Virus record (IMG/VR): IMGVR_UViG_3300010429_000303
Coordinates: 36,852-100,851 of that record
DNA length: 64,000 nucleotides
From: a virus
Taxonomy: Duplodnaviria > Caudoviricetes
Strand: one strand, 5' to 3'
Shown here: one piece after another, positions 1-64,000 of the stretch
How positions within the stretch are numbered: the stretch's first letter is position 1
How the letters are laid out: every line of letters begins with the position of its first letter
Made by a program: the position numbers and the translations under genes
The notes under the pieces: generated by a model
Databases searched by the model: none
Seen by the model: only the letters and a program-made list of their open reading frames with translations
What the model was told of the DNA's origin: nothing

Positions 1-266
1 ACCTTTTCACCTTTGGACTTAGCCTTAATGGAGATAAAGAGGAGTTCGAAGTCAACTACTGGTAGATTCTTAATATCAAGTAGATCGAAGGTACACCCAT
101 TTAGGATTTCAATAACGGCTTCTTGGATTTGGTTTTCATCTTTCAGCATCAATGCTGTCAATAACTTCTTGTGTTCTACTGAAACCCAAGGACGATACTT
201 TACGGTTTTTTCTGATCCTGGAAGGAAGAGTTCATAGGTAGGAAAACGATGTTTTGGTAAGGGCAT
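1..266 (-). CDS. gp26: T4 gp26-like baseplate hub subunit (partial, runs off window start; not in ORF track)
   Basis: My translation from the ATG at 266 gives MPLPKHRFPTYELFLPGSEKTVKYRPWVSVEHKKLLTAL...LPVVDFELLFISIKAKSKGE. This matches the gp26 N-terminal pattern (MPLPK..PTYEL.LP....VKYRP; D.E.LF..I..KS.GE). Confidence 0.88.
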   Translation of the reverse strand, partial: MPLPKHRFPTYELFLPGSEKTVKYRPWVSVEHKKLLTALMLKDENQIQEAVIEILNGCTFDLLDIKNLPVVDFELLFISIKAKSKGEK

Positions 267-282
267 GAGTCACCTGAAAAGT

Positions 283-867
283 TTAAATGAGGATGGCAGT
301 TCTATTGTCTTCCTGGACAAAATAGGTCTCTTTCCTTTGAGTTATTTGGTTAACGATTACAATAATCACATTGTTGAATTCGTAAAATTTATCAGTGAAC
401 TTGGTAATGATATAATTTTTGTTCTGTCTTAAAGTACTCAAACGAGTTTCTAACACTGTGTTACTGATTATCTGTTTAGGTTTTCTGAAGTATCTATATA
501 CAACATTAAGATTTATTTCAGTTTGTCCAGGTACTTCAATCAAAGTAGAGATATCCTCTTGAGTATTGAAATACAGTGCAGATTTGTAGTTAACTTCAAG
601 GAGTTGCCGGTTATTTATGGTAAAGGTGTCAGTCACTAAGGCCTGTGCTGAAGAGGCTAAAGAAAATACAGTTCGTCCTAGAAGAACTGACAAGTTCTGA
701 AGTTCTGGTATGACGTCTATATACTCAACTCTTGACAAGGAGAAGTTAGGTCTATCTTTAAAATAATACTTAGAAGAGAATGTGTTGTTAAGCAACAACG
801 TATGAATAAGATAATCTGTCTGATTCTGAATTACTGGAACAAAACATTCTACCTGTTCACGAATCAT
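283..867 (-). CDS. Hypothetical protein in baseplate operon
   Basis: 194 aa ORF tightly packed between the gp54-like gene and gp26, with an AGGAGG-type RBS upstream. No family recognised. Confidence 0.7.
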   Translation of the reverse strand: MIREQVECFVPVIQNQTDYLIHTLLLNNTFSSKYYFKDRPNFSLSRVEYIDVIPELQNLSVLLGRTVFSLASSAQALVTDTFTINNRQLLEVNYKSALYFNTQEDISTLIEVPGQTEINLNVVYRYFRKPKQIISNTVLETRLSTLRQNKNYIITKFTDKFYEFNNVIIVIVNQITQRKETYFVQEDNRTAILI

Positions 868-879
868 ATCTGCCCCTCC

Positions 880-1491
880 TTAGGTGGCGATAGGGATAGG
901 GGAAGTTTCTTTGACTACAGAAGAACAGGTAAACGATGAGAATGAAAAGGTAGCATCTATAATAATAGGAGTATTGGTAGGCTGATAGTCATAGTTGAAT
1001 GAAGAAACTTGAATGGGAAAGCACTCAGAGAGACGAATCTCATATCTCGGATTGTGTTTTTGGTCTAGTTGAGTTAGAACCATCTCAGTGGAATAATCAC
1101 ACTGAAACATCACAGTTCTTTCTTTGTGGTGAAGAATAAACTCCAACCAAAGATCGAAAAGATACTTCTCATACATATCTGAATGACAGATAAAGCCTAG
1201 TTGAATAGGAGGTCTTACTTCTCCAGCAATAACTACCCTCGATTCATGAGCAGAACTTTGAACATCTGAAGCTTCCAACCTTCGTTCTGGACTTGAAATT
1301 CTTGCACAGTTGAAATTTATGACTCTCTGTCTTTCTTCAGTTAATTTTCGATCAACAACCTTGATATACTTGGATAGTTTATCAGGGAGTGCAAATGTCA
1401 CGGTATACTTATTGGGTCTAGCATAAGAATATTGTTTTATTCTACTTAGGATCTCAGTAGAGACTAATCTTTCTTTAGGTACTGTGTTCAT
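880..1491 (-). CDS. gp54: Tail-tube-fold protein, gp54-like baseplate tail tube initiator
   Basis: Motifs RPNKYTVTF, F..W.EFI, DY...MVLTQLD and L.ECFP..VS...YDY...IDATFSF are typical of the T4 gp19/gp54 fold. Context next to gp26 and gp4 agrees. Confidence 0.7.
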   Translation of the reverse strand: MNTVPKERLVSTEILSRIKQYSYARPNKYTVTFALPDKLSKYIKVVDRKLTEERQRVINFNCARISSPERRLEASDVQSSAHESRVVIAGEVRPPIQLGFICHSDMYEKYLFDLWLEFILHHKERTVMFQCDYSTEMVLTQLDQKHNPRYEIRLSECFPIQVSSFNYDYQPTNTPIIIDATFSFSSFTCSSVVKETSPIPIAT

Positions 1492-2015
1492 GATCTACCT
1501 GAAACTAAGGGTTTAATGAATCGAGCAACAGAGTTTCCATAAGGACTGGTTTTCTCGTAGAGGAGTTTCTGTTTGGGTATAGTCGTAGAGGGCACTGGAA
1601 CAGCCACTCCTAGTTTTCGTAGATCGTACTCATCAAATACTAAAAAGATCATACCATGTTCCTTAGCAAAGGTGTCAGCAAACTGCCACTTAGTCTGGTT
1701 CTGAATAAACCTAAGTTGCTGGGATTTAGACACTCTAGGTCCTTCTTTGATTACTCGTTGACTAAAAGGCTTTATCTCCAAGATAAACTTATCCCCAGTG
1801 GTAAATTCCACAAAGAAATCTGGAAAGTATCTATGCCACTTTCTATCAGTAGAAAGGAAGTAATGGATGATTACCTCTTCAGAGGCCCACTGTTTTATCC
1901 TAGGAGATTCTTCCAAAAACCTCATAAACTTCTTTTCCCAGGAAGATCTGTAGTATATCCTAGAAGGGTCTCCTAGATATTTACCTGGGTTTAATGGGCG
2001 ATAAAGATGTTCCAT
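1488..2015 (-). CDS. gp4: T4 gp4-like head completion nuclease (TnsA-like)
   Basis: YRPLNPGKYLGDP..IYYRSSWE..FM, WASEEV.I.Y, HRYFPDF and LEIKP motifs. Confidence 0.92.
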   Translation of the reverse strand: MEHLYRPLNPGKYLGDPSRIYYRSSWEKKFMRFLEESPRIKQWASEEVIIHYFLSTDRKWHRYFPDFFVEFTTGDKFILEIKPFSQRVIKEGPRVSKSQQLRFIQNQTKWQFADTFAKEHGMIFLVFDEYDLRKLGVAVPVPSTTIPKQKLLYEKTSPYGNSVARFIKPLVSGRS

Positions 2016-2025
2016 GGACTCCTTC

Positions 2026-2074
2026 TCATTTCAACTATTTAGTGGTAGTTCTCACAACTAAATAGTTGAAATGA
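2026..2074. promoter_or_regulatory. Back-to-back T4-type late promoters within a perfect 18-bp inverted repeat
   Basis: TCATTTCAACTATTTAGT (2026-2043) and ACTAAATAGTTGAAATGA (2057-2074) are exact reverse complements. Each carries ACTAAATAG (compare T4 late TATAAATA) pointing at the divergent gp4 and gp48 genes. Confidence 0.8.
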
Positions 2075-2093
2075 TCTAGCATGGAGATTCGGA

Positions 2094-3200
2094 GTGGAAG
2101 AAAAACCTAAACATAATCGTCAGGTTTACTATAAGGGAAGGAATGTAAAAGCTGAAGTTTCTAGGAATGCTGAGTCTAAGAATTCTTCCTCCTTAGACCC
2201 ATCTGAATTGATTGCTGATTCAAATTCACCTAAAGCCTATTATTTTCCAAATAACTTATCCTCTTATGCCGCGGGGAATATCTTACGTTTTAGTATCTAT
2301 AAGTATCAAGGGGGTGGATATAAGGCTGGCTTAGAACGTCCAGGGGGGGCTGATCTAATTGCCGATCTTCCTAAAAGTGATAAGATGGCAGATATCTATC
2401 TTCCAGAACCACCTAGTGGGGGAGTTAGCTATAAACCTAGTTGGCTAACAGAATCCGGCGCTATGGATTTAAGTAGACTCACTACCACTGCCATGTCACT
2501 GCTACATGAAACCAATAATAAGAGTCTTACTGATGAAATGCAAGCGGCATTTATTGGACAAGGGATGTCTGAAGTCCTTAGAACTATGGGAAAGGCTGCT
2601 AATGCAGGAGCAGGAAGTGATTTAGCAAAAATAGTCGAACAGGGAGTTCAAGCTGGGCTTGGTTATTATATGCAAGAATACAAGGAAGAAGCCTTTAGGG
2701 GAATCTCACCAAGAACGTTTGGTTATAACTTCAACCTCATTCCTACCTCACCTACCGATCTTATACTTATTTCTAATATAATTCAATTATTTAAATGGTC
2801 AGCAGTTCCTGGGCTAGTAGAAATCCCAACCAAGGGGGATGGAACTGGAACTTCTTATGCGACCATCAGTATGACCAATAAGTTATTCGCATCCCCAGAA
2901 ATTATTCAAATTCGCCATATGACCAAGGTTAAGGGAACCAGTGGGACTGCTACTGATGAGAATGATTCCTTGGAGATCAATCCCTGGATTAACAGACATC
3001 TTCCCTCTGTTTTAACTGGAGTGACTGTACGATATGGAAGTGATCGTGCTCAAAATCTACTAACCTATGTTCAAGAAAGATCACCTGATCCTAACTCTAT
3101 AGAGGAAGTCTCTTTAGGAGCTCCCTTAATGTATAATTTGGATTTAAGTTTTAAAGAGTTAACCGTTCTTACCAAAGCCGCAATCAACAATGGTTACTAG
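2094..3200 (+). CDS. gp48: gp48-like baseplate tail tube cap
   Basis: IYLP, F.GI.PRTF.YNF.LIP.S..D...I..II..FK, and C-terminal L.L.FKEL..LTK..I..GY motifs. Lies upstream of gp53. Confidence 0.85.
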   Translation: MEEKPKHNRQVYYKGRNVKAEVSRNAESKNSSSLDPSELIADSNSPKAYYFPNNLSSYAAGNILRFSIYKYQGGGYKAGLERPGGADLIADLPKSDKMADIYLPEPPSGGVSYKPSWLTESGAMDLSRLTTTAMSLLHETNNKSLTDEMQAAFIGQGMSEVLRTMGKAANAGAGSDLAKIVEQGVQAGLGYYMQEYKEEAFRGISPRTFGYNFNLIPTSPTDLILISNIIQLFKWSAVPGLVEIPTKGDGTGTSYATISMTNKLFASPEIIQIRHMTKVKGTSGTATDENDSLEINPWINRHLPSVLTGVTVRYGSDRAQNLLTYVQERSPDPNSIEEVSLGAPLMYNLDLSFKELTVLTKAAINNGY

Positions 3201-3202
3201 TC

Positions 3203-3739
3203 ATGTTCTACTTTGAAAACTTCCCTACCTCAAATTTTGGTACCTCTACTGAATATACCGATCTAAAGTTTAGAGTCTCAATCTTACCCAGAATCTTAGA
3301 GAGAGATGATTGGTTTGATGAGATAGAATTGGTAGTAGGCGATACCATCGAAACCTTAGCATATCGTCTTTATGGTTCCCCCTCCTACTCATGGGTGGTT
3401 TTACTCTCTTCCCCGAATCATCCTCTCTTTGCTAACTTTAAACAAGAACGAGAAGTCTTAGATTATTGTAAACAAAAGTATACTAATCAACTCTATGATA
3501 TCCACCACTATGAAGATGAGAATGGTAATACCTTAGATGATGTTGATAGATACTATAAAGAACAAGTATCGTATAATCTAAAGAATTCTAGAGTTATTCC
3601 AGTAACCAATTATGATTATGAGTCTAGGAAGAACTATGATAGAAGACTCATTAGAGTTCTGAAACCCACCTATCTATACCAGTTAATTCGTGAATTGGAA
3701 GAGTATGTAGACCAAGCTAAACAGGGATTTACTAGATGA
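3203..3739 (+). CDS. gp53: gp53 baseplate wedge subunit (LysM-like)
   Basis: MFYFENFP, GDT.E.LAY.LYGSP.YSWVVLL, IHHYE and VTNYDYE...N..RR.I.VLKP motifs. Confidence 0.92.
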   Translation: MFYFENFPTSNFGTSTEYTDLKFRVSILPRILERDDWFDEIELVVGDTIETLAYRLYGSPSYSWVVLLSSPNHPLFANFKQEREVLDYCKQKYTNQLYDIHHYEDENGNTLDDVDRYYKEQVSYNLKNSRVIPVTNYDYESRKNYDRRLIRVLKPTYLYQLIRELEEYVDQAKQGFTR

Positions 3740-5307
3740 GTGAAGCTACCCATCAAGACTTATCTTTAGTAGGGGGTTATACTCTAGATAATCTAGAAAT
3801 AAAAACTCATTCAGGAAACTCGATATTTCTTCCTGGACGGTTCGCTGAAATCAATATCTATGAGTCTATGCTTTCCCCGGTTATATTCGGCGATATCTTG
3901 GTTACTGAAATTTATAATTTTGTCTCATTTGGCCCTATTTTAGGAGGTGAAGAACTTCTCTTTGACTGTTCAAATATTCCTTCAAATGGACGGCCTACCA
4001 CCAAGAGAAATTCTGTTTTTGTCATCTATACCGTAGAAGAGAAAGTTTTTACTGATGATAAGAAGGCTTCTTACTTAATTAGGTTCTGTTCTAAAGAAGC
4101 TATCTATAATCAGCAGATTCGGATTTGTTCTACTATCTATAAAAAGACTCCTTCAAGTATTGCTACAGATGTGTACAACGCTTTCTGGGAAGAAGTTAAT
4201 CGCGAGTGGAATAGAATATTTTCAATGTTATCTCCACGTGAACAAATGAGTGCAACAAACAAATATTTTAAGTTTATCAGAACAGGTCATGTTGATAATG
4301 AAGAACCTATCTCAGTACACTTTCCTAATCTTCACCCTTTTGAATGTCTTTACACTCTAGCAGGAAGGGCATATCTTAAACCAGGAACAAAGTATGATCA
4401 TGGAAACCCATTTTTCTTCTTTGAACAATTCGATGGTGGATTTTCTTTTATGTCTTGGTCTGAGTTGTTGGAAACCTTTAACTATTCAAAAGATCTACCA
4501 GAATTTGGAATCCGAAAAGACCTGACTATGGAGTTAGCTAAAGAGGGTGATACTAAAAGAAACAAACATATCTTTATGTCCTTACCTTCTATATGGGGAA
4601 GTGAAGATAAGAATGAACCAGGCGATCCTTCCTGGTTCAGAAAGCATGAAAACTTCGTTACAGTAGAACGACATAAATTCCAGAAAGACTTTGATTTCTT
4701 TGAAAATGTTAAGAGAGGAATGTATGCGTCTACTTTAGTCAGTTATGATAATTGTTCTAAAAAGATAGTTCAGCATTCTTGGTCAAATAAACATCTCTAT
4801 GATAAAGTGAGAAGGGTATATTTGGATAAAGAGAGTGCCTTAAATGTTTTTAATGATAAAGATGAGCCTATTGATCCCGAAGGAACAAAACCAGGCAAAC
4901 GGAAGTCTGAGTATTTCTCCCAGATAAAATATGACGCCTATCTTAAAGCATCACCTACTCATGATAAGTTATTGGTAAGTGGGAATGACTTCTGTCCTGA
5001 ACTAACCAAGAATCAATATGCCATGAAACTCCAGGAACTTAACAATAATACTCTCTACGTCAACATCCCTGGGAACTTAAACTTTACCGTAGGAACCTTT
5101 ACTGATGTCTTTATGCACTCTCATGAAATGGTCGCAGAAGGAGGCATCAAACGTGATCCTCATTTTGCAGGTACCTATGTGAATATTAGAGTCAGGCATA
5201 CCTTTAAGAGTGATGGTATTTTCATCACTGCGCTGGAACTGGCTAAAGATTCATTCATTGATAAGACTCTTCAAACCTTCCCTAAACCTAACACAGAGGG
5301 GACTTAG
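3736..5307 (+). CDS. Baseplate hub protein (gp27/GpD-like)
   Basis: N-terminal INIYESM..P...G.I...E..N....PI.G.E.L, central FFFFE...GF.F.S, and C-terminal IPGN.N.TVG...G.Y....VRH.F. Lies between gp53 and gp5. Confidence 0.75.
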   Translation: MSEATHQDLSLVGGYTLDNLEIKTHSGNSIFLPGRFAEINIYESMLSPVIFGDILVTEIYNFVSFGPILGGEELLFDCSNIPSNGRPTTKRNSVFVIYTVEEKVFTDDKKASYLIRFCSKEAIYNQQIRICSTIYKKTPSSIATDVYNAFWEEVNREWNRIFSMLSPREQMSATNKYFKFIRTGHVDNEEPISVHFPNLHPFECLYTLAGRAYLKPGTKYDHGNPFFFFEQFDGGFSFMSWSELLETFNYSKDLPEFGIRKDLTMELAKEGDTKRNKHIFMSLPSIWGSEDKNEPGDPSWFRKHENFVTVERHKFQKDFDFFENVKRGMYASTLVSYDNCSKKIVQHSWSNKHLYDKVRRVYLDKESALNVFNDKDEPIDPEGTKPGKRKSEYFSQIKYDAYLKASPTHDKLLVSGNDFCPELTKNQYAMKLQELNNNTLYVNIPGNLNFTVGTFTDVFMHSHEMVAEGGIKRDPHFAGTYVNIRVRHTFKSDGIFITALELAKDSFIDKTLQTFPKPNTEGT

Positions 5308-7371
5308 ATGATAGGTCCTGATAATCAGATTTTAGATGTTCAACCTACCTTCTTCATGGGCGTCTGTGAAGCCAGAAATGATCCATTAAAACTAGGACGG
5401 GTAAAGGTTAGAATTTTTGGTCTGCATACTGATGATCTTGATATCCTTTCGGCAGACGATCTTCCTTGGGCTTCATGTCTTATTCCTACCACCGAGGCAG
5501 GACCTGCTGGACTAGGAACTACCAGATCGGGTATTCCCCCTGGAACCTGGGTATTTGGTCTATTCTTAGATGGGGAAGAAAAACAACAACCTCTTATCTT
5601 AGGTTCTATTCAAGGTCTTTCAAAGAAGATGGAGAAGTCCCCGGACAACTATCTGGAAGGGGAGAAAAGAAGAACTGAAAAACCACTAGAAAATGAAGAT
5701 TTAAAATTTAAAGAGGATATAGAGTTAGGGGTTGATATTTCTAGGGGGTTCACTGATCCCCATGAAGAGAAGCTTTCTGGTAATCCCAAGTATTCTTATG
5801 CAGTTAATGAAGAACCTGAATCTCATAAGTTAGCTAGATCTACAAATACCGAATATACCTTTGAAGAGAGAAAGAGACTAGATCGTACCTTTAACATTCA
5901 TAAAGCTATAGACAGAAGCGAAGAACCTCCTTCCGAAGTTGCCTGGGATGAAGAGGCATCTCCCAGGGCTACTGAATATCCCTATCTACATATTCATGAA
6001 TCAGAATCAGGGATTGTAGATGAGGTAGACGATACTCCTTACCACGAAAGAGTTCAGACATATCTTTCCCCTTCGTTAAGTTATGATGAAGTAGGACATC
6101 ACCACTATACCAAGACCTTAGGAAACCGAATAAATATTCAGCATTCCCCAAATCATAAAAGTTATATCTTGGGGAACTCAGATTCCTATATTGGCATAGA
6201 CGTTACTGATCTTATCGGGGGAAATGAGGTCCGAGAAGTCTATGGTACTTCTTCTAAGATAGTCTATGGTAACTTCAAACTTTCATGTCTTGGTAATGAG
6301 TCTGCCCAGTTATTTGGTTCCAACTTAGAAACTACCGTAGGAAATGACTACCACCTAAATGTTATCAATGAATTTAAGATTGAAGTAGGGTCAAATTCTA
6401 GAATTGTCTATAGGGGAACCTTAGATGAAATTCACTGGATGCGAGATAGAGTCTGGAATGAAGGTAATGTCCATAGACTCAGGAAGAGAGACCTCTACGA
6501 AAAGATCAATCAGAAAGCCCACTACATTATCAATGATGGTCGATACACCTTAATTTCCTTAGGCGATGAACATCTAACTATAGCTAAGGATTATAAGCTT
6601 CATGTCGGGGCAGATAGCAAAACTAAAGGTGAGCTTCATGAGATTGTCAAAGGTAAGAAGAAAGTTCATATCTTTGAAGATGTCAACTCTGTCTACGAAC
6701 AAAATGAGTTCAAGCAGGTTATAAAAGATATGGATCTATCTGTAGGGGGATCGGTATCAGATGTAGTCTTGGAAAACCGGCAGAGTAAGGTAGTTAAAGA
6801 TAAGATTCTTCAAGTCAAAGAGTGGTTCTATAAGAAAATTTCAAATGCTTTGAATCATGTTGGTGTGTGGTGGATGAATGTGCAAGAACTGAAACAAGTT
6901 ATTGTGAAAAATGACTCCTATATAAAAGCTAAACGAAGTCTAACCGAGAATAGAGCTGACCACACTAAAGCAGATCATTCATTAAAAGTAGACGGAAACT
7001 ATCATGTCAAAGTAGGGGGAAATCTAGTATTTGATGTAGGGGGAAGAGTTCTTATTAAAGCAGGGGCAGATTTTGTTGTTGGTGCACAGTCAGAGTCAAT
7101 TATTGGATGTGGAGGGAAACTCCATGTAGGGGGTACTGCATGTATTATTTACGACCCCCCTGCAGATGAATATCATGTTGATGTTCCACATGCGACTACG
7201 GTAAAGTCTGCTATTCAAATTCCACAAATCACTGCTAACATTATCGATCTTTCCTCCTTAGCCTCATTAACTCCCCCAGAATGTCCTGATTTTGAAATAA
7301 TTCAACCTGATTATCCGAAAGAAGCTGAGATGCCTACTAAACCTACACTGTCTGAGGAGGAATATGTATGA
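5308..7371 (+). CDS. gp5: gp5 central spike (OB-fold plus long beta-helix, no lysozyme domain seen)
   Basis: FMGV.E.RNDPLKLGRVKVRIFGLH...LPWA, GTWVFGLFLDGEEKQQPLILG and YPY.H..ESESG...E.DDTP..ER motifs. C-terminal ~8-residue V.G.....V.G repeats. Confidence 0.93.
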   Translation: MIGPDNQILDVQPTFFMGVCEARNDPLKLGRVKVRIFGLHTDDLDILSADDLPWASCLIPTTEAGPAGLGTTRSGIPPGTWVFGLFLDGEEKQQPLILGSIQGLSKKMEKSPDNYLEGEKRRTEKPLENEDLKFKEDIELGVDISRGFTDPHEEKLSGNPKYSYAVNEEPESHKLARSTNTEYTFEERKRLDRTFNIHKAIDRSEEPPSEVAWDEEASPRATEYPYLHIHESESGIVDEVDDTPYHERVQTYLSPSLSYDEVGHHHYTKTLGNRINIQHSPNHKSYILGNSDSYIGIDVTDLIGGNEVREVYGTSSKIVYGNFKLSCLGNESAQLFGSNLETTVGNDYHLNVINEFKIEVGSNSRIVYRGTLDEIHWMRDRVWNEGNVHRLRKRDLYEKINQKAHYIINDGRYTLISLGDEHLTIAKDYKLHVGADSKTKGELHEIVKGKKKVHIFEDVNSVYEQNEFKQVIKDMDLSVGGSVSDVVLENRQSKVVKDKILQVKEWFYKKISNALNHVGVWWMNVQELKQVIVKNDSYIKAKRSLTENRADHTKADHSLKVDGNYHVKVGGNLVFDVGGRVLIKAGADFVVGAQSESIIGCGGKLHVGGTACIIYDPPADEYHVDVPHATTVKSAIQIPQITANIIDLSSLASLTPPECPDFEIIQPDYPKEAEMPTKPTLSEEEYV

Positions 7372-8660
7372 GTGGATTGACTCCTTTTCCCTACTACAAC
7401 GATCTACATGATACCCGGTTTGCTGGGTTAGGTCTAACCGAAGATGACTTTAAACTAGACTCAGCCTTTAAAGTCAAGAAGATAAAACCTATAGATAAAC
7501 CCAGAAAGGGCAGTCCTCCCACCTATGATATTCCCCTACATAGGTTTAACTTTCTCAATAAAAAGCTTAGGGAGTTTCCAGTAAAAGAGGAAAATATCAA
7601 ACTGATAGATTTCAATGATGGGTTTGGTGAAGTATATGCCTACCGGTGGAAGAACGATCCCGGTCAGGGTATGGTTGGTTTTATGATGAAGTTTGATAAT
7701 GATAAAAATATAGATATTACCAGTGGATCACGGGTAGGAACAGGATGTCAGTTGTTCAGTAAAAACGGAACTATATCTATAACAAAATCAACTCTAAAAA
7801 ACTGTACAATTTTTGCAACAGGGGATGTCAAGATAGACAAGTGTGATCTGGAAAATTGTTATATCTTTGGAAAAGGTGATATTAGCAAAGTAAACTGTAA
7901 AGCAAGGATAAAACTTATCGGGTCGTTTTCAGTCAATGAATGTTCAATTTCTGAAAATGCACCGTTCCTGATTTATAACCCAGATGAACTTAACCAAAGT
8001 CCCACTACTCTCAATAAAACTTCGTTAAGCTCCCCATGTGAACTTATTGGTGGAGTATCATTAGATCTTTGTACAATAACCGGACCAGTCAGAATCCAAG
8101 GAAAATCTACGTTTAAACAAACCCAATTTTCTGGAAATGTCCAAGTAAACTCCATAGACGTTTCTTGTACCCAGTCACAATTATCTGATAACTGTGTTCT
8201 CTCTCAGAGTTGTACCTTAAACCAATCTACGGTTTCAGGAACTGCATTGATTGGAGGAAAGGCGACTGTTTCAAATGCAACCGTCTCTGGTACCGCAATC
8301 ATTGTAGGGTCTGCTACACTGTCAAACGGCTCTGCTTCCGGGGGAATTCTAACTCAATCTGGAACACTTTCTGGGGGATCTATAAGTGACCATGGACTGA
8401 TAACCGGCACGTCAACAGTTAGTGGTTCCGTCAGTGAGGATGGAATTGTCGGGGGAAGTGGTACTCAATGTTCGAGTGGAGTTATGGGATTAGTTGCCAA
8501 TGGTGTTAGCTGTTCTCATGGGGTAGCAGCAGGGCAATCTCATTGGGATAAACGGTCTTGTGAGGAGACTCAGAAGAACAAGCTAGAAGATGAACGTAGA
8601 GACAACACCTCTCCTGGACAATCTGATGCAGATCAATCTGCAGAACCTACAACGGTTTAA
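7368..8660 (+). CDS. Beta-helix/solenoid protein downstream of gp5
   Basis: ATGA overlap with gp5. C-terminal half is made of short S/T/G/V/C repeats (e.g. STVSGTALIGGKATVSNATVSGTAIIVG). Confidence 0.6.
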   Translation: MSGLTPFPYYNDLHDTRFAGLGLTEDDFKLDSAFKVKKIKPIDKPRKGSPPTYDIPLHRFNFLNKKLREFPVKEENIKLIDFNDGFGEVYAYRWKNDPGQGMVGFMMKFDNDKNIDITSGSRVGTGCQLFSKNGTISITKSTLKNCTIFATGDVKIDKCDLENCYIFGKGDISKVNCKARIKLIGSFSVNECSISENAPFLIYNPDELNQSPTTLNKTSLSSPCELIGGVSLDLCTITGPVRIQGKSTFKQTQFSGNVQVNSIDVSCTQSQLSDNCVLSQSCTLNQSTVSGTALIGGKATVSNATVSGTAIIVGSATLSNGSASGGILTQSGTLSGGSISDHGLITGTSTVSGSVSEDGIVGGSGTQCSSGVMGLVANGVSCSHGVAAGQSHWDKRSCEETQKNKLEDERRDNTSPGQSDADQSAEPTTV

Positions 8661-8668
8661 GGACTCCT

Positions 8669-8770
8669 ATGATCATTGATGAAATCAATGATCTATTCCC
8701 ATTTTAGAACTGTGATGAGTCCACAACAGACCAAGAAGCCCCCTATCCTAACCTAGGAGAAGCCCCGTGA
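8669..8770 (+). pseudogene. Possible gene remnant
   Basis: AAGGA RBS then ATG at 8669 gives MIIDEINDLFPF*, resembling the next gene's start MIIDRLNLSF. The same frame continues past the TAG and ends in a TGA overlapping the GTG at 8767. Confidence 0.3.
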
Positions 8771-9738
8771 TCATTGACCGGTTAAATCTTTCCTTTGATA
8801 TTTCTTTAACTCCAAATGAGGAAGTACTTTCTGGGTTTACCATGAGAGTTCTGCCTATGGTTATTCCATATGATGGAGTAATCAAGGCATTCTATAAGGT
8901 AGGGGATATTGAAGTAGAACTCACAGAAGATACCTGGGATCTGGTAACTGCTGATGGAGGGTATGACTTAGTTCTAAATGGATCTGCTTTTCCTAACTCA
9001 GGTCAGATCATCTTAAGAATATACAGAGAAAATGACTATGGTTTCTATGGTGATTCAACCTATGAAGATGAAGACTATATCCAAATTCTTGGAGGTGATG
9101 GATTGCCACCAGAGTTTACCGACATTTCGTGTTCTTATGAACTCGATGGAGAATATATCCCTATAGATAAAGATAAGGTAACCCATAGTTTTTGTACCTA
9201 CAATGAAGATCTGGGTCGGTATACCTTTAACTCCTTAGCCTTTCATCCTGGGATTGTTCCTGATCCTGAAGAGTATTATAATCTAAAGATTAATACCACC
9301 TGGGAATATCCTATAGAGTTTACCATTAACAACGATTCTACGGTGTCATACTCTCAGGAAGCTAGGGGAAACGTTTTTAACACAATTTGGGATCCTGTTG
9401 AACTAGGAGAGGTGATTGAAGCAGACTTTTCTTTGGAATATCTTTATGGGGAAGGAGATGTGGTCACTTCTAACTCGTTTGCCTATTACGATTTTGATAT
9501 TGGTGTTTTTACTGTATTGGCAGAAGGATCTTATACCTTAACCAACTACGATGAAACATTCCAGGTTACCTATGAATCGTTATTTTCACACCCTAATTCC
9601 TCTTCGGCAATCCCAACTCAAATAATCAGTCAACGAACTGGACCGGCATCCTCTGTGGTCGTTTCTGGTTATCCCTCATTCACTTTAATCTCAGACATGC
9701 AATGGGGTTATGGAGAGTACTATTATGGAGACACCTAA
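8767..9738 (+). CDS. Acidic, beta-rich hypothetical (probable virion) protein
   Basis: 323 aa, AGGAG RBS before GTG, D/E/Y/T-rich. No family recognised. Confidence 0.65.
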   Translation: MIIDRLNLSFDISLTPNEEVLSGFTMRVLPMVIPYDGVIKAFYKVGDIEVELTEDTWDLVTADGGYDLVLNGSAFPNSGQIILRIYRENDYGFYGDSTYEDEDYIQILGGDGLPPEFTDISCSYELDGEYIPIDKDKVTHSFCTYNEDLGRYTFNSLAFHPGIVPDPEEYYNLKINTTWEYPIEFTINNDSTVSYSQEARGNVFNTIWDPVELGEVIEADFSLEYLYGEGDVVTSNSFAYYDFDIGVFTVLAEGSYTLTNYDETFQVTYESLFSHPNSSSAIPTQIISQRTGPASSVVVSGYPSFTLISDMQWGYGEYYYGDT

Positions 9739-10630
9739 GGTTTCGGTAGTGACTATAGCCCATAATCGAGCACACCTAATTGGCCATACGATAGAAAGTG
9801 TTAGATCTCAGACACTAGACGATTTTGAATACATTCTGATTGATGATGCTTCTTCCGATGATACCTTAAAGATCATCGAACGTCATGCAAGTCAAGATTC
9901 TCGAATCAGAGTGTTTAAGAATGAAACTATTCTGGGCCAGGCTATAGGGATAAACCGATACCTTTCAGAAATAAAAGGGAGCTATGTTGCCATGCTAGAT
10001 TCGGATGATATTTCTAGACCAGAACGGTTGGCAAAACAAGTTGAATTTTTGGAATCTAATCCAGACTATGGGGCAGTTGGTTGTACGTTTCAACTTATCG
10101 ATCAGCAAGGTTCAGACATCCGGATTGTCAGATACCCTACTTCCCCTATTTTAGCCAAATGGAATCTATTTTTTAGTTGTTCAATAATGAATTCTGCTTT
10201 GATGGTACGAACAGAGCTTCTTAACCAAGTCGGGGGGTATCGCGATTCATTTAGATTTATCTGTGATTATGAACTGGTAACTAGACTGGCTGAGATTACT
10301 AAGATTAGAAGTTTGTTAGACACCTTAGTTGAGTATCGGATTCACCCAAATCAAATGACCCATGTCTTTAACCCACAACAAATCTTTCAGGCTTCTTTAT
10401 TACGGTGTCAACTAAATTCTAGATGGTTGGGGTTGATTCCTAAACTGCATGAACATCGAGATTTCATTGCTGCATTAGGAGAAAAGAAGAACACTGACCG
10501 AACTCTTATCCCACACCATAAAAGTTGGTTAAAGAAGATGGAAACCTCGTTTATAGAACGGTTTAAGGTAGATGGGGATGATCTAGAATTATTAACCCAA
10601 GATGTTGCCAAAAAATTTGCAAGACTCTAA
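9710..10630 (+). CDS. Family 2 glycosyltransferase
   Basis: PKVSVV...HN....I...IESV..QT..DFEYILIDDASSDDT, YVAMLDSDD...PERL.KQ and CDYEL motifs. Start may be 9725. Confidence 0.95.
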   Translation: MESTIMETPKVSVVTIAHNRAHLIGHTIESVRSQTLDDFEYILIDDASSDDTLKIIERHASQDSRIRVFKNETILGQAIGINRYLSEIKGSYVAMLDSDDISRPERLAKQVEFLESNPDYGAVGCTFQLIDQQGSDIRIVRYPTSPILAKWNLFFSCSIMNSALMVRTELLNQVGGYRDSFRFICDYELVTRLAEITKIRSLLDTLVEYRIHPNQMTHVFNPQQIFQASLLRCQLNSRWLGLIPKLHEHRDFIAALGEKKNTDRTLIPHHKSWLKKMETSFIERFKVDGDDLELLTQDVAKKFARL

Positions 10631-10644
10631 CTCAAGGAACTAAC

Positions 10645-11913
10645 ATGCTTTCGTTCAGGCAGTTCTTTAATAACCTCTCAGAAGCCATTCAACAACTGGT
10701 TAAAGATGACTTAGACCAGATTATCAAATCTCCAGGGGAGACATTAGTTCACTTTTCTAATTCAGAAGAGTTCCCTCCTACTTCAAAGAGTAGGGGAACA
10801 ATGACGGCCTATAATGGTGAGTTTGCGGGCTCTAAGATTGGAAAGTCTATAACCAAAGCTAAGGATGCCTTGTTCTTCTGGTTCTTAAAGGATATCTACA
10901 TTCCCCAAACCAACACTAAAAAAATAGCTATTTCTGGATTGTTTAGCAACCGAACTTACCTCTATCTTGCAGACCTACCAACAAACCAATCAGAAATTTT
11001 GAGAGTTTCTAGATATCAAGAATCTCAATTTGTCCGAGATATCACCAACTTAAAGAACAAGGGTTACGATATCTTGGAAACAAATCTTCCCTTAGAGATT
11101 AAAGATAACCTTTTAGACATCTTAGAATTTGGTGATAACGATCAGTTAAGGTTTGAACGACCACAGAATAAGAGTCCTAATTTTAATGACTTAATGTCTA
11201 GTTTATTTCCTGAGTTTGGCCAGGTTACCTTAGGAGGGCCTAAAGTAACACAACTACCTTCTGCAGTGAACACCACTAAACAGGCTATCTTAATTCTTCT
11301 AGCTGCTAAACAAAATCCAGATATTCAAAAACAGTTGGTCTTCCAGAATAATACTCCCTTTAGTGGAAATTTCATTGAACGATACTCTGAGGTAAAGCTA
11401 AAAGGGGGAGGTATTGATGAGGTAAAACTTTCAGAACTCTTATCTGGGTTCCAATTAGATATTCCTAAGACACTTAAGAATCTGGCTAAACTGTCAACAA
11501 CCAAAAGAACTTCTGAAGGGACCAAGGTTTCCCCAGAAGACTACATCAAAGCCATGAATGCGTTTTTAGTTCACTACAATAAGAAGATAGGGGGACAGTT
11601 TGATATAGACAATCCAGCATGGAAACTATGGTTAACCGTACTATTCTTCTCCTTCGATCAAAATGAATCTTGGGTTTCACTCTGGAAAGAATTAGGTTAT
11701 TCTGTCATCATAGATGATGATCCAAACACTCAAATAGTTCCTGGCTTGGAAAAGATGGTGGTAAACAAGTTAAGTCAATATGGCTCTGAAGCAGAGCGAA
11801 TGCTCACCCGAATGGACAACGAAGGAACTCAGATTGTGGTGTTGGATCCTAAGGTGTTGACAAACATTAGAAGATTTAATCTTTCTGAACTACAACCCCC
11901 AGAAGATGATTAG
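10645..11913 (+). CDS. Hypothetical protein, candidate internal head protein
   Basis: Starts MLSFRQFFNNLSEA, resembling the T4 internal-protein capsid-targeting leader MKTYQEFIAE. AAGGAA RBS. Confidence 0.55.
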   Translation: MLSFRQFFNNLSEAIQQLVKDDLDQIIKSPGETLVHFSNSEEFPPTSKSRGTMTAYNGEFAGSKIGKSITKAKDALFFWFLKDIYIPQTNTKKIAISGLFSNRTYLYLADLPTNQSEILRVSRYQESQFVRDITNLKNKGYDILETNLPLEIKDNLLDILEFGDNDQLRFERPQNKSPNFNDLMSSLFPEFGQVTLGGPKVTQLPSAVNTTKQAILILLAAKQNPDIQKQLVFQNNTPFSGNFIERYSEVKLKGGGIDEVKLSELLSGFQLDIPKTLKNLAKLSTTKRTSEGTKVSPEDYIKAMNAFLVHYNKKIGGQFDIDNPAWKLWLTVLFFSFDQNESWVSLWKELGYSVIIDDDPNTQIVPGLEKMVVNKLSQYGSEAERMLTRMDNEGTQIVVLDPKVLTNIRRFNLSELQPPEDD

Positions 11914-12820
11914 GGAAGAAGAGATTGCAGACCTCTTTAATCTCTTGATGGTAATCAGGATGAACAATCAGAGCAAATCCTATCCCACAATTCAGAACTG
12001 TCCTTAGTTCATCTTCCTCCAACTTTCCCTTTTCTTGAATAGTTATGAATAGTGGGGGAAGTGTAGGGATGTCAAGATCTGAAGTAAGGTAAGGTGGAAT
12101 GACTCTAGTCAAATTTCCCAGCAATCCTCCCCCAGTGATATTTGCCCCTACTTTAATCACTGAGGAGAAAGTCTCTTTAAGTCTCTTAACCAAAGGGGCA
12201 TAGAGGTGTGTGGGTCTGAGAAGATCATAAAGTTCATCCCTAGAGAATGGGTTCTGGTCATGAATTTTCCTTATCAAACTGAACCCATTGGCGTGGGGGC
12301 CAGAAGATTCAATCCCTAAAATCATATCGCCTTCTTGAACCCGGTCAGAGCACCAGAGTTCTGATTTAGCTACTTTTCCCACACCAAAGCCAGCAATGTC
12401 AAACACTCCTCTTTGAATCATGTCTGGAAGTTCTGCTGTTTCTCCCCCAATCAGAGAACAACCACATTGTTCACATGCCGCCTTGACTCCTAAGATCAAT
12501 TCAGAAAGATCAAGATCCCCTATCTTATGGACGGCCAGGTAGTCGAGGAGGAAAAGAGGAAGGGCCCCAGTAGTAATGATATCATTCACCACCATGGCTA
12601 CTAAATCTTGTCCTAGTGTGAAAAGATGGTTAGGAAGGTGGTTCTCTAAAACTAGGATTAGTTTAGAGCCTACCCCATCAGTTGAACTCACCCAAACGTC
12701 GTCTCCTTCTTCAAACAGACTGGCAAACCCCCCATCAGTCACTCCATTCTTCTTAAGAGTTTCAACCCAGGTATCGTTCCTTCCCACAGAAACCCCACAG
12801 TCCTGGTAGCTTAGAGACAT
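11876..12820 (-). CDS. purM: Phosphoribosylformylglycinamidine cyclo-ligase (AIR synthetase)
   Basis: SY...GV, STDGVGSK, GQDLVAM.VND....GA.PLF.LDY.A, LIGGETAE.P, SSGPH.NGFSL.RK, ITGGG and N.GIG motifs. Confidence 0.95.
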   Translation of the reverse strand: MSLSYQDCGVSVGRNDTWVETLKKNGVTDGGFASLFEEGDDVWVSSTDGVGSKLILVLENHLPNHLFTLGQDLVAMVVNDIITTGALPLFLLDYLAVHKIGDLDLSELILGVKAACEQCGCSLIGGETAELPDMIQRGVFDIAGFGVGKVAKSELWCSDRVQEGDMILGIESSGPHANGFSLIRKIHDQNPFSRDELYDLLRPTHLYAPLVKRLKETFSSVIKVGANITGGGLLGNLTRVIPPYLTSDLDIPTLPPLFITIQEKGKLEEDELRTVLNCGIGFALIVHPDYHQEIKEVCNLFFPNHLLGVVVQKD

Positions 12821-14604
12821 TCAATCCTCTCTTCACTTGGATAGTGATGGAATCTATGATGTTCTACTGGAGAGGCTAACAAGACACCCCCTAAAATCTC
12901 TCCTCGAATCTGACGTTGGTAGGAATGAGACATGATGGTAGATTCATGGGGGAATCTAAATACGGGGTCTAAGTAAATCTTTCTGGACCCTTCTTGAGTA
13001 AGAAGAATAGGCCAGTTGCAGTAATGAACTAACCCTAGAGCATACGGGAGTTCTTCAAAGGTTCTAATGGATGAGAACCGGGTAAAGGGAATGAAGCTGG
13101 TATCTAACTTCTCGGGTTGTTCGGGAAACAACTCAGGAAGTAGTTCAGCGGGAACATTACACCAAGCCCAGGCCTTATCATTGTTACCAAAGAATTCAGA
13201 AAAGTTAAGTTTTAAGAAATCCAAGTTCTCTAAGGCTAGAATAGATAAAGATTTTCTAAGTAGACCAGGAATATACCGTTGAAATCCAGACCGACAAGGG
13301 GGAGTGTGTTTACCACAAAGGCCCATATCATCTTCAAAGAAGATCATAGTCTGAAACTCTGGGTGTTTAGCAAAATCTTCAGCTACCCACTGTCTTCCTG
13401 AACAAATCCCTAGATTACCATAAGATTCTACCCGGAAGCCAAACTCCTTAGCAATCTCTAAATTCTCCTTTTTAGCTTCTTCAGAAGTAGAGTTGTCTAA
13501 CAGTGTCCATGAAGGTTTTCCAAAGAATTCTGGGTATGCAGATTTTATAGTTGTTAAAGTGTGTCGTAACTGTTCGGGAAAGTTAAATGTCATACAGTAG
13601 ACCGCTAACGAAGAAATAGGATCTCTCCTGGCTAAAGGTCGTTGAATCTCCATTTTAGGTTCTGGGGGAGATTCAAGTACACTCGTTTCCTCCTTATGGC
13701 CCAATGTGGTGACTACGATATCCTGGGTAAACGGGATCTTAGGTCTGATAGAACTGACATCCACGAATGACCCTACCCCTGTTTTTACTGCTTCACAGAA
13801 GTTAGAGATCATCCCGTATTCTTGAAGCATAAACAGATTGATATCCATGGGGTATCGGTAGCCCAATACAGTAAATAAAGACTCCTCTGTCCCTAAGAAC
13901 CCAGCATGAAGCGTAGAGGCTAGTAGACTGTAATAGAGAGAATTAAACTTCTGAATGGTTTCTTTATTGCCCCCAAACATTCCTCCTCGACAGACAAATT
14001 CTACATTAGGAACTTCACAATACTTATTCAAGGCAGATCGATTAAAGCCGTGAATCTCAGGTCCAGTAGCATAAGGAAAAGCTAGGAACAAGAAAGGATC
14101 CAGGAATGTCTCTAACTTATGAAGAATCTTATCGTGGGAAAAGTAGCCTTTATGAACGGTGTTTGTGATCCCAGCGTCTAACCACAGGAAGTACTCAGTA
14201 TTAAAAGGATTCGTGATAGAGGCATCTGACATCATGAACATCTTAGCCAAGACAAAAGGTAGATAAAGATCTAATTTAGCCTGGGGGGATTCTTCCAACC
14301 AGGAGGCCTGTTTAGCCCACTCAGGTCTCTCTCGAAGGTGCTTTACTAGAGTGGAGAACTCAAACCAGTCTCTAAATTGTTGAGAACTTCGTTCTAGGAT
14401 CTGGGTGTTCTCTTCCTTCCTGGTTTCCTTGATTAGAGGAACTACTTTGTTCTCAGTAAAGATGATCATTGGAAGGTCAGCCGTACTTTCCAATAACTCC
14501 TTAAATTTATCTAGGTAGAATTGAAAGTCCCTACTGAAGGAGGAATCTAATTTATCCCTCCCCATATCATACAACCCGGTAACTAAGGTAATGTTCGGTT
14601 TCAT
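12811..14604 (-). CDS. HtrL/YibB (WlaTC)-family glycosyltransferase-like domain fused to GT-A-like domain
   Basis: TLVTGLYD.GR...R.F.FYL..F, K.F....A...NPFNTEYF.W.DAG, GG.FGG and GTEES.F motifs. C-terminal half has LLDNS and FFEDD GT-A motifs. Confidence 0.75.
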   Translation of the reverse strand: MKPNITLVTGLYDMGRDKLDSSFSRDFQFYLDKFKELLESTADLPMIIFTENKVVPLIKETRKEENTQILERSSQQFRDWFEFSTLVKHLRERPEWAKQASWLEESPQAKLDLYLPFVLAKMFMMSDASITNPFNTEYFLWLDAGITNTVHKGYFSHDKILHKLETFLDPFLFLAFPYATGPEIHGFNRSALNKYCEVPNVEFVCRGGMFGGNKETIQKFNSLYYSLLASTLHAGFLGTEESLFTVLGYRYPMDINLFMLQEYGMISNFCEAVKTGVGSFVDVSSIRPKIPFTQDIVVTTLGHKEETSVLESPPEPKMEIQRPLARRDPISSLAVYCMTFNFPEQLRHTLTTIKSAYPEFFGKPSWTLLDNSTSEEAKKENLEIAKEFGFRVESYGNLGICSGRQWVAEDFAKHPEFQTMIFFEDDMGLCGKHTPPCRSGFQRYIPGLLRKSLSILALENLDFLKLNFSEFFGNNDKAWAWCNVPAELLPELFPEQPEKLDTSFIPFTRFSSIRTFEELPYALGLVHYCNWPILLTQEGSRKIYLDPVFRFPHESTIMSHSYQRQIRGEILGGVLLASPVEHHRFHHYPSEERIECL

Positions 14605-14613
14605 TCTGGACCT

Positions 14614-15903
14614 TTAAGAAATGGTGTCAATGAGTTTGCCTTCTAAAGGGGAAGGACTCCACCCTTGAGACCTGGAATGTGGCCAAACTACCCAAGTGGT
14701 AGGGAGACATGGCATGTGGAACTCCCTCCATAGGTTTATCCAATCCTTTGTTTCTAACGTTCGATAGAATGAAGAAATCTCAGAATCTACAGCATCCTTT
14801 CTGAATATTTCATTCCCCTGGGCATCCTTAAAGATAACGGCAAAGAAGTCGTAATCTCTTAGGGGAAGTTGAGATTTATGAATGTCAATACAGTGTCTAA
14901 AGATAGGCTCAAATGACTTGTTATATTCATCTTCAGAAGTCCACTGATCATTTGGGTTTGGTGGAGGTTTATGGTCTAAAGTCCACCGTTGTACTGACCT
15001 ATCCTTGAATCTAATTCCAGCAAACTTTTCATATTCGGCCAATGATCTTACTGGACCAAGACCATACCTCCCGAAATCAATGTCATTTTTGATTCCATCC
15101 ATACCAAACAACTTTCTATGACGTTCATGAGACTTCTTGTTCAACTCTACCCAACGGTTATTGTTATCCCAAACCTTTAACCCCTTTCGATAATCCCGGG
15201 TATACTCATGGAATGCAATCTGTTTATTTGGGCAAAACAGGTCATATCCCCAAGTCCAAGACCTCACTGAAAGAGAACTTTCTTCCCCATGAAAGAAGAG
15301 ATTAGGATCATAAGGGACTTCTTTGACATAGGAGCCAGGGGCAAAGACAAAGTGTCCGGAGAAGTACCTTGACAGGAGAGGAGATTTCATCTCTTCTTCA
15401 GTCATAGAGGAGGGGAGAATAAAGAAAGGGGATTCGGGGATGAACCTATCCCAGTCTAACCGCCAACATTCTGGGGCTCGCCCTTCTGGATCATTGAATG
15501 GATTATAGGAGGGTAAATAGGTAGTCAATACTGGCTTGGAGTAACCAGAGGCTTGAAGTTCTTTTATCATCTCAATACAGAGACTATCCCAGTGTTTTAC
15601 AAACCTGTGGTGGGAATCTAATTGGAGATACCAATCTTCATCAGTAAACCTATCTTGAATAGTAGCCCTAGCCCAACACGTCCCTTTAGTTTGGTCATAG
15701 GGAATTTCTAAGATAGTAAATCTGGGATCACTTTTATACTCGTTAAGTTGATCAACCTCAAAAGGTTCTTCAGTTCCATTCTGAAGAAAGATAGTAAGAT
15801 GAAGATTATCAGGATTCTTAGCATTGGTCAAAAGAGACTTTAAGGTAGGGATGAGTTCTGGGTCTCTGAAAGAAGCTATAGAGCAAAAGATTTTGTCAGA
15901 CAT
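14614..15903 (-). CDS. GT60-like polypeptide/Skp1-Hyp alpha-GlcNAc transferase (Pfam GlcNAc family)
   Basis: IF.SIAS.RDPEL..TL..L...A.NP..L, KG.CWAR...Q, YLQLDSH.RF..HWD, LT.Y.P.Y, F.GHF.F, EVPYDP...F.GEE..L..R.WT.GYD and H.Y.R motifs. Confidence 0.85.
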   Translation of the reverse strand: MSDKIFCSIASFRDPELIPTLKSLLTNAKNPDNLHLTIFLQNGTEEPFEVDQLNEYKSDPRFTILEIPYDQTKGTCWARATIQDRFTDEDWYLQLDSHHRFVKHWDSLCIEMIKELQASGYSKPVLTTYLPSYNPFNDPEGRAPECWRLDWDRFIPESPFFILPSSMTEEEMKSPLLSRYFSGHFVFAPGSYVKEVPYDPNLFFHGEESSLSVRSWTWGYDLFCPNKQIAFHEYTRDYRKGLKVWDNNNRWVELNKKSHERHRKLFGMDGIKNDIDFGRYGLGPVRSLAEYEKFAGIRFKDRSVQRWTLDHKPPPNPNDQWTSEDEYNKSFEPIFRHCIDIHKSQLPLRDYDFFAVIFKDAQGNEIFRKDAVDSEISSFYRTLETKDWINLWREFHMPCLPTTWVVWPHSRSQGWSPSPLEGKLIDTIS

Positions 15904-15929
15904 TTGGACTCCTAGGGGTTCAATTTTGA

Positions 15930-15938
15930 CTATTTAGT
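15930..15938 (-). promoter_or_regulatory. Late-promoter motif ACTAAATAG upstream of the GT60-HtrL-purM operon
   Basis: CTATTTAGT on the + strand, about 27 nt upstream of the ATG at 15903, with an AGGAG RBS between them. Same 9-mer as at 2035, 2057 and 56452. Confidence 0.7.
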
Positions 15939-15983
15939 AGAGAAAGCACGCTAATGCAAAAATTTGATCTCTTGCAGCTCAAC

Positions 15984-16009
15984 ACAGGGGTGTGACGTCG
16001 CACCCCTGT
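15984..16009. other. 26-bp near-perfect palindrome (terminator-like hairpin or operator)
   Basis: ACAGGGGTGTGAC|GTCGCACCCCTGT with one T/G mismatch. GC-rich element in the AT-rich divergent intergenic gap. Confidence 0.6.
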
Positions 16010-16041
16010 TGAACTATTTTTCTAGGAACCCGAAAAATCAC

Positions 16042-16070
16042 TTGAACTTATCCTCAAAATCCGTTATTAT
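16042..16070 (+). promoter_or_regulatory. Sigma70-like (early) promoter
   Basis: TTGAAC-N17-TATTAT with an upstream A-tract, about 34 nt before the GAGGA-preceded ATG at 16104. Confidence 0.6.
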
Positions 16071-16103
16071 TCTTTTTGTGAACTAAACAACGAGGATTTA
16101 AAG

Positions 16104-16301
16104 ATGACCAAAATCGAGCTCCTAGCCAAACTTCGGGACAATGTCGAAAGCACCGAAACCCGTCCAGATGGGTCTAAGTGGGGCGAAGTCTACCTCCCGA
16201 ACGTGGGGAGTGGTCATAAGTTTGCTGGGTTGTTGTCCACGTTAGCCAAAGATGGGATGTACGAACAGCAGGATCAGACGTTTGGTCTAGTTAAGCTTTA
16301 A
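16104..16301 (+). CDS. Small hypothetical (putative early) protein
   Basis: GAGGA RBS; first gene after the sigma70-like promoter. Confidence 0.7.
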   Translation: MTKIELLAKLRDNVESTETRPDGSKWGEVYLPNVGSGHKFAGLLSTLAKDGMYEQQDQTFGLVKL

Positions 16302-16313
16302 GGAGAGACTGAG

Positions 16314-16598
16314 ATGTCTACTCAGAAGAAAGTGATCTCCATGGCTAATCGACTGTTTGCTGCCAATGAAGTCGTCTATCGAAACCTGTTCTCAATGATC
16401 ATTACATCTGGTAGACGACGAACTCACACTTTTCATAACCTAACCCATCAAACTCCAGAACTTTTGCCTAAAATTTGTTCGGAATTGACTACGATGTTTC
16501 TGACAGAGAACATAGATTATAAGGTGTCAATGAGAATGAATGAAGTTGATCGTAAATCTTTAAAGACTGTTCACTCCTTAGTCATCACTCCTAACTGA
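16314..16598 (+). CDS. Small hypothetical protein
   Basis: AAGGAG RBS; operon packing. Confidence 0.7.
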   Translation: MSTQKKVISMANRLFAANEVVYRNLFSMIITSGRRRTHTFHNLTHQTPELLPKICSELTTMFLTENIDYKVSMRMNEVDRKSLKTVHSLVITPN

Positions 16599-16614
16599 TT
16601 GAAGGAAATTTAAA

Positions 16615-16878
16615 ATGGCTACGATTACTCAGATTGTTGAAGAATCCTTTAAGAACTCTTCATTGGCCCAGATCTCCACGACTAAATTGGTGGAGGGGAT
16701 TAAGATTATTCACAAGGAACGTAGCATTTTCATTCCGATGGGACTGGCAAACAAATTGGAAAAGGTGCGTAAAATCAGCAACCATAAGGATAAGATTACC
16801 TTCTTTACCGATTCTGATAAGTTGGTTCTCCGGACTATTGATCTTAAGCACCATGTAACCCTGTTTAAGATTCTTTAA
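16615..16878 (+). CDS. Small hypothetical protein
   Basis: AAGGAA RBS; operon packing. Confidence 0.7.
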   Translation: MATITQIVEESFKNSSLAQISTTKLVEGIKIIHKERSIFIPMGLANKLEKVRKISNHKDKITFFTDSDKLVLRTIDLKHHVTLFKIL

Positions 16879-16881
16879 GGA

Positions 16882-17472
16882 CTAGAAAATCTCCATGCTA
16901 GGTCTAAACTGCCTTAGTTGCATCAATAGTTTATAATCAGAAGAGTGATCTATCCTGGAAGTATTTTCCTCTTGACCAAGGAGATCTAACCTTCGTTGAA
17001 ATCTGATATGTTTCAATTGAATGTTAATGAACGGTTTCTTGGTATGCTCTAACCAGAGAGTTCTGAGTTGAGTACAGATAAGCTGACGGTAAGTAACCTT
17101 CTCCTTTTCTGAAAGACTCTTAGCAAAGAGTACCAGATTGGTAATCAGGGTAGTCTTAAACTTCTGGAGAAACTGGTTCTCCTTCATATCAGTGGTTACC
17201 AGGAGATTAAGATCCAAGCCAAACAGTCCAGGAATGTGGTTATTCCCAAGGGGAATTAGATACCTATACCCCATCTTGTCCACCAAGGAAATGGGGATTA
17301 AGATTGGGGTATGATCTATCAGTGTTCCCGGCTTTACTACTTCAGGGGCTTGAACTATTAGATAGAGACATTGAACTTCAAGAGATCCATTCTCCTGAAA
17401 TACTAAAGGTTCTATAATGCCCAGTTGCTTCTTGATATGTTGAACAACTGGGCTAACAGTCCTAGAAGGCAA
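16882..17472 (-). CDS. Hypothetical protein
   Basis: 196 aa ORF overlapping the end of the upstream minus-strand gene. No family recognised. Confidence 0.55.
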   Translation of the reverse strand: MPSRTVSPVVQHIKKQLGIIEPLVFQENGSLEVQCLYLIVQAPEVVKPGTLIDHTPILIPISLVDKMGYRYLIPLGNNHIPGLFGLDLNLLVTTDMKENQFLQKFKTTLITNLVLFAKSLSEKEKVTYRQLICTQLRTLWLEHTKKPFINIQLKHIRFQRRLDLLGQEENTSRIDHSSDYKLLMQLRQFRPSMEIF

Positions 17473-17941
17473 CTACGGTCTCCACTTTTTTCTTCCGCCC
17501 ACGCTTCTTGGGAACGGCTACTACTTTCTCTTCTACACCCACCTCTTCCTGCACCAACTCTTCCCCTGCTGATTCCTCTTTCTCTTCCACTTCAGCAACA
17601 ACCGCTTCCTGAACCAGCTCTTCCCCTACTACTTCTTCAGGCACTTCTGCAACAACCTCCTCCTTGGGTTCAGTCTTAATCCCTTTAAGAGTTACCAACT
17701 GGGCTTCTGCTTCTGCCTTATCTTCAGATTCAAATACCAATTCCATTGTAAGTTCAGGAAACTCTTTCTGACTCTCTGTCAGATAACGAACCAGAGGGGA
17801 GTTTACTGGGATTTTACTTGGATTCTTAATAGAATTTTGAAATAAATAGTCTAGGTACTTAAGATTTTTCTTGATATCCTTAGACAAGATATAATGGACA
17901 AACTCTGAGGATGGGTCCGAAAACTTATAAATTTGATTCAT
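17462..17941 (-). CDS. Glu/Val-rich protein with C-terminal AT-hook-like motif
   Basis: Acidic tract with duplicated GEELVQE, ending PKKRGRKKK. Confidence 0.65.
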   Translation of the reverse strand: MNQIYKFSDPSSEFVHYILSKDIKKNLKYLDYLFQNSIKNPSKIPVNSPLVRYLTESQKEFPELTMELVFESEDKAEAEAQLVTLKGIKTEPKEEVVAEVPEEVVGEELVQEAVVAEVEEKEESAGEELVQEEVGVEEKVVAVPKKRGRKKKVETVVAF

Positions 17942-17962
17942 TGGGTTGACTCCAAAAAAATA

Positions 17963-18526
17963 ATGACAACAATTTTAGGGATAGACTTCTCACTCACTTC
18001 CCCGGCGTATACGCTTCTGTCTGATACCCAGGCAACATGCTATTGTGTCTCTTCAGTGAAACAGACGATAGATGTTCTGGTTTCACCTAATATGCGTATA
18101 GTTATTTATCCCCTCGAAAAACACTTCACCTCCCACTTTGAAAGAATGGAGTATCTGGCTAGGCTGCCTTGCTCGTTAGCCCAAGAATGTAATGCAGTTG
18201 CCATTGAGGACTACTCGTTTGGGTCGGTTGGCATGGTATTCAGCATTGCAGAAATAACCGGGTTTGTGAAGTATAAGCTCTGGGAAATGGGTAAATCCCC
18301 ATATCTGATATCCCCTACCGCAGTAAAGAAGTGGGCTACTGGCAAGGGAAATGCCAAGAAGGAAGCCATGATTTTAGCATTCCAAGAAAAGACAGGAATA
18401 AATCTTATGGAAAGTTTACCACTAAATAAACAGAAACCATTTACATCCCCCATTTCTGATATTGTAGATTCTTACCATATAGCGTGTTTTTACCGCCAAA
18501 TCCTGTCAGAGACCACCTTAGGATAG
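17963..18526 (+). CDS. ruvC: RuvC-like Holliday junction resolvase
   Basis: ILGIDFS, VAIEDYS, AE..G..K, P..VKK.ATGKGNAKK..M and D..DS motifs. The ATG at 17963 is preferred over 17933 because it avoids overlap with the divergent gene. Confidence 0.9.
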   Translation: MTTILGIDFSLTSPAYTLLSDTQATCYCVSSVKQTIDVLVSPNMRIVIYPLEKHFTSHFERMEYLARLPCSLAQECNAVAIEDYSFGSVGMVFSIAEITGFVKYKLWEMGKSPYLISPTAVKKWATGKGNAKKEAMILAFQEKTGINLMESLPLNKQKPFTSPISDIVDSYHIACFYRQILSETTLG

Positions 18527-18530
18527 AACT

Positions 18531-19016
18531 ATGTCACTTGAAGAATCCATTTTAACACTTGAAACCAATGCCATAGCCTTTAATGGTATTATGGATGGAG
18601 ACCCTGATGATATTTTCTATTCGGCAGAGGGGGTAGAATACAAGTCATTGAGTGGCTTCTATGCAGAGGTACTTTCTACCTGTCAGTCCCTGGCTAACCT
18701 TATGGTCTGTGATCTAGGAACTACTGGGGCATCGGAAAGTTTAGATCTTGAACCCTATCGAGTATTTACTGGAATCCTTGGGGCTGCAACAACTTTTGAG
18801 TTTACTGGATCAGTGGTAGCAGATGTTTTAGTTGAACTTACCTTAACGTTAACCCAGGATGGGGTAGGAAACAGAACCTTTACCTTTCCAGAATCAGTTA
18901 CCTGGGAGAATGGAGAGTTACCAGATCTTCCTATGACACCGGGAACTAGATACCTAATAAAACTTATCTCTACCGATAGGGCTACGTCTTTTCTCGGTAG
19001 GGTTTCTTGGTTCTAA
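18531..19016 (+). CDS. Small virion/tail-fibre-associated protein
   Basis: C-terminal LTL.LTQDG.G.RT.TFP.SV.W..G..P domain of the kind seen at fibre C-termini. Precedes gp25. Confidence 0.6.
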   Translation: MSLEESILTLETNAIAFNGIMDGDPDDIFYSAEGVEYKSLSGFYAEVLSTCQSLANLMVCDLGTTGASESLDLEPYRVFTGILGAATTFEFTGSVVADVLVELTLTLTQDGVGNRTFTFPESVTWENGELPDLPMTPGTRYLIKLISTDRATSFLGRVSWF

Positions 19017-19019
19017 ACC

Positions 19020-19397
19020 ATGGCCATTTATACTGATTTTGACTTAAAAATGGTACAGAACCCCTATACCAAAGATGTTAGGCGGCTAGAGGATTCTGAT
19101 ACCATCAAAGCCTCTATCAGAAACATCATTATGACCAATAGATACGAACGTAGGTTTAATCTGTTTTTTGGTGGAAATGTTCGAAACTATCTGTTTGAGA
19201 CATTAGATCTCCTTGAGTTAGAAACCATCAAGGAAGATATCATCAGTAAGATTACTCGATATGAACCCAGACTTTCTAGTATTAAGATTCTCTCTGCTAA
19301 GAGTGGAGACAATGATATTTCTTTTAGAGTTGAATACATCATTAAGAATGAGACCGTCCCTAATACTTTAGATGTAATTATCTACAGGAATAGATAA
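19020..19397 (+). CDS. gp25: gp25 baseplate wedge subunit
   Basis: Y.D.DL...NP.T.D......D.IK.SIRNI..T...ER.F...FG..V..YLFE and YEPR motifs. Confidence 0.95.
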   Translation: MAIYTDFDLKMVQNPYTKDVRRLEDSDTIKASIRNIIMTNRYERRFNLFFGGNVRNYLFETLDLLELETIKEDIISKITRYEPRLSSIKILSAKSGDNDISFRVEYIIKNETVPNTLDVIIYRNR

Positions 19398-19402
19398 GAT
19401 TT

Positions 19403-21220
19403 ATGACACAAACTAATAACCCCCTTGAAATAAAAAATCTTGATTTTCCTGAGATTAAACGGTCTTTAGTTAAGTTTCTGGAAACAACGACTGAATTTAA
19501 GAACTTCAATTTTGAAGGATCCAACATCAATGCTATGTTGGATATCTTAGCGTATAACACCTACTACATGTCCATGTATATGAATATGCTGTTTGGAGAA
19601 ACCTTTATAGACTCAGCAACAGAACGGTCATCTTTGGTTTCTGCATTAAAGCCTATTGGGTTTGTGCCAAAGTCAGTAACTGCAGCAAAGATTTTAGTTG
19701 ATATTTCGATTACTGCTAGAGTAGGTGATGAACAAACTCAACTTCTCCTCCCTCCACTGTCTAGTTTTGTCGGGGGTGGATTCAATTTTGTCAATTTAGA
19801 TCCTTGTACCTTGGGACGTGATGGTAATGTCTTCTCTGCTACTAATGTTCTCCTTCACCAAGGAACTCCCTATTCACACAGATTTATCGTAGCTGATCCT
19901 GAAGACTTCTTTGTTATCCCTTACGCTAAGATTGATACCTCTACTATTAAGGTAAAGGTATTTCCGTCGTTATCTGACTATGAACGTAAGAAGAATGACA
20001 GTAACTTAGATCTGATCTATACCTTAGCTTCAGACCTCTTTGATAAAAATGGGGAGTCCCAGGTCTTCTTTATTCAGGAAGATCATGTAACTGGATATTT
20101 TTCAGTGTTCTTTGGTGATAACACCATTGGTAAAGCAGTTTCTAATGGCAATGTTATTGAAACCACCTTCATAAGTTCTGAAGGAACTGATGCAAATGGG
20201 ATCTATGGCGTTGAGTTCTACCGATCCGCCCTAGGAGACACTGTTCTTGGTGGCTACTCTACTTCAGAAATCCAAGTCACTACCCCTAGTTCTGAAGTAC
20301 GGTCTTTTGATGGTTCTGATAGACAATCTAACAGTTTTCTCAGGAAGTTTGGTCCGTACCATTTTGAAGCTCAAGACAGACTTGTTACTCAGAGTGATTA
20401 CGAGTATGCGTTGAACTCATTCTTTTCAAATGTTCAGTGTTGTAAGGTCTGGGGGGGTGAAGATAATGACCCCCCCTATTATGCAGCAGCTATGGCTATG
20501 GTAAAACTTACTGACCAAGAGTTATTATCACCACTTCAGAAAACGTTAGTGACTCAATACATCAAGTCAAAATCAGTAGTAGGTACGGATTTTATCTTAG
20601 TAGATCCTAATGTGGTCTACCCTATTGTGTCGTTAGTGATTAGACTACCTTCACGGTATGTTTCAGATCTTTATTATCTTGAAAACAGAATAGCCACGTT
20701 TATTAGAAGTTATTGTGAAGAATCATCCATTTCTGAGTATAGACCTTCAGACCTTTCGTATTATCTTAAAGATAAAGAATCCCTGCTTAAATCGGTAAAT
20801 GTCACTACTAAACTGAAGAAGAATGTATTCTACACCTTAGGCTCCGTAGAAACTCATACTATCCAGTTCAGACAGGCATTAGTCACTGGTACTTTGAAGT
20901 CTTCTTTTGACTTCTCGTTATACCCTGAATTTCCATCTGGGTTCACTGAACAATTTCTGGATGATGGTTCTGGTAAAGTTCTCTACCAAAAGGTTTATGT
21001 AGATACAGACATTCCTACTGAGTCTATTCAGGTAGGAAGTGTAGACTACTTGACTGGTCAGGTTCTCTTTGATGATCTAACTATTAGTTCTAACTCTTCA
21101 GGATCTCCTTCATTTTCATTAACAGCTAGCCCATATGACTTAGATCTGTTTGCTGAACAACATAGCCTCCTGGTTCTAGAACCAGAAAATATTACCTTTA
21201 GTCTGAACTTAGACAGATGA
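19403..21220 (+). CDS. gp6: gp6 baseplate wedge subunit
   Basis: LDF..IK..L..FL...EF..FNFEGS....LD.LAYNTYY, F.DSA..R.S.VS, Q.RLVT..DY and VWGGEDN.PP motifs. Confidence 0.96.
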   Translation: MTQTNNPLEIKNLDFPEIKRSLVKFLETTTEFKNFNFEGSNINAMLDILAYNTYYMSMYMNMLFGETFIDSATERSSLVSALKPIGFVPKSVTAAKILVDISITARVGDEQTQLLLPPLSSFVGGGFNFVNLDPCTLGRDGNVFSATNVLLHQGTPYSHRFIVADPEDFFVIPYAKIDTSTIKVKVFPSLSDYERKKNDSNLDLIYTLASDLFDKNGESQVFFIQEDHVTGYFSVFFGDNTIGKAVSNGNVIETTFISSEGTDANGIYGVEFYRSALGDTVLGGYSTSEIQVTTPSSEVRSFDGSDRQSNSFLRKFGPYHFEAQDRLVTQSDYEYALNSFFSNVQCCKVWGGEDNDPPYYAAAMAMVKLTDQELLSPLQKTLVTQYIKSKSVVGTDFILVDPNVVYPIVSLVIRLPSRYVSDLYYLENRIATFIRSYCEESSISEYRPSDLSYYLKDKESLLKSVNVTTKLKKNVFYTLGSVETHTIQFRQALVTGTLKSSFDFSLYPEFPSGFTEQFLDDGSGKVLYQKVYVDTDIPTESIQVGSVDYLTGQVLFDDLTISSNSSGSPSFSLTASPYDLDLFAEQHSLLVLEPENITFSLNLDR

Positions 21221-22824
21221 TTCTCACAGATAGATCGGTAAAGACCCAAATAAAATATCAGGTTCCCTGGTTCTTTAACCAGGAATACCCCTTATTTGTA
21301 AAATTTCTAGAATACTACTACCAATGGGTAGAACTTCATGACGATCAATTCAAGTATGGGGTTCTGGCTATCATTGATAACTTCAACCAACTTAAAGATA
21401 TTGATCAGACAGTAGAAGAGCTTATTCCCTTCTTCAGAAATCCCTACTTTAGAAACATTCCAGAACAAACCGTAGTAGCTCGCCGTCTCTTTATTAAGAG
21501 AATGATTGACCTTTATCGGAGTAAAGGAAGTTTCAAGTCCTTAAATCTCCTGATAAAGATAATTCTAGGAGAGGAGATAGAGGTCTGGTATCCTAAGGAT
21601 CTCCTAGCCAGGCCCTCAAATATTGAATCATCAAGTTATTACTACGGTTATCTTAGAGTTACTAATCCTGTTTTGGATAACATTTTTGACCTACAAACCA
21701 ACACTGTTGAAATAAATGGTATTCCAGTTCTGGTATCCGCTATAGGAAAGGTAGTAGACTTATATGAAGTGGTTCTAGATTTTGATCTACTGGAATATAC
21801 TACTATAAAGGACACTAAAGAGGTTTACTTCCAAGGAGTCCAGATTGGCGAGTTGGTTCCTATTCTAGATAAAATAACCTTTGTTTCTGGAACTAGAATC
21901 AATAAACAGAATGAGTTGTTCTTAGTTTCCTCCCCCAACCAACAAACTCCTGCAGTTTGTAAGATATCTAGAGTAAAACCAGGACGAATAGATTCATATA
22001 CCATTCTCAGGAGAGGGTCTAACTATATCCTTGGTGATAGATTTGTTGGGTATGTTGGATCATTAGAATTTTCAGCTATAGTAAGTAACATCACTCCTAC
22101 TGGAGAAATTGGCAGACTTACTATCCAGAAGAATGCATCAGTAACTTCTAACATCCCTACGATAGTAGGGATATCTGAGACAGGGTTTGGTGCTAATATA
22201 GACTGGTATTCTTCAGAGTTTAAGACTATTCAGGAAGTAGAGATCGTAGACGGGGGAATAGATCTTTCTGGGGAAAAAACTACCTCATTAGCCGGGTCAC
22301 AGTTTTCCTTTCAGACCACCTTTATTGCTAAACGAACTCAGGTTAGTTCAACTAACAATCTAGGTAACTTTAACATTCTTCCTGATAATTTATTATGGCA
22401 AGATCATTCTTATGTCTTGAACTTTACGTCTACCTTTACTGAATTTCCTAAAGAGGAAGTCAATTATCTGTTTAAGCCACTAGGCTCTAAACTGTTTTAC
22501 AACAAAACAGAATTGATTGAATGCCTTGGAAACTCAGTAGATTCCTTTGGAGTTGAGGGTACATTAGAGGTAGAACCTACCACAAAGATAGTTAATTTAC
22601 TGATTTCTAATTTACAGACCTCATTCACGATCTCTTCAAGAAAATATACCAATGACACTCCATTACTGTATGTAGGATCTACTCCAGTATTTTCGGTAGA
22701 CAGTAGATATTGTTTTGAAGTAAAACCTGAAATAGGAACTCTAACTTTTGAAGATGTCTCTTCTTTAGAAAATCTAGAGAACGCACTAAATAACCTTAAG
22801 ACTGCTTTAGCGTCTATCGTTTAA
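21217..22824 (+). CDS. gp7: gp7-like baseplate wedge initiator
   Basis: Q.P.F...EYPLFV.FLEYYY, R.FIK...DLY.SKGS..S..LL and D...WQD.SYV motifs. Lies between gp6 and gp8. Confidence 0.85.
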   Translation: MILTDRSVKTQIKYQVPWFFNQEYPLFVKFLEYYYQWVELHDDQFKYGVLAIIDNFNQLKDIDQTVEELIPFFRNPYFRNIPEQTVVARRLFIKRMIDLYRSKGSFKSLNLLIKIILGEEIEVWYPKDLLARPSNIESSSYYYGYLRVTNPVLDNIFDLQTNTVEINGIPVLVSAIGKVVDLYEVVLDFDLLEYTTIKDTKEVYFQGVQIGELVPILDKITFVSGTRINKQNELFLVSSPNQQTPAVCKISRVKPGRIDSYTILRRGSNYILGDRFVGYVGSLEFSAIVSNITPTGEIGRLTIQKNASVTSNIPTIVGISETGFGANIDWYSSEFKTIQEVEIVDGGIDLSGEKTTSLAGSQFSFQTTFIAKRTQVSSTNNLGNFNILPDNLLWQDHSYVLNFTSTFTEFPKEEVNYLFKPLGSKLFYNKTELIECLGNSVDSFGVEGTLEVEPTTKIVNLLISNLQTSFTISSRKYTNDTPLLYVGSTPVFSVDSRYCFEVKPEIGTLTFEDVSSLENLENALNNLKTALASIV

Positions 22825-22839
22825 CCAGAAGGTACGCCC

Positions 22840-24006
22840 ATGTCATCGTATTCAACTCCCTTGGTAAAGATCTATAGAACTTTTGCGTTACAAACCTTAG
22901 CAAAAGAAGAACAACTGTATGCGTTTATCAGTAGAACTACACCATGGAATAATTCAGAATTCCTTCCTGGTTTTGCCCCTGAAGAACCCTCTTTAGATCA
23001 AAGATCCTTAGATGGGTACTTGGACCAGATTATCGCCCTTAAGAAGGTAGCAGCCTCTGATGTCTCTATTGCAATAAAACGTTATGATTGGTATTCTGGA
23101 CGAACTTATGATTCCTATGATTGTACTGATGCCAATATTCTGTTTAAACATAACTTCGAAGGTACTAATCCCTTCTATGTGCTTACCGACGAGTATAACG
23201 TTTATAAGTGTATAGACAATGTAGGGGGATCTGTTTCTACTGCAAAGCCTACCGGTCAGTTCGCTCAGGCTATAGAGCTGGAAGATGGATATGTCTGGAA
23301 GTTTATGTTTCATGTAGACGAAGCAGACAGGGCTAAGTTTCTTACCTCCACGCATATTCCAGTTCGACACAATACTGAACTTCTTTATGCTTCTGCCCAA
23401 AAGACGGTAAAGGATGCTGCTATTGCAGGACAGGTCGAACGAGTAGACGTTGTTTCTGGGGGGAGTGGGTATACCGGAACTTCAGAACTTGTATCATCTG
23501 GTGACGGGGCTGGATTTGCGGCTACTCCTGTGATTACCAATGGGGTAGTGACCGGGATTACTGTGACCAATAAAGGAACTGGGTATACCACGTTAACCGT
23601 GAATGTAACCAATACCAATTCTTCTTATGTACCAGCAACCTTTAAGGCTCAGATTTCACCTCAAGGGGGACATGGGTTTAATGCTGCTAATGAACTCGGT
23701 GGATTCTATACCATTATCTCGGTAGATCTAATTGGGTATCAAGACACTATCTTACCCGTTAATGTCTATTTCAGACAGTGTGGGTTAATTACCAATATTC
23801 AAGATATCAATTCAGGGTACTCCAATCAGACCTACTACTTCGGGCCAAAACATCCCCAGTACAATGACTCTTCAATTAGGTCTACCTTTCCCCAGAGAGT
23901 GCTTAAACCTGATATTGGAGAAATTCTGTATATTAAGAATCATGCCCCTATCCTAAGAAGTCTATACCAACTTGAACGGCTTAAATTTGTGGTAGAAACT
24001 CTATGA
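22840..24006 (+). CDS. gp8: gp8 baseplate wedge subunit
   Basis: [23 protein letters not shown]....ST.KPTG, DGY.WK.M, P.GGHG.NA..ELG and GEILYI.N..PI.R...Q.E motifs. Confidence 0.93.
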
Positions 24007-27000
24007 CTAAACTATCTTTTAATCGTGCTCCCTATTTTGATGATTATGATGCAGGAAAACATTACCACAAGATTCTGTTTAAGGAAGGAGTACCTCTTCA
24101 GGTCAGAGAACTCAATCAGCTTCAAACCATTCTGCAAGAACAGATTGCTCGATTTGGACGACATTTCTTTAAAGAAGGTTCCATAGTCTCTGGGTGTGAA
24201 AACAAGTTAAACTTTTCTTTGAAATCCTCAGACCTGGTAAACTCACCAGAAAACTTGTTGGTTTTAGCTAAGTTTGCTAAATCGTATGCCATAACGTTAT
24301 CTGGGGCGTTGGTCTATATTCCCTTTGTGATTTTACCTTCAGAGAATACTTGGAATCCAGGGGTACCCACCCTAGTCTTTGCCTCTATTTCCGGCCCTGA
24401 ATTGGTCCCGGGAGATGTTCTTTACCTGTATGATTATGACACTAAAATAACTTCAGACTCTATCTATATCACTACCTCTTCTTCAACTATTCAACAAGCT
24501 TCATCTATTTCATTTCAACCAGGAATCGTATTTTTTGATGGTTATTTTCTTTCTGTAGACAAACAAGCCATCATTGTTCATCCTTATACCTCGACTCCTA
24601 CTGTTTCTATAGGATATAGGTTAGTAGACTCTATTGTAACCTGGAAGGAGGATTTCTCCTTACTGGATAATGCTTCCCCTACAGAAATACAGTCATACAA
24701 TCAAGCTGCACCGGGGGCGGATAGATATAAGAAAGAGTTGTTTCTTACCGTAGTTCCCATTATTACTTCTGACTCTTATGCTGAACAAATCATTCAAGGA
24801 GAGTTCATAGAGTTTGTCAGAGTGATAAATGGAGAAATCACCAAAGATATCAATACCACAGTTTATGCTGAGTTTGAGAAGAATCTAGCTAGACGGACGT
24901 ATGATGAATCAGGAAACTTTACCGTTAAGCCCTTTAATATTTCTATTGTAGATCATATTGGTAAAAACCCAGAGCTATTCTCTATCGAGATATCTCCAGG
25001 AAAAGCCTATATCAGAGGTTATGAGTTTGAAACGAAGGGAAGAGTTTATGTCGATCTTCCCAAAACTTCAACTTCAATAACCAAAGAAACCTTTGCCCTT
25101 TCTACTTATTACGGATCGTATATCAAGTTAGATACTCTTTCAGGATTGATAGACGTTTCTAAGAATGATGTTATTGAATTACTGGATCAGCCCATTGGTG
25201 ATTTCCAAGACATTAGTGATACTTCTGAACGAGCAGATCATAGATTAGGAACTGCCCGCAGTCGATTTCTTCAGAAGGTAGGCAGTGATTTTTGGTTGTT
25301 CATATATACACCTACTTTCACTTCTGGGACCTTTGAAGATGTAAAATCAATATCTGCATTGTCCAACACTGGGTATGGAGATCTTAAAGAATCAAAAATT
25401 TTCGATCCTACCAATGATAAACTACTGTTTAAGTTTCCCGAACAGGTAAGTTCATTAGAATCATATTCTTACTTCGTTCAAAAGGTGTTTACTGGAGTTA
25501 GATTTAACTTTAATGAAGCTACTAATGCCTCTGAATTACTGTTAAAGTTGGATGGGACATTATCATTTGTAACCACTTCCAGCTACTTTATGGTATTCAG
25601 AAAGGATACCTTAGCGTATACTCCAGTTTCAACTGTTACCTCCTTGAATGAAGATAATACTCAAGTAAGAGTATCCTTAGTAGAAACCACAGATGTTCCT
25701 GCTGATGTTTTTTGTTTGGTAGCTGTTTCTGGGGGGACCGACAGAGTTTTATCGGTAAAAACTGAAACGTTTACTGAGGATTCGATTCCTATTGGGTGGA
25801 GCAAGACCTTAGACAACAGAGTACTAGGAACTTCCTTAGTTTCAGTTTCAGATGGAAGTGTTGAAGATAAAATTGATTTATTTGTGGTTGACAAAAATGA
25901 AACACCTTTTAGATATGGGCGAGAAACTATTAGGTTTTTAGGAAAAGAGATTATTGATGCTCCTGTAACGTTTACCTATACCTATCATGAACTATCTTCT
26001 TTTGGATTCTTTTCAGTTAGCTACTGGAGCCAGTTTAACTATGGCGATATAAGCATAGATAAGAGTACTGTCCAGAAAAGGACCAATACTTTAGATTTTA
26101 GGCCATTAGAAACTACAAATGAAACTTTTAGTGATGTCCATTGTATCTCACCTTTTAATGAATTTGAATGTAGTTATTCTTATAAAGTAGGCAGGATTGA
26201 TAAACTGACCTGTACTCCAGATAAAAAGTTTTCTTTGATTTCAGGGGTTCCTGCCCTGAATCCGTCAGTTCCAAAGGATAGGCCTGACTGGATGACCTTA
26301 TATACCATTATTTGTCCCCCTGGGGCAGAGACCCCAGAACTGGTAAAAACAGTATACCATGAGAATAAACGGTATACAATGCGTGATATAGGTAAGTTAG
26401 AACAAAGAATTAAAAATCTTGAATATTATACCTCCTTGACCTTATTGGAAAAGGATACCGCCTCTTTTGAGATTGTAGATGAACAAGGAAATAACAGATT
26501 TAAAAATGGCTTTTTGGTTGATAACTTTAAGAACTATAAATCATTAGATACTTCCAATCCAGACATTAAATGTTCATTTGATTTGAAAGAAGGCCATCTA
26601 AGACCTTCCTTCGCTCTTAATAACAGAAAAGCCCAACTTTTACCTTCTTCAAGATTGGTTTGTTCCTCTAATGGTTTAGTGACTTTACCTTATAGTGAAA
26701 CTGATTTTATTCAACAACCTTTAGCTTCAGATATTATCAACCTTCAACCCTATGAGGTGTTTACCTGGATTGGTACGTTGACCTTATCGCCTTCAGTGGA
26801 TGATTGGGTAGATACCAATATTTCCCCAGATGTCACTGTAAATCAGTTTGGTGAAAAGGATGTATGGGCAGAAATAGGGGCAAACGGATTTCAAACTGAA
26901 TGGAATTCATGGGAAACCCAGATTTCTAAAGCTGGAACAACTGATGCCTTTATAGGGGGGCAGAAAGGTGATTTTGCAAATCTAAGTTCAGAGACACAAC

Positions 27001-29825
27001 TTAAGCTTTGGAATCCAGATGTGGATTCATCAGTACCATCGGAGTGGATTTTTAACTACAATTCGTGGGTAGCAAATGGCTTTTCTGGGTGGTTTTCTCA
27101 GACATCTCCAGATGGCTATGTGAATGGAAAGCCTGCTCTACTACTACCCTTTAAGGTAGAGAATCAGAGTACAGTGTCTACTGGAACTCAACGTGCTTTT
27201 ACTGATTCTAAGATTATAACTAACTCATTGGGGGAGAATGTTACTGGGTATGAACTTTTGCCTTACATGCGTTCTCAGGTTATACGGTTCTCGGCTAAGG
27301 CATTAAAACCCAAGACAAGGTTATATGCTTTTTTTGACTCTAAGGATGTGACAGATTTTTGTTCCTCCAACGGTATAACTGGTTCATTGATAACTTCAGA
27401 GACCGGAACTATTGAAGGTCAATTTACTATCCCTGCCGGGAAATTTACTACCGGAACTCGAATCCTTGAACTTTCAGATTCTTCTTTGAATAGAGCGTAC
27501 GAAGTAACCACAAGATGTTCAGCTAAGTACACTGCTAAAGGTATTTCACAATCAAAAACTGAAACTTTCTTATCCACTAGAGAACCCCATATTGTAGATT
27601 CAGGAGTTTCTTCAGAGTCCACTGAGAAGATATACGCATGGGGAGGACTTGAATTCTTACCTTCTCCATCTCCATCTAATACTCCTACTCAAACTCCATC
27701 TAATACTCCATCTAATACTCCATCTCCATCTAATACTCCTTCGATCACACCAACACCAACCGGATCGAGTTCTAACACACCTACCCCTACTCCTACCCCT
27801 ACGCCATCTAATACTCCATCTAATACTCCATCTAATACTCCATCTAATACTCCATCTAATTCGCCATCAGTTTCATTTGATCTAATTATATCTGTTTTTA
27901 TCCCAAATGGTAACTTAAATCTAGTAAAAGACGGAAAGGTTAATATAGATTTAACTGGAAATAGGAATAACGAGTCTATTTCTATTCCTGTATCTATGGA
28001 TGATCTTAAAGTTAGTACTACGGCTTTTACCTTTATCAGTAATTTTATTGATGCCCTGGCACAATTTGGACAAAGAGTAGAATCATACAGTGTCTCTGGA
28101 GTAGGCTCATATAGTTTTAGTGATAGATCGGTATGGGTATCTCAGTTGGAAAAAGATCTCGCTGTTACCTTTCCTTCCTATGGATATTACATTTATTACT
28201 GGACCCATACCGAGTTTGTTCCTAGGCTTAAAGATTTCTTATGGGATAGATTCCAAAACTATACCTCCGAGACTTCCTACTACAGAACAACGTTACTTCC
28301 TCATTTTTTAGCCCTGTCTACGATTGGCGATATGAAGACTTATCTGAATAATGAACTTACCACAATCATAGACGCTTCTTTTAATGAGAGGATAGCTCTC
28401 TTGGTTCAGTGGTGTGCTTCTCAGAATATAACAGTTAATTCAACCGATGTAAGGAATATCATTGTAGGCCGGTTGTTGTTTGGTGGGGAATCGTTCTACA
28501 ACTCATTATTTAACCAGGAAAGTTACTGGCTATCCAGTAATCTTTCTGAATTTTTAGTTAAAGGAAGATGGACACTAAACTCTTCTGAATTGACAGTAAA
28601 ACTTAGCTATGATAATACAGTAAATGCATCGGACTTTAGTTTTTATCAAACTGGGGTGGTAGAAGATCCACCCCAACCATACCTCAACTTTTATGTCAGT
28701 AGAATTCAATCTGTCTATCAGAAAGTAACCACCTATTCTCAGGCACCAACGTTTGACTATACGTGGGTTTCTTCACAGTTCCCCATGGGTAACCTTACTG
28801 CTCTGGGTACCAATGTTTTTACTGCTCCTGGGTTTGCTGATATCTATCCTGAGGTGCGAAGAAACGATGATTCTCACTTCTTGCGTGCCCTTCTAACTAA
28901 GATGTTAGGTGCTTTACCGCCAGAATTAGATGTCTGGGTTACTTCAGAAAACATGGTAGAGATGCAAGAAAAGATTAAACCACATCTGCTTAGAGCTACA
29001 CAAGAGTTTATCAACAAGAAGTGTCCTACCTTTACTATCTCATTGACACCAAATACCTTAAACTATCTAAATCTTACACTACTTCTTCAGAGAGATCTAT
29101 ATGTCCACTTTGTTCCTATACGCAACACCTACTATGACCCAATTGCAGAAACCTTTGAAGTCAATGCAGATCAGTATCCTTCAGGACTCTTTATCACCGG
29201 GGCAGATGTGTACTTCAAGACTAAGTCGAACACTGTTCCGGTAAAGGTGGAGATTCGAGAAGTAGTTAATGGCTATCCTCATGCTAAGCAATGTTTGACC
29301 AAAGCCATTCTGGATCCGTCTGAGATTAAGATCTCTAACGATGCTAATACCCCCACCAGAGTTACCTTCGACAATCCGGTCTATGTCCTTCCTGGAGAGT
29401 TTGCTCTTTGTTTGATTGCTAACACCACAGAGTATACCGCCTATGTAGGTACCATTGGAGAGTATATGCTAGGGTCTACTTCTGAAAGAATCTCTAAGAA
29501 TCCTTATATTGGCACCTTCTTTAAGTCTATGAACTCAGTGACTTGGGTACCTCAACCAGAGACAGATCTTAAGTTTAATCTATACCGGGCGGTGTTTCCG
29601 ACAGGACAAGAAATTGAAGGATACTTCCAACCAGAACAAACGACAAATTCTCTTGAATTCAACGCTCTGTGTATCAATGGCTCGGTTATCACTCCGGGGA
29701 GAACAAAGGCATCTCAGGTAACCACAACACTTCAAAAAGTTTCTGGGGAAAATGACAGCGTTACCGTAGCTTTTAATGAGACTTCCGAATTGAACGGTAC
29801 ATTTGTAATTTCATCAATAGGTTAA
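24003..29825 (+). CDS. Giant virion structural protein, VrlC/DUF4815-like, paralog 1 (C-terminal domain encoded separately)
   Basis: [99 protein letters not shown] and DLKF motifs. Confidence 0.88.
27660..27869 (+). repeat. Mucin-like P/T/S linker with 12-bp tandem repeat (CCATCTAATACT = PSNT)
   Basis: [19 protein letters not shown]...[31 protein letters not shown]. Four full copies and one partial copy in tandem from about 27804. Confidence 0.95.
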
Positions 29826-29831
29826 GCTAAA

Positions 29832-30890
29832 ATGCCAATAAGTTCTTATAACCAAATTCCTACATCCATAAAGTTTCTCTATTTTTCTGGACCTAATGGA
29901 ATTAAAATACCTAACGAAACTACCAGAAAGATAGTGGTTGTTCCTGGAAACTATACCTGTCATTTTAGTTACTCAGGAAGTTTGAATCAAAATTATGTCT
30001 GGGTTAAGAAAATAGAAACCTTAGAAACTTCTTCCCCTACATGGGTCTTAAACCCCCAAGAAGATAAAATTGAAGTTGATTTTACTTCTGGAGTATCAAC
30101 ATGGGTAACTCTTGGACTTACTTCTCACATTGCAGAGTATGTAACTGGGTCGAAGAATTCTCCCCCTATTGTTTCTGATACTATTTTGTTTCAAGTGGAT
30201 CCTAAATTTCTGTTCGTTCCTGCATCTGCCCCAGTACCCTCAGCGTCAAATGAGTCGATTCCTTCCTTAATTTCTGGATTAAAGCTTCCAGTTATTCCAA
30301 TTATCTTTGGAACTCCTACCCCTACTCCTTCGATTAAACCTCAACTTCCATATAACCCGGTTGTCTCTACTTATACCTTTTCAACCACTTTAGATTCGGT
30401 ATCACCCATTTTAGATTCTCATCAACTCTCTTATACCACAGTTAAAAATATTATCAATGAGTACGCGGATGAAACAGTAATAGAATCTGAATCAGGCAGT
30501 TCTGGTGGAGTTACAGTTGCTAGGTATATTACCAAACCAGTAAAACTTCTTGAAGATAATTTAGCTGCTGGATTCTTTATTTCATTTGCTGCAAACATTC
30601 CAGAAGAAGCCTCTGTTTACCTATTCCATAAGATATTAAATACTGTTGAAGACCAGTCACTATCTACTTTTGAAAGTCAACCATGGATATATACTGGAAC
30701 TTCAGGAACTAGGAAATCGTTGGACAAAAAAGAATTTTTAGACTTTGAATTCTCGTTGGATTCTATAAGCTATCCAAGTAATACTTCAATTACCCAATTT
30801 GATATGTTTGCAATTAAGATTGTGATGACATCTTCTAATCCATCAAAGGTTCCTAAGATTAAAGACTTTAGGGTTATGGCTCACTCTTAA
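29832..30890 (+). CDS. C-terminal part of VrlC-like paralog 1 (same frame, after a single TAA)
   Basis: VSPILD...ARYITKPV.L...SSNPSKVPKIKDFRVMA matches the C-termini of paralogs 2 and 3. Confidence 0.85.
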   Translation: MPISSYNQIPTSIKFLYFSGPNGIKIPNETTRKIVVVPGNYTCHFSYSGSLNQNYVWVKKIETLETSSPTWVLNPQEDKIEVDFTSGVSTWVTLGLTSHIAEYVTGSKNSPPIVSDTILFQVDPKFLFVPASAPVPSASNESIPSLISGLKLPVIPIIFGTPTPTPSIKPQLPYNPVVSTYTFSTTLDSVSPILDSHQLSYTTVKNIINEYADETVIESESGSSGGVTVARYITKPVKLLEDNLAAGFFISFAANIPEEASVYLFHKILNTVEDQSLSTFESQPWIYTGTSGTRKSLDKKEFLDFEFSLDSISYPSNTSITQFDMFAIKIVMTSSNPSKVPKIKDFRVMAHS

Positions 30891-30901
30891 ACAGGTTTAC
30901 T

Positions 30902-33900
30902 ATGAAACAAACAAGCTATGTCTTTCCTGATGCACCTTATTTTGATGATTATGATCCACTTAAGTTGTACTACAAACTCCTGTTTAAACCCAAACACCTT
31001 ATTCAAGCCAGGGAGCTTTCTCAGCTTCAGACTATTTTACAAGAACAGATTGCTAAGTTTGGTTCTCATATCTTTAAGAATGGCTCTATTGTACTCGGGT
31101 GTGAGTCTAAAATAAATAACTCCTGTTTTATACTTTCCATTGAGAGTAGCGATACTTTATCAGACGAGCAGGTACTGGCACTAGAAGGCCAATATTTAAG
31201 TTCAGACAATAGAATTGGTCAGGTTATTCTAGCAAGAAAAACCAATACCACAAATATTCTAGAGTTAGTGATCAACGACTTCACTGAGACTCCTATTGAT
31301 ATAGGGGACACCTGCTTTGTTTATGATTTTACTAATAAGATTTCAACATCCTCTGGAATAAGTTTTAGAGTACAGGCTAGAACTTCATCTTGTGTGGTGA
31401 AGTTCAATTCAGGTATTCTTTACTTTGATGGATACTTTATTTCATTAGATGATCAGAAGATAGTGCTATCTTCTTCCACTTCCTCATTCTCAGGATCTAT
31501 TGGATTTCAGATCAATAAGGTTATCAAAGAGTTCAATGGCCAAGATGTTCTAACTATCGATCCAGTACTTACATCTAGGGATATCATCTTCCATGAAAGT
31601 GGACAAGATCTTTCCGGACAAACAGTAATTGATGACTTTATTGAGTTTATTAGAGTTAAAGATGGGCGAATTCTTAAAAATATCTCAGTTCCTATCTATT
31701 CAGAGTTAGAAAAGGTTCTCGCTAGAAGAACCTTTGACCAAGCAGGTAACTTCACAGTAACTCCATTTGCATGTAAAGTATTGGAATCAGCAGATACCAC
31801 TAAGTTTAAGTTAGAGATTTCTCCAGGAAAGGCCTATGTTCTTGGCTATGAATTTGATTCACCTTTCTCACAGACTATAGAGATTGATAAAGCCTTAGAC
31901 TTCAACCAGAAGAATGATTTTCAATTATCTACTTACTTCGGCTCCTATGTTATTCTTTCCAACTTTACTGGTTTCTTTGATGTTCAAAAATGTGAAAAGG
32001 TTCTATTCTTTGATGAGTTGTTAGGTGACTTAGATTTTGGTCCCGGGGGAAACCACCAAGACCACATCATTGGATCAGCCCGAGTACGACATGTAGACTT
32101 TCAAGAAGATCAACTAGCCCTATACCTGTTTGAAATTCAAGCAGCTCAGAACAAGTCTATCTCGGACACCATTAAGTCGATTTCAACAGAAAGTGTGGTA
32201 AAGGATAATCCTGGATTTGGTGATCTGGTTGAGTTTAAAATATTCGATTTAGATCAATCTACCCTTCTCTACGAACTTCCTGAAAAGGAAATAAGATCTA
32301 TTAGAGATGAGGATGATAAGGTAAAAAATGATTACTATATTCAGAAGAGTTTCTTTTGTTCACTGGCCAGTTCACCTGAACCTGGATCCCCACCTGTTCC
32401 AGTTTTTGGATATTTGAATACAACAATTGGAGAACAATTCTTAGTTTCTCCAGATGATATTACTCTAGTCGATAGAGCTACTGGGACTTATTATCATCCA
32501 AGTTCAGTTGAAGCTTTGAATGCAGAAGCTACTGAAATCCAGTTTGGTATTGAAGAAGAACTTCAAGAAGTAGATGTCTATGCAAAGGTTAGAGTGGTAA
32601 ATCAACCTGAAATTCCATTGGTTACTGAAACCTCTACAGTATCCTTGTCTATTGGTTCATTCAGCGCAAATCAAGAATACTCGTTACCCGAAACAGATAT
32701 TATTGGAATCACACAGTGTTCGTTTAATGGAACTGATATTTTAAGCCAGGTTAGAATAGAGGCTAAAGAAACTATAGATGCTGTCTATAATTCAGTTCTT
32801 GTTTATTCTGGATCATTATTCTCATCCGTTCCAGGAACGCTGTCAGTTACTTACTCCTATTATAAGGGAAACAGAGACAACGGGTATAGGAGTATTGATT
32901 CGTATCCTGCAGACTCTTCGTTAAAAACCTTTAAGAATAATTCTAAGGTTATTCCTATTGGAAAGTGTATTGATTTTAGAGTACGGATAAAAGAGGGTAT
33001 GGTTTCCGGAGCTTATATCCCAGTTCCCTATGAAACGTTTCAATGTTCTTACTCATACCACCTTGGAAGAATAGACAAACTTATAGCTACTTCTTCAAAG
33101 AATTTTGAAGTCGTTAAAGGTATTTCAAAACTTAATCCACTTCCCCCTGATGATAAGCCTCATGGCATGACCCTTTACACTATCACTATTCCAGCTAAAA
33201 CTGATAATGTAAAAGATGTAAAATTGAAATTTGTTGAAAACCGAAGATATACCATGAGGGATATTGGAGGATTAGATAAACGAATAAAGAATCTTGAATA
33301 CTATACTTCACTTTCTTTGCTTGAAAAAGACACAAAGGATATGGAGATTCTTGATGAACAAGGCAACAATAGATTTAAAAATGGATTCTTGATTGATAAC
33401 TTTAAGAACTTTAGATCTGTAAACTACCCAGAAGGAACTGTTAAATGTTCATTCAATACTGAATTAGGAGAACTTAGACCTACCTTTAATATTGTAAACA
33501 CCAAACTGCTATTCAATCCACAAAAGTCTACCTGCAAACAAAGTGGAGATCTTCTTACTCTGCCTTATTCAGAAGTTACTTTCATAGAACAACTGAAAGC
33601 TTCATCATCTATGAATCTTCAACCCTTTGAAGTGTTCAACTATGAAGGTAAGATGACGATTATTCCAGAAGTTGATGAGTGGGTTGATACTTCTACCAAA
33701 CCAGCAATCATAGCTAATCAGTTTGGAGAGAATGACATTTGGGAGGAGATTGGAGATTCCGCATTCACTGCTCAGTGGGGATCTTGGGAATCTAGGATAA
33801 GTCAAATACCATCAACTCAAGATGTATCTCAAATTGATCCTTCTAGTTTTAGTGATCTTACAGTGGAACCAGTTAAACGACTGTGGAATCCCTCGGTAGA

Positions 33901-36900
33901 TCCAAATGCCCCAACTAGACTTATATCATCATATCAGGATTGGGTGAATTCTGGATACACTGCTGGGTTTTCTCAGACAAGTCCGGATGGAACTGTTAAT
34001 GGTCAACCTGCACTCTATTTGGATTTTAAAGGGGAAATCACAGAATCTGGAAGAACTGGATCTCAATCTGCATTTGGTGAGTCTAGGATTCTTACCTCTT
34101 CCATAGGGGAATCTGTATCTAATGTAGGAATTCAGCCTTTTATTAGGGCTCAGAATATCAGGCTCAACGCAAAATACTTGAAACCTAATACCAATTTTTA
34201 CCTCTATTTTGATGATAAAGAAGTATCCAATTACTTTCAACAATTTACTACTGAGTCTTTAATACCTTCAGAAACACCTTCAAGAACTCCCCCAGCTACT
34301 CCTACCCAGACTCCTTCAAACACTCCTACAGTTACGCCACCTGCGACGCCTTCAAATTCACAAACCCCTTTAGCTACACCTACACCTTCAACTTCTTTAT
34401 CGAAAACAATTTATAGTACACCACTACCTACTCCTATTGCAACTTACCCTACTCCAATACTCAATTTTGAAAAAGTTTATGAAAATGGAGATGGTGGTCT
34501 TTATCCTGATGGAAGTTCTCGACGGGAAACAGCTGTTTCGTTTACTCTGTCATTGCCAACAGATTCCACTGGATCATTTAGATTCGGTCAAACTATTGAT
34601 ATGGTGTTAAAGTTAAAAGTAACTCCAACTACCAAATACTACGACTTAGGAAGGTTTAATTTACATTTTAAAGATGGTTCTGGTAATGAAATTTCAACAT
34701 ATCTAATTGATTCTTATTTTGATATACTAGATCCACCACAAATTTCTCAACAGAGGCAAGTCTCTGGAAAGGTTGATGACACCTTATATTATAAGATTGG
34801 GTTCTTAAAGCCAGTTTCAACAAATGTGAAGAAAGTAGAATTCTGGATAGTTTTCGATTATAATCTATTTACCTTTGAAGGTGCTTCTCTTTCAAAGTTT
34901 GTAGATACAGCCCCCCAATCTATAAAAACGGGATCATTTCCTACAATCCATTCTTCGTTATCCTTGAGTGATCCACCTTTACCTACCCCTTCAAGCTCAA
35001 GAACACCGTCACCAACTCCCTCTATTTCAACAACACCTCAGATATCTGTAAGCGTAACACCAACTCCCTCTATTTCAGAGTCACCTTCAATAACTCCAAC
35101 ACCTTCACCTACACCGTCACCAACTCCGACTCTAACGGTTACCAGTTCAAATAACCTATTGGCACAGACTAGTCCTTTATCTGATATAAGTTATAGTATG
35201 TCTGACAGTACTAAGTTTAGTGATGAGATCACATCCGATTATGAAGGTAATATTATAGGAGTATTGTACTTACCCGGGGGAACATTTACTACCGGAGTTC
35301 ATGATGTTATTATTAGAGACTCTAAACTTGATGATTCTGTAAATCTGTCTTCATTTGCGACAACACAATATACTGCATTTGGGTTGACTCAAACTAAACA
35401 AGAAACTATAATTTCTACAAGGGAGCCGGTTATCATTTCTAATCCGGTAACTGAACGAGGTACGGAGTATAAAATAGGGTGGAACTATGAGGATGTTGAT
35501 ATAGTTCCTACTCCCTCTGTCACTCCTTCTAGTACTTCAACCCCTACTCCTACCCCTTCTTGTTCAATCACCCCATCTACAACACCATCATTTTCAATGT
35601 CTCCATCTGTGTCGGGAGGTATTTTCTCAGTTACAAAACTTATAGAGGACGAATTTAATGTAGTCTTTAGAGTGTACGTTTCTACAGATTTATCGTTTTC
35701 TATTAGGATATATTCACAAGATAGTTGGAATTACCACATGTTTACTCCCCATCAGTTTGGTACTCTATCACATTATCTTACTCATAACACTTCGAATGAA
35801 ACTAATCCTTTTGATTATGTTATAAACGCAGTGACAGATTATCCAGCTTATATACGCCAACAAAATACCATAGTTCATTATATCACTGTACAGCATAAGG
35901 AGTATAAAAATCTTAATTATCCAGGACCTATAGTCTTTACAAATATACAAAATCAACAAAACTATAGCTTTTCTGTACCACTTGCAAAACTTCCTAAAGA
36001 TTTTATCATATTTAACTGGATTGATAATGAAACCATCAGATGTGCTATATCAAGTGATTCACAACTTCCGTATTTAGAAATCTCTGGAGTCCTTACAAAC
36101 GATGATACTGAATTGCTAGGTTTTATAAATGACGGTGATATGGTTAAAACAGACTTTTCATCATTAACGTATACCCCTATTACATTTATGAATGGTAAAA
36201 TATGTAATAGTAACTCCCCACCTTTAAGTTTTGAACCCAATGGAATTTTTACCTTTTCAGGTACAGAAAAAATATATTCATCCACCATGTTCAAACATAA
36301 ATGGATGACATTAAAAGTAATTCCAGGATCTCATGTTCAACGTAGGCTAATAAAGAAAGGGATAAAGTCAGTTTCGATTAGATTTAAGTTTAGATATGAA
36401 TATACACAAACGTATGTGATTTCTGATTCACAAACTAAAGTACTATTTGATGATTCAATCCCTGGGGAATTAAGAATATATAACAGCCAGTTTAGAGATA
36501 CTAATATAAATCCTAAATTTTATAATCTCCGAAAATGGTGGAATGGAGTTTCTGCAGTCGATACGCTAAGTGGTATTTTTGGAGATACAGCCGTTCTTTG
36601 TAGGTGGTCATCCTCACAGGATCAAACAAAATTTGCCTTTTATAATAAAGAATATGTGAGTCGCGATACTGCATATAATAATCAAGGCAAATACCTATTA
36701 TGGATTTACGGATACAATAACGAATATTTACCCAATGGGTCTATACCTAACCCATATACTCATTTAGGACTATCATATGGAGTTAATCCAACAAAAGTTT
36801 CATACCAGACATTACCACTTGGTGGAGTAGAGGTTCTTAGAATTCGTCCTGATATCCAAGATTTTTTTGCTAAATCCGAGAATACAGGATTTCAATTACC

Positions 36901-38317
36901 AATGCAATGGGAAAACTATCATGGGGTATTGTCAAATGTACTCACCTTTAATCCTTTAGTTATTGGATCTAATAATCAATCAGTAATAAAACCTATAGAT
37001 CCACTTGCAGAATCTTTCTTTGTAGATGAAAAAGAGTATCCAGAAGGGGTGTTTGTGTCCTCAATCGATGTCTACTTTAAGGAGAAATCTACATCGTCCC
37101 CTGTAGATGTTCAGATAAGACCTAATATCAATGGCTATCCTTCATCTACAGAATATCTCCCATTTTCAGATGTTATCCTTTCTCCAGATCAAATACAAGT
37201 ATCAGAAGATGCCTCTGTTGCAACTCGATTTACCTTTAGAGCTCCAGTGTATCTTAAACCTGGTGACTATTCCTTTATGGTTAGAGCAAAGGATACAAAG
37301 GTTAAAGCTTGGGTGGCTAAGCTAGGAGAATTTGTCTTAGGAAGCACAGATACTAGAATTACTTCGAATGCCTATATAGGTACTTTGTTTAAATCAGCAA
37401 ACTCTTCTACCTGGGTTGCAGAAGGAGAGACTGATCTTAAGTTTAGAATTAACCGTTGTTCTTTTACAACAACAGCAGTAAATGTTATTCTCGAAAATGC
37501 CCCCTTTGTGGGAACTGGAAACCTACTCCAAGATAGGAACTTCTCGGCGTTAACCACTCAGATTGCCACTATCATTCCAGCAAAAACTTCAATAGAGGAC
37601 ACAAAGGTAGATCTTCTTTCTTCTTCAAATACGGTAACGACCAAGTCTATAAATATCAATGAAACTATTGAGTTAGACGAGTTATACCATCTTGAAGATG
37701 TTAGAGATCAAACACCAAGGTCACTTGGTTTTTCTCTTCCTGATGGAACCTATATGAGAAGTGCATTGATAGATCCTTCAGTATATTTCACCCCATCAAT
37801 GAGTGTAAATATATCATTTACTTCCGAAAAGGAAACAGTATCTCCGGTCATAGATCTTCAGAAGTTATCTATGACCACCGTTGAAAATATTATCAACAAT
37901 CCTGAAGATCTTTCAGGAGAACTTGAGTCTGGTTCTGGGCCCTCTCTGTTTTGTTACATCACTAAACCCGTAAAATTAAGATCGGACACTCCAGCTAATA
38001 AACTTCTGGTAAACTTTACTGGACAGATATATCCCTCTGATGATAATAGAGTTTTAGCTTACTATAGAATTTATAATTCATTAGGGGATCCCAACCATAA
38101 AATTGCTCAGAAAAAATGGACTTTGTTAGGAACAAAATCATCAAGTGGGACTCGTTCTTGGGTAGACTATAGTGTAGAGACTGACCTACTTTCCTATGAT
38201 GGGGACGAAACAATAGAAGATTTTGATTACTTCCAAATTAAGTTAGTGGGGTTAAGTAGTAACTCTGCTAAATTCCCTAAAATAAAAGATTTTAGAACTA
38301 TTGCACTCACGGCATAA
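30902..38317 (+). CDS. Giant virion structural protein, VrlC/DUF4815-like, paralog 2
   Basis: Same conserved motifs as paralog 1, two inserted domains and three P/T/S linkers. Ends FPKIKDFRTIALTA. Confidence 0.88.
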   Translation: MKQTSYVFPDAPYFDDYDPLKLYYKLLFKPKHLIQARELSQLQTILQEQIAKFGSHIFKNGSIVLGCESKINNSCFILSIESSDTLSDEQVLALEGQYLSSDNRIGQVILARKTNTTNILELVINDFTETPIDIGDTCFVYDFTNKISTSSGISFRVQARTSSCVVKFNSGILYFDGYFISLDDQKIVLSSSTSSFSGSIGFQINKVIKEFNGQDVLTIDPVLTSRDIIFHESGQDLSGQTVIDDFIEFIRVKDGRILKNISVPIYSELEKVLARRTFDQAGNFTVTPFACKVLESADTTKFKLEISPGKAYVLGYEFDSPFSQTIEIDKALDFNQKNDFQLSTYFGSYVILSNFTGFFDVQKCEKVLFFDELLGDLDFGPGGNHQDHIIGSARVRHVDFQEDQLALYLFEIQAAQNKSISDTIKSISTESVVKDNPGFGDLVEFKIFDLDQSTLLYELPEKEIRSIRDEDDKVKNDYYIQKSFFCSLASSPEPGSPPVPVFGYLNTTIGEQFLVSPDDITLVDRATGTYYHPSSVEALNAEATEIQFGIEEELQEVDVYAKVRVVNQPEIPLVTETSTVSLSIGSFSANQEYSLPETDIIGITQCSFNGTDILSQVRIEAKETIDAVYNSVLVYSGSLFSSVPGTLSVTYSYYKGNRDNGYRSIDSYPADSSLKTFKNNSKVIPIGKCIDFRVRIKEGMVSGAYIPVPYETFQCSYSYHLGRIDKLIATSSKNFEVVKGISKLNPLPPDDKPHGMTLYTITIPAKTDNVKDVKLKFVENRRYTMRDIGGLDKRIKNLEYYTSLSLLEKDTKDMEILDEQGNNRFKNGFLIDNFKNFRSVNYPEGTVKCSFNTELGELRPTFNIVNTKLLFNPQKSTCKQSGDLLTLPYSEVTFIEQLKASSSMNLQPFEVFNYEGKMTIIPEVDEWVDTSTKPAIIANQFGENDIWEEIGDSAFTAQWGSWESRISQIPSTQDVSQIDPSSFSDLTVEPVKRLWNPSVDPNAPTRLISSYQDWVNSGYTAGFSQTSPDGTVNGQPALYLDFKGEITESGRTGSQSAFGESRILTSSIGESVSNVGIQPFIRAQNIRLNAKYLKPNTNFYLYFDDKEVSNYFQQFTTESLIPSETPSRTPPATPTQTPSNTPTVTPPATPSNSQTPLATPTPSTSLSKTIYSTPLPTPIATYPTPILNFEKVYENGDGGLYPDGSSRRETAVSFTLSLPTDSTGSFRFGQTIDMVLKLKVTPTTKYYDLGRFNLHFKDGSGNEISTYLIDSYFDILDPPQISQQRQVSGKVDDTLYYKIGFLKPVSTNVKKVEFWIVFDYNLFTFEGASLSKFVDTAPQSIKTGSFPTIHSSLSLSDPPLPTPSSSRTPSPTPSISTTPQISVSVTPTPSISESPSITPTPSPTPSPTPTLTVTSSNNLLAQTSPLSDISYSMSDSTKFSDEITSDYEGNIIGVLYLPGGTFTTGVHDVIIRDSKLDDSVNLSSFATTQYTAFGLTQTKQETIISTREPVIISNPVTERGTEYKIGWNYEDVDIVPTPSVTPSSTSTPTPTPSCSITPSTTPSFSMSPSVSGGIFSVTKLIEDEFNVVFRVYVSTDLSFSIRIYSQDSWNYHMFTPHQFGTLSHYLTHNTSNETNPFDYVINAVTDYPAYIRQQNTIVHYITVQHKEYKNLNYPGPIVFTNIQNQQNYSFSVPLAKLPKDFIIFNWIDNETIRCAISSDSQLPYLEISGVLTNDDTELLGFINDGDMVKTDFSSLTYTPITFMNGKICNSNSPPLSFEPNGIFTFSGTEKIYSSTMFKHKWMTLKVIPGSHVQRRLIKKGIKSVSIRFKFRYEYTQTYVISDSQTKVLFDDSIPGELRIYNSQFRDTNINPKFYNLRKWWNGVSAVDTLSGIFGDTAVLCRWSSSQDQTKFAFYNKEYVSRDTAYNNQGKYLLWIYGYNNEYLPNGSIPNPYTHLGLSYGVNPTKVSYQTLPLGGVEVLRIRPDIQDFFAKSENTGFQLPMQWENYHGVLSNVLTFNPLVIGSNNQSVIKPIDPLAESFFVDEKEYPEGVFVSSIDVYFKEKSTSSPVDVQIRPNINGYPSSTEYLPFSDVILSPDQIQVSEDASVATRFTFRAPVYLKPGDYSFMVRAKDTKVKAWVAKLGEFVLGSTDTRITSNAYIGTLFKSANSSTWVAEGETDLKFRINRCSFTTTAVNVILENAPFVGTGNLLQDRNFSALTTQIATIIPAKTSIEDTKVDLLSSSNTVTTKSININETIELDELYHLEDVRDQTPRSLGFSLPDGTYMRSALIDPSVYFTPSMSVNISFTSEKETVSPVIDLQKLSMTTVENIINNPEDLSGELESGSGPSLFCYITKPVKLRSDTPANKLLVNFTGQIYPSDDNRVLAYYRIYNSLGDPNHKIAQKKWTLLGTKSSSGTRSWVDYSVETDLLSYDGDETIEDFDYFQIKLVGLSSNSAKFPKIKDFRTIALTA
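34265..35612 (+). repeat. Three P/T/S mucin-like linkers (approx. 34265-34456, 34973-35150, 35507-35612)
   Basis: [30 protein letters not shown]; PLPTPSSSRTPSPTPS...PTPSPTPSPTPT; PTPSVTPSSTSTPTPTPS. Confidence 0.9.
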
Positions 38318-38321
38318 TTGA

Positions 38322-41300
38322 ATGAATAGACAAATTGCATTTTCTGCTCCATATAATCCTTATGATGATTCTTTTTTTGTAAATCAAAACCAACATAAAG
38401 TATTGTTAAAACCAGGACATAATGTAGATCACTCACATCTTAATCTAATCCAGAGTGTTCTTCAAGAGCAAGTTGCTCGTTTTGGACAACATGTGTTTGT
38501 CAATGGCTCATTTGTAACTGGGGGACAATACACTCAGGTTCGAGATGCAGTTGTTCTTGACATAGTAGATTTAAGAGGTAATGAACTTAACACCCTTAAA
38601 CGAGTTGGAGTTGGAAATTGGATTCTTGAAGATAATGGACAGACTATTGCCATTCTTTCTGTAGATACTGAAAAAGAGAATAGTCCAGAAGTTCATAAAC
38701 TTCTTATTTCTAAAGATACTCCTTTAGAAATTGAACTTATCCCAGATAAACACTATACAATTTATAATGTTGCGAATCCCAATACAAAACTTAATATTAA
38801 GAAAGCTTCAGATTTCCAATACATTGTTTTTGATGAAGGGGTGTTGTTCGTCAATGGCTATTTCATTTCGATTCCTAAACAATACGCCATTGTTAGATAT
38901 GCTTCCTCTTCGGTTGGGTTTCTACTGGAACAAAACATTATTTCTTACTTTGATGATATTTCTTTATTAGACAACAGTTCAAAAGATGCAGGCTCATTTG
39001 AGGGTGCGGATAGACTTCAACTCCAACTTGAGTTAGCATCCTTTAGTATCCCTAAGTTAAAGACAAACTATAACCTAGCTAGGGGATCTTTCTTTGAGTT
39101 TCTCAAATTAGATAACTGGGAAGTTATTAAAGATTTGACTAAAACTCAATATTCTAAAAATCTATCACAAATGATAGAGAGACGGACATATGATAAATCT
39201 GGAAACTATACAGTAACTCCGTTCAAAATAAACATCAAAAATGATACAGACTTAGAATTTAAGATTGAAATAAGTCCAGGAAAAGCTTATATCTTTGGAT
39301 ATGAATTCGACTCTATTTCAACAAAGAGTTTACCGTTGGTTAAAGATTCTGGGTTACTGGCTGAACAATCTAACACTCTTGCCGTTCCAACTCTCCCGTA
39401 TCTTGTTTGTCCTACGTTAGACAAATTCATTCCGATTCAAACCGACGTTCCAGTAAAATTTTATGATTCAGACGGAGAACAAATAGGAACTGGGTTTGTA
39501 GGATACATCAAACAAGTTTCTGATAAAGTCAGACTCTATCTTTCATCATTTACATTAAACTCAGGTAAGTCACTCTATGATACAACCACTGTTAGAGATT
39601 TTAATGAGGATACCCTTGCTAGTATAGAACTTATAGTGGTAGCTTCTAATCCAACACGGTTAGTAACATTAGATCAAGATGAGAAACTTCCCAGTATTTT
39701 ACGAATAGAAGATCTTTTAGTCCAAAAAGTATTTGAAGATGTCACAAACAACTTAATTACTTTTGACTCTAATGAAACTCCTCCAACAGACGTGTCTAAC
39801 TATCTAACATTTCAGAGCAACGGAATGGTAGGCATTATTGATGATATATCAATTGAAGATAAAGTAGTATCATTGATATCAGCAAAAAGTATAGATAAAG
39901 TTATTGTAAGTGGGGTAAAACTAACGGTAACTCATTCTGTAGCTTCTGAATCAGAAATCACCATTCAAGTTCCTTTTTCAACTACTATAAATCTACCCTA
40001 TAAAATCAAAAAAGTACTCTCTGCAACAAATAATCAAGAAACCATTACCTCTTTGTTTACTGTTTCTGAAAGGGTTACTGAAGTTTCACTTCTGGGTTCT
40101 TCATTAACTTATACCGGGATAGACACAAGAAGTGGTAATCTATTATTAACTTTATTAGTCACAACTTATAACACGTCTACCCTCAGAATAGATAACTCTA
40201 TTCTGGATCTCAGACAATCTACATATTTTACGTTTCCCTTGATTGAACCTAATAGTCCACTTAAACTTTACTATGATGTAAAACAAGCCAGGTATGATAA
40301 GTTGGTATTGACAAAGGATGGAACTTTTGAACTTATTCAAGGAACTCCTCATCCTTATAAACCAGTTGCCCCTAAAGATAGAATAGATGCAATGACTTTG
40401 TATACTCTTTATATCCCAGGATCCCCAAAGAGTCCTGAAGATGTAGGGGTAAAATATATCGAGAATAAACGATATACCATGAGGGATATTGGAAAACTAG
40501 AAAAACGAATCGAGAACCTGGAATACTACAATCTACTCTCCTTGTTGGAGAAAGAGACTTCCGATCAAACCTACAAGGATGAAAACGGGTTAGATCGGTT
40601 TAAGAATGGTTTTATGGTAGATAATTTTAAGACGTACAAGGGAGTAGATTTTAAATCACCAGATTGCCTTTTCTCATTAGACCTGCAACAAGGGCACCTC
40701 AGACCTTCTTTTGAAATGGAGAATGTGGGAGTAGAAACTTCATTTTCTAATATACCCCTGCTCTCATGTCCCTATACCGAAACAATTCTACTGGATCAGA
40801 ATCAAGCATCATCAACGTTAAATCTTAATCCATATGAAGTGTTCACTTGGCAAGGTCAAGTTACTCTATATCCTCCATTGGATTATTGGGTAGACACTAC
40901 GGTAAAACCTGATATCACGTTAGATCATAAAGGTGAGTTTGATGTTTATGCGACCTTTAAAGAGAAAGGATTCACCAGTGAGTGGGGGGTATGGGATAGT
41001 AAAATATTAGACTTTACTTCCAGTGATCTAGCTGGAGTATCATCTCAAGATTTTGCTGGTTCTGACTTACCAACCGAGAAGAGACTATGGATTCCTGATA
41101 TAGATCCATCGGCTACCCCCGAACTAATAGCTAAGTATAATTTATGGGTATCTTCAGGCTTCGTTACTGGATTCTCTATCACAACTCCAGATGGTTATGT
41201 AGATGGAAAACCGGCAATTCTGTTAGATTTTAAAGGACAGAAGGTTCAAAAATCAGCCGATCTAACTCACTTTGGAGATTCGGCGGTTATTACCAGTTCA

Positions 41301-44300
41301 CTAGGAACCACAGTTAGGGATGTTGGTTTCTCTCCATATATTAGGGCTAAGTCCATCCAGTTTACTGCAAAAGGGTTAAAACCCAACACTAAGTTTTTTG
41401 TGACGTTTTCTGACGTAGATGTATCAAACCTGTGTTCTGGTGGGTTGATGTCATCAAGTAATGGGTCACTATCAGGAGTGTTTTCTTTACCTGCAGGACG
41501 ATTTAAGAATGGACAACATCAATTTAAACTGATAGACACCTTATCCCAGAACTCTAGCCAGGTTACCTCGTTTGCTATCGCTGAATATACCGCCAATGGG
41601 ATGCAATCTACAGTTCAAGAAACCTTTATCTCCACTCGAGAACCACAAACTACCACGGAATCAGTAAGCTTTACTGAAGTATCTGCCGTTTTTGATTCGA
41701 CTGTACTAACTGTACAGAACTCTATAACTATCAATCAGTTTGGAACTGGATTAGTAGAGTTATATGATTCGGCTGGATCTACCCCTATTGTCGTAGGTAA
41801 AGATGGTGAATCTGTTTACTATACTGCGGAATCTGGAAAGAATTACATACTAAGGATAACCGAAACTGTTGGTAGAGTTTCCGAAGTTTCTGGATTAGAC
41901 TATTATGATAGCACGCAAACTAAAGGGGTTCGGCAAGGGTCATTCCTATTTGATGGGGATAAGGTAATCACGGCTCGGTTCGCTGATGAATCAGAAAAAA
42001 TCTTAGTTCAGTTTGCTTTACTTGACTTCAATACTTCAATTTCAGATTCTGAGCTCTCCCCTTACTATAAACTTACTCTAAACAGATTTCCTGACTATGA
42101 AGATGAAATAACCTATCTTCAATACAGAAAACCTACAGCCAATGTAAGTTATCCAGAAGAGATTGTGTTCCCACTTTCAAATAATAGAATCAATACTGAT
42201 GTATTTGAAATAACCGGCGGGGACTCTGTAACCGTTGAATTCATCACTACAGGAACCACAGGAACCTGGGCAAATGATTCGGTTACTTGGATAGATTATC
42301 AAACCATAAAATGGGATAAGTACGGAAGTACCGTTATTAGCAAGACGTTTACCCAGACAGACATATCTGCTGTTGTGGATAAGAATGCTATCGAGTTGAT
42401 GTACCTGTTTAATGGTAGAGCTTCATTTCTTACTGTTAGATCAAAGACAAACGGTAGCAGTTTTTTGTGTGGTGTAAACTGTTACTTAGATGAGAACAAC
42501 ACAACGACTCCTCTACATACATCACAGATAAATCCAAAATTTTCAAATGTCTATGAGGTAGGAAAGATCTTTAATGAATTTGAGAATAGTCCATCTACTG
42601 GCTATCTGATTGTATCTCCAAATCTAGGTAACTTCGATGTAACTATAAGTGTTTCACCCTACTTCTTGAACGCTCAGAATGTATTTATTCCACTACCCAT
42701 AGAGGATCTGGATTCTGGATATGGCATCGATATATCAGATGTTCCTCTGGCTACAGGATCTAGAAACATATTCTTAGATTTTATGTTGGATGGTGTTATC
42801 AATGTTACCCCTACCCCTCCCACTCCCCCTCCCACTCCCACTCCCACTCCCCCTACAACTACTTTAATCTCTCTACTGGATGACCCCCCTATAACAAACA
42901 GTCTAGATGATTACCCAATAGATCCACTCAGAACTTGTACCTTTACCTTAAAACTACCTCTACATTTTGTTTCCGAAGATATTGATGTTTCTGGAATTCT
43001 CTTTATCAATGATATTGATGCTGCTACTATTATAAAAGATGGAACCTTTACCTATCAATTGGACCCAGTAGCTAGAAAAGCATCTCTTAGAGTCATGAAG
43101 TTTGATTGTCCATTTAACACCAGAATCACCATAGATTTACGGATGAATTCAGCTAAGCCTTATAACCTAGCGTTAGATCATACCTTAACTGATCAGCCCT
43201 TCATGCGAGATACAGTAAAGGAATACCGATATCCTAACTTTTCAAGAAAAGGAACTTTCTTAGTAAACCTGAGGAACCAAATAGTAACCTTAAACATGCA
43301 CCAGGTTATTAGAACAACCTGTATTCCGGGCCAGGCAAAAAGAACTGGTCTTGTACAAGTTCCTATGGTTATTCAGTACGCATCTGCGTTAAATCAGACA
43401 ATGCTGATCAATGGAGTTAATCTAGAAGACATTTTTGCTAATCCAGAAAAGTCTCCATTTGCGTTTAGAACAATGGAAATGTTTGTAGGTAATAGAAACT
43501 ATGTAGCAGATTTTAGGGCAATGAGTAGCTATGTCTATCCTGGCCCAAGTTCAAAAACAGAAGTGTTTGAGAATACTCCTATTGGTTCAGGAACATCCAC
43601 AGGGGGATTTTTCCCACATTTCAAACAAATTTTCATCATCTGGTATGTTCCTTATAATTCACTGTTTACTGTTTCTTCACCATTTGTTTCTTCGGAACCT
43701 AAGTATATAATTTCCCCACTTGGCAAAGTGCAAGGTCCTTATACTTATGGATACCATGAATATACTAGAGTTCCTGGGGATTATTCACAAAACTATCAGC
43801 AATTTTCTTTTAAGTTCTTCCGAAATAATGACCAGAAAGGATTTTCTGGTATCTACAGTAAACAAGAAACTACCAGAACATCCACGTATCTTATTTCTAA
43901 AGATATGGGGTTATTGTTTGAATTTTGTCCCCTCAAAGAAGCTGAAGGACAAGATTTCAGTAACTTCGAGCCAGACGCTAGTGATGGTACAAGATCTACT
44001 GACAAATATAAAGTAATGTTTTTTCCGGGTGCTGCATACATTAATAAACGTAATGCGGAAAGATTCATGTTCTTTCCTGACTATTATGAAAAAGGAAGGT
44101 ATACCGTTGTTAGTGAAAACGACGATCGTAGTCGGTTTATTTCTACTTACTATGGCAGTGGGTTAAACCCTTGTCTAATGAATAATGTAGAGGCACTAAA
44201 ATATGTTTACCAAAGTATAACTGCGTATAATCTGGGAGGGGTAGATACCTTTTCTTATTATAAAGTAATAAAGATCCTAGATTCAAGCTTCACCCAAGCT

Positions 44301-45890
44301 ACAAAATACTACATCAAAAGATATACTATAAATTTAAACTCTGCTAAAAATAAAGATTTTATTGAATCTACAACGATTCCAGGAGACAACTATACCAGTT
44401 TTATTCCGACAAACGGATTTGTCCCTATTACCACAACCTCCGTTGAATATAATAATATGTCGTTGCTTAACAGAACAAAACTGTTAGATGCCATTCGAAC
44501 ATCTCCTGCAGTAATTCAAAGTACACCCTCAACCTCTTCAAGTACAAATTTAGCAGGATTCACTGAAATTAGTCCATCATATACTCCGTCAACAACTACA
44601 ACTTCAACAGCCCCCAAAGTGTGTCTAACGGACCCATTAGCCCAATCGTTCTTTATTGATGGGGAAACCCACCCTGAAGGGGTTGTTCTATCCTCTATTG
44701 ATCTGTTCTTTAGGAAGAAGGATAGTTCTCACTCAGTTATGTTAGAACTCAGGTCTTCTGTCAATGGCTATCCCTCTTCCAAAGAAGTTATCCCATTCTC
44801 TAGATCCTATAAGGAAGCTGAGGATATAGAGGTTTCTGAAGATGCTTCAGTTCCAACCAATTTCAAATTTGAGGGGTTAGTTTACCTTAAACCCGGGGAA
44901 TACCACTTTGTTGTAATTTCAAAATCACTAAACTATGATGTCTGGGTCGGTCGGCTAGGGGAGTTTATTCTAGGAGATGAAACAAAAGGACGGGTTGATA
45001 AGAATCCGTATGCAGGAGTTTTGTTTAAGTCCTCTAACAATACTGCTTGGCTACCAGACTCAGAGGCAGACTTTACCTTTAGAATCAATAGATGTAAATT
45101 TACTACTGGAGAGACTGTTCTTGAATTCTCCTCTAACACCTACCAGTCTAAGGGCAGAACTGCTCAACCTCTCTCAATCACAACCATTAAGCCTGCCTTT
45201 TCGAGTATCATTCCAGAAGGGTCTAGAATATCTAAGTCCTTAGTTACCCTTACCAATAAAGATACCTTGGTACCCAAAGAGTTCTCAATTCCTCTAAATG
45301 GGAACTACGATTTAGATGAAGTATATACCATATCAGATACCAAATTTGATTCTACGAACAGAATACTTCATAAGATTGGTCTCACCACTACTAAGGATCA
45401 TATATCTCCCTTGATTGACTGGCAGAGGTCATCGTATGTGCTAGTTAACAATCTCATAAATAGTATAGGAACTGATGATACCTCTGAACTTCAGCCGTAT
45501 GGGGGTTTAGCAAAAGCCCGGTACATCACCAAACCTATGCGGTTGAACTTGGAGATTCCGGCCAATAACCTTCGGTTGGAGTTTGCGGCCAACTGTCCAG
45601 GATCTACCTCCGTTAAGGTCTTCTACCGGGTCTTTAATACCCTCCATGACAGTAATGGGCTAACCATTGTCGATAAGAATTGGATCTTCCTGGGAACAGC
45701 ATCAAAGATTCCTAAGGATAAAGATACCTTTATTGACTTTGCCTTTGAGAGTCCTAATCCAATTCCGTACCCGGGAATTGCTAATCTAACAGAATTTGAT
45801 GTCTGCCAGGTGAAGTTGGTGATGGATTCGTCCAACCCAGCCTTTGTTCCTAGAGTTAAAGACTTTAGACTTATCGCCCTATCCAGTTGA
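38322..45890 (+). CDS. Giant virion structural protein, VrlC/DUF4815-like, paralog 3
   Basis: Same conserved motifs ([46 protein letters not shown]) with a ~1000-aa unique central insert. Confidence 0.88.
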   Translation: MNRQIAFSAPYNPYDDSFFVNQNQHKVLLKPGHNVDHSHLNLIQSVLQEQVARFGQHVFVNGSFVTGGQYTQVRDAVVLDIVDLRGNELNTLKRVGVGNWILEDNGQTIAILSVDTEKENSPEVHKLLISKDTPLEIELIPDKHYTIYNVANPNTKLNIKKASDFQYIVFDEGVLFVNGYFISIPKQYAIVRYASSSVGFLLEQNIISYFDDISLLDNSSKDAGSFEGADRLQLQLELASFSIPKLKTNYNLARGSFFEFLKLDNWEVIKDLTKTQYSKNLSQMIERRTYDKSGNYTVTPFKINIKNDTDLEFKIEISPGKAYIFGYEFDSISTKSLPLVKDSGLLAEQSNTLAVPTLPYLVCPTLDKFIPIQTDVPVKFYDSDGEQIGTGFVGYIKQVSDKVRLYLSSFTLNSGKSLYDTTTVRDFNEDTLASIELIVVASNPTRLVTLDQDEKLPSILRIEDLLVQKVFEDVTNNLITFDSNETPPTDVSNYLTFQSNGMVGIIDDISIEDKVVSLISAKSIDKVIVSGVKLTVTHSVASESEITIQVPFSTTINLPYKIKKVLSATNNQETITSLFTVSERVTEVSLLGSSLTYTGIDTRSGNLLLTLLVTTYNTSTLRIDNSILDLRQSTYFTFPLIEPNSPLKLYYDVKQARYDKLVLTKDGTFELIQGTPHPYKPVAPKDRIDAMTLYTLYIPGSPKSPEDVGVKYIENKRYTMRDIGKLEKRIENLEYYNLLSLLEKETSDQTYKDENGLDRFKNGFMVDNFKTYKGVDFKSPDCLFSLDLQQGHLRPSFEMENVGVETSFSNIPLLSCPYTETILLDQNQASSTLNLNPYEVFTWQGQVTLYPPLDYWVDTTVKPDITLDHKGEFDVYATFKEKGFTSEWGVWDSKILDFTSSDLAGVSSQDFAGSDLPTEKRLWIPDIDPSATPELIAKYNLWVSSGFVTGFSITTPDGYVDGKPAILLDFKGQKVQKSADLTHFGDSAVITSSLGTTVRDVGFSPYIRAKSIQFTAKGLKPNTKFFVTFSDVDVSNLCSGGLMSSSNGSLSGVFSLPAGRFKNGQHQFKLIDTLSQNSSQVTSFAIAEYTANGMQSTVQETFISTREPQTTTESVSFTEVSAVFDSTVLTVQNSITINQFGTGLVELYDSAGSTPIVVGKDGESVYYTAESGKNYILRITETVGRVSEVSGLDYYDSTQTKGVRQGSFLFDGDKVITARFADESEKILVQFALLDFNTSISDSELSPYYKLTLNRFPDYEDEITYLQYRKPTANVSYPEEIVFPLSNNRINTDVFEITGGDSVTVEFITTGTTGTWANDSVTWIDYQTIKWDKYGSTVISKTFTQTDISAVVDKNAIELMYLFNGRASFLTVRSKTNGSSFLCGVNCYLDENNTTTPLHTSQINPKFSNVYEVGKIFNEFENSPSTGYLIVSPNLGNFDVTISVSPYFLNAQNVFIPLPIEDLDSGYGIDISDVPLATGSRNIFLDFMLDGVINVTPTPPTPPPTPTPTPPTTTLISLLDDPPITNSLDDYPIDPLRTCTFTLKLPLHFVSEDIDVSGILFINDIDAATIIKDGTFTYQLDPVARKASLRVMKFDCPFNTRITIDLRMNSAKPYNLALDHTLTDQPFMRDTVKEYRYPNFSRKGTFLVNLRNQIVTLNMHQVIRTTCIPGQAKRTGLVQVPMVIQYASALNQTMLINGVNLEDIFANPEKSPFAFRTMEMFVGNRNYVADFRAMSSYVYPGPSSKTEVFENTPIGSGTSTGGFFPHFKQIFIIWYVPYNSLFTVSSPFVSSEPKYIISPLGKVQGPYTYGYHEYTRVPGDYSQNYQQFSFKFFRNNDQKGFSGIYSKQETTRTSTYLISKDMGLLFEFCPLKEAEGQDFSNFEPDASDGTRSTDKYKVMFFPGAAYINKRNAERFMFFPDYYEKGRYTVVSENDDRSRFISTYYGSGLNPCLMNNVEALKYVYQSITAYNLGGVDTFSYYKVIKILDSSFTQATKYYIKRYTINLNSAKNKDFIESTTIPGDNYTSFIPTNGFVPITTTSVEYNNMSLLNRTKLLDAIRTSPAVIQSTPSTSSSTNLAGFTEISPSYTPSTTTTSTAPKVCLTDPLAQSFFIDGETHPEGVVLSSIDLFFRKKDSSHSVMLELRSSVNGYPSSKEVIPFSRSYKEAEDIEVSEDASVPTNFKFEGLVYLKPGEYHFVVISKSLNYDVWVGRLGEFILGDETKGRVDKNPYAGVLFKSSNNTAWLPDSEADFTFRINRCKFTTGETVLEFSSNTYQSKGRTAQPLSITTIKPAFSSIIPEGSRISKSLVTLTNKDTLVPKEFSIPLNGNYDLDEVYTISDTKFDSTNRILHKIGLTTTKDHISPLIDWQRSSYVLVNNLINSIGTDDTSELQPYGGLAKARYITKPMRLNLEIPANNLRLEFAANCPGSTSVKVFYRVFNTLHDSNGLTIVDKNWIFLGTASKIPKDKDTFIDFAFESPNPIPYPGIANLTEFDVCQVKLVMDSSNPAFVPRVKDFRLIALSS
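42807..42863 (+). repeat. Pro/Thr linker
   Basis: TPTPPTPPPTPTPTPPTTT. A second S/T-rich linker lies at about 44521-44615. Confidence 0.9.
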
Positions 45891-45897
45891 GGAACTT

Positions 45898-46119
45898 ATG
45901 GATCTTTCTAAATTTGTTCAAACTGATGTCCCTTATCTACTTCGAGATAAAACTAATATGGCTATTATAAATAATGATGTTCGTAAGTATGAACTGTACA
46001 AGAAAAGTAAAGCCAATCAAAAGAAAAAAGATGAAGAACTATCTGAGTTAAAGACTCAGCTTAAGGAGATGAAGGATATGCTGGCTCAAGTCATCCAACA
46101 GAAAGAGTCTACTCCATGA
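45898..46119 (+). CDS. Small coiled-coil protein of the kind following VrlC-like genes in T4-like phages
   Basis: GAGGAA RBS before the ATG at 45898; L.RD..N.AIIN.D...Y..Y followed by heptads. Confidence 0.7.
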   Translation: MDLSKFVQTDVPYLLRDKTNMAIINNDVRKYELYKKSKANQKKKDEELSELKTQLKEMKDMLAQVIQQKESTP

Positions 46120-46319
46120 TTCTCCCTATCTCTCAGACAGCTACCTTTACTGATTTGTTTAATAAGCTCAACGAAGTTATTTCTTCATTGAATACCACTG
46201 AGAGTCAGATAGGTAATCTAGATGACTTAGAGACATTAGCTGATGATTCATTGGTTGCTGCTATCAATGAACGAAGTGGTGATTCTCTCTTTGTGACCTC
46301 TCTCATTCTAGAAGACTAG
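46116..46319 (+). CDS. Small fibre/fibritin-like virion protein
   Basis: TF.....K.NE and IGNL..L.T....SLVAAINE motifs; ATGA coupling to the upstream gene. Confidence 0.6.
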   Translation: MILPISQTATFTDLFNKLNEVISSLNTTESQIGNLDDLETLADDSLVAAINERSGDSLFVTSLILED

Positions 46320-46338
46320 ACCAAAGGAATCTTAACCC

Positions 46339-46650
46339 ATGGCAACCTACAAAACTGTTTTAAAGTCCCAAATCTGGGAAGAAAATGTCTTATACACCGC
46401 TCCCATGGGTAAGACATCTGTGCTTGTTTCAGCGTTTATCGCCAATCGAGGCACCAATATTACCTCTGTTTCCTTGTTCATCCAAAGAGCTGGTACCAGC
46501 TACTTCATAGTCTATACCATCCCACTAGCCATTGGCTCTACCGTTCAACCTAATGATGGACGAAAGGTTTTCCTAGAGGCTGGAGATGTGTTGATGGTAA
46601 GTTCCGACGACTTGGTAGACGTGGTTTGCTCACTCATAGAAGATATCTAA
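46339..46650 (+). CDS. Small virion adaptor-like protein
   Basis: LYTAP...TSV......AN and K..LEAGD.L.V beta-sandwich pattern. Confidence 0.6.
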   Translation: MATYKTVLKSQIWEENVLYTAPMGKTSVLVSAFIANRGTNITSVSLFIQRAGTSYFIVYTIPLAIGSTVQPNDGRKVFLEAGDVLMVSSDDLVDVVCSLIEDI

Positions 46651-46669
46651 AACAAGGAAGTCCATACCT

Positions 46670-48298
46670 ATGTCTTGCTCTTATATCGGTTACTCACCCT
46701 CATTTGTGGTAGATACCACCAATCAAACTTCAGATCAAGTATTAGCAATAAATCCCCTGTTAGAGTACTATACCTTAAAGTTTGCCCCGGTCTCTGATAA
46801 CTTCATTCAAGTCTTTGTCAATGGAGTCTTCTACCTTCCTACCGTAGATTACTATGTGGAAGGGAATAAGATTTACTTTATGAAACCAGACATCCCGGTA
46901 ACTGGATATATCTACGTGTTCTTCCTGGGAACCAACTACTTTAGGTTGAATGAGGTCTCAGAGGCATCAGTGGCCCAGGAACATTTGGTCTCTGATCTTA
47001 AACTGTTTGAATATGATGTATTCGATGGGAACGGGACTGAAGATACCTTTACTTTACATTTTGTTCCTGGCTCTGTCTCATCCCTCCTGGTATTTGTTGA
47101 TGGGATTGTAAAAACACCTTTTCAAGATTATACTCTTATAGAGAATGTTCTTACTTTTACTGACCCTCCTGCACTTAACACTCAGATTATTTGCCGGAAT
47201 ATGGGATTCAAGGCTTCTGAACAAGTTTTTGAAATTGCTGATCTGAGTATTACTACCGATAAGATTGCTGATGGGGCGGTTACAACCGATAAGTTGGCAG
47301 ACGATGCTGTTACTACCGATAAGGTATTGGATGGAAGCATCACCACAGAAAAACTTAATAGTGAAGTGTTTAGTGATATCATTAACTACGAATGGGTCTA
47401 TGATACCATTGATCTTCAAACCCAGTACTCTAGACGACTCCTAGTAGATACCACTGCTACCTCCATCAATATTATCCTTCCCCCAGATCCAGTAGTTGGT
47501 CAGTACGTAGAAATTCTAGACTTTACCAGAAACTTTGCTAACTTTAATTGCACACTGGTTAGAAATGGAAAAAATATTGGTGGCCAAGCAGCAAACTATG
47601 TGCTAGATCGAGCGGCGATGCATTGTAGATTGATCTATACCACTGGAAATTGGGAGTTGTTCTGGTTGAACGCAGGGGCTGTGTTTACCGCAGAACTAAC
47701 CGAAAAGAACTGTGAAATTTTCTCCGATGAACATACCGAAGCAACTACTTTCTACTCAGATCCGTATATTCAGGTTGGGGTAAAGACTGGGGTTGAATAC
47801 AGTCAAGATGGTGATAGGTTGACCACTGAATCAGAAGAGATAGACACTGAGCTCTATACTGCCTATGAGGAGTCAAAAGACTCCAATTACCCTTCTGCAT
47901 TCTCTTGTGCAGTAAATGGAACTGAATTTGTTACTGGACAACAGGTTATCATCTCCTTGACCTTTAAGTCATCTTCGGTGTCAGTTTCTGGGTCAGGGGT
48001 TAAACCTTCCATTGAATTGTCGTTTTCAGATATGGTTACTCAGGTAGATGCTGAACTGAATACCACGACTTCTACCACCTCCGTGTTATACTTCAATTAT
48101 ACTGTGCAGAGAGATAATGTAACCCAGTATATTGATATCACCGGATTTGATACTGGTGACTATACAGTCACAATTGAAGGGCAAGACTTTGTTCTCTCTA
48201 CCCCGATTAGGGTGGCTGTATCATTCACCGAGAATATTCTACTGGATCTCAAGAATCTCTATTTCATTGGTGCCATTGAATTAGGTGCCATGCTTTAA
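46670..48298 (+). CDS. Tail fibre/baseplate protein with gp9/gp10-like domain
   Basis: Y.G..P start, two V.VNGV/VDG.V...DY repeats, (I/V)TT.K(I/L)AD repeats and VDT......I.LP..P..G..V.I.D....F...N...RNG..I motif. Confidence 0.7.
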   Translation: MSCSYIGYSPSFVVDTTNQTSDQVLAINPLLEYYTLKFAPVSDNFIQVFVNGVFYLPTVDYYVEGNKIYFMKPDIPVTGYIYVFFLGTNYFRLNEVSEASVAQEHLVSDLKLFEYDVFDGNGTEDTFTLHFVPGSVSSLLVFVDGIVKTPFQDYTLIENVLTFTDPPALNTQIICRNMGFKASEQVFEIADLSITTDKIADGAVTTDKLADDAVTTDKVLDGSITTEKLNSEVFSDIINYEWVYDTIDLQTQYSRRLLVDTTATSINIILPPDPVVGQYVEILDFTRNFANFNCTLVRNGKNIGGQAANYVLDRAAMHCRLIYTTGNWELFWLNAGAVFTAELTEKNCEIFSDEHTEATTFYSDPYIQVGVKTGVEYSQDGDRLTTESEEIDTELYTAYEESKDSNYPSAFSCAVNGTEFVTGQQVIISLTFKSSSVSVSGSGVKPSIELSFSDMVTQVDAELNTTTSTTSVLYFNYTVQRDNVTQYIDITGFDTGDYTVTIEGQDFVLSTPIRVAVSFTENILLDLKNLYFIGAIELGAML

Positions 48299-48321
48299 TC
48301 TAAACCAAAAGGAATCTAATC

Positions 48322-48738
48322 ATGGCGTTATTTGCTACCTTTCCAGTTACCACTGGTCCTTCTCAGATTACCTGCCGAATTGAGAATTCAGACGGTACGA
48401 CAGTCCTTGATGTATTTGATAACACATCAGGGGCCACCGCAATTAAGATTGAATCTTTGAATGTCACTTCTACTGATACTTCCGATAAAGTTATTAGTTT
48501 CTATATCTACAATGGATCAATTTCATTGTTGATTGGCTCTATTAACATCCCTGCTGGGTCTGGAACTGATGGAGTAGTTACCAGAGTTAATGCGTTAACG
48601 ACCTTAGGAACTAAGGGGGCAGATGATGTAACGTGTGTCTGGCTAGCCGTTGGGAGTAAACTTCAAGTCAAAGCAGTAGCTACCTTAACCGCCGATAAGC
48701 TGGTTGATATTGTCGGCCGTGGCTACTACTACAACTAA
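48322..48738 (+). CDS. Virion adaptor-like protein (paralog of 62632-63051)
   Basis: Shares DV.DN..G..A.KIESL, LIGS...P..SGT.GV, RVN.L.TLG..G.D.V.C.W and G.KLQV with 62632-63051. Confidence 0.7.
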   Translation: MALFATFPVTTGPSQITCRIENSDGTTVLDVFDNTSGATAIKIESLNVTSTDTSDKVISFYIYNGSISLLIGSINIPAGSGTDGVVTRVNALTTLGTKGADDVTCVWLAVGSKLQVKAVATLTADKLVDIVGRGYYYN

Positions 48739-48753
48739 GTCGAGTAAAAGATC

Positions 48754-50430
48754 ATGACACAAGGGATTCAGGGCATTCAAGGAAGTATTGGTCTTCAAGG
48801 CTATCGAGGAATTCAAGGGTTTCAGGGAGTAACTGGAGCACAAGGATTTTATGGTATTCAAGGATTTGATGGTTTACAAGGAGGTTCTGGTACCCAGGGT
48901 AGAACTGGTTCTCGTGGGCTTACTGGATTCCAAGGAATATCAGGTTCTCAAGGGGTGTATGGCTCACGTGGGCTACAAGGCATTCAAGGTATCTTAGGTG
49001 CTCAAGGAGTTCAGGGTATTCAAGGTCCGGCAGATGGTCCCCAAGGGACTACTGGGGTCCAAGGTACTGGGGGGAATCAAGGTACTCAAGGAACTCAAGG
49101 CCGGGTTGGGACTCTAGGATCGCAGGGTATTCAAGGAACTAAAGGGGATTCTGGAGATTCGGGTTCTTCTGGAGTTCAAGGTATTCAAGGTATTCTGGGT
49201 GGCCAAGGCATCACTGGGTCCCAAGGAACTCAAGGCATTCAAGGTCCTGCAGATGGTCCCCAAGGTATTCAGGGGGTTCAAGGTGTTCAAGGTCCTGCTG
49301 ATGGTCCTCAGGGAATTCAAGGAATTTCTGGCTCTCAAGGCATTCAAGGCCGTCAAGGTGTTTTAGGAGCGCAAGGAACTCAAGGGAGTACCGGGGGTCA
49401 AGGGGTTCAGGGTATTCAGGGAGTTTTGGGAACTCAAGGTATTCAAGGTCGGCAAGGTATCACTGGATCCCAAGGTACTCAAGGAGAAGGAGTACAAGGT
49501 GTTCAGGGAATACTAGGGCCTCTAGGAACTCAAGGCATTCAAGGTATCCAAGGAATTCAGAGTCTTCAAGGTATTACTGGGGGACAAGGTACTCAAGGGG
49601 TAACTGGGTCTCAAGGCATTCAGGGGATTCAAGGTCCTGCAGATGGACCACAAGGGATAACTGGCTCTCAAGGCATTCAGGGAATAACTGGAGCTCAGGG
49701 TATTCAAGGTATCACCGGGGCTGGAACTCAAGGATCGACAGGAACTCAGGGTATTCAAGGGGTAGAAGGACCAGCCATTCAAGGTGCTCAGGGAACTCAG
49801 GGTATTCAAGGAAACTTAGGACTTCAAGGTCGCCAGGGGATTCAAGGATTTACTGGTGTTCAAGGCAATGATGGATTTAGGGGGACTCAAGGAACCCAAG
49901 GAGTTCAGGGGATAACTGGAGCTCAGGGGATAACTGGAGCTCAGGGTATTCAAGGTATCACCGGGGCTGGAACCCAAGGAGTTCAGGGGATTACAGGATC
50001 ACAAGGAGTCACTACAGCCCTTAGTTCTACTGATACAACTGCGTTAAGTGCCCTATACCCAGTAATGGTACCTGCTGCTGGATCACTCCAAACAGTGTAT
50101 TCCACTACAGATAAACTGTACTACGATTCTACTCTTGGAAATCTTTATGCAACGAACTTCGTATCGTTGTCTGACATTAGAAGTAAGAAAGAGGTTAGCA
50201 CTATTGAAAACGCTCTAGCTACTGTCAATAACCTTAGGGGTGTCAACTTTAAGTGGGTCACTACCGATCAACCCGCAGTGGGGGTTATTTCTCAAGAAGT
50301 TGAAGAGGTCGTTCCTGAGGTAGTTTATACCAGTCCCACTGGGGATAAGTGTGTAGCGTATGGTAACCTACTCGGAATACTCATTGAGGCTATTAAAGAA
50401 CTTGATCTAAAAGTTTCGAGATTAGGTTAG
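48754..50430 (+). CDS. Collagen-like (Gly-X-Gln/Thr) tail fibre with C-terminal S74 intramolecular chaperone
   Basis: About 420 aa of G-X-Y, then SDIRSK..V..IENAL..V..LRGV.F.W, G.I.QEVE.V.PE.V and V.YG.L...LIEAIKEL. Confidence 0.92.
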   Translation: MTQGIQGIQGSIGLQGYRGIQGFQGVTGAQGFYGIQGFDGLQGGSGTQGRTGSRGLTGFQGISGSQGVYGSRGLQGIQGILGAQGVQGIQGPADGPQGTTGVQGTGGNQGTQGTQGRVGTLGSQGIQGTKGDSGDSGSSGVQGIQGILGGQGITGSQGTQGIQGPADGPQGIQGVQGVQGPADGPQGIQGISGSQGIQGRQGVLGAQGTQGSTGGQGVQGIQGVLGTQGIQGRQGITGSQGTQGEGVQGVQGILGPLGTQGIQGIQGIQSLQGITGGQGTQGVTGSQGIQGIQGPADGPQGITGSQGIQGITGAQGIQGITGAGTQGSTGTQGIQGVEGPAIQGAQGTQGIQGNLGLQGRQGIQGFTGVQGNDGFRGTQGTQGVQGITGAQGITGAQGIQGITGAGTQGVQGITGSQGVTTALSSTDTTALSALYPVMVPAAGSLQTVYSTTDKLYYDSTLGNLYATNFVSLSDIRSKKEVSTIENALATVNNLRGVNFKWVTTDQPAVGVISQEVEEVVPEVVYTSPTGDKCVAYGNLLGILIEAIKELDLKVSRLG

Positions 50431-50438
50431 GAGGCTTC

Positions 50439-51872
50439 ATGGCATTTCTCTATGATGACCCAGAACATGGCCTTCGAGATTTTAATGAAGAATTTTTCAC
50501 TGATTCATGGTTGATAGATCAATTTACCGGGGAAACTCTCTGGTCTTGGGGGTATAATTACTTTGGTCAACTAGGCCTAGGAGATACCATAGACCGTTCT
50601 TCCCCTACTCAGGTTGGTTCGTTAACCAATTGGAAGTCGGTAATAGGTGGGGAGAATCATACCTTAGCCATTAAAACCGATAACTCCCTCTGGTCTTGGG
50701 GAAGAAATGACTATGCCCAACTAAGTCTAGGAGATACCGTAAACCGGTCTTCCCCTACTCAGGTTGGCACTTTAACCAATTGGAAGTTGGTGGTGGGTGG
50801 GTGGGATCATACCTTAGCCCTTAAGACTGATAACTCTCTCTGGTCTTGGGGGGATAATTACTATGGATTCCTAGGTCTAGGAGATACTGTATCCCGTTCT
50901 TCCCCTACTCAGGTTGGTTCGTTAACCAATTGGAAGACGGTGGTGGGTGGTGGATATCATACCTTAGCCCTAAAGACTGATAACTCCCTCTGGTCTTGGG
51001 GGTATAATACAATTGGAGCCCTAGGTCTAGGAGATATCGTAGCCCGTTCTTCCCCAGTTCAGATTGGGTCATTAACGGATTGGAAGTTGGTGGTGGCTGG
51101 TGGATATCATACCTTAGCCCTAAAGACCGATAACTCCCTCTGGTCTTGGGGGCATAATTACTATGGATCCCTAGGTCTAGGAGATATCGTAGCCCGTTCT
51201 TCCCCTACCCAGGTTGGTTCGTTAACCAATTGGAAGTTGGTGGTAGCCGGGTATTATCATACCTTAGCCCTTAAGACTGATAACTCACTCTGGTCTTGGG
51301 GGTATAATAATAGTGGTCAACTAGGTCTAGGAGATACCGTCCAGCGTTCTTCCCCTACTCAGATTGGCTCATTAACCAATTGGAAGTCGGTAACGGGTGG
51401 TTTCTATCATACCTTAGCCCTTAAGACCGATCTCTCACTTTGGTCTTGGGGGGATAATACAGATGGAACCCTAGGTCTAGGAGATATCGTAGCCCGTTCT
51501 TCCCCTACTCAGGTTGGATCATTAACCAATTGGAAGTTGGTGGTGAGTGGGGGATACCATACTCTAGCCCTTAAGACCGATCTCTCACTCTGGTCTTGGG
51601 GGAATAATTACTATGGAGCCCTAGGTCTAGGAGATACCGTCCATCGTTCTTCCCCAACTCAGATTGGCTCATTAACCAATTGGAAGTCGTTTGTGGGTGG
51701 AGTATATCATACCTTAGCCCTTAAGACTGATAATTCACTCTGGTCTTGGGGGTATAATACAGACGGAGCCCTAGGTGTAGGAGATATCGTCCATCGTTCT
51801 TCCCCAGTTCAGGTTGGGTCACTAATGGACTTGAAGTTGCTACTGAGTAATAGTGGATTAACAGTGGATTAG
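50439..51872 (+). CDS. RCC1/BLIP-II-repeat beta-propeller protein (putative adhesin)
   Basis: Nine 50-aa units LWSWGxNxxGxLGLGD...RSSPxQxGxLTxWK..GxxHTLALKTD; the last unit is truncated. Confidence 0.92.
   Translation: MAFLYDDPEHGLRDFNEEFFTDSWLIDQFTGETLWSWGYNYFGQLGLGDTIDRSSPTQVGSLTNWKSVIGGENHTLAIKTDNSLWSWGRNDYAQLSLGDTVNRSSPTQVGTLTNWKLVVGGWDHTLALKTDNSLWSWGDNYYGFLGLGDTVSRSSPTQVGSLTNWKTVVGGGYHTLALKTDNSLWSWGYNTIGALGLGDIVARSSPVQIGSLTDWKLVVAGGYHTLALKTDNSLWSWGHNYYGSLGLGDIVARSSPTQVGSLTNWKLVVAGYYHTLALKTDNSLWSWGYNNSGQLGLGDTVQRSSPTQIGSLTNWKSVTGGFYHTLALKTDLSLWSWGDNTDGTLGLGDIVARSSPTQVGSLTNWKLVVSGGYHTLALKTDLSLWSWGNNYYGALGLGDTVHRSSPTQIGSLTNWKSFVGGVYHTLALKTDNSLWSWGYNTDGALGVGDIVHRSSPVQVGSLMDLKLLLSNSGLTVD
50541..51850 (+). 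repeat. 150-bp coding tandem repeat, 9 units
   Basis: TGGTCTTGGG recurs at exactly 50541, 50691, 50841, 50991, 51141, 51291, 51441, 51591 and 51741. Confidence 0.97.
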
Positions 51873-51892
51873 ATAGCGTGTAGTCAGTCCTT

Positions 51893-53341
51893 TTGCCATT
51901 CAAAACGGGAATTTATGACATGACAGAAAATTGTGAAATCTGGGAATCTATTCTACAAGGACTCCCACCTTGTACCTCCGATGAAAAACTGATTCCTATT
52001 CCAGAAATTATAAAAACTATCAGATTTTGTCTTTCCGATAAGATAGAATTGTATGATGTTGCACTATCACTTCTCGATTTAATCTCACCTTTAAGAAAGG
52101 ATGTAGAATTTCTTAACTGGAAAGCTCTAGTAGAATATGAAGCTAAGTCTTACCCAAGGGCCTTTACCACTACCGAGAAATTACTAACCTTTATCAAAAA
52201 CTCCTCTACCTTATTCAATGCAGGAAGAGCTGCCTACAAGGCTAACCAGCTAGACAAATCAGAAGTCTATCTGAAAAGGGCTTGGGATCTAGAACCGTTA
52301 AATTCATCCTTCGCCCTGGACTATGCCGTAACAATCTGTGCCCAAGGAGACTTCAATAAGGCCTTAGAAATAATTGAGTCTATCCCCAAAGAAACTTTAG
52401 ATCCTCTTCACCAGAAGATAGTAGACTTTAATAAAGGGTGGCATTACATTCGTCTAGGTGATTTTAAAGAGGGAATAAAGCATCTTCATATTGGTCGAGA
52501 GATCAATATCTGGGGTTCAGACGCAAGAACCTACCGTAACCCTAAATGGGATGGAACTACCGAACCCGGAAAGATCATTCTTATTGTAGGAGAAGGGGGG
52601 ATAGGGGACGAAGTTATCAATGCTAGATTCTCAGAGATAATTCAATCCCGGGGTATGACCGCCATAATGTCTACTGTTCATAACAATGTCCCTATGCTTT
52701 CCTCTATTCAAACTCTTAAAGAAGTCTTTGACAGTTCTGAGATAGATAAAAAGGCCTGGGATTATTGGGTTCCTTGTATGGATCTGCCTTATGTCCTAGA
52801 TCTAGAGGCTGCTGACATACCTTCTAACCCTTACCTAAAACCAAATCCGGAATTCTTAAAGAAATGGCAATCCATTATCCACTCGGATAAATTTAAGGTA
52901 GGAATACGGTGGAGTGGAAATCCTAAGTATGAGTTAGAGTTAGCAAGAACTATAGATACCAGATTCTTTGAGGAGTACCTGAACTCAGACAACATTCAGA
53001 TCTACTCCCTCCAGAAAGATGATGGAGTAAAGAACTTTAAAGTTCCCAAAGGGGCTATAGATCTTTCAGCCCAGTTAAATACCTGGGATGATACCATGGC
53101 TGCGGTTTCAGTCATGGATCTAGTGATAACTTCCTGTACCTCCATTGCTCATGTTGCTGGGGCATTAGGCCAACAGACCTGGGTAGTGGTACCCTTACTC
53201 CCCTACTATACCTGGGCCGATATGCAGAAGAAGTCGTATTGGTATGATTCTGTTTCTGTTTATCGCCAGAAAAAGCATGGAGAGTGGGTTGATCCTTTCA
53301 TAGAGATTCAAAGAGATGTCCATCAATTGACTTTAAGGTGA
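51893..53341 (+). CDS. TPR-repeat plus GT9-like (GT-B) glycosyltransferase
   Basis: N-terminal helical TPR-like region, then P.WDG, GEGGIGDE...ARF, DYW.P.MDLP, VGIRWSGNP, YSLQ and DT.A....MDLVIT.CTS.AH.AGALG motifs. Start may be ATG 51920. Confidence 0.82.
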   Translation: MPFKTGIYDMTENCEIWESILQGLPPCTSDEKLIPIPEIIKTIRFCLSDKIELYDVALSLLDLISPLRKDVEFLNWKALVEYEAKSYPRAFTTTEKLLTFIKNSSTLFNAGRAAYKANQLDKSEVYLKRAWDLEPLNSSFALDYAVTICAQGDFNKALEIIESIPKETLDPLHQKIVDFNKGWHYIRLGDFKEGIKHLHIGREINIWGSDARTYRNPKWDGTTEPGKIILIVGEGGIGDEVINARFSEIIQSRGMTAIMSTVHNNVPMLSSIQTLKEVFDSSEIDKKAWDYWVPCMDLPYVLDLEAADIPSNPYLKPNPEFLKKWQSIIHSDKFKVGIRWSGNPKYELELARTIDTRFFEEYLNSDNIQIYSLQKDDGVKNFKVPKGAIDLSAQLNTWDDTMAAVSVMDLVITSCTSIAHVAGALGQQTWVVVPLLPYYTWADMQKKSYWYDSVSVYRQKKHGEWVDPFIEIQRDVHQLTLR

Positions 53342-53344
53342 ATC

Positions 53345-53848
53345 ATGAAATTAAACTTAGGTTGTGGTTATAATAAGAAAGACGGCTATGTTAATGTAGA
53401 TAAAGATGAAGGTTGTTCTCCAGACCTGTGTTTTGACATCACCAGAGCCGACTGGCCAGTTGACACGTCTGTTATTGAAGAAGTACTGGCTGAACATATC
53501 CTTGAACATCTTGAAGGTACAGAACCTTATCTCACTTTCTGGAAAGAGCTGTACCGGGTATGTCAGCATGGGGCAGAGATTAGAATAGAAGTCCCCCATT
53601 GGAGACATGATACCTTCTTCCACGATCCCACTCATACCAGACCTATTACCCCGGTGGGTATTGCTATGTTCGATCAAGAAAGGAACTTTCAAGATTTGAT
53701 GAGCAAAGGCCGAGAAACTAAGCTAGGGTTAATTTGTCAGATAGATATAGAACTTAAAGGGGTCAACTATATATATGACAACCTGTCTGGGACTCCAGAG
53801 GTATGCCAATATTTGGCCAAGGTCGTTAAACCCGCTAGGTACAAGTGA
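53345..53848 (+). CDS. Class I SAM-dependent methyltransferase
   Basis: KLNLGCG.....GYVNVD, H.LEHL, ELYRV...GA...I.VP and DPTH motifs. Confidence 0.88.
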   Translation: MKLNLGCGYNKKDGYVNVDKDEGCSPDLCFDITRADWPVDTSVIEEVLAEHILEHLEGTEPYLTFWKELYRVCQHGAEIRIEVPHWRHDTFFHDPTHTRPITPVGIAMFDQERNFQDLMSKGRETKLGLICQIDIELKGVNYIYDNLSGTPEVCQYLAKVVKPARYK

Positions 53849-53854
53849 GGTTTC

Positions 53855-54649
53855 ATGAAAACCTACCACTTTCTTATTGGTCTGCCTAGATCTGGTTCAA
53901 CCGTACTTTCCTCCTTGTTGAATCAGCATCCCGATGTCTATGTAACCCCTACTTCTCCTTTATTAGACCTCCTAATAGCAGTTCAAGATAAGTGGCATAC
54001 CTGTCCCGCGGTGTTAGCCAATCCATTCCCCGAACAACTTACCAATATTATCCAGGCTATGATCGAATCTGCCTGGAGTCATAGACCAGAACCCATTATT
54101 ATAGATAGATGTAGGGGATGGGCAAAGAACCTCCCTGCTGCCTACCTCCTGTTTAAGAAACAGATAAAGTGTATTATGACAGTTCGGGATCTTCCCTCGA
54201 TAATGGCTTCTTGGCATACTGTGATGGCCAACAATCCAGGAAACTACATGGATATAGAACTGGCTAAGAAGAATCTTCCTGTAACTCGGGAGAGTCGGGT
54301 GATGGGAATGTGGCATAACATGGTAAAGGATTGTATGGATGGAGTACGATGGGCAAAATGGGATGGTGGTGAAGCACTACTACCCGTAGAGTATGACGCC
54401 TTTATCAAAGATCCAGAACCCATCTTAGCTAATATCACTAAATTCTTAGGTCTATCTGATTATAAGTTTGATATCAATAACATCGAAAACACCTATGAAG
54501 ATGATGACCTTAAAGCTTGGGGGTTATCGGGATTACATTCGATTAGACCACGGTTAGAAAAAACAGCTAAGGATCCCAAAGAACTCTTAGGAGAACGTCT
54601 CTTTGAAACCTTTGTCACTCTAGAACAACAGTTTGTTTCTAAAGGTTGA
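53855..54649 (+). CDS. Sulfotransferase
   Basis: 5'-PSB loop GLPRSGST.L..LLNQHP, K.I..VRD...I.AS and V.Y......P...L..I..FL motifs. Confidence 0.9.
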   Translation: MKTYHFLIGLPRSGSTVLSSLLNQHPDVYVTPTSPLLDLLIAVQDKWHTCPAVLANPFPEQLTNIIQAMIESAWSHRPEPIIIDRCRGWAKNLPAAYLLFKKQIKCIMTVRDLPSIMASWHTVMANNPGNYMDIELAKKNLPVTRESRVMGMWHNMVKDCMDGVRWAKWDGGEALLPVEYDAFIKDPEPILANITKFLGLSDYKFDINNIENTYEDDDLKAWGLSGLHSIRPRLEKTAKDPKELLGERLFETFVTLEQQFVSKG

Positions 54650-56449
54650 TTGAACTTCATGCAAAAAACACTCCTAAATCTGGTAAAAAAAGCCCTTGAT
54701 AATGGTGGGTCAATTCATCCCCTACTCATTGATCCCAAGGAGACTAATGGCACTGGCTTGATGAACCCCTCTATCTTTATTGATGGGGATGTTATCAGGT
54801 GTGTGGTTAGACATGTCAACTACACCTTATTCCATTCTGAGGGAAAGAAGTTTCATCACTACTATGGTCCACTCCAGTACATTCACCCAGAAGATGATTG
54901 TACCTTAACCACTAAGAACTTTCTTCTTGAACTGGATGAAAATCTAAATCCTATTTCATGTGATTGGATCGATACATCCAACTTAGACGTAAAGCCTATC
55001 TGGGAGTTCGTTGGTCTTGAAGATGCAAGGCTGTTTAGGTGGGAGGGAAAACTCTACATCTCTGGAGTACGAAGAGACACTACCACTAACGGGGTAGGTC
55101 GAATGGAGCTTAGTGAAATCCAAGCAAAGACTAAGGTGAAGGAGATTTCAAGAACCAGACTCCCTGCCCCAGGGTCTGATGCTTCTTACTGTGAAAAGAA
55201 TTGGATGCCGATCTTGGATAAGCCTTACCACTATGTAAAGTGGTGTGATCCGACAGAGGTAGTAAAGGTAGATCCAGAAACTAAAACTTCTGAGACCGTA
55301 CTACTTAGGGAGAATACTCTACCCCATCATGGAGACTTTCGGGGTAGTTCTCAAGTCATTCCTTGGAACGGTTACTATATAGCCCTTATTCATGAAGTAC
55401 GGTTGTTTAAGTCAGAGTTGGGGCGAAAAGATGGAAAATACTTTCATAGATTCCTCCTGTGGGATAAAGACTTCAATCTTATTGATATGTCTGAACTGTT
55501 TGATTTCATGGAAGGGGAGATTGAATTCTGTTGTGGGTTAGCCTTTCATAATGGCCATTTCTTGATCTCCTTTGGTTTCCAGGACAATGCAGCTTATATC
55601 TTGAAAGCCCCAGAAGAATTTGTAAAATCATTATTACCTTCAATCCCAAAGAAAAAGCCTATCCCTGTTCTTGGTGTCCCTATTGTCAATGGATTTCATT
55701 GTCTTGAACGGTTAGTAGCCTCGGTAGACTACCCTGTGTCTGAGTTGGTCATTATCAATAATAACGGTCGTGGAGAGTTGGATAAGGACCTAGAAGAACT
55801 CAAGAAGAAACCCCATCCCTTTATCAGAAAGATTCATGTCTGCACTCCCCCAGGAAATATCGGTTGTGCAGGAGCTTGGAATCTCATTATTAAGTCTAGA
55901 CCCCTCTCTCCTTACTGGGTAATTACCAATCACGATATCGCGTTTACCCCAGGATTTCTAGAGGCTTTGGCTGGCTATTCAGAAGATCCTGAGATAGGAT
56001 TGGTTCATGCCCATGAAGGACAATGGGGATTAGGTTCCTGGGAGATCTTTTCCATTAAGGATTCTACCATTCAACGGTATGGTCTCTTCGATGAGAATCT
56101 TTATCCCGCCTATGAAGAAGATATGGATTACTTTATGCGGATGGTCCATGATGAGAATCCCCCGAAACGAATCCTTTCTGTAGGATTGCCATTCTTCCAT
56201 GGAGATACCCTCTGTACCAATAAATGTTACGATACCACTGCTTCTCAGACTAAGAAGTGTGATATTGATCTTCATGCTAGAATCAATCAATGTCAGGTAA
56301 TTAACCAGTCTGAATATATGGATCTAAAGTGGGGAAAGGCTTGGCGGTGGGTAAGTCCTACTCCCTTTCCTTTCAACAATCCAGCCATTCCTAGATCCTT
56401 TACTGATTATAATCTAGAATTCATCAGAAAGAAACATTTGGGGTTTTAG
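54650..56449 (+). CDS. Five-blade propeller glycosidase-like domain fused to a GT2-like domain
   Basis: NPSIF, GLEDARLF, EKNWMP, RGSSQ and IEFCCG in the N-terminal part. SVDYP....IINN, N.G.A.AWN, NHDI.F and GLFDEN.YPAY.ED.DY in the C-terminal part. Start may be ATG 54659. Confidence 0.75.
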   Translation: MNFMQKTLLNLVKKALDNGGSIHPLLIDPKETNGTGLMNPSIFIDGDVIRCVVRHVNYTLFHSEGKKFHHYYGPLQYIHPEDDCTLTTKNFLLELDENLNPISCDWIDTSNLDVKPIWEFVGLEDARLFRWEGKLYISGVRRDTTTNGVGRMELSEIQAKTKVKEISRTRLPAPGSDASYCEKNWMPILDKPYHYVKWCDPTEVVKVDPETKTSETVLLRENTLPHHGDFRGSSQVIPWNGYYIALIHEVRLFKSELGRKDGKYFHRFLLWDKDFNLIDMSELFDFMEGEIEFCCGLAFHNGHFLISFGFQDNAAYILKAPEEFVKSLLPSIPKKKPIPVLGVPIVNGFHCLERLVASVDYPVSELVIINNNGRGELDKDLEELKKKPHPFIRKIHVCTPPGNIGCAGAWNLIIKSRPLSPYWVITNHDIAFTPGFLEALAGYSEDPEIGLVHAHEGQWGLGSWEIFSIKDSTIQRYGLFDENLYPAYEEDMDYFMRMVHDENPPKRILSVGLPFFHGDTLCTNKCYDTTASQTKKCDIDLHARINQCQVINQSEYMDLKWGKAWRWVSPTPFPFNNPAIPRSFTDYNLEFIRKKHLGF

Positions 56450-56451
56450 CC

Positions 56452-56460
56452 ACTAAATAG
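56452..56460 (+). promoter_or_regulatory. Late-promoter motif ACTAAATAG upstream of collagen fibre 2
   Basis: Exact 9-mer in the 52-nt intergenic gap before the ATG at 56502. Confidence 0.7.
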
Positions 56461-56501
56461 GATAAGTTCAATTTCAAAATAATTCACAAAAAGGTAGTCA
56501 A

Positions 56502-58553
56502 ATGAGTATTCAGGGAACACAGGGAATTCAGGGATTTCTAGGTATTCAGGGGGCTATTGGTATTCAAGGACCAAGGGGGTTGCAAGGATTTTTTGGTACT
56601 CAGGGTCCATTGGGGATTCAAGGCATTCAAGGAATTATAGGACCTATTGGTATTCAAGGTCCTTCTGATGGTGTACAAGGAATTCAAGGAATAACTGGTT
56701 CGCAAGGTGCTCAAGGCATAACAGGGAATCAAGGTATTCAAGGAACAACAGGTGCCGGAATTCAAGGATCTATTGGTATTCAAGGTCCCTCTGATGGGGT
56801 ACAAGGTATTCAAGGAATTACTGGCTCTCAGGGAACTCAAGGAATAACCGGGAATCAAGGTATTCAGGGAATTCAGGGGCTAATTGGTTCCCAAGGAATT
56901 CAGGGGCTAATTGGTTCCCAAGGAATTCAGGGTATAACTGGAAACCAAGGCATTCAAGGAATAACTGGAGTAGGTACCCAGGGAGCTACTGGTATTCAAG
57001 GTCCTGCAGATGGGCCTCAAGGTATTCAAGGTATAACTGGAAACCAAGGAGTTCAGGGGGTTCATGGGGTAACTGGATCTCAAGGCCCAACTGGACATCA
57101 GGGGATTCAAGGAATTACTGGCTCTCAGGGAACTCAAGGAATAATCGGCAATCAAGGAATTCAGGGGCTAATTGGTTCCCAAGGAATTCAAGGGATAACT
57201 GGAAACCAAGGTATTCAAGGAATAACTGGGTCACAAGGTATTCAAGGAATAACTGGAGTAGGAACACAAGGGGCTACCGGCATTCAAGGTCCTGCAGATG
57301 GGCCACAAGGCATTCAAGGTATCCAAGGAGATACAGGGATTCAAGGAGTTTTTGGAACCCAGGGATATATGGGTATTCAGGGAAATGTAGGGTCTAGAGG
57401 AATTCAAGGCATTCAAGGAGTACTCGGTACACAAGGAAGCCAGGGGATAACAGGGGTTCAAGGTGTTCAGGGACTTACTGGAAATCAAGGCATTCAAGGC
57501 TCTGGTTCTGTTGGTGCACAAGGTATTCAAGGGATAACTGGATTCCAAGGAGTTCAAGGTATTCAAGGTTTAACCGGGGCTGGAACTCAAGGCACTACTG
57601 GATCCCAAGGGGTTAAAGGTATTCAAGGCATAACCGGAGCTGGTACCCAAGGTATTCAAGGTTTAACCGGGGCTGGAACTCAAGGCACTACTGGATCCCA
57701 AGGGGTTCAAGGTATTCAAGGCATAACCGGAGCTGGTACCCAAGGCATTCAAGGTATTACAGGGATTCAAGGTCCAGCAGATGGGCCACAAGGAACCACT
57801 GGTTCTCAAGGTGTTCAAGGGATAACTGGAAACCAAGGTATTCAAGGAATAACTGGGTCACAAGGTATTCAAGGAATAACTGGAGTAGGAACACAAGGGG
57901 CTACCGGTTCTCAAGGTATTCAAGGAATAACTGGAGCAGGGACTCAAGGAACTACTGGTTCTCAAGGTATTCAAGGAATAACTGGATTAGGGACTCAAGG
58001 AACTACAGGACCACAAGGTATTCAAGGGATAACTGGATTAGGGACTCAAGGAGTTCAAGGTATTTCTGGAAGCTCTACTATTGTAGACACTCCTTCAGAC
58101 GGAGAAACCACTAGCGGTATATCATCAAATTGGGCATTCGACCATGCCGCAAGTACGACAGTACATGGATTAAATGCACTGGTTTTAAAAGATTATACGG
58201 AATATCTCTATTCCCCCGGTGCAATAACAGACAGTTCATTGACTATAGATACTGCCAATGGTAATGTACAACGATTTACTATAAACCCAACATCAAGTCC
58301 TTGTGAAATAATACTACCTTCGGATCCAGGATCTACCTGTAAATCATTAGTATTGATATTAGAAAACTCTACAGGTAAGGCTCATTCATGGGCTACTTCC
58401 CCAGCCATCAAGTGGGTATCAGAGACAGACAGTGATACAGTTCCAACACCTGCTGCTGTTACGTTTGTTTCGGTTTATAGCTTTATTTGGGATGATAATG
58501 ATGCAGGTACTGGAAGATGGCTTGGATGGTTAAGTGGTAAGGAGACAAGTTAA
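56502..58553 (+). CDS. Collagen-like (Gly-X-Gln/Thr) tail fibre 2
   Basis: About 520 aa of G-X-Y with internal 27- to 90-bp duplications. C-terminal GISSNWAFDH motif and ID..NGNVQ...W...P...W.G fibre-tip domain. Confidence 0.9.
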   Translation: MSIQGTQGIQGFLGIQGAIGIQGPRGLQGFFGTQGPLGIQGIQGIIGPIGIQGPSDGVQGIQGITGSQGAQGITGNQGIQGTTGAGIQGSIGIQGPSDGVQGIQGITGSQGTQGITGNQGIQGIQGLIGSQGIQGLIGSQGIQGITGNQGIQGITGVGTQGATGIQGPADGPQGIQGITGNQGVQGVHGVTGSQGPTGHQGIQGITGSQGTQGIIGNQGIQGLIGSQGIQGITGNQGIQGITGSQGIQGITGVGTQGATGIQGPADGPQGIQGIQGDTGIQGVFGTQGYMGIQGNVGSRGIQGIQGVLGTQGSQGITGVQGVQGLTGNQGIQGSGSVGAQGIQGITGFQGVQGIQGLTGAGTQGTTGSQGVKGIQGITGAGTQGIQGLTGAGTQGTTGSQGVQGIQGITGAGTQGIQGITGIQGPADGPQGTTGSQGVQGITGNQGIQGITGSQGIQGITGVGTQGATGSQGIQGITGAGTQGTTGSQGIQGITGLGTQGTTGPQGIQGITGLGTQGVQGISGSSTIVDTPSDGETTSGISSNWAFDHAASTTVHGLNALVLKDYTEYLYSPGAITDSSLTIDTANGNVQRFTINPTSSPCEIILPSDPGSTCKSLVLILENSTGKAHSWATSPAIKWVSETDSDTVPTPAAVTFVSVYSFIWDDNDAGTGRWLGWLSGKETS

Positions 58554-59242
58554 TGATTGGTGCATCAAGAGCCGGGTTATTACTCAGTAAGAATATAGTT
58601 TACGGTGATCCCTATTTTGAAGATGTTGTTTTATTGATTCCTTTTGAAGGAGAAAACAATAGTACCACATTTACTGATCATAGTCTCTACTCTAAGACGT
58701 TATCGCCAGTGGGTGATGTGTGCATAAAAACTGCACAAAGTAAATGGGGGGCTGGAAGTGCGTACTTTGATGGAACTTGGGATAGGATCATGGTTACTCC
58801 CGGTGGATCAGAACTAAATTTAGGAACCAGTAATTTCACTTTAGAAGGGTGGGTTTATCCTTCGGGGTCTGGATCCCCTCTGATAGATAATCAATCATCT
58901 ACAAACTATTTCAATATCTATTTCCCAGGATCGACTGAATTTGGCTTACTAATAGGTGGTAGTTGGGTTTTTAGTTCTATTGCAGTTTCTGCAAATCAAT
59001 GGAATCATATAGCCATTATTAGATCTGGTACTGATTGGTTTGTCTATGTAGGGGGTAAATATAAAAACACCGGATCTACTCTATCTAACCCAAGTATAAA
59101 TTTAACTACAGCTACTACAATAGGTGGATATAATGGTGGACATTATTTTACTGGGTATGTTCAAGATATTAGAATCACTAAAAATGTAATTAGATACACT
59201 GAAACCTTCACTCCCCCTACTGAAAAATTCTACCATCCCTAA
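58553..59242 (+). CDS. LamG/concanavalin-A-like lectin-fold protein (putative adhesin)
   Basis: DPYF..VVLL..FEG.N.STTF.D, S.YFDG..D, FT.E.WVY, W.H.A..R.G and G...D.RIT....RY...FTPP motifs. Confidence 0.88.
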   Translation: MIGASRAGLLLSKNIVYGDPYFEDVVLLIPFEGENNSTTFTDHSLYSKTLSPVGDVCIKTAQSKWGAGSAYFDGTWDRIMVTPGGSELNLGTSNFTLEGWVYPSGSGSPLIDNQSSTNYFNIYFPGSTEFGLLIGGSWVFSSIAVSANQWNHIAIIRSGTDWFVYVGGKYKNTGSTLSNPSINLTTATTIGGYNGGHYFTGYVQDIRITKNVIRYTETFTPPTEKFYHP

Positions 59243-59254
59243 GTCGGAGTTATA

Positions 59255-59758
59255 ATGAACTATTATCTTATTGATCCAAATAATCTTTCTATTATTTCAG
59301 GGCCGCATGCCCATAACTCTACAGAGCTCAAAAAGATTACCCGGTGTGGTAATCCAGAACTACTAAATCTTTTAGCTTACAATCTAGTCCCTGAAGTTAT
59401 TCCTACTATTTCAGAAAATCAGAAATATGGATCACAGTTAGTATCACAAACTGAAGTATCATATCAGATAGTAGATAAAACTAAAGAAGATCTAGAAGGT
59501 GAAGAAACTGTTACATTAACCATTCTAAGAAATGAGCTAAAGTGTACTCCAAGACAGATTCGTATGCTACTTTCTCAACAAAACCTTCTTACAAAAGTGG
59601 AATCTTATATAAATAACATGGATGAAATTACTAAGATTGAGTGGGAATACGCTCAAGAAATCAAACGTAATCATCCTGTTATCTTATCTTTATCTGTTAT
59701 TTTAGGATTTACTGAAACCCAGACTGACGACTTGTTCAAACTAGCCATGAATCTCTAA
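59255..59758 (+). CDS. Tail-fibre assembly/chaperone-like protein (C-terminal domain shared with 61572-62033)
   Basis: TPRQ.R..L....LL..VE and EWEYA..I.R..P....L...LG....Q.DDLF..A motifs. Confidence 0.65.
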   Translation: MNYYLIDPNNLSIISGPHAHNSTELKKITRCGNPELLNLLAYNLVPEVIPTISENQKYGSQLVSQTEVSYQIVDKTKEDLEGEETVTLTILRNELKCTPRQIRMLLSQQNLLTKVESYINNMDEITKIEWEYAQEIKRNHPVILSLSVILGFTETQTDDLFKLAMNL

Positions 59759-59821
59759 GCTACATAAAACTCTGGCTAATTGTTCATTCTGAGGCATCTG
59801 ATTAAACTAGAAGAAGTGACT

Positions 59822-60355
59822 ATGACCCTAAGTCAAGAATTCATTCAATCCTGTCTTACCCCTTCTGATATCAATGAACATATCCCTAAACTCTATGATT
59901 TGGCCAAAACCTGTAACTCGGTTACTGAGTTTGGAGTTAGAGATGGAGTGTCTACCAGAGCTTTCCTGTTTGCTGGAGTCAAGCTAAGATCTTATGATCT
60001 GTATCTGGACCCTAAGGTTTCTGTCCTATTTGCTGAGGTTGCTAAAGGTGGAATTGATGTGTCCTACCTACAAGGGAACACCTTGGAGATAGAGATTGAA
60101 CCAACTGATCTCCTCTTCATTGACTCCAAACATACCTATTCCCAATTAAAAGCTGAATTGGCTAGGCATTCAAACAAGGTCAGAAGGTTCATTGTTCTGC
60201 ATGACATGGAGAGTTTTGGTCGGGGTGGGGAAGATGGTTCTTCTCCAGGATTAGTTCAAGCAGTAGAAGAGTTCATTGAAAGATCCAAGGGATGGAAGAT
60301 CAAAGAGAAGTTTTCCAACAACAACGGGTTATGGGTGCTTGAATCTCATGTCTGA
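59822..60355 (+). CDS. Methyltransf_24-like O-methyltransferase
   Basis: SDINEH.P.L, EFGVR.G.ST, DLLFID..HTY.QL..EL..H, I.LHD and NNNGL motifs. ATG 59822 preferred over TTG 59780. Confidence 0.85.
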   Translation: MTLSQEFIQSCLTPSDINEHIPKLYDLAKTCNSVTEFGVRDGVSTRAFLFAGVKLRSYDLYLDPKVSVLFAEVAKGGIDVSYLQGNTLEIEIEPTDLLFIDSKHTYSQLKAELARHSNKVRRFIVLHDMESFGRGGEDGSSPGLVQAVEEFIERSKGWKIKEKFSNNNGLWVLESHV

Positions 60356-61559
60356 TTTAACCAGAAGTCTCCAAGATTACCTCCTTAATCCTTCTGATCC
60401 TAGGGCTAACTTCGATCTAGGGGTAGCCTATGAAGGGTTAAATCAGACGGCTTCTTCTTCTTCATTCTTCCTTAGAGCTGCCGAGAAAACCTTAGATAAA
60501 GATCTCCAGTATTGTGCGTTAATCAGGAACGCACGGTGTTTCGAGAAACAAGGCAAGCGTGATCTTACGGTAAAGACGTTGATCCAAAGGGCTATAGCCC
60601 TTTGTCCTACTAGACCAGAAGGATACTTCTTTCTCTCTAGGCTCTATGAGAGACAGAAGAACTATCATGATTGCTACTGTATGGCGTGTCTGGGCTTACA
60701 GAATGCTAAGGTCTTTGATCCAAGAATCCCAGAATATAACGGAGAATATCTCCTACTCTTTCAGAAGGCTATCGGGGCTTGGTGGGTTGGATTGACCGAA
60801 GAATCTAGAGATATACTGTTTGATCTTCAGATGAATTATAGTTTACCCCCTGAGTATCATAGTTTGGTTGCTAATAATCTGCAAACCTTAGGGTATCCAA
60901 AGCGAAAACTGGTCTACCAGAATTCATTCCTTGACCACCTGAGACATAAGTTTCCTGGGGTAGAAACTATTAGAAATAACTACTCACAGGTGTTTCAAGA
61001 TATGTTCGTGCTTACTGTGCTTCAAGGAAAGAGGGATGGGGTGTATTTGGAGATTGGGGCTTCAGATCCTTTCTATAACAATAATACTGCGTTGTTAGAA
61101 ACCAACTTTGGATGGACTGGACTCTCTTTAGAGATAGATCCAAAGGAGGTTAAGAAGTTTAAGGAACAAAGAAAGAATCCAATCTTGGAGTTAGATGCCA
61201 CTAAGGTTGATTTCAAGAAACTTCTTGAACATCTTCCAGAAACCTTAGATTATCTTCAGGTAGATTGTGATCCCGATGAAGTATCATTCTCAATCCTTTG
61301 TGCCCTACTAAATAGTGGTAAACGGTTTAGAGTACTTACCTTTGAACATGATGCTTATGTAGGTGGGACTGTTCGAGAACGTTCTAGAACTCTCCTTGAA
61401 GACCACGGATATAGCCTCAGAGTCCCCAATGTAGCCTTTAATGAGAAGAATGCCTTTGAAGATTGGTGGGTACTTCCAGAGGAAGTTGGCCCAGAATTCA
61501 AAGAGTGTTCAGAAAAACCAATAAATTTTGCCATGGATGTGCTGTTCACCCAACACTGA
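60348..61559 (+). CDS. TPR plus FkbM-like (Methyltransf_21) methyltransferase
   Basis: TPR-like N-terminal region (FFLRAAE, P.RPE.YF.LS). YSQ.FQD.FV, G.YLEIGA......NNT.LLE..FGW.G, DYLQVD, FEHD and FEDWW motifs. ATG 60348 is coupled to the upstream stop. Confidence 0.85.
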   Translation: MSDLTRSLQDYLLNPSDPRANFDLGVAYEGLNQTASSSSFFLRAAEKTLDKDLQYCALIRNARCFEKQGKRDLTVKTLIQRAIALCPTRPEGYFFLSRLYERQKNYHDCYCMACLGLQNAKVFDPRIPEYNGEYLLLFQKAIGAWWVGLTEESRDILFDLQMNYSLPPEYHSLVANNLQTLGYPKRKLVYQNSFLDHLRHKFPGVETIRNNYSQVFQDMFVLTVLQGKRDGVYLEIGASDPFYNNNTALLETNFGWTGLSLEIDPKEVKKFKEQRKNPILELDATKVDFKKLLEHLPETLDYLQVDCDPDEVSFSILCALLNSGKRFRVLTFEHDAYVGGTVRERSRTLLEDHGYSLRVPNVAFNEKNAFEDWWVLPEEVGPEFKECSEKPINFAMDVLFTQH

Positions 61560-61571
61560 ACGAGGATTTAA

Positions 61572-62033
61572 ATGAGCTTCCAAATTATTAGAGTTGAAGA
61601 TACCGTAGATCGAGATGGTCACCCTGAAATGTTTGTTCAGGTTGAATATACCGATGTCGCCACTGGAACAAAGGTGCCATTCTCTAGGTGGTTATTTCAG
61701 GACCAGTATCAATCAGCTAAGGCTGATCCAGCGTTTTTAGACTCTTTGGTGGCTTCTTGGGAAGAGTCTACGGTTCAGGAGTACCTAATTGAGCATGGCA
61801 TTCAAAATCCCAACCAGATCTCAAAGCGACAAGCACGGCTGGCTCTTCTTCAATCAGGGCTACTGGACACCGTAAATGCTGCTGTAGAGTCAGCTGGGGA
61901 AGCTGCACGAATTGAATGGGAATATGCTGATTTCATTCTGCGGGATTCCCCTTTGCTAAATTCCTTAGCTTCCTCCTTAGGCATGTCTTCTACCGACCTT
62001 GATAATTTGTTTGCCTTGGCTAGACAACTTTAA
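61572..62033 (+). CDS. Tail-fibre assembly/chaperone-like protein
   Basis: ISKRQARLALL..GLL..V...V and IEWEYA..I.R.SP....L...LG......D.LF..A motifs; GAGGA RBS. Confidence 0.7.
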   Translation: MSFQIIRVEDTVDRDGHPEMFVQVEYTDVATGTKVPFSRWLFQDQYQSAKADPAFLDSLVASWEESTVQEYLIEHGIQNPNQISKRQARLALLQSGLLDTVNAAVESAGEAARIEWEYADFILRDSPLLNSLASSLGMSSTDLDNLFALARQL

Positions 62034-62047
62034 TGGATTAAACCTAG

Positions 62048-62632
62048 ATGTCTCCATTCATAATTAAAAAAACAAAGATTCGAGAACTCCCGTTTGATAA
62101 TGATAACTTTACCGGGATCTCTTCAGATTGGGCCTTTGATCATGCTGCACTTACTACCGCTCATGGCATTTCAACGTTCGGGGCTACCTTGGTGGATGAT
62201 GCGGATGCCCCTACTGCAAGAACAACCTTAGGGGCTCCAGGCTTTACTATCAGTGCATCAGCCCCAGCCACTCCAAATGCGGGAGATATCTGGTGGGATA
62301 GTGAATCTGGGTTGATCTATGTTTGGTATACCGATACCAATTCTTCACAGTGGGTTAGCAATGGTTCAGCTGGAAAGCCCTTCTCGTATCCTATAGATGA
62401 TACCCCGGTGAATGGAGAACTTACTCACTCTATCTCTTCTAATTGGGCATATGACCATACAGCATCAGCAACCGCTCATGCCGCAGCAGCCTCTCAAGGT
62501 GAGATGGAAGTTGGTTCTGAATCTGCAATTAGATCACTTTCCCCCCTTAATGTTTCTCAAGCTATCTCGGCCTTAGCTCCAGACAGCTTTACCCGACATA
62601 TCGTAGCCCTTAACTTTGGAGCATACCTCTAA
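62048..62632 (+). CDS. Short tail-fibre-like protein
   Basis: Two ISS(D/N)WA(F/Y)DH motifs, D.DA..AR.TLG and SAP..P..GD.WWDS..G..Y.WY.D..SSQWV fibre motifs. Confidence 0.7.
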   Translation: MSPFIIKKTKIRELPFDNDNFTGISSDWAFDHAALTTAHGISTFGATLVDDADAPTARTTLGAPGFTISASAPATPNAGDIWWDSESGLIYVWYTDTNSSQWVSNGSAGKPFSYPIDDTPVNGELTHSISSNWAYDHTASATAHAAAASQGEMEVGSESAIRSLSPLNVSQAISALAPDSFTRHIVALNFGAYL

Positions 62633-63051
62633 TGGCCGCCAATCCAATTTATCCTACCATCACTGGTCCTGTTTTAGTAGCAAAACGTCTTTCTGAAAGT
62701 GATACTAATGCTATTGTAGATGTTTATGATAATTCTTTAGGCACTGTTGCGGTAAAAATAGAATCTTTGGTCATTACCACAGATAATACTGCTGATAGAA
62801 TTGTAAAGGTTTACCTCCATGACGGTGCTGTAAGTCAACTGATAGGTTCTGTGACTGTGCCTGATTTGTCCGGTACCAATGGAGTAACCGATGCAAGAGT
62901 TAATGTATTAAACACCTTAGGGGTTGCTGGGTCTGATGGCGTTCTGTGTATTTGGGTTCCTGCAGGGAAAAAACTTCAGGTTTCTTTAGACAGTACCTTA
63001 GTCAGTGGAAAATATCTATATGTAACTGGTCGTGGCATAACCTACACCTGA
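62632..63051 (+). CDS. Virion adaptor-like protein (paralog of 48322-48738)
   Basis: Motifs shared with 48322-48738; TAATG coupling to the upstream gene. Confidence 0.7.
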   Translation: MAANPIYPTITGPVLVAKRLSESDTNAIVDVYDNSLGTVAVKIESLVITTDNTADRIVKVYLHDGAVSQLIGSVTVPDLSGTNGVTDARVNVLNTLGVAGSDGVLCIWVPAGKKLQVSLDSTLVSGKYLYVTGRGITYT

Positions 63052-63060
63052 GTTTGATCA

Positions 63061-64000
63061 ATGCACCCACTAAGTTATAACCCTAAGCCGGTAATTCCTT
63101 CCTTCTTAGGGGCTAAGGTTCTTTCAAATCAGTTGCCGACTATTCCAACCTGGAATCTCGCAGTGAAAATCACCGCGCCGGGCCAGACCTATACCGTGGA
63201 CATCAATGCGGGTACGGAGCCAGAACTGCGCGTGGATTGGGGGGATGGTGTGGTGGAGTTCTTCACCACCACCGGGCTGAAAACGCATATTTACCGACTC
63301 GTCAAGACCCATACCGTCAAGATCAGCGGGCGGTTTCAGAGTGGCGGGAATATCCGCCTGGGAAGCAATGCAGCGGATCAGGCGCGGCTGATCGGGACCG
63401 GGGTGATCCCGTTTATTCCGGGGTTAGCGAATTTTCTGAGTATGTTTCAGAATACCGGGCTTCGTTCCATTCCGACCGATCTCTTCAGATACAATACCCA
63501 AGTTTCGACGAGCGGGTTTTATTCGACGTTCTACGGTTGCAGCAATCTCTCCGGTTCGATTCCGACTGATCTTTTTAGATACAACACGCTGGTTTCGACG
63601 AGTGGGTTCTATCAGACGTTCTACGGTTGCACCAATCTCTCCGGTTCGATTTCGACTGATCTTTTTAGATACAACACGCTGGTTTCGACGAGTGGGTTTT
63701 ATTCGACGTTTCGTGATTGCAGCAATCTCTCCGGTTCGATTCCGACCGATCTCTTCAGATACAATACCCAGGTTTCGACGAGTGGGTTTTATCAGACGTT
63801 CTTGAATTGCACCAATCTCTCCGGTTCGATTCCGACTGATCTTTTTAGATACAACACGCTGGTTTCGACGAGTGGGTTCCTTCAGACGTTCTTGAATTGC
63901 ACCAATCTCTCCGGTTCGATTCCGACTGTTCTTTTTAGATACAACACGCTGGTTTCGACGAGTGGGTTCCATTCGACGTTTCGTGATTGCAGCAATCTCT
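63061..64000 (+). CDS. PKD-like domain plus BspA-type leucine-rich-repeat protein (partial; absent from ORF track)
   Basis: My translation from ATG 63061 is open to the window end: MHPLSYNPKPV...LRVDWGDGVVE...KTHIY...HTVKISG...SIPTDLFRYNTQVSTSGFYSTFYGCSNLSG, then 30-aa repeats. Confidence 0.88.
   Translation, partial: MHPLSYNPKPVIPSFLGAKVLSNQLPTIPTWNLAVKITAPGQTYTVDINAGTEPELRVDWGDGVVEFFTTTGLKTHIYRLVKTHTVKISGRFQSGGNIRLGSNAADQARLIGTGVIPFIPGLANFLSMFQNTGLRSIPTDLFRYNTQVSTSGFYSTFYGCSNLSGSIPTDLFRYNTLVSTSGFYQTFYGCTNLSGSISTDLFRYNTLVSTSGFYSTFRDCSNLSGSIPTDLFRYNTQVSTSGFYQTFLNCTNLSGSIPTDLFRYNTLVSTSGFLQTFLNCTNLSGSIPTVLFRYNTLVSTSGFHSTFRDCSNL
63466..64000 (+). repeat. 90-bp coding tandem repeat (at least 6 units)
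   Basis: CT(C/T)TT(C/T)AGATACAA recurs at 63481, 63571, 63661, 63751, 63841 and 63931. Confidence 0.97.

Follow-up and report, generated by a model that had tools for sequence, protein, structure and literature searches.

The genes that surround the glycan-related enzymes of this uncultured T4-like phage encode baseplate and fibre proteins, and the locus raises the question of whether these enzymes form one pathway and what they glycosylate. The window, the whole 64,000-nt stretch analysed here, is part of a 100.8-kb contig. Nine glycan-related genes had been listed in the original prediction. Pfam searches upheld the families of five of them, namely two GT2-like proteins (PF00535), an HtrL-type double GT-A protein (HtrL_YibB), a GT60-like protein (PF11397), and a sulfotransferase (Sulfotransfer_3), while the calls of "GT9", "propeller", "FkbM" (PF05050), and "Methyltransf_24" (below its cut-off) are retained as leads only. 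No transmembrane segment was found in any of the nine enzymes. Based on family assignments, predicted folds, gene linkage, and phyletic patterns, we lean towards the presence of two distinct glycan modules, A and B, within this baseplate and fibre region.

The candidate initiator of module A is a GT60-like glycosyltransferase (14614..15903, minus strand) matching PF11397 ('GlcNAc', 3.2e-65) and phrog_24687 (1.6e-136). When its AF2 model (pLDDT 93.8) was compared with the PDB by Foldseek, the matches listed (ranks 1-50) were all polypeptide GalNAc-transferases, with a best value of 2e-12. The D96-S97-H98 motif is conserved, and D96-x-H98 is invariant over 40 phage and bacterial homologues. As judged from the modelled fold, the enzyme closely resembles the initiators of mucin-type sugar chains. 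PF11397 is shared with the protist polypeptide alpha-GlcNAc-transferases of CAZy family GT60 (mucin-type initiators of Dictyostelium and T. cruzi), whose role has been described (PMC8724618). The solved structures nearest to its GT-A fold are those of animal GT27 ppGalNAc-transferases, with which the DxH-type motif is conserved. As in these systems, the phage gene is paired with Thr/Ser/Pro-rich mucin-like tracts, and the enzyme, in which no transmembrane segment was found, is soluble like the cytosolic Gnt1, whose acceptor is Skp1. However, it is prokaryotic/viral, has neither a Golgi anchor nor a ricin lectin domain, and carries a conserved, beta-rich and Trp-rich C-terminal domain of ~100 aa; its sugar and acceptor are putative. 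The literature searched treats GT60 as a eukaryotic family.

The candidate extender of module A is a tandem GT-A protein (12811..14604, minus strand). Its N-terminal part matches HtrL_YibB over aa 4-256 (1.7e-10, Pfam), followed by a disordered linker (aa 289-326) and a GT-A domain with an invariant E424-D425-D426, and the AlphaFold model contains two GT-A domains. The best Foldseek matches were LARGE1, the K4CP chondroitin polymerase, mimivirus R699, LH3, and ColGalT1. LARGE1 lengthens an O-glycan carried by the mucin domain of alpha-dystroglycan. The tandem GT-A architecture is common to LARGE1, K4CP, and the phage protein, but differences in domain orientation keep the TM-scores low (0.23-0.28), and HtrL_YibB, the family of the N-terminal domain, is uncharacterised. 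A polymerase activity of the phage protein could be posited purely by analogy. The GT60-like and double GT-A genes occurred together in 63 of 80 viral loci, in 44 of 80 bacterial loci, and in all four cultured GT60-positive phages (XacN1, Xoo-sp13, and the Stenotrophomonas phages CM1 and RAS14).

The last gene of this minus-strand unit is purM (AIR synthase; 11876..12820, PF00586/PF02769, phrog_1207), a metabolic passenger with no glycan role. It is missing from L004, an 89%-identical relative, and is sited elsewhere in the complete relative G007. Likewise, no homologue of the accessory GT2 gene (9710..10630, plus strand, PF00535 5.6e-31) was found in L004, the nearest relative, though the flanking genes are kept there. 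Judged from gene content, both GT2 and purM are subject to insertion or deletion among close relatives. A promoter-like motif, ACTAAATA(G) (15931..15938, minus strand), lies 28 nt upstream of the GT60-like start, after a hairpin and ahead of an AGGAG ribosome-binding site. Seven of the 15 CTAAATA sites in the contig sit 8-60 nt upstream of an ORF start, and the genes behind such sites comprise gp48-like, wedge, and collagen-fibre genes as well as two replication-module genes. The motif is not conserved upstream of the GT60-like gene in G007. In the source window, the GT60 unit, co-transcribed with purM, is located 8 kb from the PT-tract genes and on the opposite strand.

These PT-tract genes encode the candidate acceptors. 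At least seven P/T/S tracts had been predicted, and this count held: six tracts (at least 14 of 20 residues P/T/S) were found in three VrlC-like giant proteins, and a short TPTPTPS was found in a fourth ORF. Paralogue 1 (24003..29825, plus strand, phrog_358/877) has a tract at aa 1217-1292; in the G007 homologue, the tract at this place is 380 aa long. The C-terminal piece of this paralogue (29832..30890, plus strand), located behind an in-frame stop, contains the TPTPTPS (aa 161-167). Paralogue 2 (30902..38317, plus strand), which is homologous to the cyanophage VrlC/'structural protein', has tracts at aa 1116-1179, 1347-1420, and 1531-1572, and paralogue 3 (38322..45890, plus strand) at aa 1490-1523 and 2079-2103. 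Across two GT60-positive relatives (the source phage and G007), all six VrlC-like giants have PT tracts at ~aa 1100-1600, and one of the six has the additional tract at aa 2079-2103. None of the five VrlC homologues from GT60-negative cultured phages (Syn19, S-RIM2, pf16, RSP15, and phiM9) has a PT tract, the GT60-positive side of this comparison (G000 and G007) being a single lineage. PT tracts also occur as ordinary flexible linkers. No prolyl hydroxylase was found in the contig.

Beyond these relatives, GT60 genes are linked to PT-repeat genes in both phages and bacteria. Among 80 viral loci, a PT-tract protein was encoded directly upstream (position -1) of the GT60 gene in 34 of 75 (45%), compared with 3 of 299 genes (1%) at positions +1 to +4 (Fisher p 6e-24); in bacteria, PT-tract ORFs made up 44 of 416 within three genes and 0 of 262 at four to six genes (p 4e-10), and the Fisher p-values overstate independence because many viral loci are related. 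After clustering at 70% identity, the viral linkage is seen in only 4-5 of 11 lineages, and in 39 of the 80 viral loci none of the three genes preceding GT60 is a PT ORF. At least 16 sequence clusters are represented among the upstream PT proteins, which accompany at least four GT60 lineages at 70% identity. The bacterial loci come from taxa including Gemmatimonadota, Bacteroidota, Planctomycetota, Verrucomicrobiota, Acidobacteriota, and Pseudomonadota.

The closest cultured parallel is the Xanthomonas jumbo phage XacN1, which has homologues of both module A genes (40% and 34% identical), in the order baseplate wedge, 3313-aa PT-tract protein, GT9, HtrL-fusion, carbamoyltransferase, and GT60-like. 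Its virions contain at least two glycoproteins stained by periodic acid-Schiff (PAS; PMC5852040). The stain identifies neither the glycoproteins themselves nor the enzymes that modify them. XacN1 differs from the present phage in being a Xanthomonadaceae jumbo phage and in having the carbamoyltransferase and two extra ORFs between the GT60-like and HtrL-fusion genes, and its authors linked the enzymes neither to PT tracts nor to GT60. Virion O-glycosylation by phage glycosyltransferases encoded near structural genes is known from mycobacteriophages (Freeman et al. 2023, as cited in PMC12619734 and PMC12801897). According to these citing papers, Ser/Thr-rich parts of virion proteins are likewise modified in the host cytoplasm, the targets being the C-termini of capsid and tail-tube subunits in siphoviruses of Actinobacteria. 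In contrast, the system proposed here would act on internal PT stalks of giant baseplate proteins in a T4-like myovirus and would use another initiator family.

Since bacterial GT60 homologues adjoin bacterial PT-repeat protein genes, this enzyme class would act on cellular PT proteins, and module A could be directed at PT-rich proteins of the host (adhesins, pilins, or receptors), for example to mask a receptor. We regard this as very improbable, given that phage loci bring their own PT proteins directly upstream, with LamG, RCC1, and P-domain fibre-type modules, that the VrlC giants of the source phage and G007 themselves carry PT tracts, and that XacN1 virions hold glycoproteins. An even more doubtful target is DNA, whose hydroxymethylated bases would be glycosylated as by the GTs of T-even and TET/5mYOX-linked phages. 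Glycosylation of 5hmC by phage GT-A enzymes is documented (bioRxiv 10.1101/2023.12.21.572611), and a DNA polymerase gene (family B) lies within 10 kb of GT60 in ~25 of the 80 viral loci, as does a DNA polymerase gene in XacN1. However, the GT-A enzymes known to act on DNA resemble JGT/TarP and have another motif set, no thymidylate-synthase-type hydroxymethylase was found in the 100.8-kb contig (about half of the genome), the structural matches listed for the GT60-like enzyme are exclusively peptide O-GalNAc-transferases, and adjacency to PT genes has no DNA-based explanation. Priming of Thr/Ser in the P/T/S linkers, as originally predicted, is supported by the fold, the linkage to PT genes, the phyletic pattern, and XacN1; the same proposal for the collagens is unsupported, a collagen ORF being located near GT60 in only two of the 80 loci.

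Module B (50439-56449, perhaps to 61559; plus strand) begins with an RCC1 beta-propeller gene (50439..51872, PF25390 1.5e-150), which is also its conserved first gene in relatives. The next protein (51893..53341) has an N-terminal TPR (Pfam) and a GT-B-like domain; its C-terminal half had no Pfam match, and an ESM Atlas search (score 0.96, TM 0.94) led to clusters with PF01075 in 11-26% of their members, making GT9-like a lead only. Homologues of this protein (59-62%) adjoin RCC1 genes in five viral contigs, and a 29% homologue is present in cyanophage S-SRM01. A small class-I methyltransferase-like protein (53345..53848), again a lead only, has an N-terminal LNLGCG motif and matches phrog_6636 (1.2e-8) but no Pfam family; its 70% homologues lie directly 3' of the TPR-GT gene in L225-L227. 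The sulfotransferase (53855..54649, PF13469 5.3e-16, N-terminal GLPRSGST) has homologues in cyanophages S-SRM01, S-SKS1, and S-SCSM1. The following gene (54650..56449) encodes a GT2-like C-terminal half (PF00535 1.1e-5, above the gathering score; phrog_29879 2.8e-23) and an unassigned N-terminal domain for which neither a propeller nor any other match was found. Further downstream are a possible, weak Methyltransf_24-like protein (59822..60355, 21 bits against a 26.3-bit cut-off) and a protein (60348..61559) with a TPR-like N-terminus (matches below cut-off) and a C-terminus for which PF05050 was not found by HMM, FkbM-like being an Atlas lead (0.89-0.90) only.

The two Thr-rich collagens of the original prediction were recovered as collagen-like tail fibres on the plus strand, at 48754..50430 (GIQ/GTQ/GIT triplets) and 56502..58553 (with a ACTAAATAG motif upstream at 56452). 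They lie on either side of the 50439-56449 genes of module B and have 120 and 137 G-X-Y triplets, respectively, with Thr at 10-12% of residues and Pro scarce. Bacillus anthracis BclA and the mimivirus collagen are Thr-rich or hydroxylysine collagen-like surface fibres that are O-glycosylated, partly with methylated sugars. In the present phage, however, no homologous enzymes were identified, and the tie between module B and the collagens is one of gene adjacency.

The original prediction joined all nine genes into a single pathway, in which GT60 primes PT linkers and collagens and the other enzymes extend and cap the chain. Consistent with this, the nine genes fall within a single structural region of 52 kb, and every product is soluble. 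GT9-like domains are fused to methyltransferase or sulfotransferase domains in other phages, which links these three activities to each other. However, G007 has GT60, the HtrL-fusion, and the PT-tract giants, while the 51893-61559 enzymes, the collagen fibres, and the RCC1 gene are all missing. Conversely, S-SRM01 and five viral contigs (L225-L229) have the cassette of RCC1, TPR-GT, methyltransferase, sulfotransferase, and collagen-fibre genes without GT60 or PT tracts. With GT2 and purM also absent from L004 and collagen ORFs rare near GT60, a single pathway is improbable, and module B is, as gene content indicates, a separately inherited cassette. Because the modules are separable and collagens rarely lie near GT60, methyl or sulfate capping of a GT60-primed glycan is conjecture.

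Module B could alternatively remodel the host surface (LPS, exopolysaccharide, or S-layer glycan), a role also conceivable for the other enzymes, and thereby block superinfection or alter grazing. The RCC1, TPR-GT, sulfotransferase, and LamG homologues of S-SRM01 stand in the same order behind a tail-fibre gene, and sulfotransferase, TPR-GT, and RCC1 homologues occur in cyanophage clusters with a nucleotide-sugar epimerase. Such 'LPS/cell-wall modification' clusters (S-SRM01, S-SKS1, S-SCSM1, and P-SSM2 type) are read as putative host-surface genes, cell-surface modification being their usual interpretation (PMC12801897). Moreover, GT2 matches include GtrB-like O-antigen conversion PHROGs, and the sulfotransferase is weakly NoeE-like. 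We consider host-surface remodelling possible, though unlikely: the enzymes have no transmembrane segment or signal peptide, no flippase, polymerase, or Und-P transferase accompanies them, and module B always lies between RCC1 and collagen-fibre genes, on the strand of the late genes. Unlike in the cyanomyovirus clusters, a collagen-like fibre gene closes the cassette here and in L228 and L229 (41% homologue of 56502-58553). In the case of module A, both the predicted fold and the linkage to PT genes indicate a protein acceptor.

Under the two-module reading, we infer the acceptor, donor sugar, order of steps, and timing as follows. Module B would probably build or tailor a methylated and/or sulfated glycan, with fibre or RCC1 proteins as the first guess for its acceptor and a host envelope glycan as a close second. 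In the cytoplasm of the infected cell, the GT60-like enzyme of module A would place a HexNAc-type sugar on Thr/Ser of the PT/S tracts in the three VrlC-like giants. The donor would be a host nucleotide sugar; as predicted, nucleotide-sugar synthesis genes are missing, with neither an epimerase (PF01370) nor a nucleotidyltransferase (PF00483) found in the entire 100.8-kb contig. The double GT-A enzyme, with an architecture like that of the bifunctional chain builders LARGE1 and K4CP, would then extend the chain by one or two sugars or by a repeating disaccharide. Because the initiator resembles those of mucin-type chains and adjoins PT-repeat genes across phages and bacteria, the phage probably decorates its own giant baseplate proteins with sugars along their Thr-Pro stalks, which would make these virion stalks stiff, hydrated, and protease-resistant.

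The gene at 14614–15903 on the minus strand encodes a protein that matched the PF11397/GT60 glycosyltransferase family with 221 bits against a gathering cut-off of 21 bits (E = 3.2e-65), and the same result was obtained on the contig. When the protein was aligned with 39 homologues from phages and bacteria (40 sequences in all), D96 and H98 were the same in every sequence and S97 and H99 in nearly all; a DxH-type motif is the metal-binding motif of this family. The AlphaFold (AF2) model of the protein had a pLDDT of 93.8 and a pTM of 0.90. When the model was searched against the PDB with Foldseek, ranks 1–50 of the matches listed were polypeptide GalNAc-transferases throughout, with E-values down to 2e-12 and with complexes with mucin peptides among them. 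These transferases are the starters of mucin-type O-glycans, and the phage protein is predicted to have a GT-A fold akin to that of the GT27 polypeptide GalNAc-transferases. However, it has a conserved, beta-rich and Trp-rich C-terminal domain where they have a ricin lectin domain. None of the PDB sequences matched the GT60-like protein in phmmer and profile searches; matches came from the fold search only. The protist counterparts are GT60 enzymes that start mucin-type chains with GlcNAc (PMC8724618). Our literature searches turned up no relevant account of GT60 or PF11397 proteins in phages.

Hydroxyproline is unlikely to be the acceptor, because no P4H-type oxygenase was found in the 100.8-kb contig, which covers ~56% of the genome. 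The genes for proteins with Thr/Pro/Ser repeats (PT tracts) that adjoin the GT60-like gene in phages and bacteria point indirectly to Ser/Thr of a polypeptide as the site on which this candidate enzyme would act. Phage glycosyltransferases may also modify DNA, but we consider this unlikely here. The fold neighbours of the predicted GT60-like structure are peptide transferases, whereas the known phage DNA-modifying GT-A enzymes are JGT/TarP-like. Furthermore, of the enzymes that could supply hydroxymethyl-pyrimidine (ThyA-like hydroxymethylases and TET/5mYOX), the ThyA-like family PF00303 was the one searched for, and it was absent from the 100.8-kb contig (~56% of the genome).

The neighbouring gene 12811–14604 on the same strand, which together with the GT60-like gene we denote as module A, encodes a protein whose predicted model comprises two GT-A (Rossmann-like) domains separated by a disordered linker (aa 289–326). 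An invariant E424-D425-D426 marks its C-terminal domain; in the N-terminal HtrL domain, W141 and D143 are invariant and there is no clear DxD. The top structural matches were bifunctional or tandem GT-A enzymes (LARGE1, the K4CP chondroitin polymerase, mimivirus R699, LH3, and ColGalT1); as in LARGE1 and K4CP, two GT-A domains are predicted in a single chain. The two genes occurred together in 63 of 80 viral loci, where they always shared a strand, as well as in 44 of 80 bacterial loci and in all four cultured phages that carry the GT60-like gene.

The GT60-like family is present in at least 570 viral contigs and at least 570 bacterial species representatives. We oriented 80 viral loci on the GT60-like gene, with windows of ±10 kb. 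The original prediction proposed to test across phage genomes whether GT60 co-occurs with PT-linker VrlC or collagen genes. In 34/75 loci, the gene directly upstream (position −1) encoded a protein containing an extended (T/S)P repeat tract. The rate was 23%, 19%, and 17% at positions −2, −3, and −4, and 0–1% at +1 to +4, with 8% overall (position −1 vs +1 to +4, Fisher p ~6e-24, a value that overstates independence as many of the loci are related). The upstream PT proteins formed at least 16 sequence clusters and contained LamG, RCC1, or P-domain modules, the same kinds of domains as in the fibre-region genes of the window. When the enzymes were grouped by single linkage at 70% identity, the pairing was kept in 4–5 of the 11 lineages with usable flanks, and the signal is not from one clade. 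These PT proteins would be modified by the phage for its own use; glycosylation of PT proteins of the host is a less economical explanation than such self-modification.

In bacterial loci, PT-tract ORFs made up 44/416 of the genes within three genes of the enzyme vs 0/262 at four to six genes, counts in which some high-GC matches may be frame artefacts while the low-GC Bacteroidota cases are clean. The pairing was found in Gemmatimonadota, Bacteroidota, Planctomycetota, Verrucomicrobiota, Acidobacteriota, and Pseudomonadota. Shorter GT60-like homologues without an HtrL partner were present in Burkholderia, Paraburkholderia, Cupriavidus, and Achromobacter (loci L144, L147, L153, L154, and L162–L167). 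Genes of this Burkholderia group lie directly after type VI secretion (T6SS) baseplate genes (TssE, TssF, TssG, TssA, ImpE) and a fimbrial protein gene, and before an Rhs protein gene. We set this T6SS baseplate link aside, as it involves a single lineage with shorter proteins and no HtrL partner.

The contig is 100,851 bp long (the window being 36852–100851), was rated ~56% complete by CheckV, and has a GC content of 35–46%. Upstream of the window lies a T4-type replication module with a clamp loader, a split family-B polymerase, UvsX-like, gp41-like, and gp46/47-like proteins, RNR, gp32, and three TnpB copies. The gp44-like clamp loader (L084:6858-8234, L084 and L085 being upstream segments of this contig) carries an intein splicing domain. 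The three 405-aa TnpB/IS605 OrfB-type (Cas12f-like) genes are dispersed in the module (L084:2297-3514, L085:6023-7240, and L085:14302-15519), two being assigned by Pfam and the third by its same length and a common BLAST match. Within the window, genes for gp48-, gp5-, gp6-, and wedge-type baseplate proteins are followed by genes for three giant VrlC-like paralogues, for two collagen-like fibres, and for proteins of the RCC1 and LamG kinds. This phage is far from cultured phages: neither gene block had a megablast match among them, and its gp6-like protein shares ~30% identity with those of Pelagibacter phage HTVC008M and cyanomyoviruses.

We compared the window with two relatives. The first, L004, has a GT60-like protein 89% identical to that of the window and shares the baseplate context, with GT2 and purM missing. 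The second, G007 (IMGVR_UViG_3300015607_004593), is syntenic at 35–63% identity; this contig of 221,970 bp was rated complete and has a GC content of 28.6%. In G007 a 203-aa gene lies between the GT60-like and double GT-A genes, which remain together, and all four of its VrlC-like proteins have PT tracts positioned as in the window phage; one paralogue (126651–132470) contains an uninterrupted P/T/S tract of ~380 residues (aa 1227–1607). Five cultured phages without the enzyme (Syn19, S-RIM2, pf16, RSP15, and phiM9) have VrlC homologues that carry no PT tract, with P/T/S reaching at most 10–13 in any 20 residues. Because the tracts are present in the enzyme-positive G007 and window phage and absent from these five phages, the enzyme pair and the PT insertion go together, although the positive cases belong to a single lineage. 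The RNR-based relatives G003, G006, and G015 were rejected as negative controls, being too distant and lacking the structural module. A single in-frame stop (29826–29831) separates paralogue 1 of the window (24003–29825) from its end piece (29832–30890). This split may be old and not an error, since the counterpart piece in G007 is likewise a separate ORF (588 aa, 132496–134262).

The cultured phage XacN1 has the same module layout as the window. Two baseplate wedge genes are followed by genes for a 3313-aa PT-tract protein, two small ORFs, a GT9, and one ORF, and then on the opposite strand by the double GT-A gene and, after two further ORFs, by genes for a carbamoyltransferase and the GT60-like enzyme. 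A NodU/CmcH-type carbamoyltransferase gene lies between the GT60-like and double GT-A genes in XacN1 and in Jiulongibacter sediminis (L096:9241-10812); because of this position, O-carbamoylated glycans are suggested for some versions of module A. Yoshikawa et al. described at least two periodic acid-Schiff (PAS)-positive glycoprotein bands in XacN1 virions and, without identifying the bands, proposed that they are the work of transferases encoded by the phage itself (PMC5852040). Virion O-glycosylation systems of the mycobacteriophage type are marked by glycans shown on virion proteins and dependent on phage glycosyltransferases; for module A, the nearest counterpart is these PAS-positive bands of XacN1.

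A ACTAAATAG motif, resembling the T4 late promoter TATAAATA, was found 28 nt upstream of the GT60-like start, with a hairpin before it and an AGGAG site after it. Copies of this motif also stand upstream of the gp48-like gene, a wedge gene, the gene for collagen fibre 2, and gene 1488–2015, as well as two replication-module genes. In the contig, 7/15 CTAAATA sites lie 8–60 nt upstream of an ORF start. The ACTAAATA 8-mer was observed 7 times vs 4.9 expected, so that its count is not enriched and its position alone is non-random. The ACTAAATAG motif was not conserved upstream of the GT60-like gene in G007. Taken together, the motif lends weak support to the possibility that the GT60-like gene is co-expressed with structural genes. 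Two ACTAAATAG motifs stand back to back on opposite strands at 2036–2064, between the divergent genes 1488–2015 (minus strand) and 2094–3200 (plus strand), in what looks like a bidirectional promoter region. The family-B DNA polymerase (L084:9114-12627) consists of two ORFs separated by a minus-strand 214-aa gene with its own ACTAAATAG motif.

Five of the nine glycan-enzyme assignments in the original prediction proved solid, namely GT2, the HtrL-type fusion, GT60/PF11397, the sulfotransferase, and the GT2-like half of gene 54650, as did the TPR half of gene 51893; the remainder are leads only. The sulfotransferase (gene 53855) matched the sulfotransferase family (PF13469/PF00685) with 60 bits against a cut-off of 27 bits and has an N-terminal GLPRSGST, which corresponds to the PAPS-binding loop. 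The GT9-like half of 51893–53341 is a feature and structure lead from the ESM Atlas alone, 11–26% of members in the matched clusters carrying PF01075, and its isolated domain had no Pfam match to PF01075 at E up to 5. The 167-aa methyltransferase-like protein of gene 53345 was assigned by one PHROG match and a GxGxG-type motif, and the Methyltransf_24 call (59822–60355) scored below the cut-off. For 60348–61559, no HMM match to FkbM (PF05050) was found, the lead being an Atlas match of 0.89–0.90. Neither a Pfam rescan nor a PDB sequence search returned anything for the "propeller" half of 54650, and scanning the unassigned domains in isolation against Pfam again (E up to 5) yielded no further assignment. 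PDB sequence searches with the HtrL fusion, 54650, and the C-terminal half of 60348 also gave no matches. Hydrophobic segments were absent from all nine enzymes, so all are predicted to be soluble. On the acceptor and donor side, the P/T/S tracts (six long and one short, TPTPTPS) and the two Thr-rich collagens, both of which are Pro-poor, were as described in the original prediction; it noted no nucleotide-sugar synthesis genes in the window, and no epimerase and no nucleotidyltransferase was found in the 100.8-kb contig.

The genes between the two collagen-like fibres (48754–50430 and 56502–58553) constitute module B (50439–56449, perhaps extending to 61559). In cyanophage S-SRM01, which has no GT60-like gene, three RCC1 genes come after a tail-fibre gene, and with them lie genes for a TPR protein that shares 29% identity with 51893, a sulfotransferase of 31% identity, a glycosyltransferase, a sugar epimerase, and a protein of the LamG kind. 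Five viral contigs (L225–L229), none of which has PT tracts or GT60, carry RCC1 genes followed by a TPR-GT of 59–62% identity. In L225–L227 a methyltransferase (70%) directly follows the TPR-GT; in L228 and L229 it is followed by a variable run of 210–380-aa proteins including a sulfotransferase (55%), with a collagen-like fibre (41%) last. G007 had no homologues of window genes 48754–58553 and 59255–61559 except a LamG-type match. Judged by gene content, module B is a unit distinct from module A. The GT9-like, methyltransferase, and sulfotransferase activities probably serve one pathway, because proteins of other phages join the GT9-like domain to a methyltransferase or a sulfotransferase domain. 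The acceptor of module B may be the fibres, which is favoured by the RCC1 and collagen-fibre genes that constantly bracket it, or the host surface, which is favoured by the cyanophage literature (PMC12801897); remodelling of the host surface by module B and GT2 is a real option. Across L225–L229 and the window (53345–56449), the enzymes between the TPR-GT and the collagen fibre differ by contig, with runs of unrelated 210–380-aa ORFs. This interval has the pattern of a putative swappable glycan-tailoring cassette.

The original prediction joined all nine genes into a single pathway, with collagens among the acceptors and methyl and sulfate groups as caps. This was not supported, as G007 has module A without module B, and S-SRM01 and L225–L229 have module B without GT60. 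The observation itself is real, and the core idea, priming of PT tracts by the GT60-like enzyme, is the best-supported reading for module A. We consider it a serious possibility, though somewhat short of probable, that module A represents an undescribed and widespread mucin-type protein O-glycosylation system of prokaryotes and phages. A soluble GT60-like initiator and a LARGE1-like double GT-A enzyme would build a possibly repeating glycan on the Thr-Pro stalks of phage appendage and bacterial surface proteins, and the module would move among phages and a wide range of bacterial phyla. To our knowledge, mucin-type initiation by GT60/GT27 enzymes is regarded as a eukaryotic trait, and we know of virion glycosylation shown in phages only for actinobacteriophages. 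Since XacN1 is cultured and has both genes, the question is directly testable. If module A does glycosylate Thr-Pro stalks, a large and mostly uncultured set of phages from water and soil, together with bacteria from many phyla, would make mucin-like glycoproteins in the cytoplasm, with effects on virion stability, adsorption, grazing, and immune recognition, and with a bearing on the origin of the eukaryotic enzymes.

Follow-up and report, generated by a model that had tools for sequence, protein, structure and literature searches.

What are three giant ORFs in tandem in an uncultured phage, and why does each of them carry an unrelated insert at the same site? The ORFs (Table 1; ORF listing of the whole window) lie in a 64,000-nt stretch of DNA, referred to here as the window, from a 100.8-kb metagenomic contig (IMG/VR record IMGVR_UViG_3300010429_000303; completeness estimate 56%). 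We consider the most probable explanation, at roughly 60%, to be that they encode ancient paralogs of a baseplate tripod protein, with turnover-prone globular cargo held on P/T/S tethers at a hinge, and that this cargo is likely to contact the host.

Table 1. Coordinates of the VrlC locus and associated features in the window
Feature	Coordinates	Strand	Description
GT60-like glycosyltransferase	14614..15903	-	PF11397 E 3.2e-65; phrog_24687
Baseplate wedge protein	21217..22824	+	535 aa; PF23786 Baseplate_wedge N-terminus; PHROG baseplate wedge matches
gp8-like baseplate wedge/arm-segment homolog	22840..24006	+	1n7z E 2.9e-7; 9f4a E 2.4e-11; phrog_438
VrlC1	24003..29825	+	1940 aa; PF16075 214 bits; phrog_358, phrog_877; 9euf E 7.7e-53; scaffold aa 1-1195 and 1710-1940, terminating past the leg region; STREP from 27573, DPIAETF from 29136
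VrlC1 P/T/S linker	27654..27875	+	74 aa (aa 1218-1291); PSNT-type 12-nt tandem repeats
VrlC1 cargo	27876..29129	+	418 aa; ORFan; globular composition
VrlC1b	29832..30890	+	352 aa; detached last domain of VrlC1; phrog_358 positions 1899-2053
VrlC2	30902..38317	+	2471 aa; PF16075 166 bits; orthologs L009, L010, L091, L092 (45-58% identity); STREP from 35414, DPLAESF from 36998
VrlC2 nested extra insert	34256..35227	+	aa 1119-1442, within the beta-sandwich preceding the slot; linker 34265-34435 (P/T/S aa 1122-1178), 172-aa cargo 34436-34951, linker 34952-35158 (P/T/S aa 1351-1419)
VrlC2 main slot	35495..36994	+	P/T/S linker 35495-35614 (aa 1532-1571), then 460-aa ORFan cargo 35615-36994
VrlC3	38322..45890	+	2522 aa; PF16075 158 bits; 9euf E 6.9e-42; orthologs L009, L010, L091; STREP from 41631, DPLAQSF from 44631
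VrlC3-specific module	41646..42134	+	about 163 aa directly after STREP; conserved in VrlC3 orthologs
VrlC3 variable content	42135..44627	+	two ORFan cargoes and two linkers: cargo 1 42135-42791 (219 aa), TP linker 42792-42881 (P/T/S aa 1491-1520), cargo 2 42882-44501 (540 aa)
VrlC3 S/T-rich linker	44502..44627	+	final part of the variable content

Family and gene context of the giant ORFs

By sequence, the three ORFs are assigned as paralogs of the VrlC/DUF4815 family, which includes the tripod protein gp119 of Staphylococcus phage 812, and they are referred to here as VrlC1, VrlC2 and VrlC3. They scored 214.4, 166.4 and 158.5 bits, respectively, against PF16075 (DUF4815; cut-off 30), and all nine PF16075 matches in the record fell inside them. 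DUF4815 was the only family returned when the complete proteins were scanned against Pfam at E ≤ 0.01, a scan that a diverged version of the C-terminal LysM-like hook of 812 could escape. VrlC1 and VrlC3 were matched by phmmer to 812 gp119 (9euf), with which five ordered collinear blocks are shared. These cover 812 residues 3–975 and take in both the domain on the STREP side and the beginning of the lectin-like leg, at DPLAQSF. The 812 protein is a trimer present in 12 copies per baseplate, with CBM-like and lectin-like domains, and the tripod domains move widely upon contraction (PMC13433997).

Genes for gp25-like, gp6-like, wedge and gp8-like proteins lie directly upstream of the triplet, and fibre genes downstream. 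The gp8-like gene, the product of which matched the T4 gp8 chains (1n7z), overlaps the VrlC1 start codon with its 3' end (ATGA), and the VrlC genes are themselves tightly packed, with gaps of 4–11 nt and one overlapping start. As in phage 812, where the order is arm scaffold, gp8-like arm segment (gp118) and tripod, the VrlC genes follow the arm-segment homolog. The 535-aa wedge protein encoded between the gp6 and gp8-like genes had no sequence match in the PDB; its position makes it a possible equivalent of the arm scaffold that docks the tripods in 812. Family membership, homology to the 812 tripod and position after the gp25, gp6 and gp8-like genes support the classification of VrlC1–3 as baseplate genes, and analogy with 812 suggests that their products are located at the baseplate periphery. 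They would be ancient tandem paralogs in a divergent T4-like myophage.

VrlC1 is shorter at its C-terminus: the last domain comes from an ORF of its own, VrlC1b, which was overlooked in the initial annotation. Residues 171–352 (approximately) of VrlC1b matched the C-terminal 180 aa or so of VrlC2 and VrlC3 in BLAST searches, and its variable N-terminal part (170 aa) includes a TPTPTPS linker.

An insertion site at a predicted hinge

The three proteins are collinear, with 33–38% identity over the first 1130 aa or so and 32–39% identity after the DP motif. The initial annotation had described them as tandem collinear paralogs with inserts of about 520, 530 and 1000 codons between STREP and DP(I/L)AxxF. 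All the motif coordinates were reproduced, the intervals were found to span 516, 523 and 995 residues, and BLAST revealed no similarity between the three intervals, in agreement with the description of the inserts as unrelated among paralogs. The additional insert in paralog 2 was also recovered, at a point where only a handful of residues occur in VrlC1, VrlC3 and the VrlC2 orthologs; it is missing from the VrlC2 orthologs of contigs L009 and L010.

The proposal of a fixed cassette slot was strengthened by comparison with the rest of the family. In phage 812, about 10 residues separate STREP from the DP motif, and the gap is 5–59 aa in 70 of 74 IMG/VR homologs. We built a model of the hinge on an insert-free homolog, L028, which is 30–38% identical to the window proteins, the post-slot regions of the latter being represented by alignment rows. 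The AlphaFold model (pLDDT 85.8) had a single internal stretch with pLDDT under 50, corresponding to the junction (residues 132–152), which is predicted to be disordered. The domain after the junction matched the lectin-like domain of Cwp84 (Z 12.5, rmsd 2.9 Å, 133 aligned), and the C-terminal half was predicted to have the same fold as the 812 tripod (Foldseek 9euf_0, E 2.7e-21; Z 19–21; VIA: Z 19.1, rmsd 3.5 Å, 351 aligned). A tripod-like C-terminal fold including the lectin-like leg domain is therefore predicted through this homolog; the naming of the domain preceding the slot is uncertain. The model and the family-wide spacing of the motifs support the slot as a genuine site of insertion across the family, at a flexible hinge between domains and before the lectin-like leg.

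Contents of the slots and their turnover

The slot would be organized as STREP, a short conserved stretch, a P/T/S tether and one or two globular domains, the latter joining directly onto the leg domain at DP(I/L)AxxF. In VrlC3, the conserved stretch would be the 163-aa module, which was detected by phmmer in the VrlC3 of L009 (5e-11) and L091 (7e-7), and a P/T/S linker comes next in the aligned orthologs. Because it is conserved in VrlC3 orthologs, this module is part of the paralog scaffold rather than variable cargo.

The cargoes have a globular-like composition, with 36–40% hydrophobic and 12–15% aromatic residues. That of VrlC1 had no match in Pfam, PHROG, NCBIfam, PDB or the Atlas and no homolog among long proteins. 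An exhaustive HMMER search of 1.84 billion representative proteins yielded no match covering the 460-aa cargo of VrlC2 and, for the nested insert, only low-complexity linker matches. The variable content of VrlC3 retrieved only itself in the protein search and had no family, PDB or Atlas match. The main VrlC2 insert had been judged AT-rich by eye, and its cargo is indeed, at 32.3% GC, the lowest of all 1380-nt windows of the record (mean 39.5%, sd 2.8). A single-sequence AlphaFold prediction of the VrlC1 cargo gave a mostly helical model and no confident fold (pLDDT 33.7), a failure that is expected with this type of input.

Such contents could be tolerated filler with no particular ligand: the hinge would take any sequence, and the P/T/S repeats and fast-drifting segments would serve just as spacers, or form a brush or shield over the baseplate. 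We consider this unlikely, although all cargo segments are ORFans, that of VrlC2 has a lower GC content than any other stretch of the record, the VrlC1 cargo yielded no confident fold and the VrlC1 slot of L009 consists almost wholly of P/T/S repeats (about 380 aa) and little else. Given this last slot, a globular cargo is not obligatory in the VrlC1 of L009. However, the cargoes here are open frames of 172–540 aa that are not of low complexity, with a hydrophobic and aromatic content equal to that of the scaffold, large slot contents are kept in all three paralogs of every clade member, and the single-sequence input itself accounts for the AlphaFold result. Alternatively, instead of serving in binding, one or more cargoes could be enzymes, for example depolymerases or esterases directed at polymers of the host surface. 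Phages commonly carry enzymes on their baseplates, and the helical model of the VrlC1 cargo differs from the all-beta scaffold, but this assignment comes from the low-confidence model, and even with relaxed thresholds, searches of Pfam, NCBIfam, PHROGs and PDB sequences matched no enzyme family. We therefore regard enzymatic cargo as a distinctly improbable alternative.

The alignment of orthologs, proposed in the initial annotation as a check of slot hypervariability, revealed replacement of the cargo even where the scaffolds are about 70% identical. In 50-aa windows, VrlC1 and its L092 ortholog were 52–92% identical up to and into the linker, 8–25% across the cargo and 58–84% from YDPIAETF onward. 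The 418-aa cargo is replaced in L092 by an unrelated segment of 220 aa, the slot measuring 355 aa rather than 514 aa, and the L092 linker has the same length and place but different repeats. The VrlC2 slots of the window, L009 and L010 (521, 457 and 195 aa) are mutually dissimilar, and the VrlC3 slot content had no similarity to those of L009 or L091. The sequences indicate a slowly evolving scaffold with fast turnover of tether repeats and cargo. The term "passenger domains", used in the initial annotation, would imply that the inserts were acquired from another source, but family, PDB, Atlas and protein searches turned up neither a donor nor a homolog for any of them, and fast divergence in place could also have produced the differences. 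A search for a diversity-generating retroelement found no RVT_1 match in the (incomplete) record and no long direct repeat pairing with the cargo; whole-domain replacement differs from the pattern of such elements.

Our preferred reading is that of tripod paralogs in which the hinge before the lectin-like leg domain would serve as a cargo site in all three copies. As in 812, the proteins would have their leg region swing out on attachment, with the cargo riding on the leg and the tether supplying slack and reach. The cargo would most likely touch host surface glycans or proteins, a binding role suggested by position and analogy, and would probably tune the grip of the phage on its host. With three paralogs that differ in cargo, a single virion would have several specificities.

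Linkers and a candidate glycosyltransferase

The P/T/S linkers reported to bound or split the inserts were located in all three paralogs. The five stretches, of 30–74 aa each, are 74% P/T/S overall and are encoded by 12-nt tandem repeats. All clade members have P/T/S stretches in the slot, versus 1 of 88 slot-empty homologs. A candidate modifier of the linkers, which may be glycosylated, is the GT60-like transferase encoded in the window. Among 50,697 records of cultured phages, only 4 contained homologs of this enzyme (PF11397). A search of the record, which covers 56% of the genome, gave no prolyl hydroxylase (PF13640). A more speculative extension, which we put forward tentatively, would be a multi-specific baseplate in a lineage of T4-like phages, with the diverged paralogs forming three kinds of homotrimer, each kind docked at its own sites, or one heterotrimer. 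The heads at the hinge would arise or be swapped as ORFan cassettes, on tethers O-glycosylated by the phage's own GT60-like transferase. If true, this would constitute a virion-borne, phage-made mucin display system.

A triplication shared by a small clade

The triplet is not confined to this phage. It was found in the same gene order on four other metagenomic contigs (L009, L010, L091 and L092), and L009, L010 and L092 also share the separate C-terminal gene that follows paralog 1. The five contigs form a clade (SH-aLRT 100) in which VrlC1, VrlC2 and VrlC3 group apart, with values of 90, 93 and 100. The triplication is present in 5/5 contigs with 1:1 orthology, and the tree supports a single ancestral triplication as the origin of the three paralogs; this would have occurred in the ancestor of the clade, the last domain of VrlC1 being split off into a separate gene. 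All 131 VrlC loci outside the clade are single-copy. Triplication, which the initial annotation had considered contrary to its proposal if it proved to be the norm, is therefore the norm in the immediate clade but not beyond it, and the statement that related T4-like phages usually carry one copy holds for cultured T4-like phages and for the 131 metagenomic loci.

These data also bear on whether the triplet or its inserts are assembly artefacts or decaying copies, as might be suspected for a metagenomic contig with an estimated completeness of only 56% and P/T/S repeats that are hard to assemble. We give this hardly any credence, since four independent assemblies from other samples have the same gene order and slot architecture, the ORFs are uninterrupted over 1940–2522 codons and the paralogs, at 33–38% identity, are too diverged for collapsed or duplicated reads.

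The constant association of the three genes raises the question of whether their products form a 1:1:1 heterotrimeric tripod rather than three kinds of homotrimer docked at separate sites, which would be compatible with the preferred reading of paralogs with hinge cargo. The 812 tripod is a trimer, and the genes are always together in a fixed order, with short gaps and an overlapping start, all three being retained across the clade. However, the solved 812 tripod is a homotrimer occupying two non-equivalent sites (PMC13433997), the N-terminal halves here are only 28–38% identical and VrlC1 lacks its last domain in cis. A heterotrimer therefore seems rather doubtful.

Implications and comparison with known systems

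Few baseplate proteins of large myophages, including the dominant marine cyanophages and pelagiphages, are as widespread and abundant as those of the VrlC/tripod family, and only a version from a phage infecting Gram-positive bacteria has a structure. The hinge before the leg domain would be a natural engineering site, with room for inserts of 200 to more than 1300 residues; three paralogs, all using it, have become fixed in one clade, with inserted domains that are wholly different between phages even where scaffolds are still about 70% identical. The hinge cargo would thus be a concrete place to seek host-range determinants in uncultured marine phages, and the locus a naturally occurring case in which ORFan domains turn over within a conserved machine. 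The mucin-like repeats and the rare GT60-like transferase provide a testable case of a phage glycosylating its own virion.

T4 gp10, gp11 and gp12, which Leiman et al. (2006) reportedly proposed to derive from one ancestor, are related trimers whose genes follow gp8 and which make up the outer rim of a T4-type baseplate, where it contacts the host. The diversification by duplication is analogous, and the likeness is one of analogy alone, with no known sequence or fold relationship to VrlC.

A close structural counterpart is 812 gp119 (PDB 9EUF, 9EUI, 9EUJ; PMC13433997), which, like its counterpart in Listeria phage A511, belongs to the same Pfam family, DUF4815. However, gp119 is the 1152-aa product of a single gene, with about 10 residues at the hinge, whereas the three paralogs here have 1940–2522 aa, 514–993 of them at the hinge, and P/T/S tethers. 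The host is probably Gram-negative or marine, versus Gram-positive for 812.

VrlC is also found in T4-like cyanomyophages and pelagimyophages, as in the "VrlC protein" of HTVC008M (PMC7029224, PMC4621102). These members of the family are often long (1500–3000 aa), but they are present in one copy, the hinge is usually empty, any extra length is often elsewhere and long P/T/S linkers are almost absent, in contrast to the three copies with a filled, tethered hinge described here. Other marine VrlC lineages have insertions at the identical junction (P0024–P0051, about 350 aa; P0066 and P0070, about 1350 aa). However, these inserts are conserved families, 27–47% identical among members, whereas those of this clade are replaced, and these lineages mostly lack P/T/S tethers and are not triplicated.

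Organization of the VrlC locus

The three giant paralogs VrlC1, VrlC2 and VrlC3 all matched the Pfam family DUF4815 far over the cut-off, as well as PHROGs 358 and 877, and their homologs in cultured phages carry the annotation VrlC or VriC. The start of VrlC1 overlaps the stop of the preceding gene, and the spacing between VrlC1, VrlC1b (the detached last domain of VrlC1), VrlC2 and VrlC3 is 6, 11 and 4 nt. The paralogs are collinear, with 33–38% identity by BLAST across the first ~1130 residues and 32–39% beyond the DP(I/L)AxxF (DP) motif. The STREP and DP motifs, for which every position assigned in the initial annotation was exact on re-checking, are separated by 516 (VrlC1), 523 (VrlC2) and 995 (VrlC3) residues. 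BLAST detected no similarity among these three intervals, hereafter referred to as slots, so that at the level of sequence the inserts appear to be unrelated to one another, as had been proposed. The Pro/Thr/Ser-rich (P/T/S) linkers lie where they had been placed; these stretches are 30–74 residues long and built of 12-nt tandem repeats. The extra linker-domain-linker insert described for VrlC2 is also present, and the main insert of VrlC2, judged AT-rich by eye, has a GC content of 32.3%, the minimum among all 1380-nt windows of the 100.8-kb record (mean 39.5%, sd 2.8).

A T4 late-promoter-like motif, TATAAATA, is found 76 nt past the VrlC3 stop, before the fibre cluster. No such motif separates the gp8-like gene from the VrlC triplet, and the total of three in the window is no more than expected by chance.

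Features of the VrlC locus and of associated genes (window coordinates)
Feature	Position	Strand	Remarks
gp8-like gene	22840-24006		
VrlC1	24003-29825	+	1940 aa ORF
VrlC1b	29832-30890	+	352 aa ORF
VrlC2	30902-38317	+	2471 aa ORF
VrlC3	38322-45890	+	2522 aa ORF
STREP motif, VrlC1	27573 (start)	+	
STREP motif, VrlC2	35414 (start)	+	
STREP motif, VrlC3	41631 (start)	+	
DPIAETF motif, VrlC1	29136 (start)	+	
DPLAESF motif, VrlC2	36998 (start)	+	
DPLAQSF motif, VrlC3	44631 (start)	+	
Extra insert, VrlC2	34256-35227		aa 1119-1442
T4 late-promoter-like motif	45966-45973		
GT60-like transferase	14614-15903	-	PF11397, E 3.2e-65
GT60-like transferase, HtrL/YibB-like protein, sulfotransferase and GT2 domain protein	12811-15903; 53855-56449	-; +	among baseplate/fibre genes

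VrlC1 and VrlC1b share one frame in the window (29823-29834), with TAA and 6 nt between them, and also in the metagenomic contig L010 (1344-1349). Their frames differ in contigs L009 (8195-8221, 25-nt gap) and L092 (5429-5435), which rules out stop-codon readthrough joining the two proteins, so the split represents a conserved gene fission. VrlC1b is itself variable in its N-terminal part (170 to ~400 aa), where a P/T/S linker also occurs.

A three-paralog set shared by a clade

The triplet arrangement is common to four contigs from other samples: L009 (gp8-like, VrlC1, VrlC1b, VrlC2, VrlC3), L010 (end of VrlC1, VrlC1b, VrlC2, start of VrlC3), L091 (end of VrlC2, complete VrlC3) and L092 (VrlC1, VrlC1b, start of VrlC2). 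An assembly artefact as the source of the triplet or its inserts is hardly credible, and the best matches between the window and these contigs pair each paralog with its counterpart (1-1, 2-2, 3-3; 39–70% identity). In the maximum-likelihood tree inferred from the conserved core, the clade's eight sequences came out as one group (SH-aLRT 100) apart from 50 single-copy VrlCs, and within this group VrlC1, VrlC2 and VrlC3 each clustered by paralog (support of 90, 93 and 100). The VrlC2 of the window is absent from the tree, having been lost at the extraction filter owing to its nested insert. Judged from these sequences, the triplet is ancestral and no peculiarity of the window phage.

Outside the clade, VrlC was in single copy at all loci examined (80 from IMG/VR and, among the matches listed, 51 metagenome loci); in cultured phages, there were 1703 VrlC matching places in 1689 records. 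The view in the initial annotation that relatives carry a single such gene is therefore correct for the wider group, but not for the immediate clade, in which triplication is the norm, an outcome that the annotation itself had named as contrary to its proposal. The locus had no megablast match among cultured phages, single-protein scans of IMG/VR and the JGI metagenomes with VrlC1 yielded no close relative, and the alignment-based metagenome scan returned, among the matches listed, only distant single-copy VrlC loci.

Turnover of slot content

Alignment of orthologs bore out the expectation that the slot is hypervariable. In 50-residue windows, VrlC1 of the window and of L092 are 52–92% identical up to and into the P/T/S linker, fall to 8–25%, the noise level, in the cargo (the non-linker content of the slot), and return to 58–84% from YDPIAETF onwards. 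The left breakpoint lies within the repeat linker and the right one at the DP motif; the slot has 355 aa in L092 and 514 aa in the window, with globular parts of ~220 and 418 aa, respectively. The VrlC2 slots (521 residues in the window, 457 in L009 and 195 in L010) are mutually dissimilar, and the nested insert of VrlC2 is missing from its orthologs. In VrlC3, the first ~163 residues past STREP are kept among orthologs, and this stretch is part of the VrlC3 scaffold; in the orthologs it is followed by a P/T/S linker and then by content different in every genome.

Each member of the clade has long P/T/S stretches in its slot; of 88 slot-empty homologs, only one has any stretch of this kind. 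In L009 VrlC1 (2376-8195), the slot (aa 1228-1606) consists of ~380 residues that are nearly all P/T/S repeats, with scant globular cargo. It is nevertheless unlikely that slot content in general is an inert spacer or brush; the cargo has a composition like that of folded proteins, with 36–40% hydrophobic and 12–15% aromatic residues, the same as the scaffold.

Inserts at the hinge reach 1160–1370 residues in the database proteins P0066, P0070 and P0009, the last being VrlC3 of L091 (4055-12904). The P0009 slot holds five separate P/T/S linkers, suggesting that a number of domains are strung together like beads. Another marine VrlC lineage (P0010, P0019, P0024-P0026, P0032, P0042, P0044, P0051 and relatives) has a family of ~350-residue inserts at the same hinge, without Pfam annotation, with 27–47% identity between members and conserved Cys and Gly motifs. 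An insert profile of another VrlC lineage did not match the window inserts.

Position of the slot in the tripod fold

The sole solved relative (PDB 9EUF and related entries, E 7.7e-53) is a 1152-aa protein, the gp119 tripod of Staphylococcus phage 812. [quoted passage not shown] Assembly of the three paralogs into a heterotrimer seems improbable, and would be compatible with the function proposed below.

In the 812 tripod, the STREP-side block ends at about residue 783 and the DPLAQSF block starts at 790. The gap between these blocks, measured with HMMs of both, was 5–59 residues in 70 of 74 IMG/VR homologs and 109–523 in the other four. Among 121 database proteins (the best matches to VrlC1 plus the three window paralogs), it was below 100 residues in 88 and 143–1368 in 33. 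For an insert-free homolog (L028), AlphaFold was used to model the C-terminal half from a 66-row alignment including the post-slot regions of the window proteins (pLDDT 85.8). The best structural matches of the model were the 812 tripod chains (Foldseek E 2.7e-21; VIA Z 19–21), and the junction (model residues 132–152) was the sole internal segment with a pLDDT under 50. The domain starting at the DP motif matched the Cwp84 lectin-like domain (Z 12.5, rmsd 2.9 Å, 133 residues), the comparison on which the leg domain of phage 812 was defined (PMC13433997). Since this domain is leg-like and the junction has low pLDDT, the slot is, according to the model, the flexible connection immediately N-terminal to the leg domain. 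A beta-sandwich of ~100 residues precedes the slot, and the extra insert of VrlC2 sits within it, between the FDxxxV strand and the TDxxG...GxFxIPxG hairpin.

Cargo, linkers and possible function

No credible match was obtained for the inserts in Pfam (E <= 1), PHROGs and NCBIfam (E <= 0.1) or PDB sequences (E <= 1), and the ESM Atlas gave no usable match for VrlC3 cargo 2 or the VrlC1 cargo. Word-indexed protein searches with the VrlC1 and VrlC3 slot regions returned self-matches only, and exhaustive HMMER comparison of a 913-aa segment of VrlC2 with 1.84 billion representatives matched only a conserved 70-residue block and low-complexity linkers. Single-sequence AlphaFold yielded no confident fold for the VrlC1 cargo (pLDDT 33.7). 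The cargo segments occupy window positions 27876-29129 (VrlC1), 34436-34951 (extra insert of VrlC2), 35615-36994 (main insert of VrlC2), and 42135-42791 and 42882-44501 (cargo 1 and 2 of VrlC3); compared by tblastn with the phage's own 100.8-kb record and with every locus retrieved, they revealed no shared domain. That the cargo corresponds to enzymatic heads is very improbable. A diversity-generating retroelement (DGR) was rejected, no reverse transcriptase being found in the record (56% complete).

It is plausible that the P/T/S linkers are glycosylated, and several transferase genes lie among the baseplate and fibre genes (see table). Homologs of the GT60-like gene were found in only 4 of 50,697 cultured phage records, all from Xanthomonas or Stenotrophomonas jumbo phages. 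Hydroxyproline-linked glycosylation was rejected, no P4H being found in the record at its 56% completeness.

We consider it probable (about 60%) that the cargo contacts host surface structures, the three paralogs providing several specificities per virion and the fast turnover reflecting host-range pressure. The cargo would be rigidly attached to the leg domain at its N-terminal edge and linked to the remaining tripod via a tether of 40–74 residues. If the leg swings out at attachment as in phage 812, the cargo would be carried along, and the tether would provide the slack for this movement.

Comparison with known baseplates

The phage, a T4-like myophage that is uncultured and divergent, has a gp6 only ~30% identical to those of HTVC008M and cyanophages; the source record is an IMG/VR contig with an estimated completeness of 56%. 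Upstream of the triplet are gp25-like and gp6-like genes, a 535-aa wedge protein and a gp8 homolog, and downstream are fibre genes. The gp8-like protein is a better match to the 'baseplate wedge subunit' 9f4a/9f4b (E 2.4e-11) than to T4 gp8. By homology, we infer that VrlC1–3 are located on the baseplate periphery. The genes around the triplet fit the gene order of phage 812, in which the arm scaffold is followed by the gp8-like arm segment and the tripod. VrlC was already regarded as a baseplate component in T4-like cyanophages and pelagiphages, in which its gene directly precedes the variable host-recognition cluster (PMC7029224; PMC4621102). The VrlC family, the part it plays in the baseplate and its variability in length are already known; what is new here is the conserved set of three paralogs, the placing of the insertion site at the hinge before the leg, the use of mucin-like tethers across the whole clade, and ORFan cargo that is fully replaced between orthologs.
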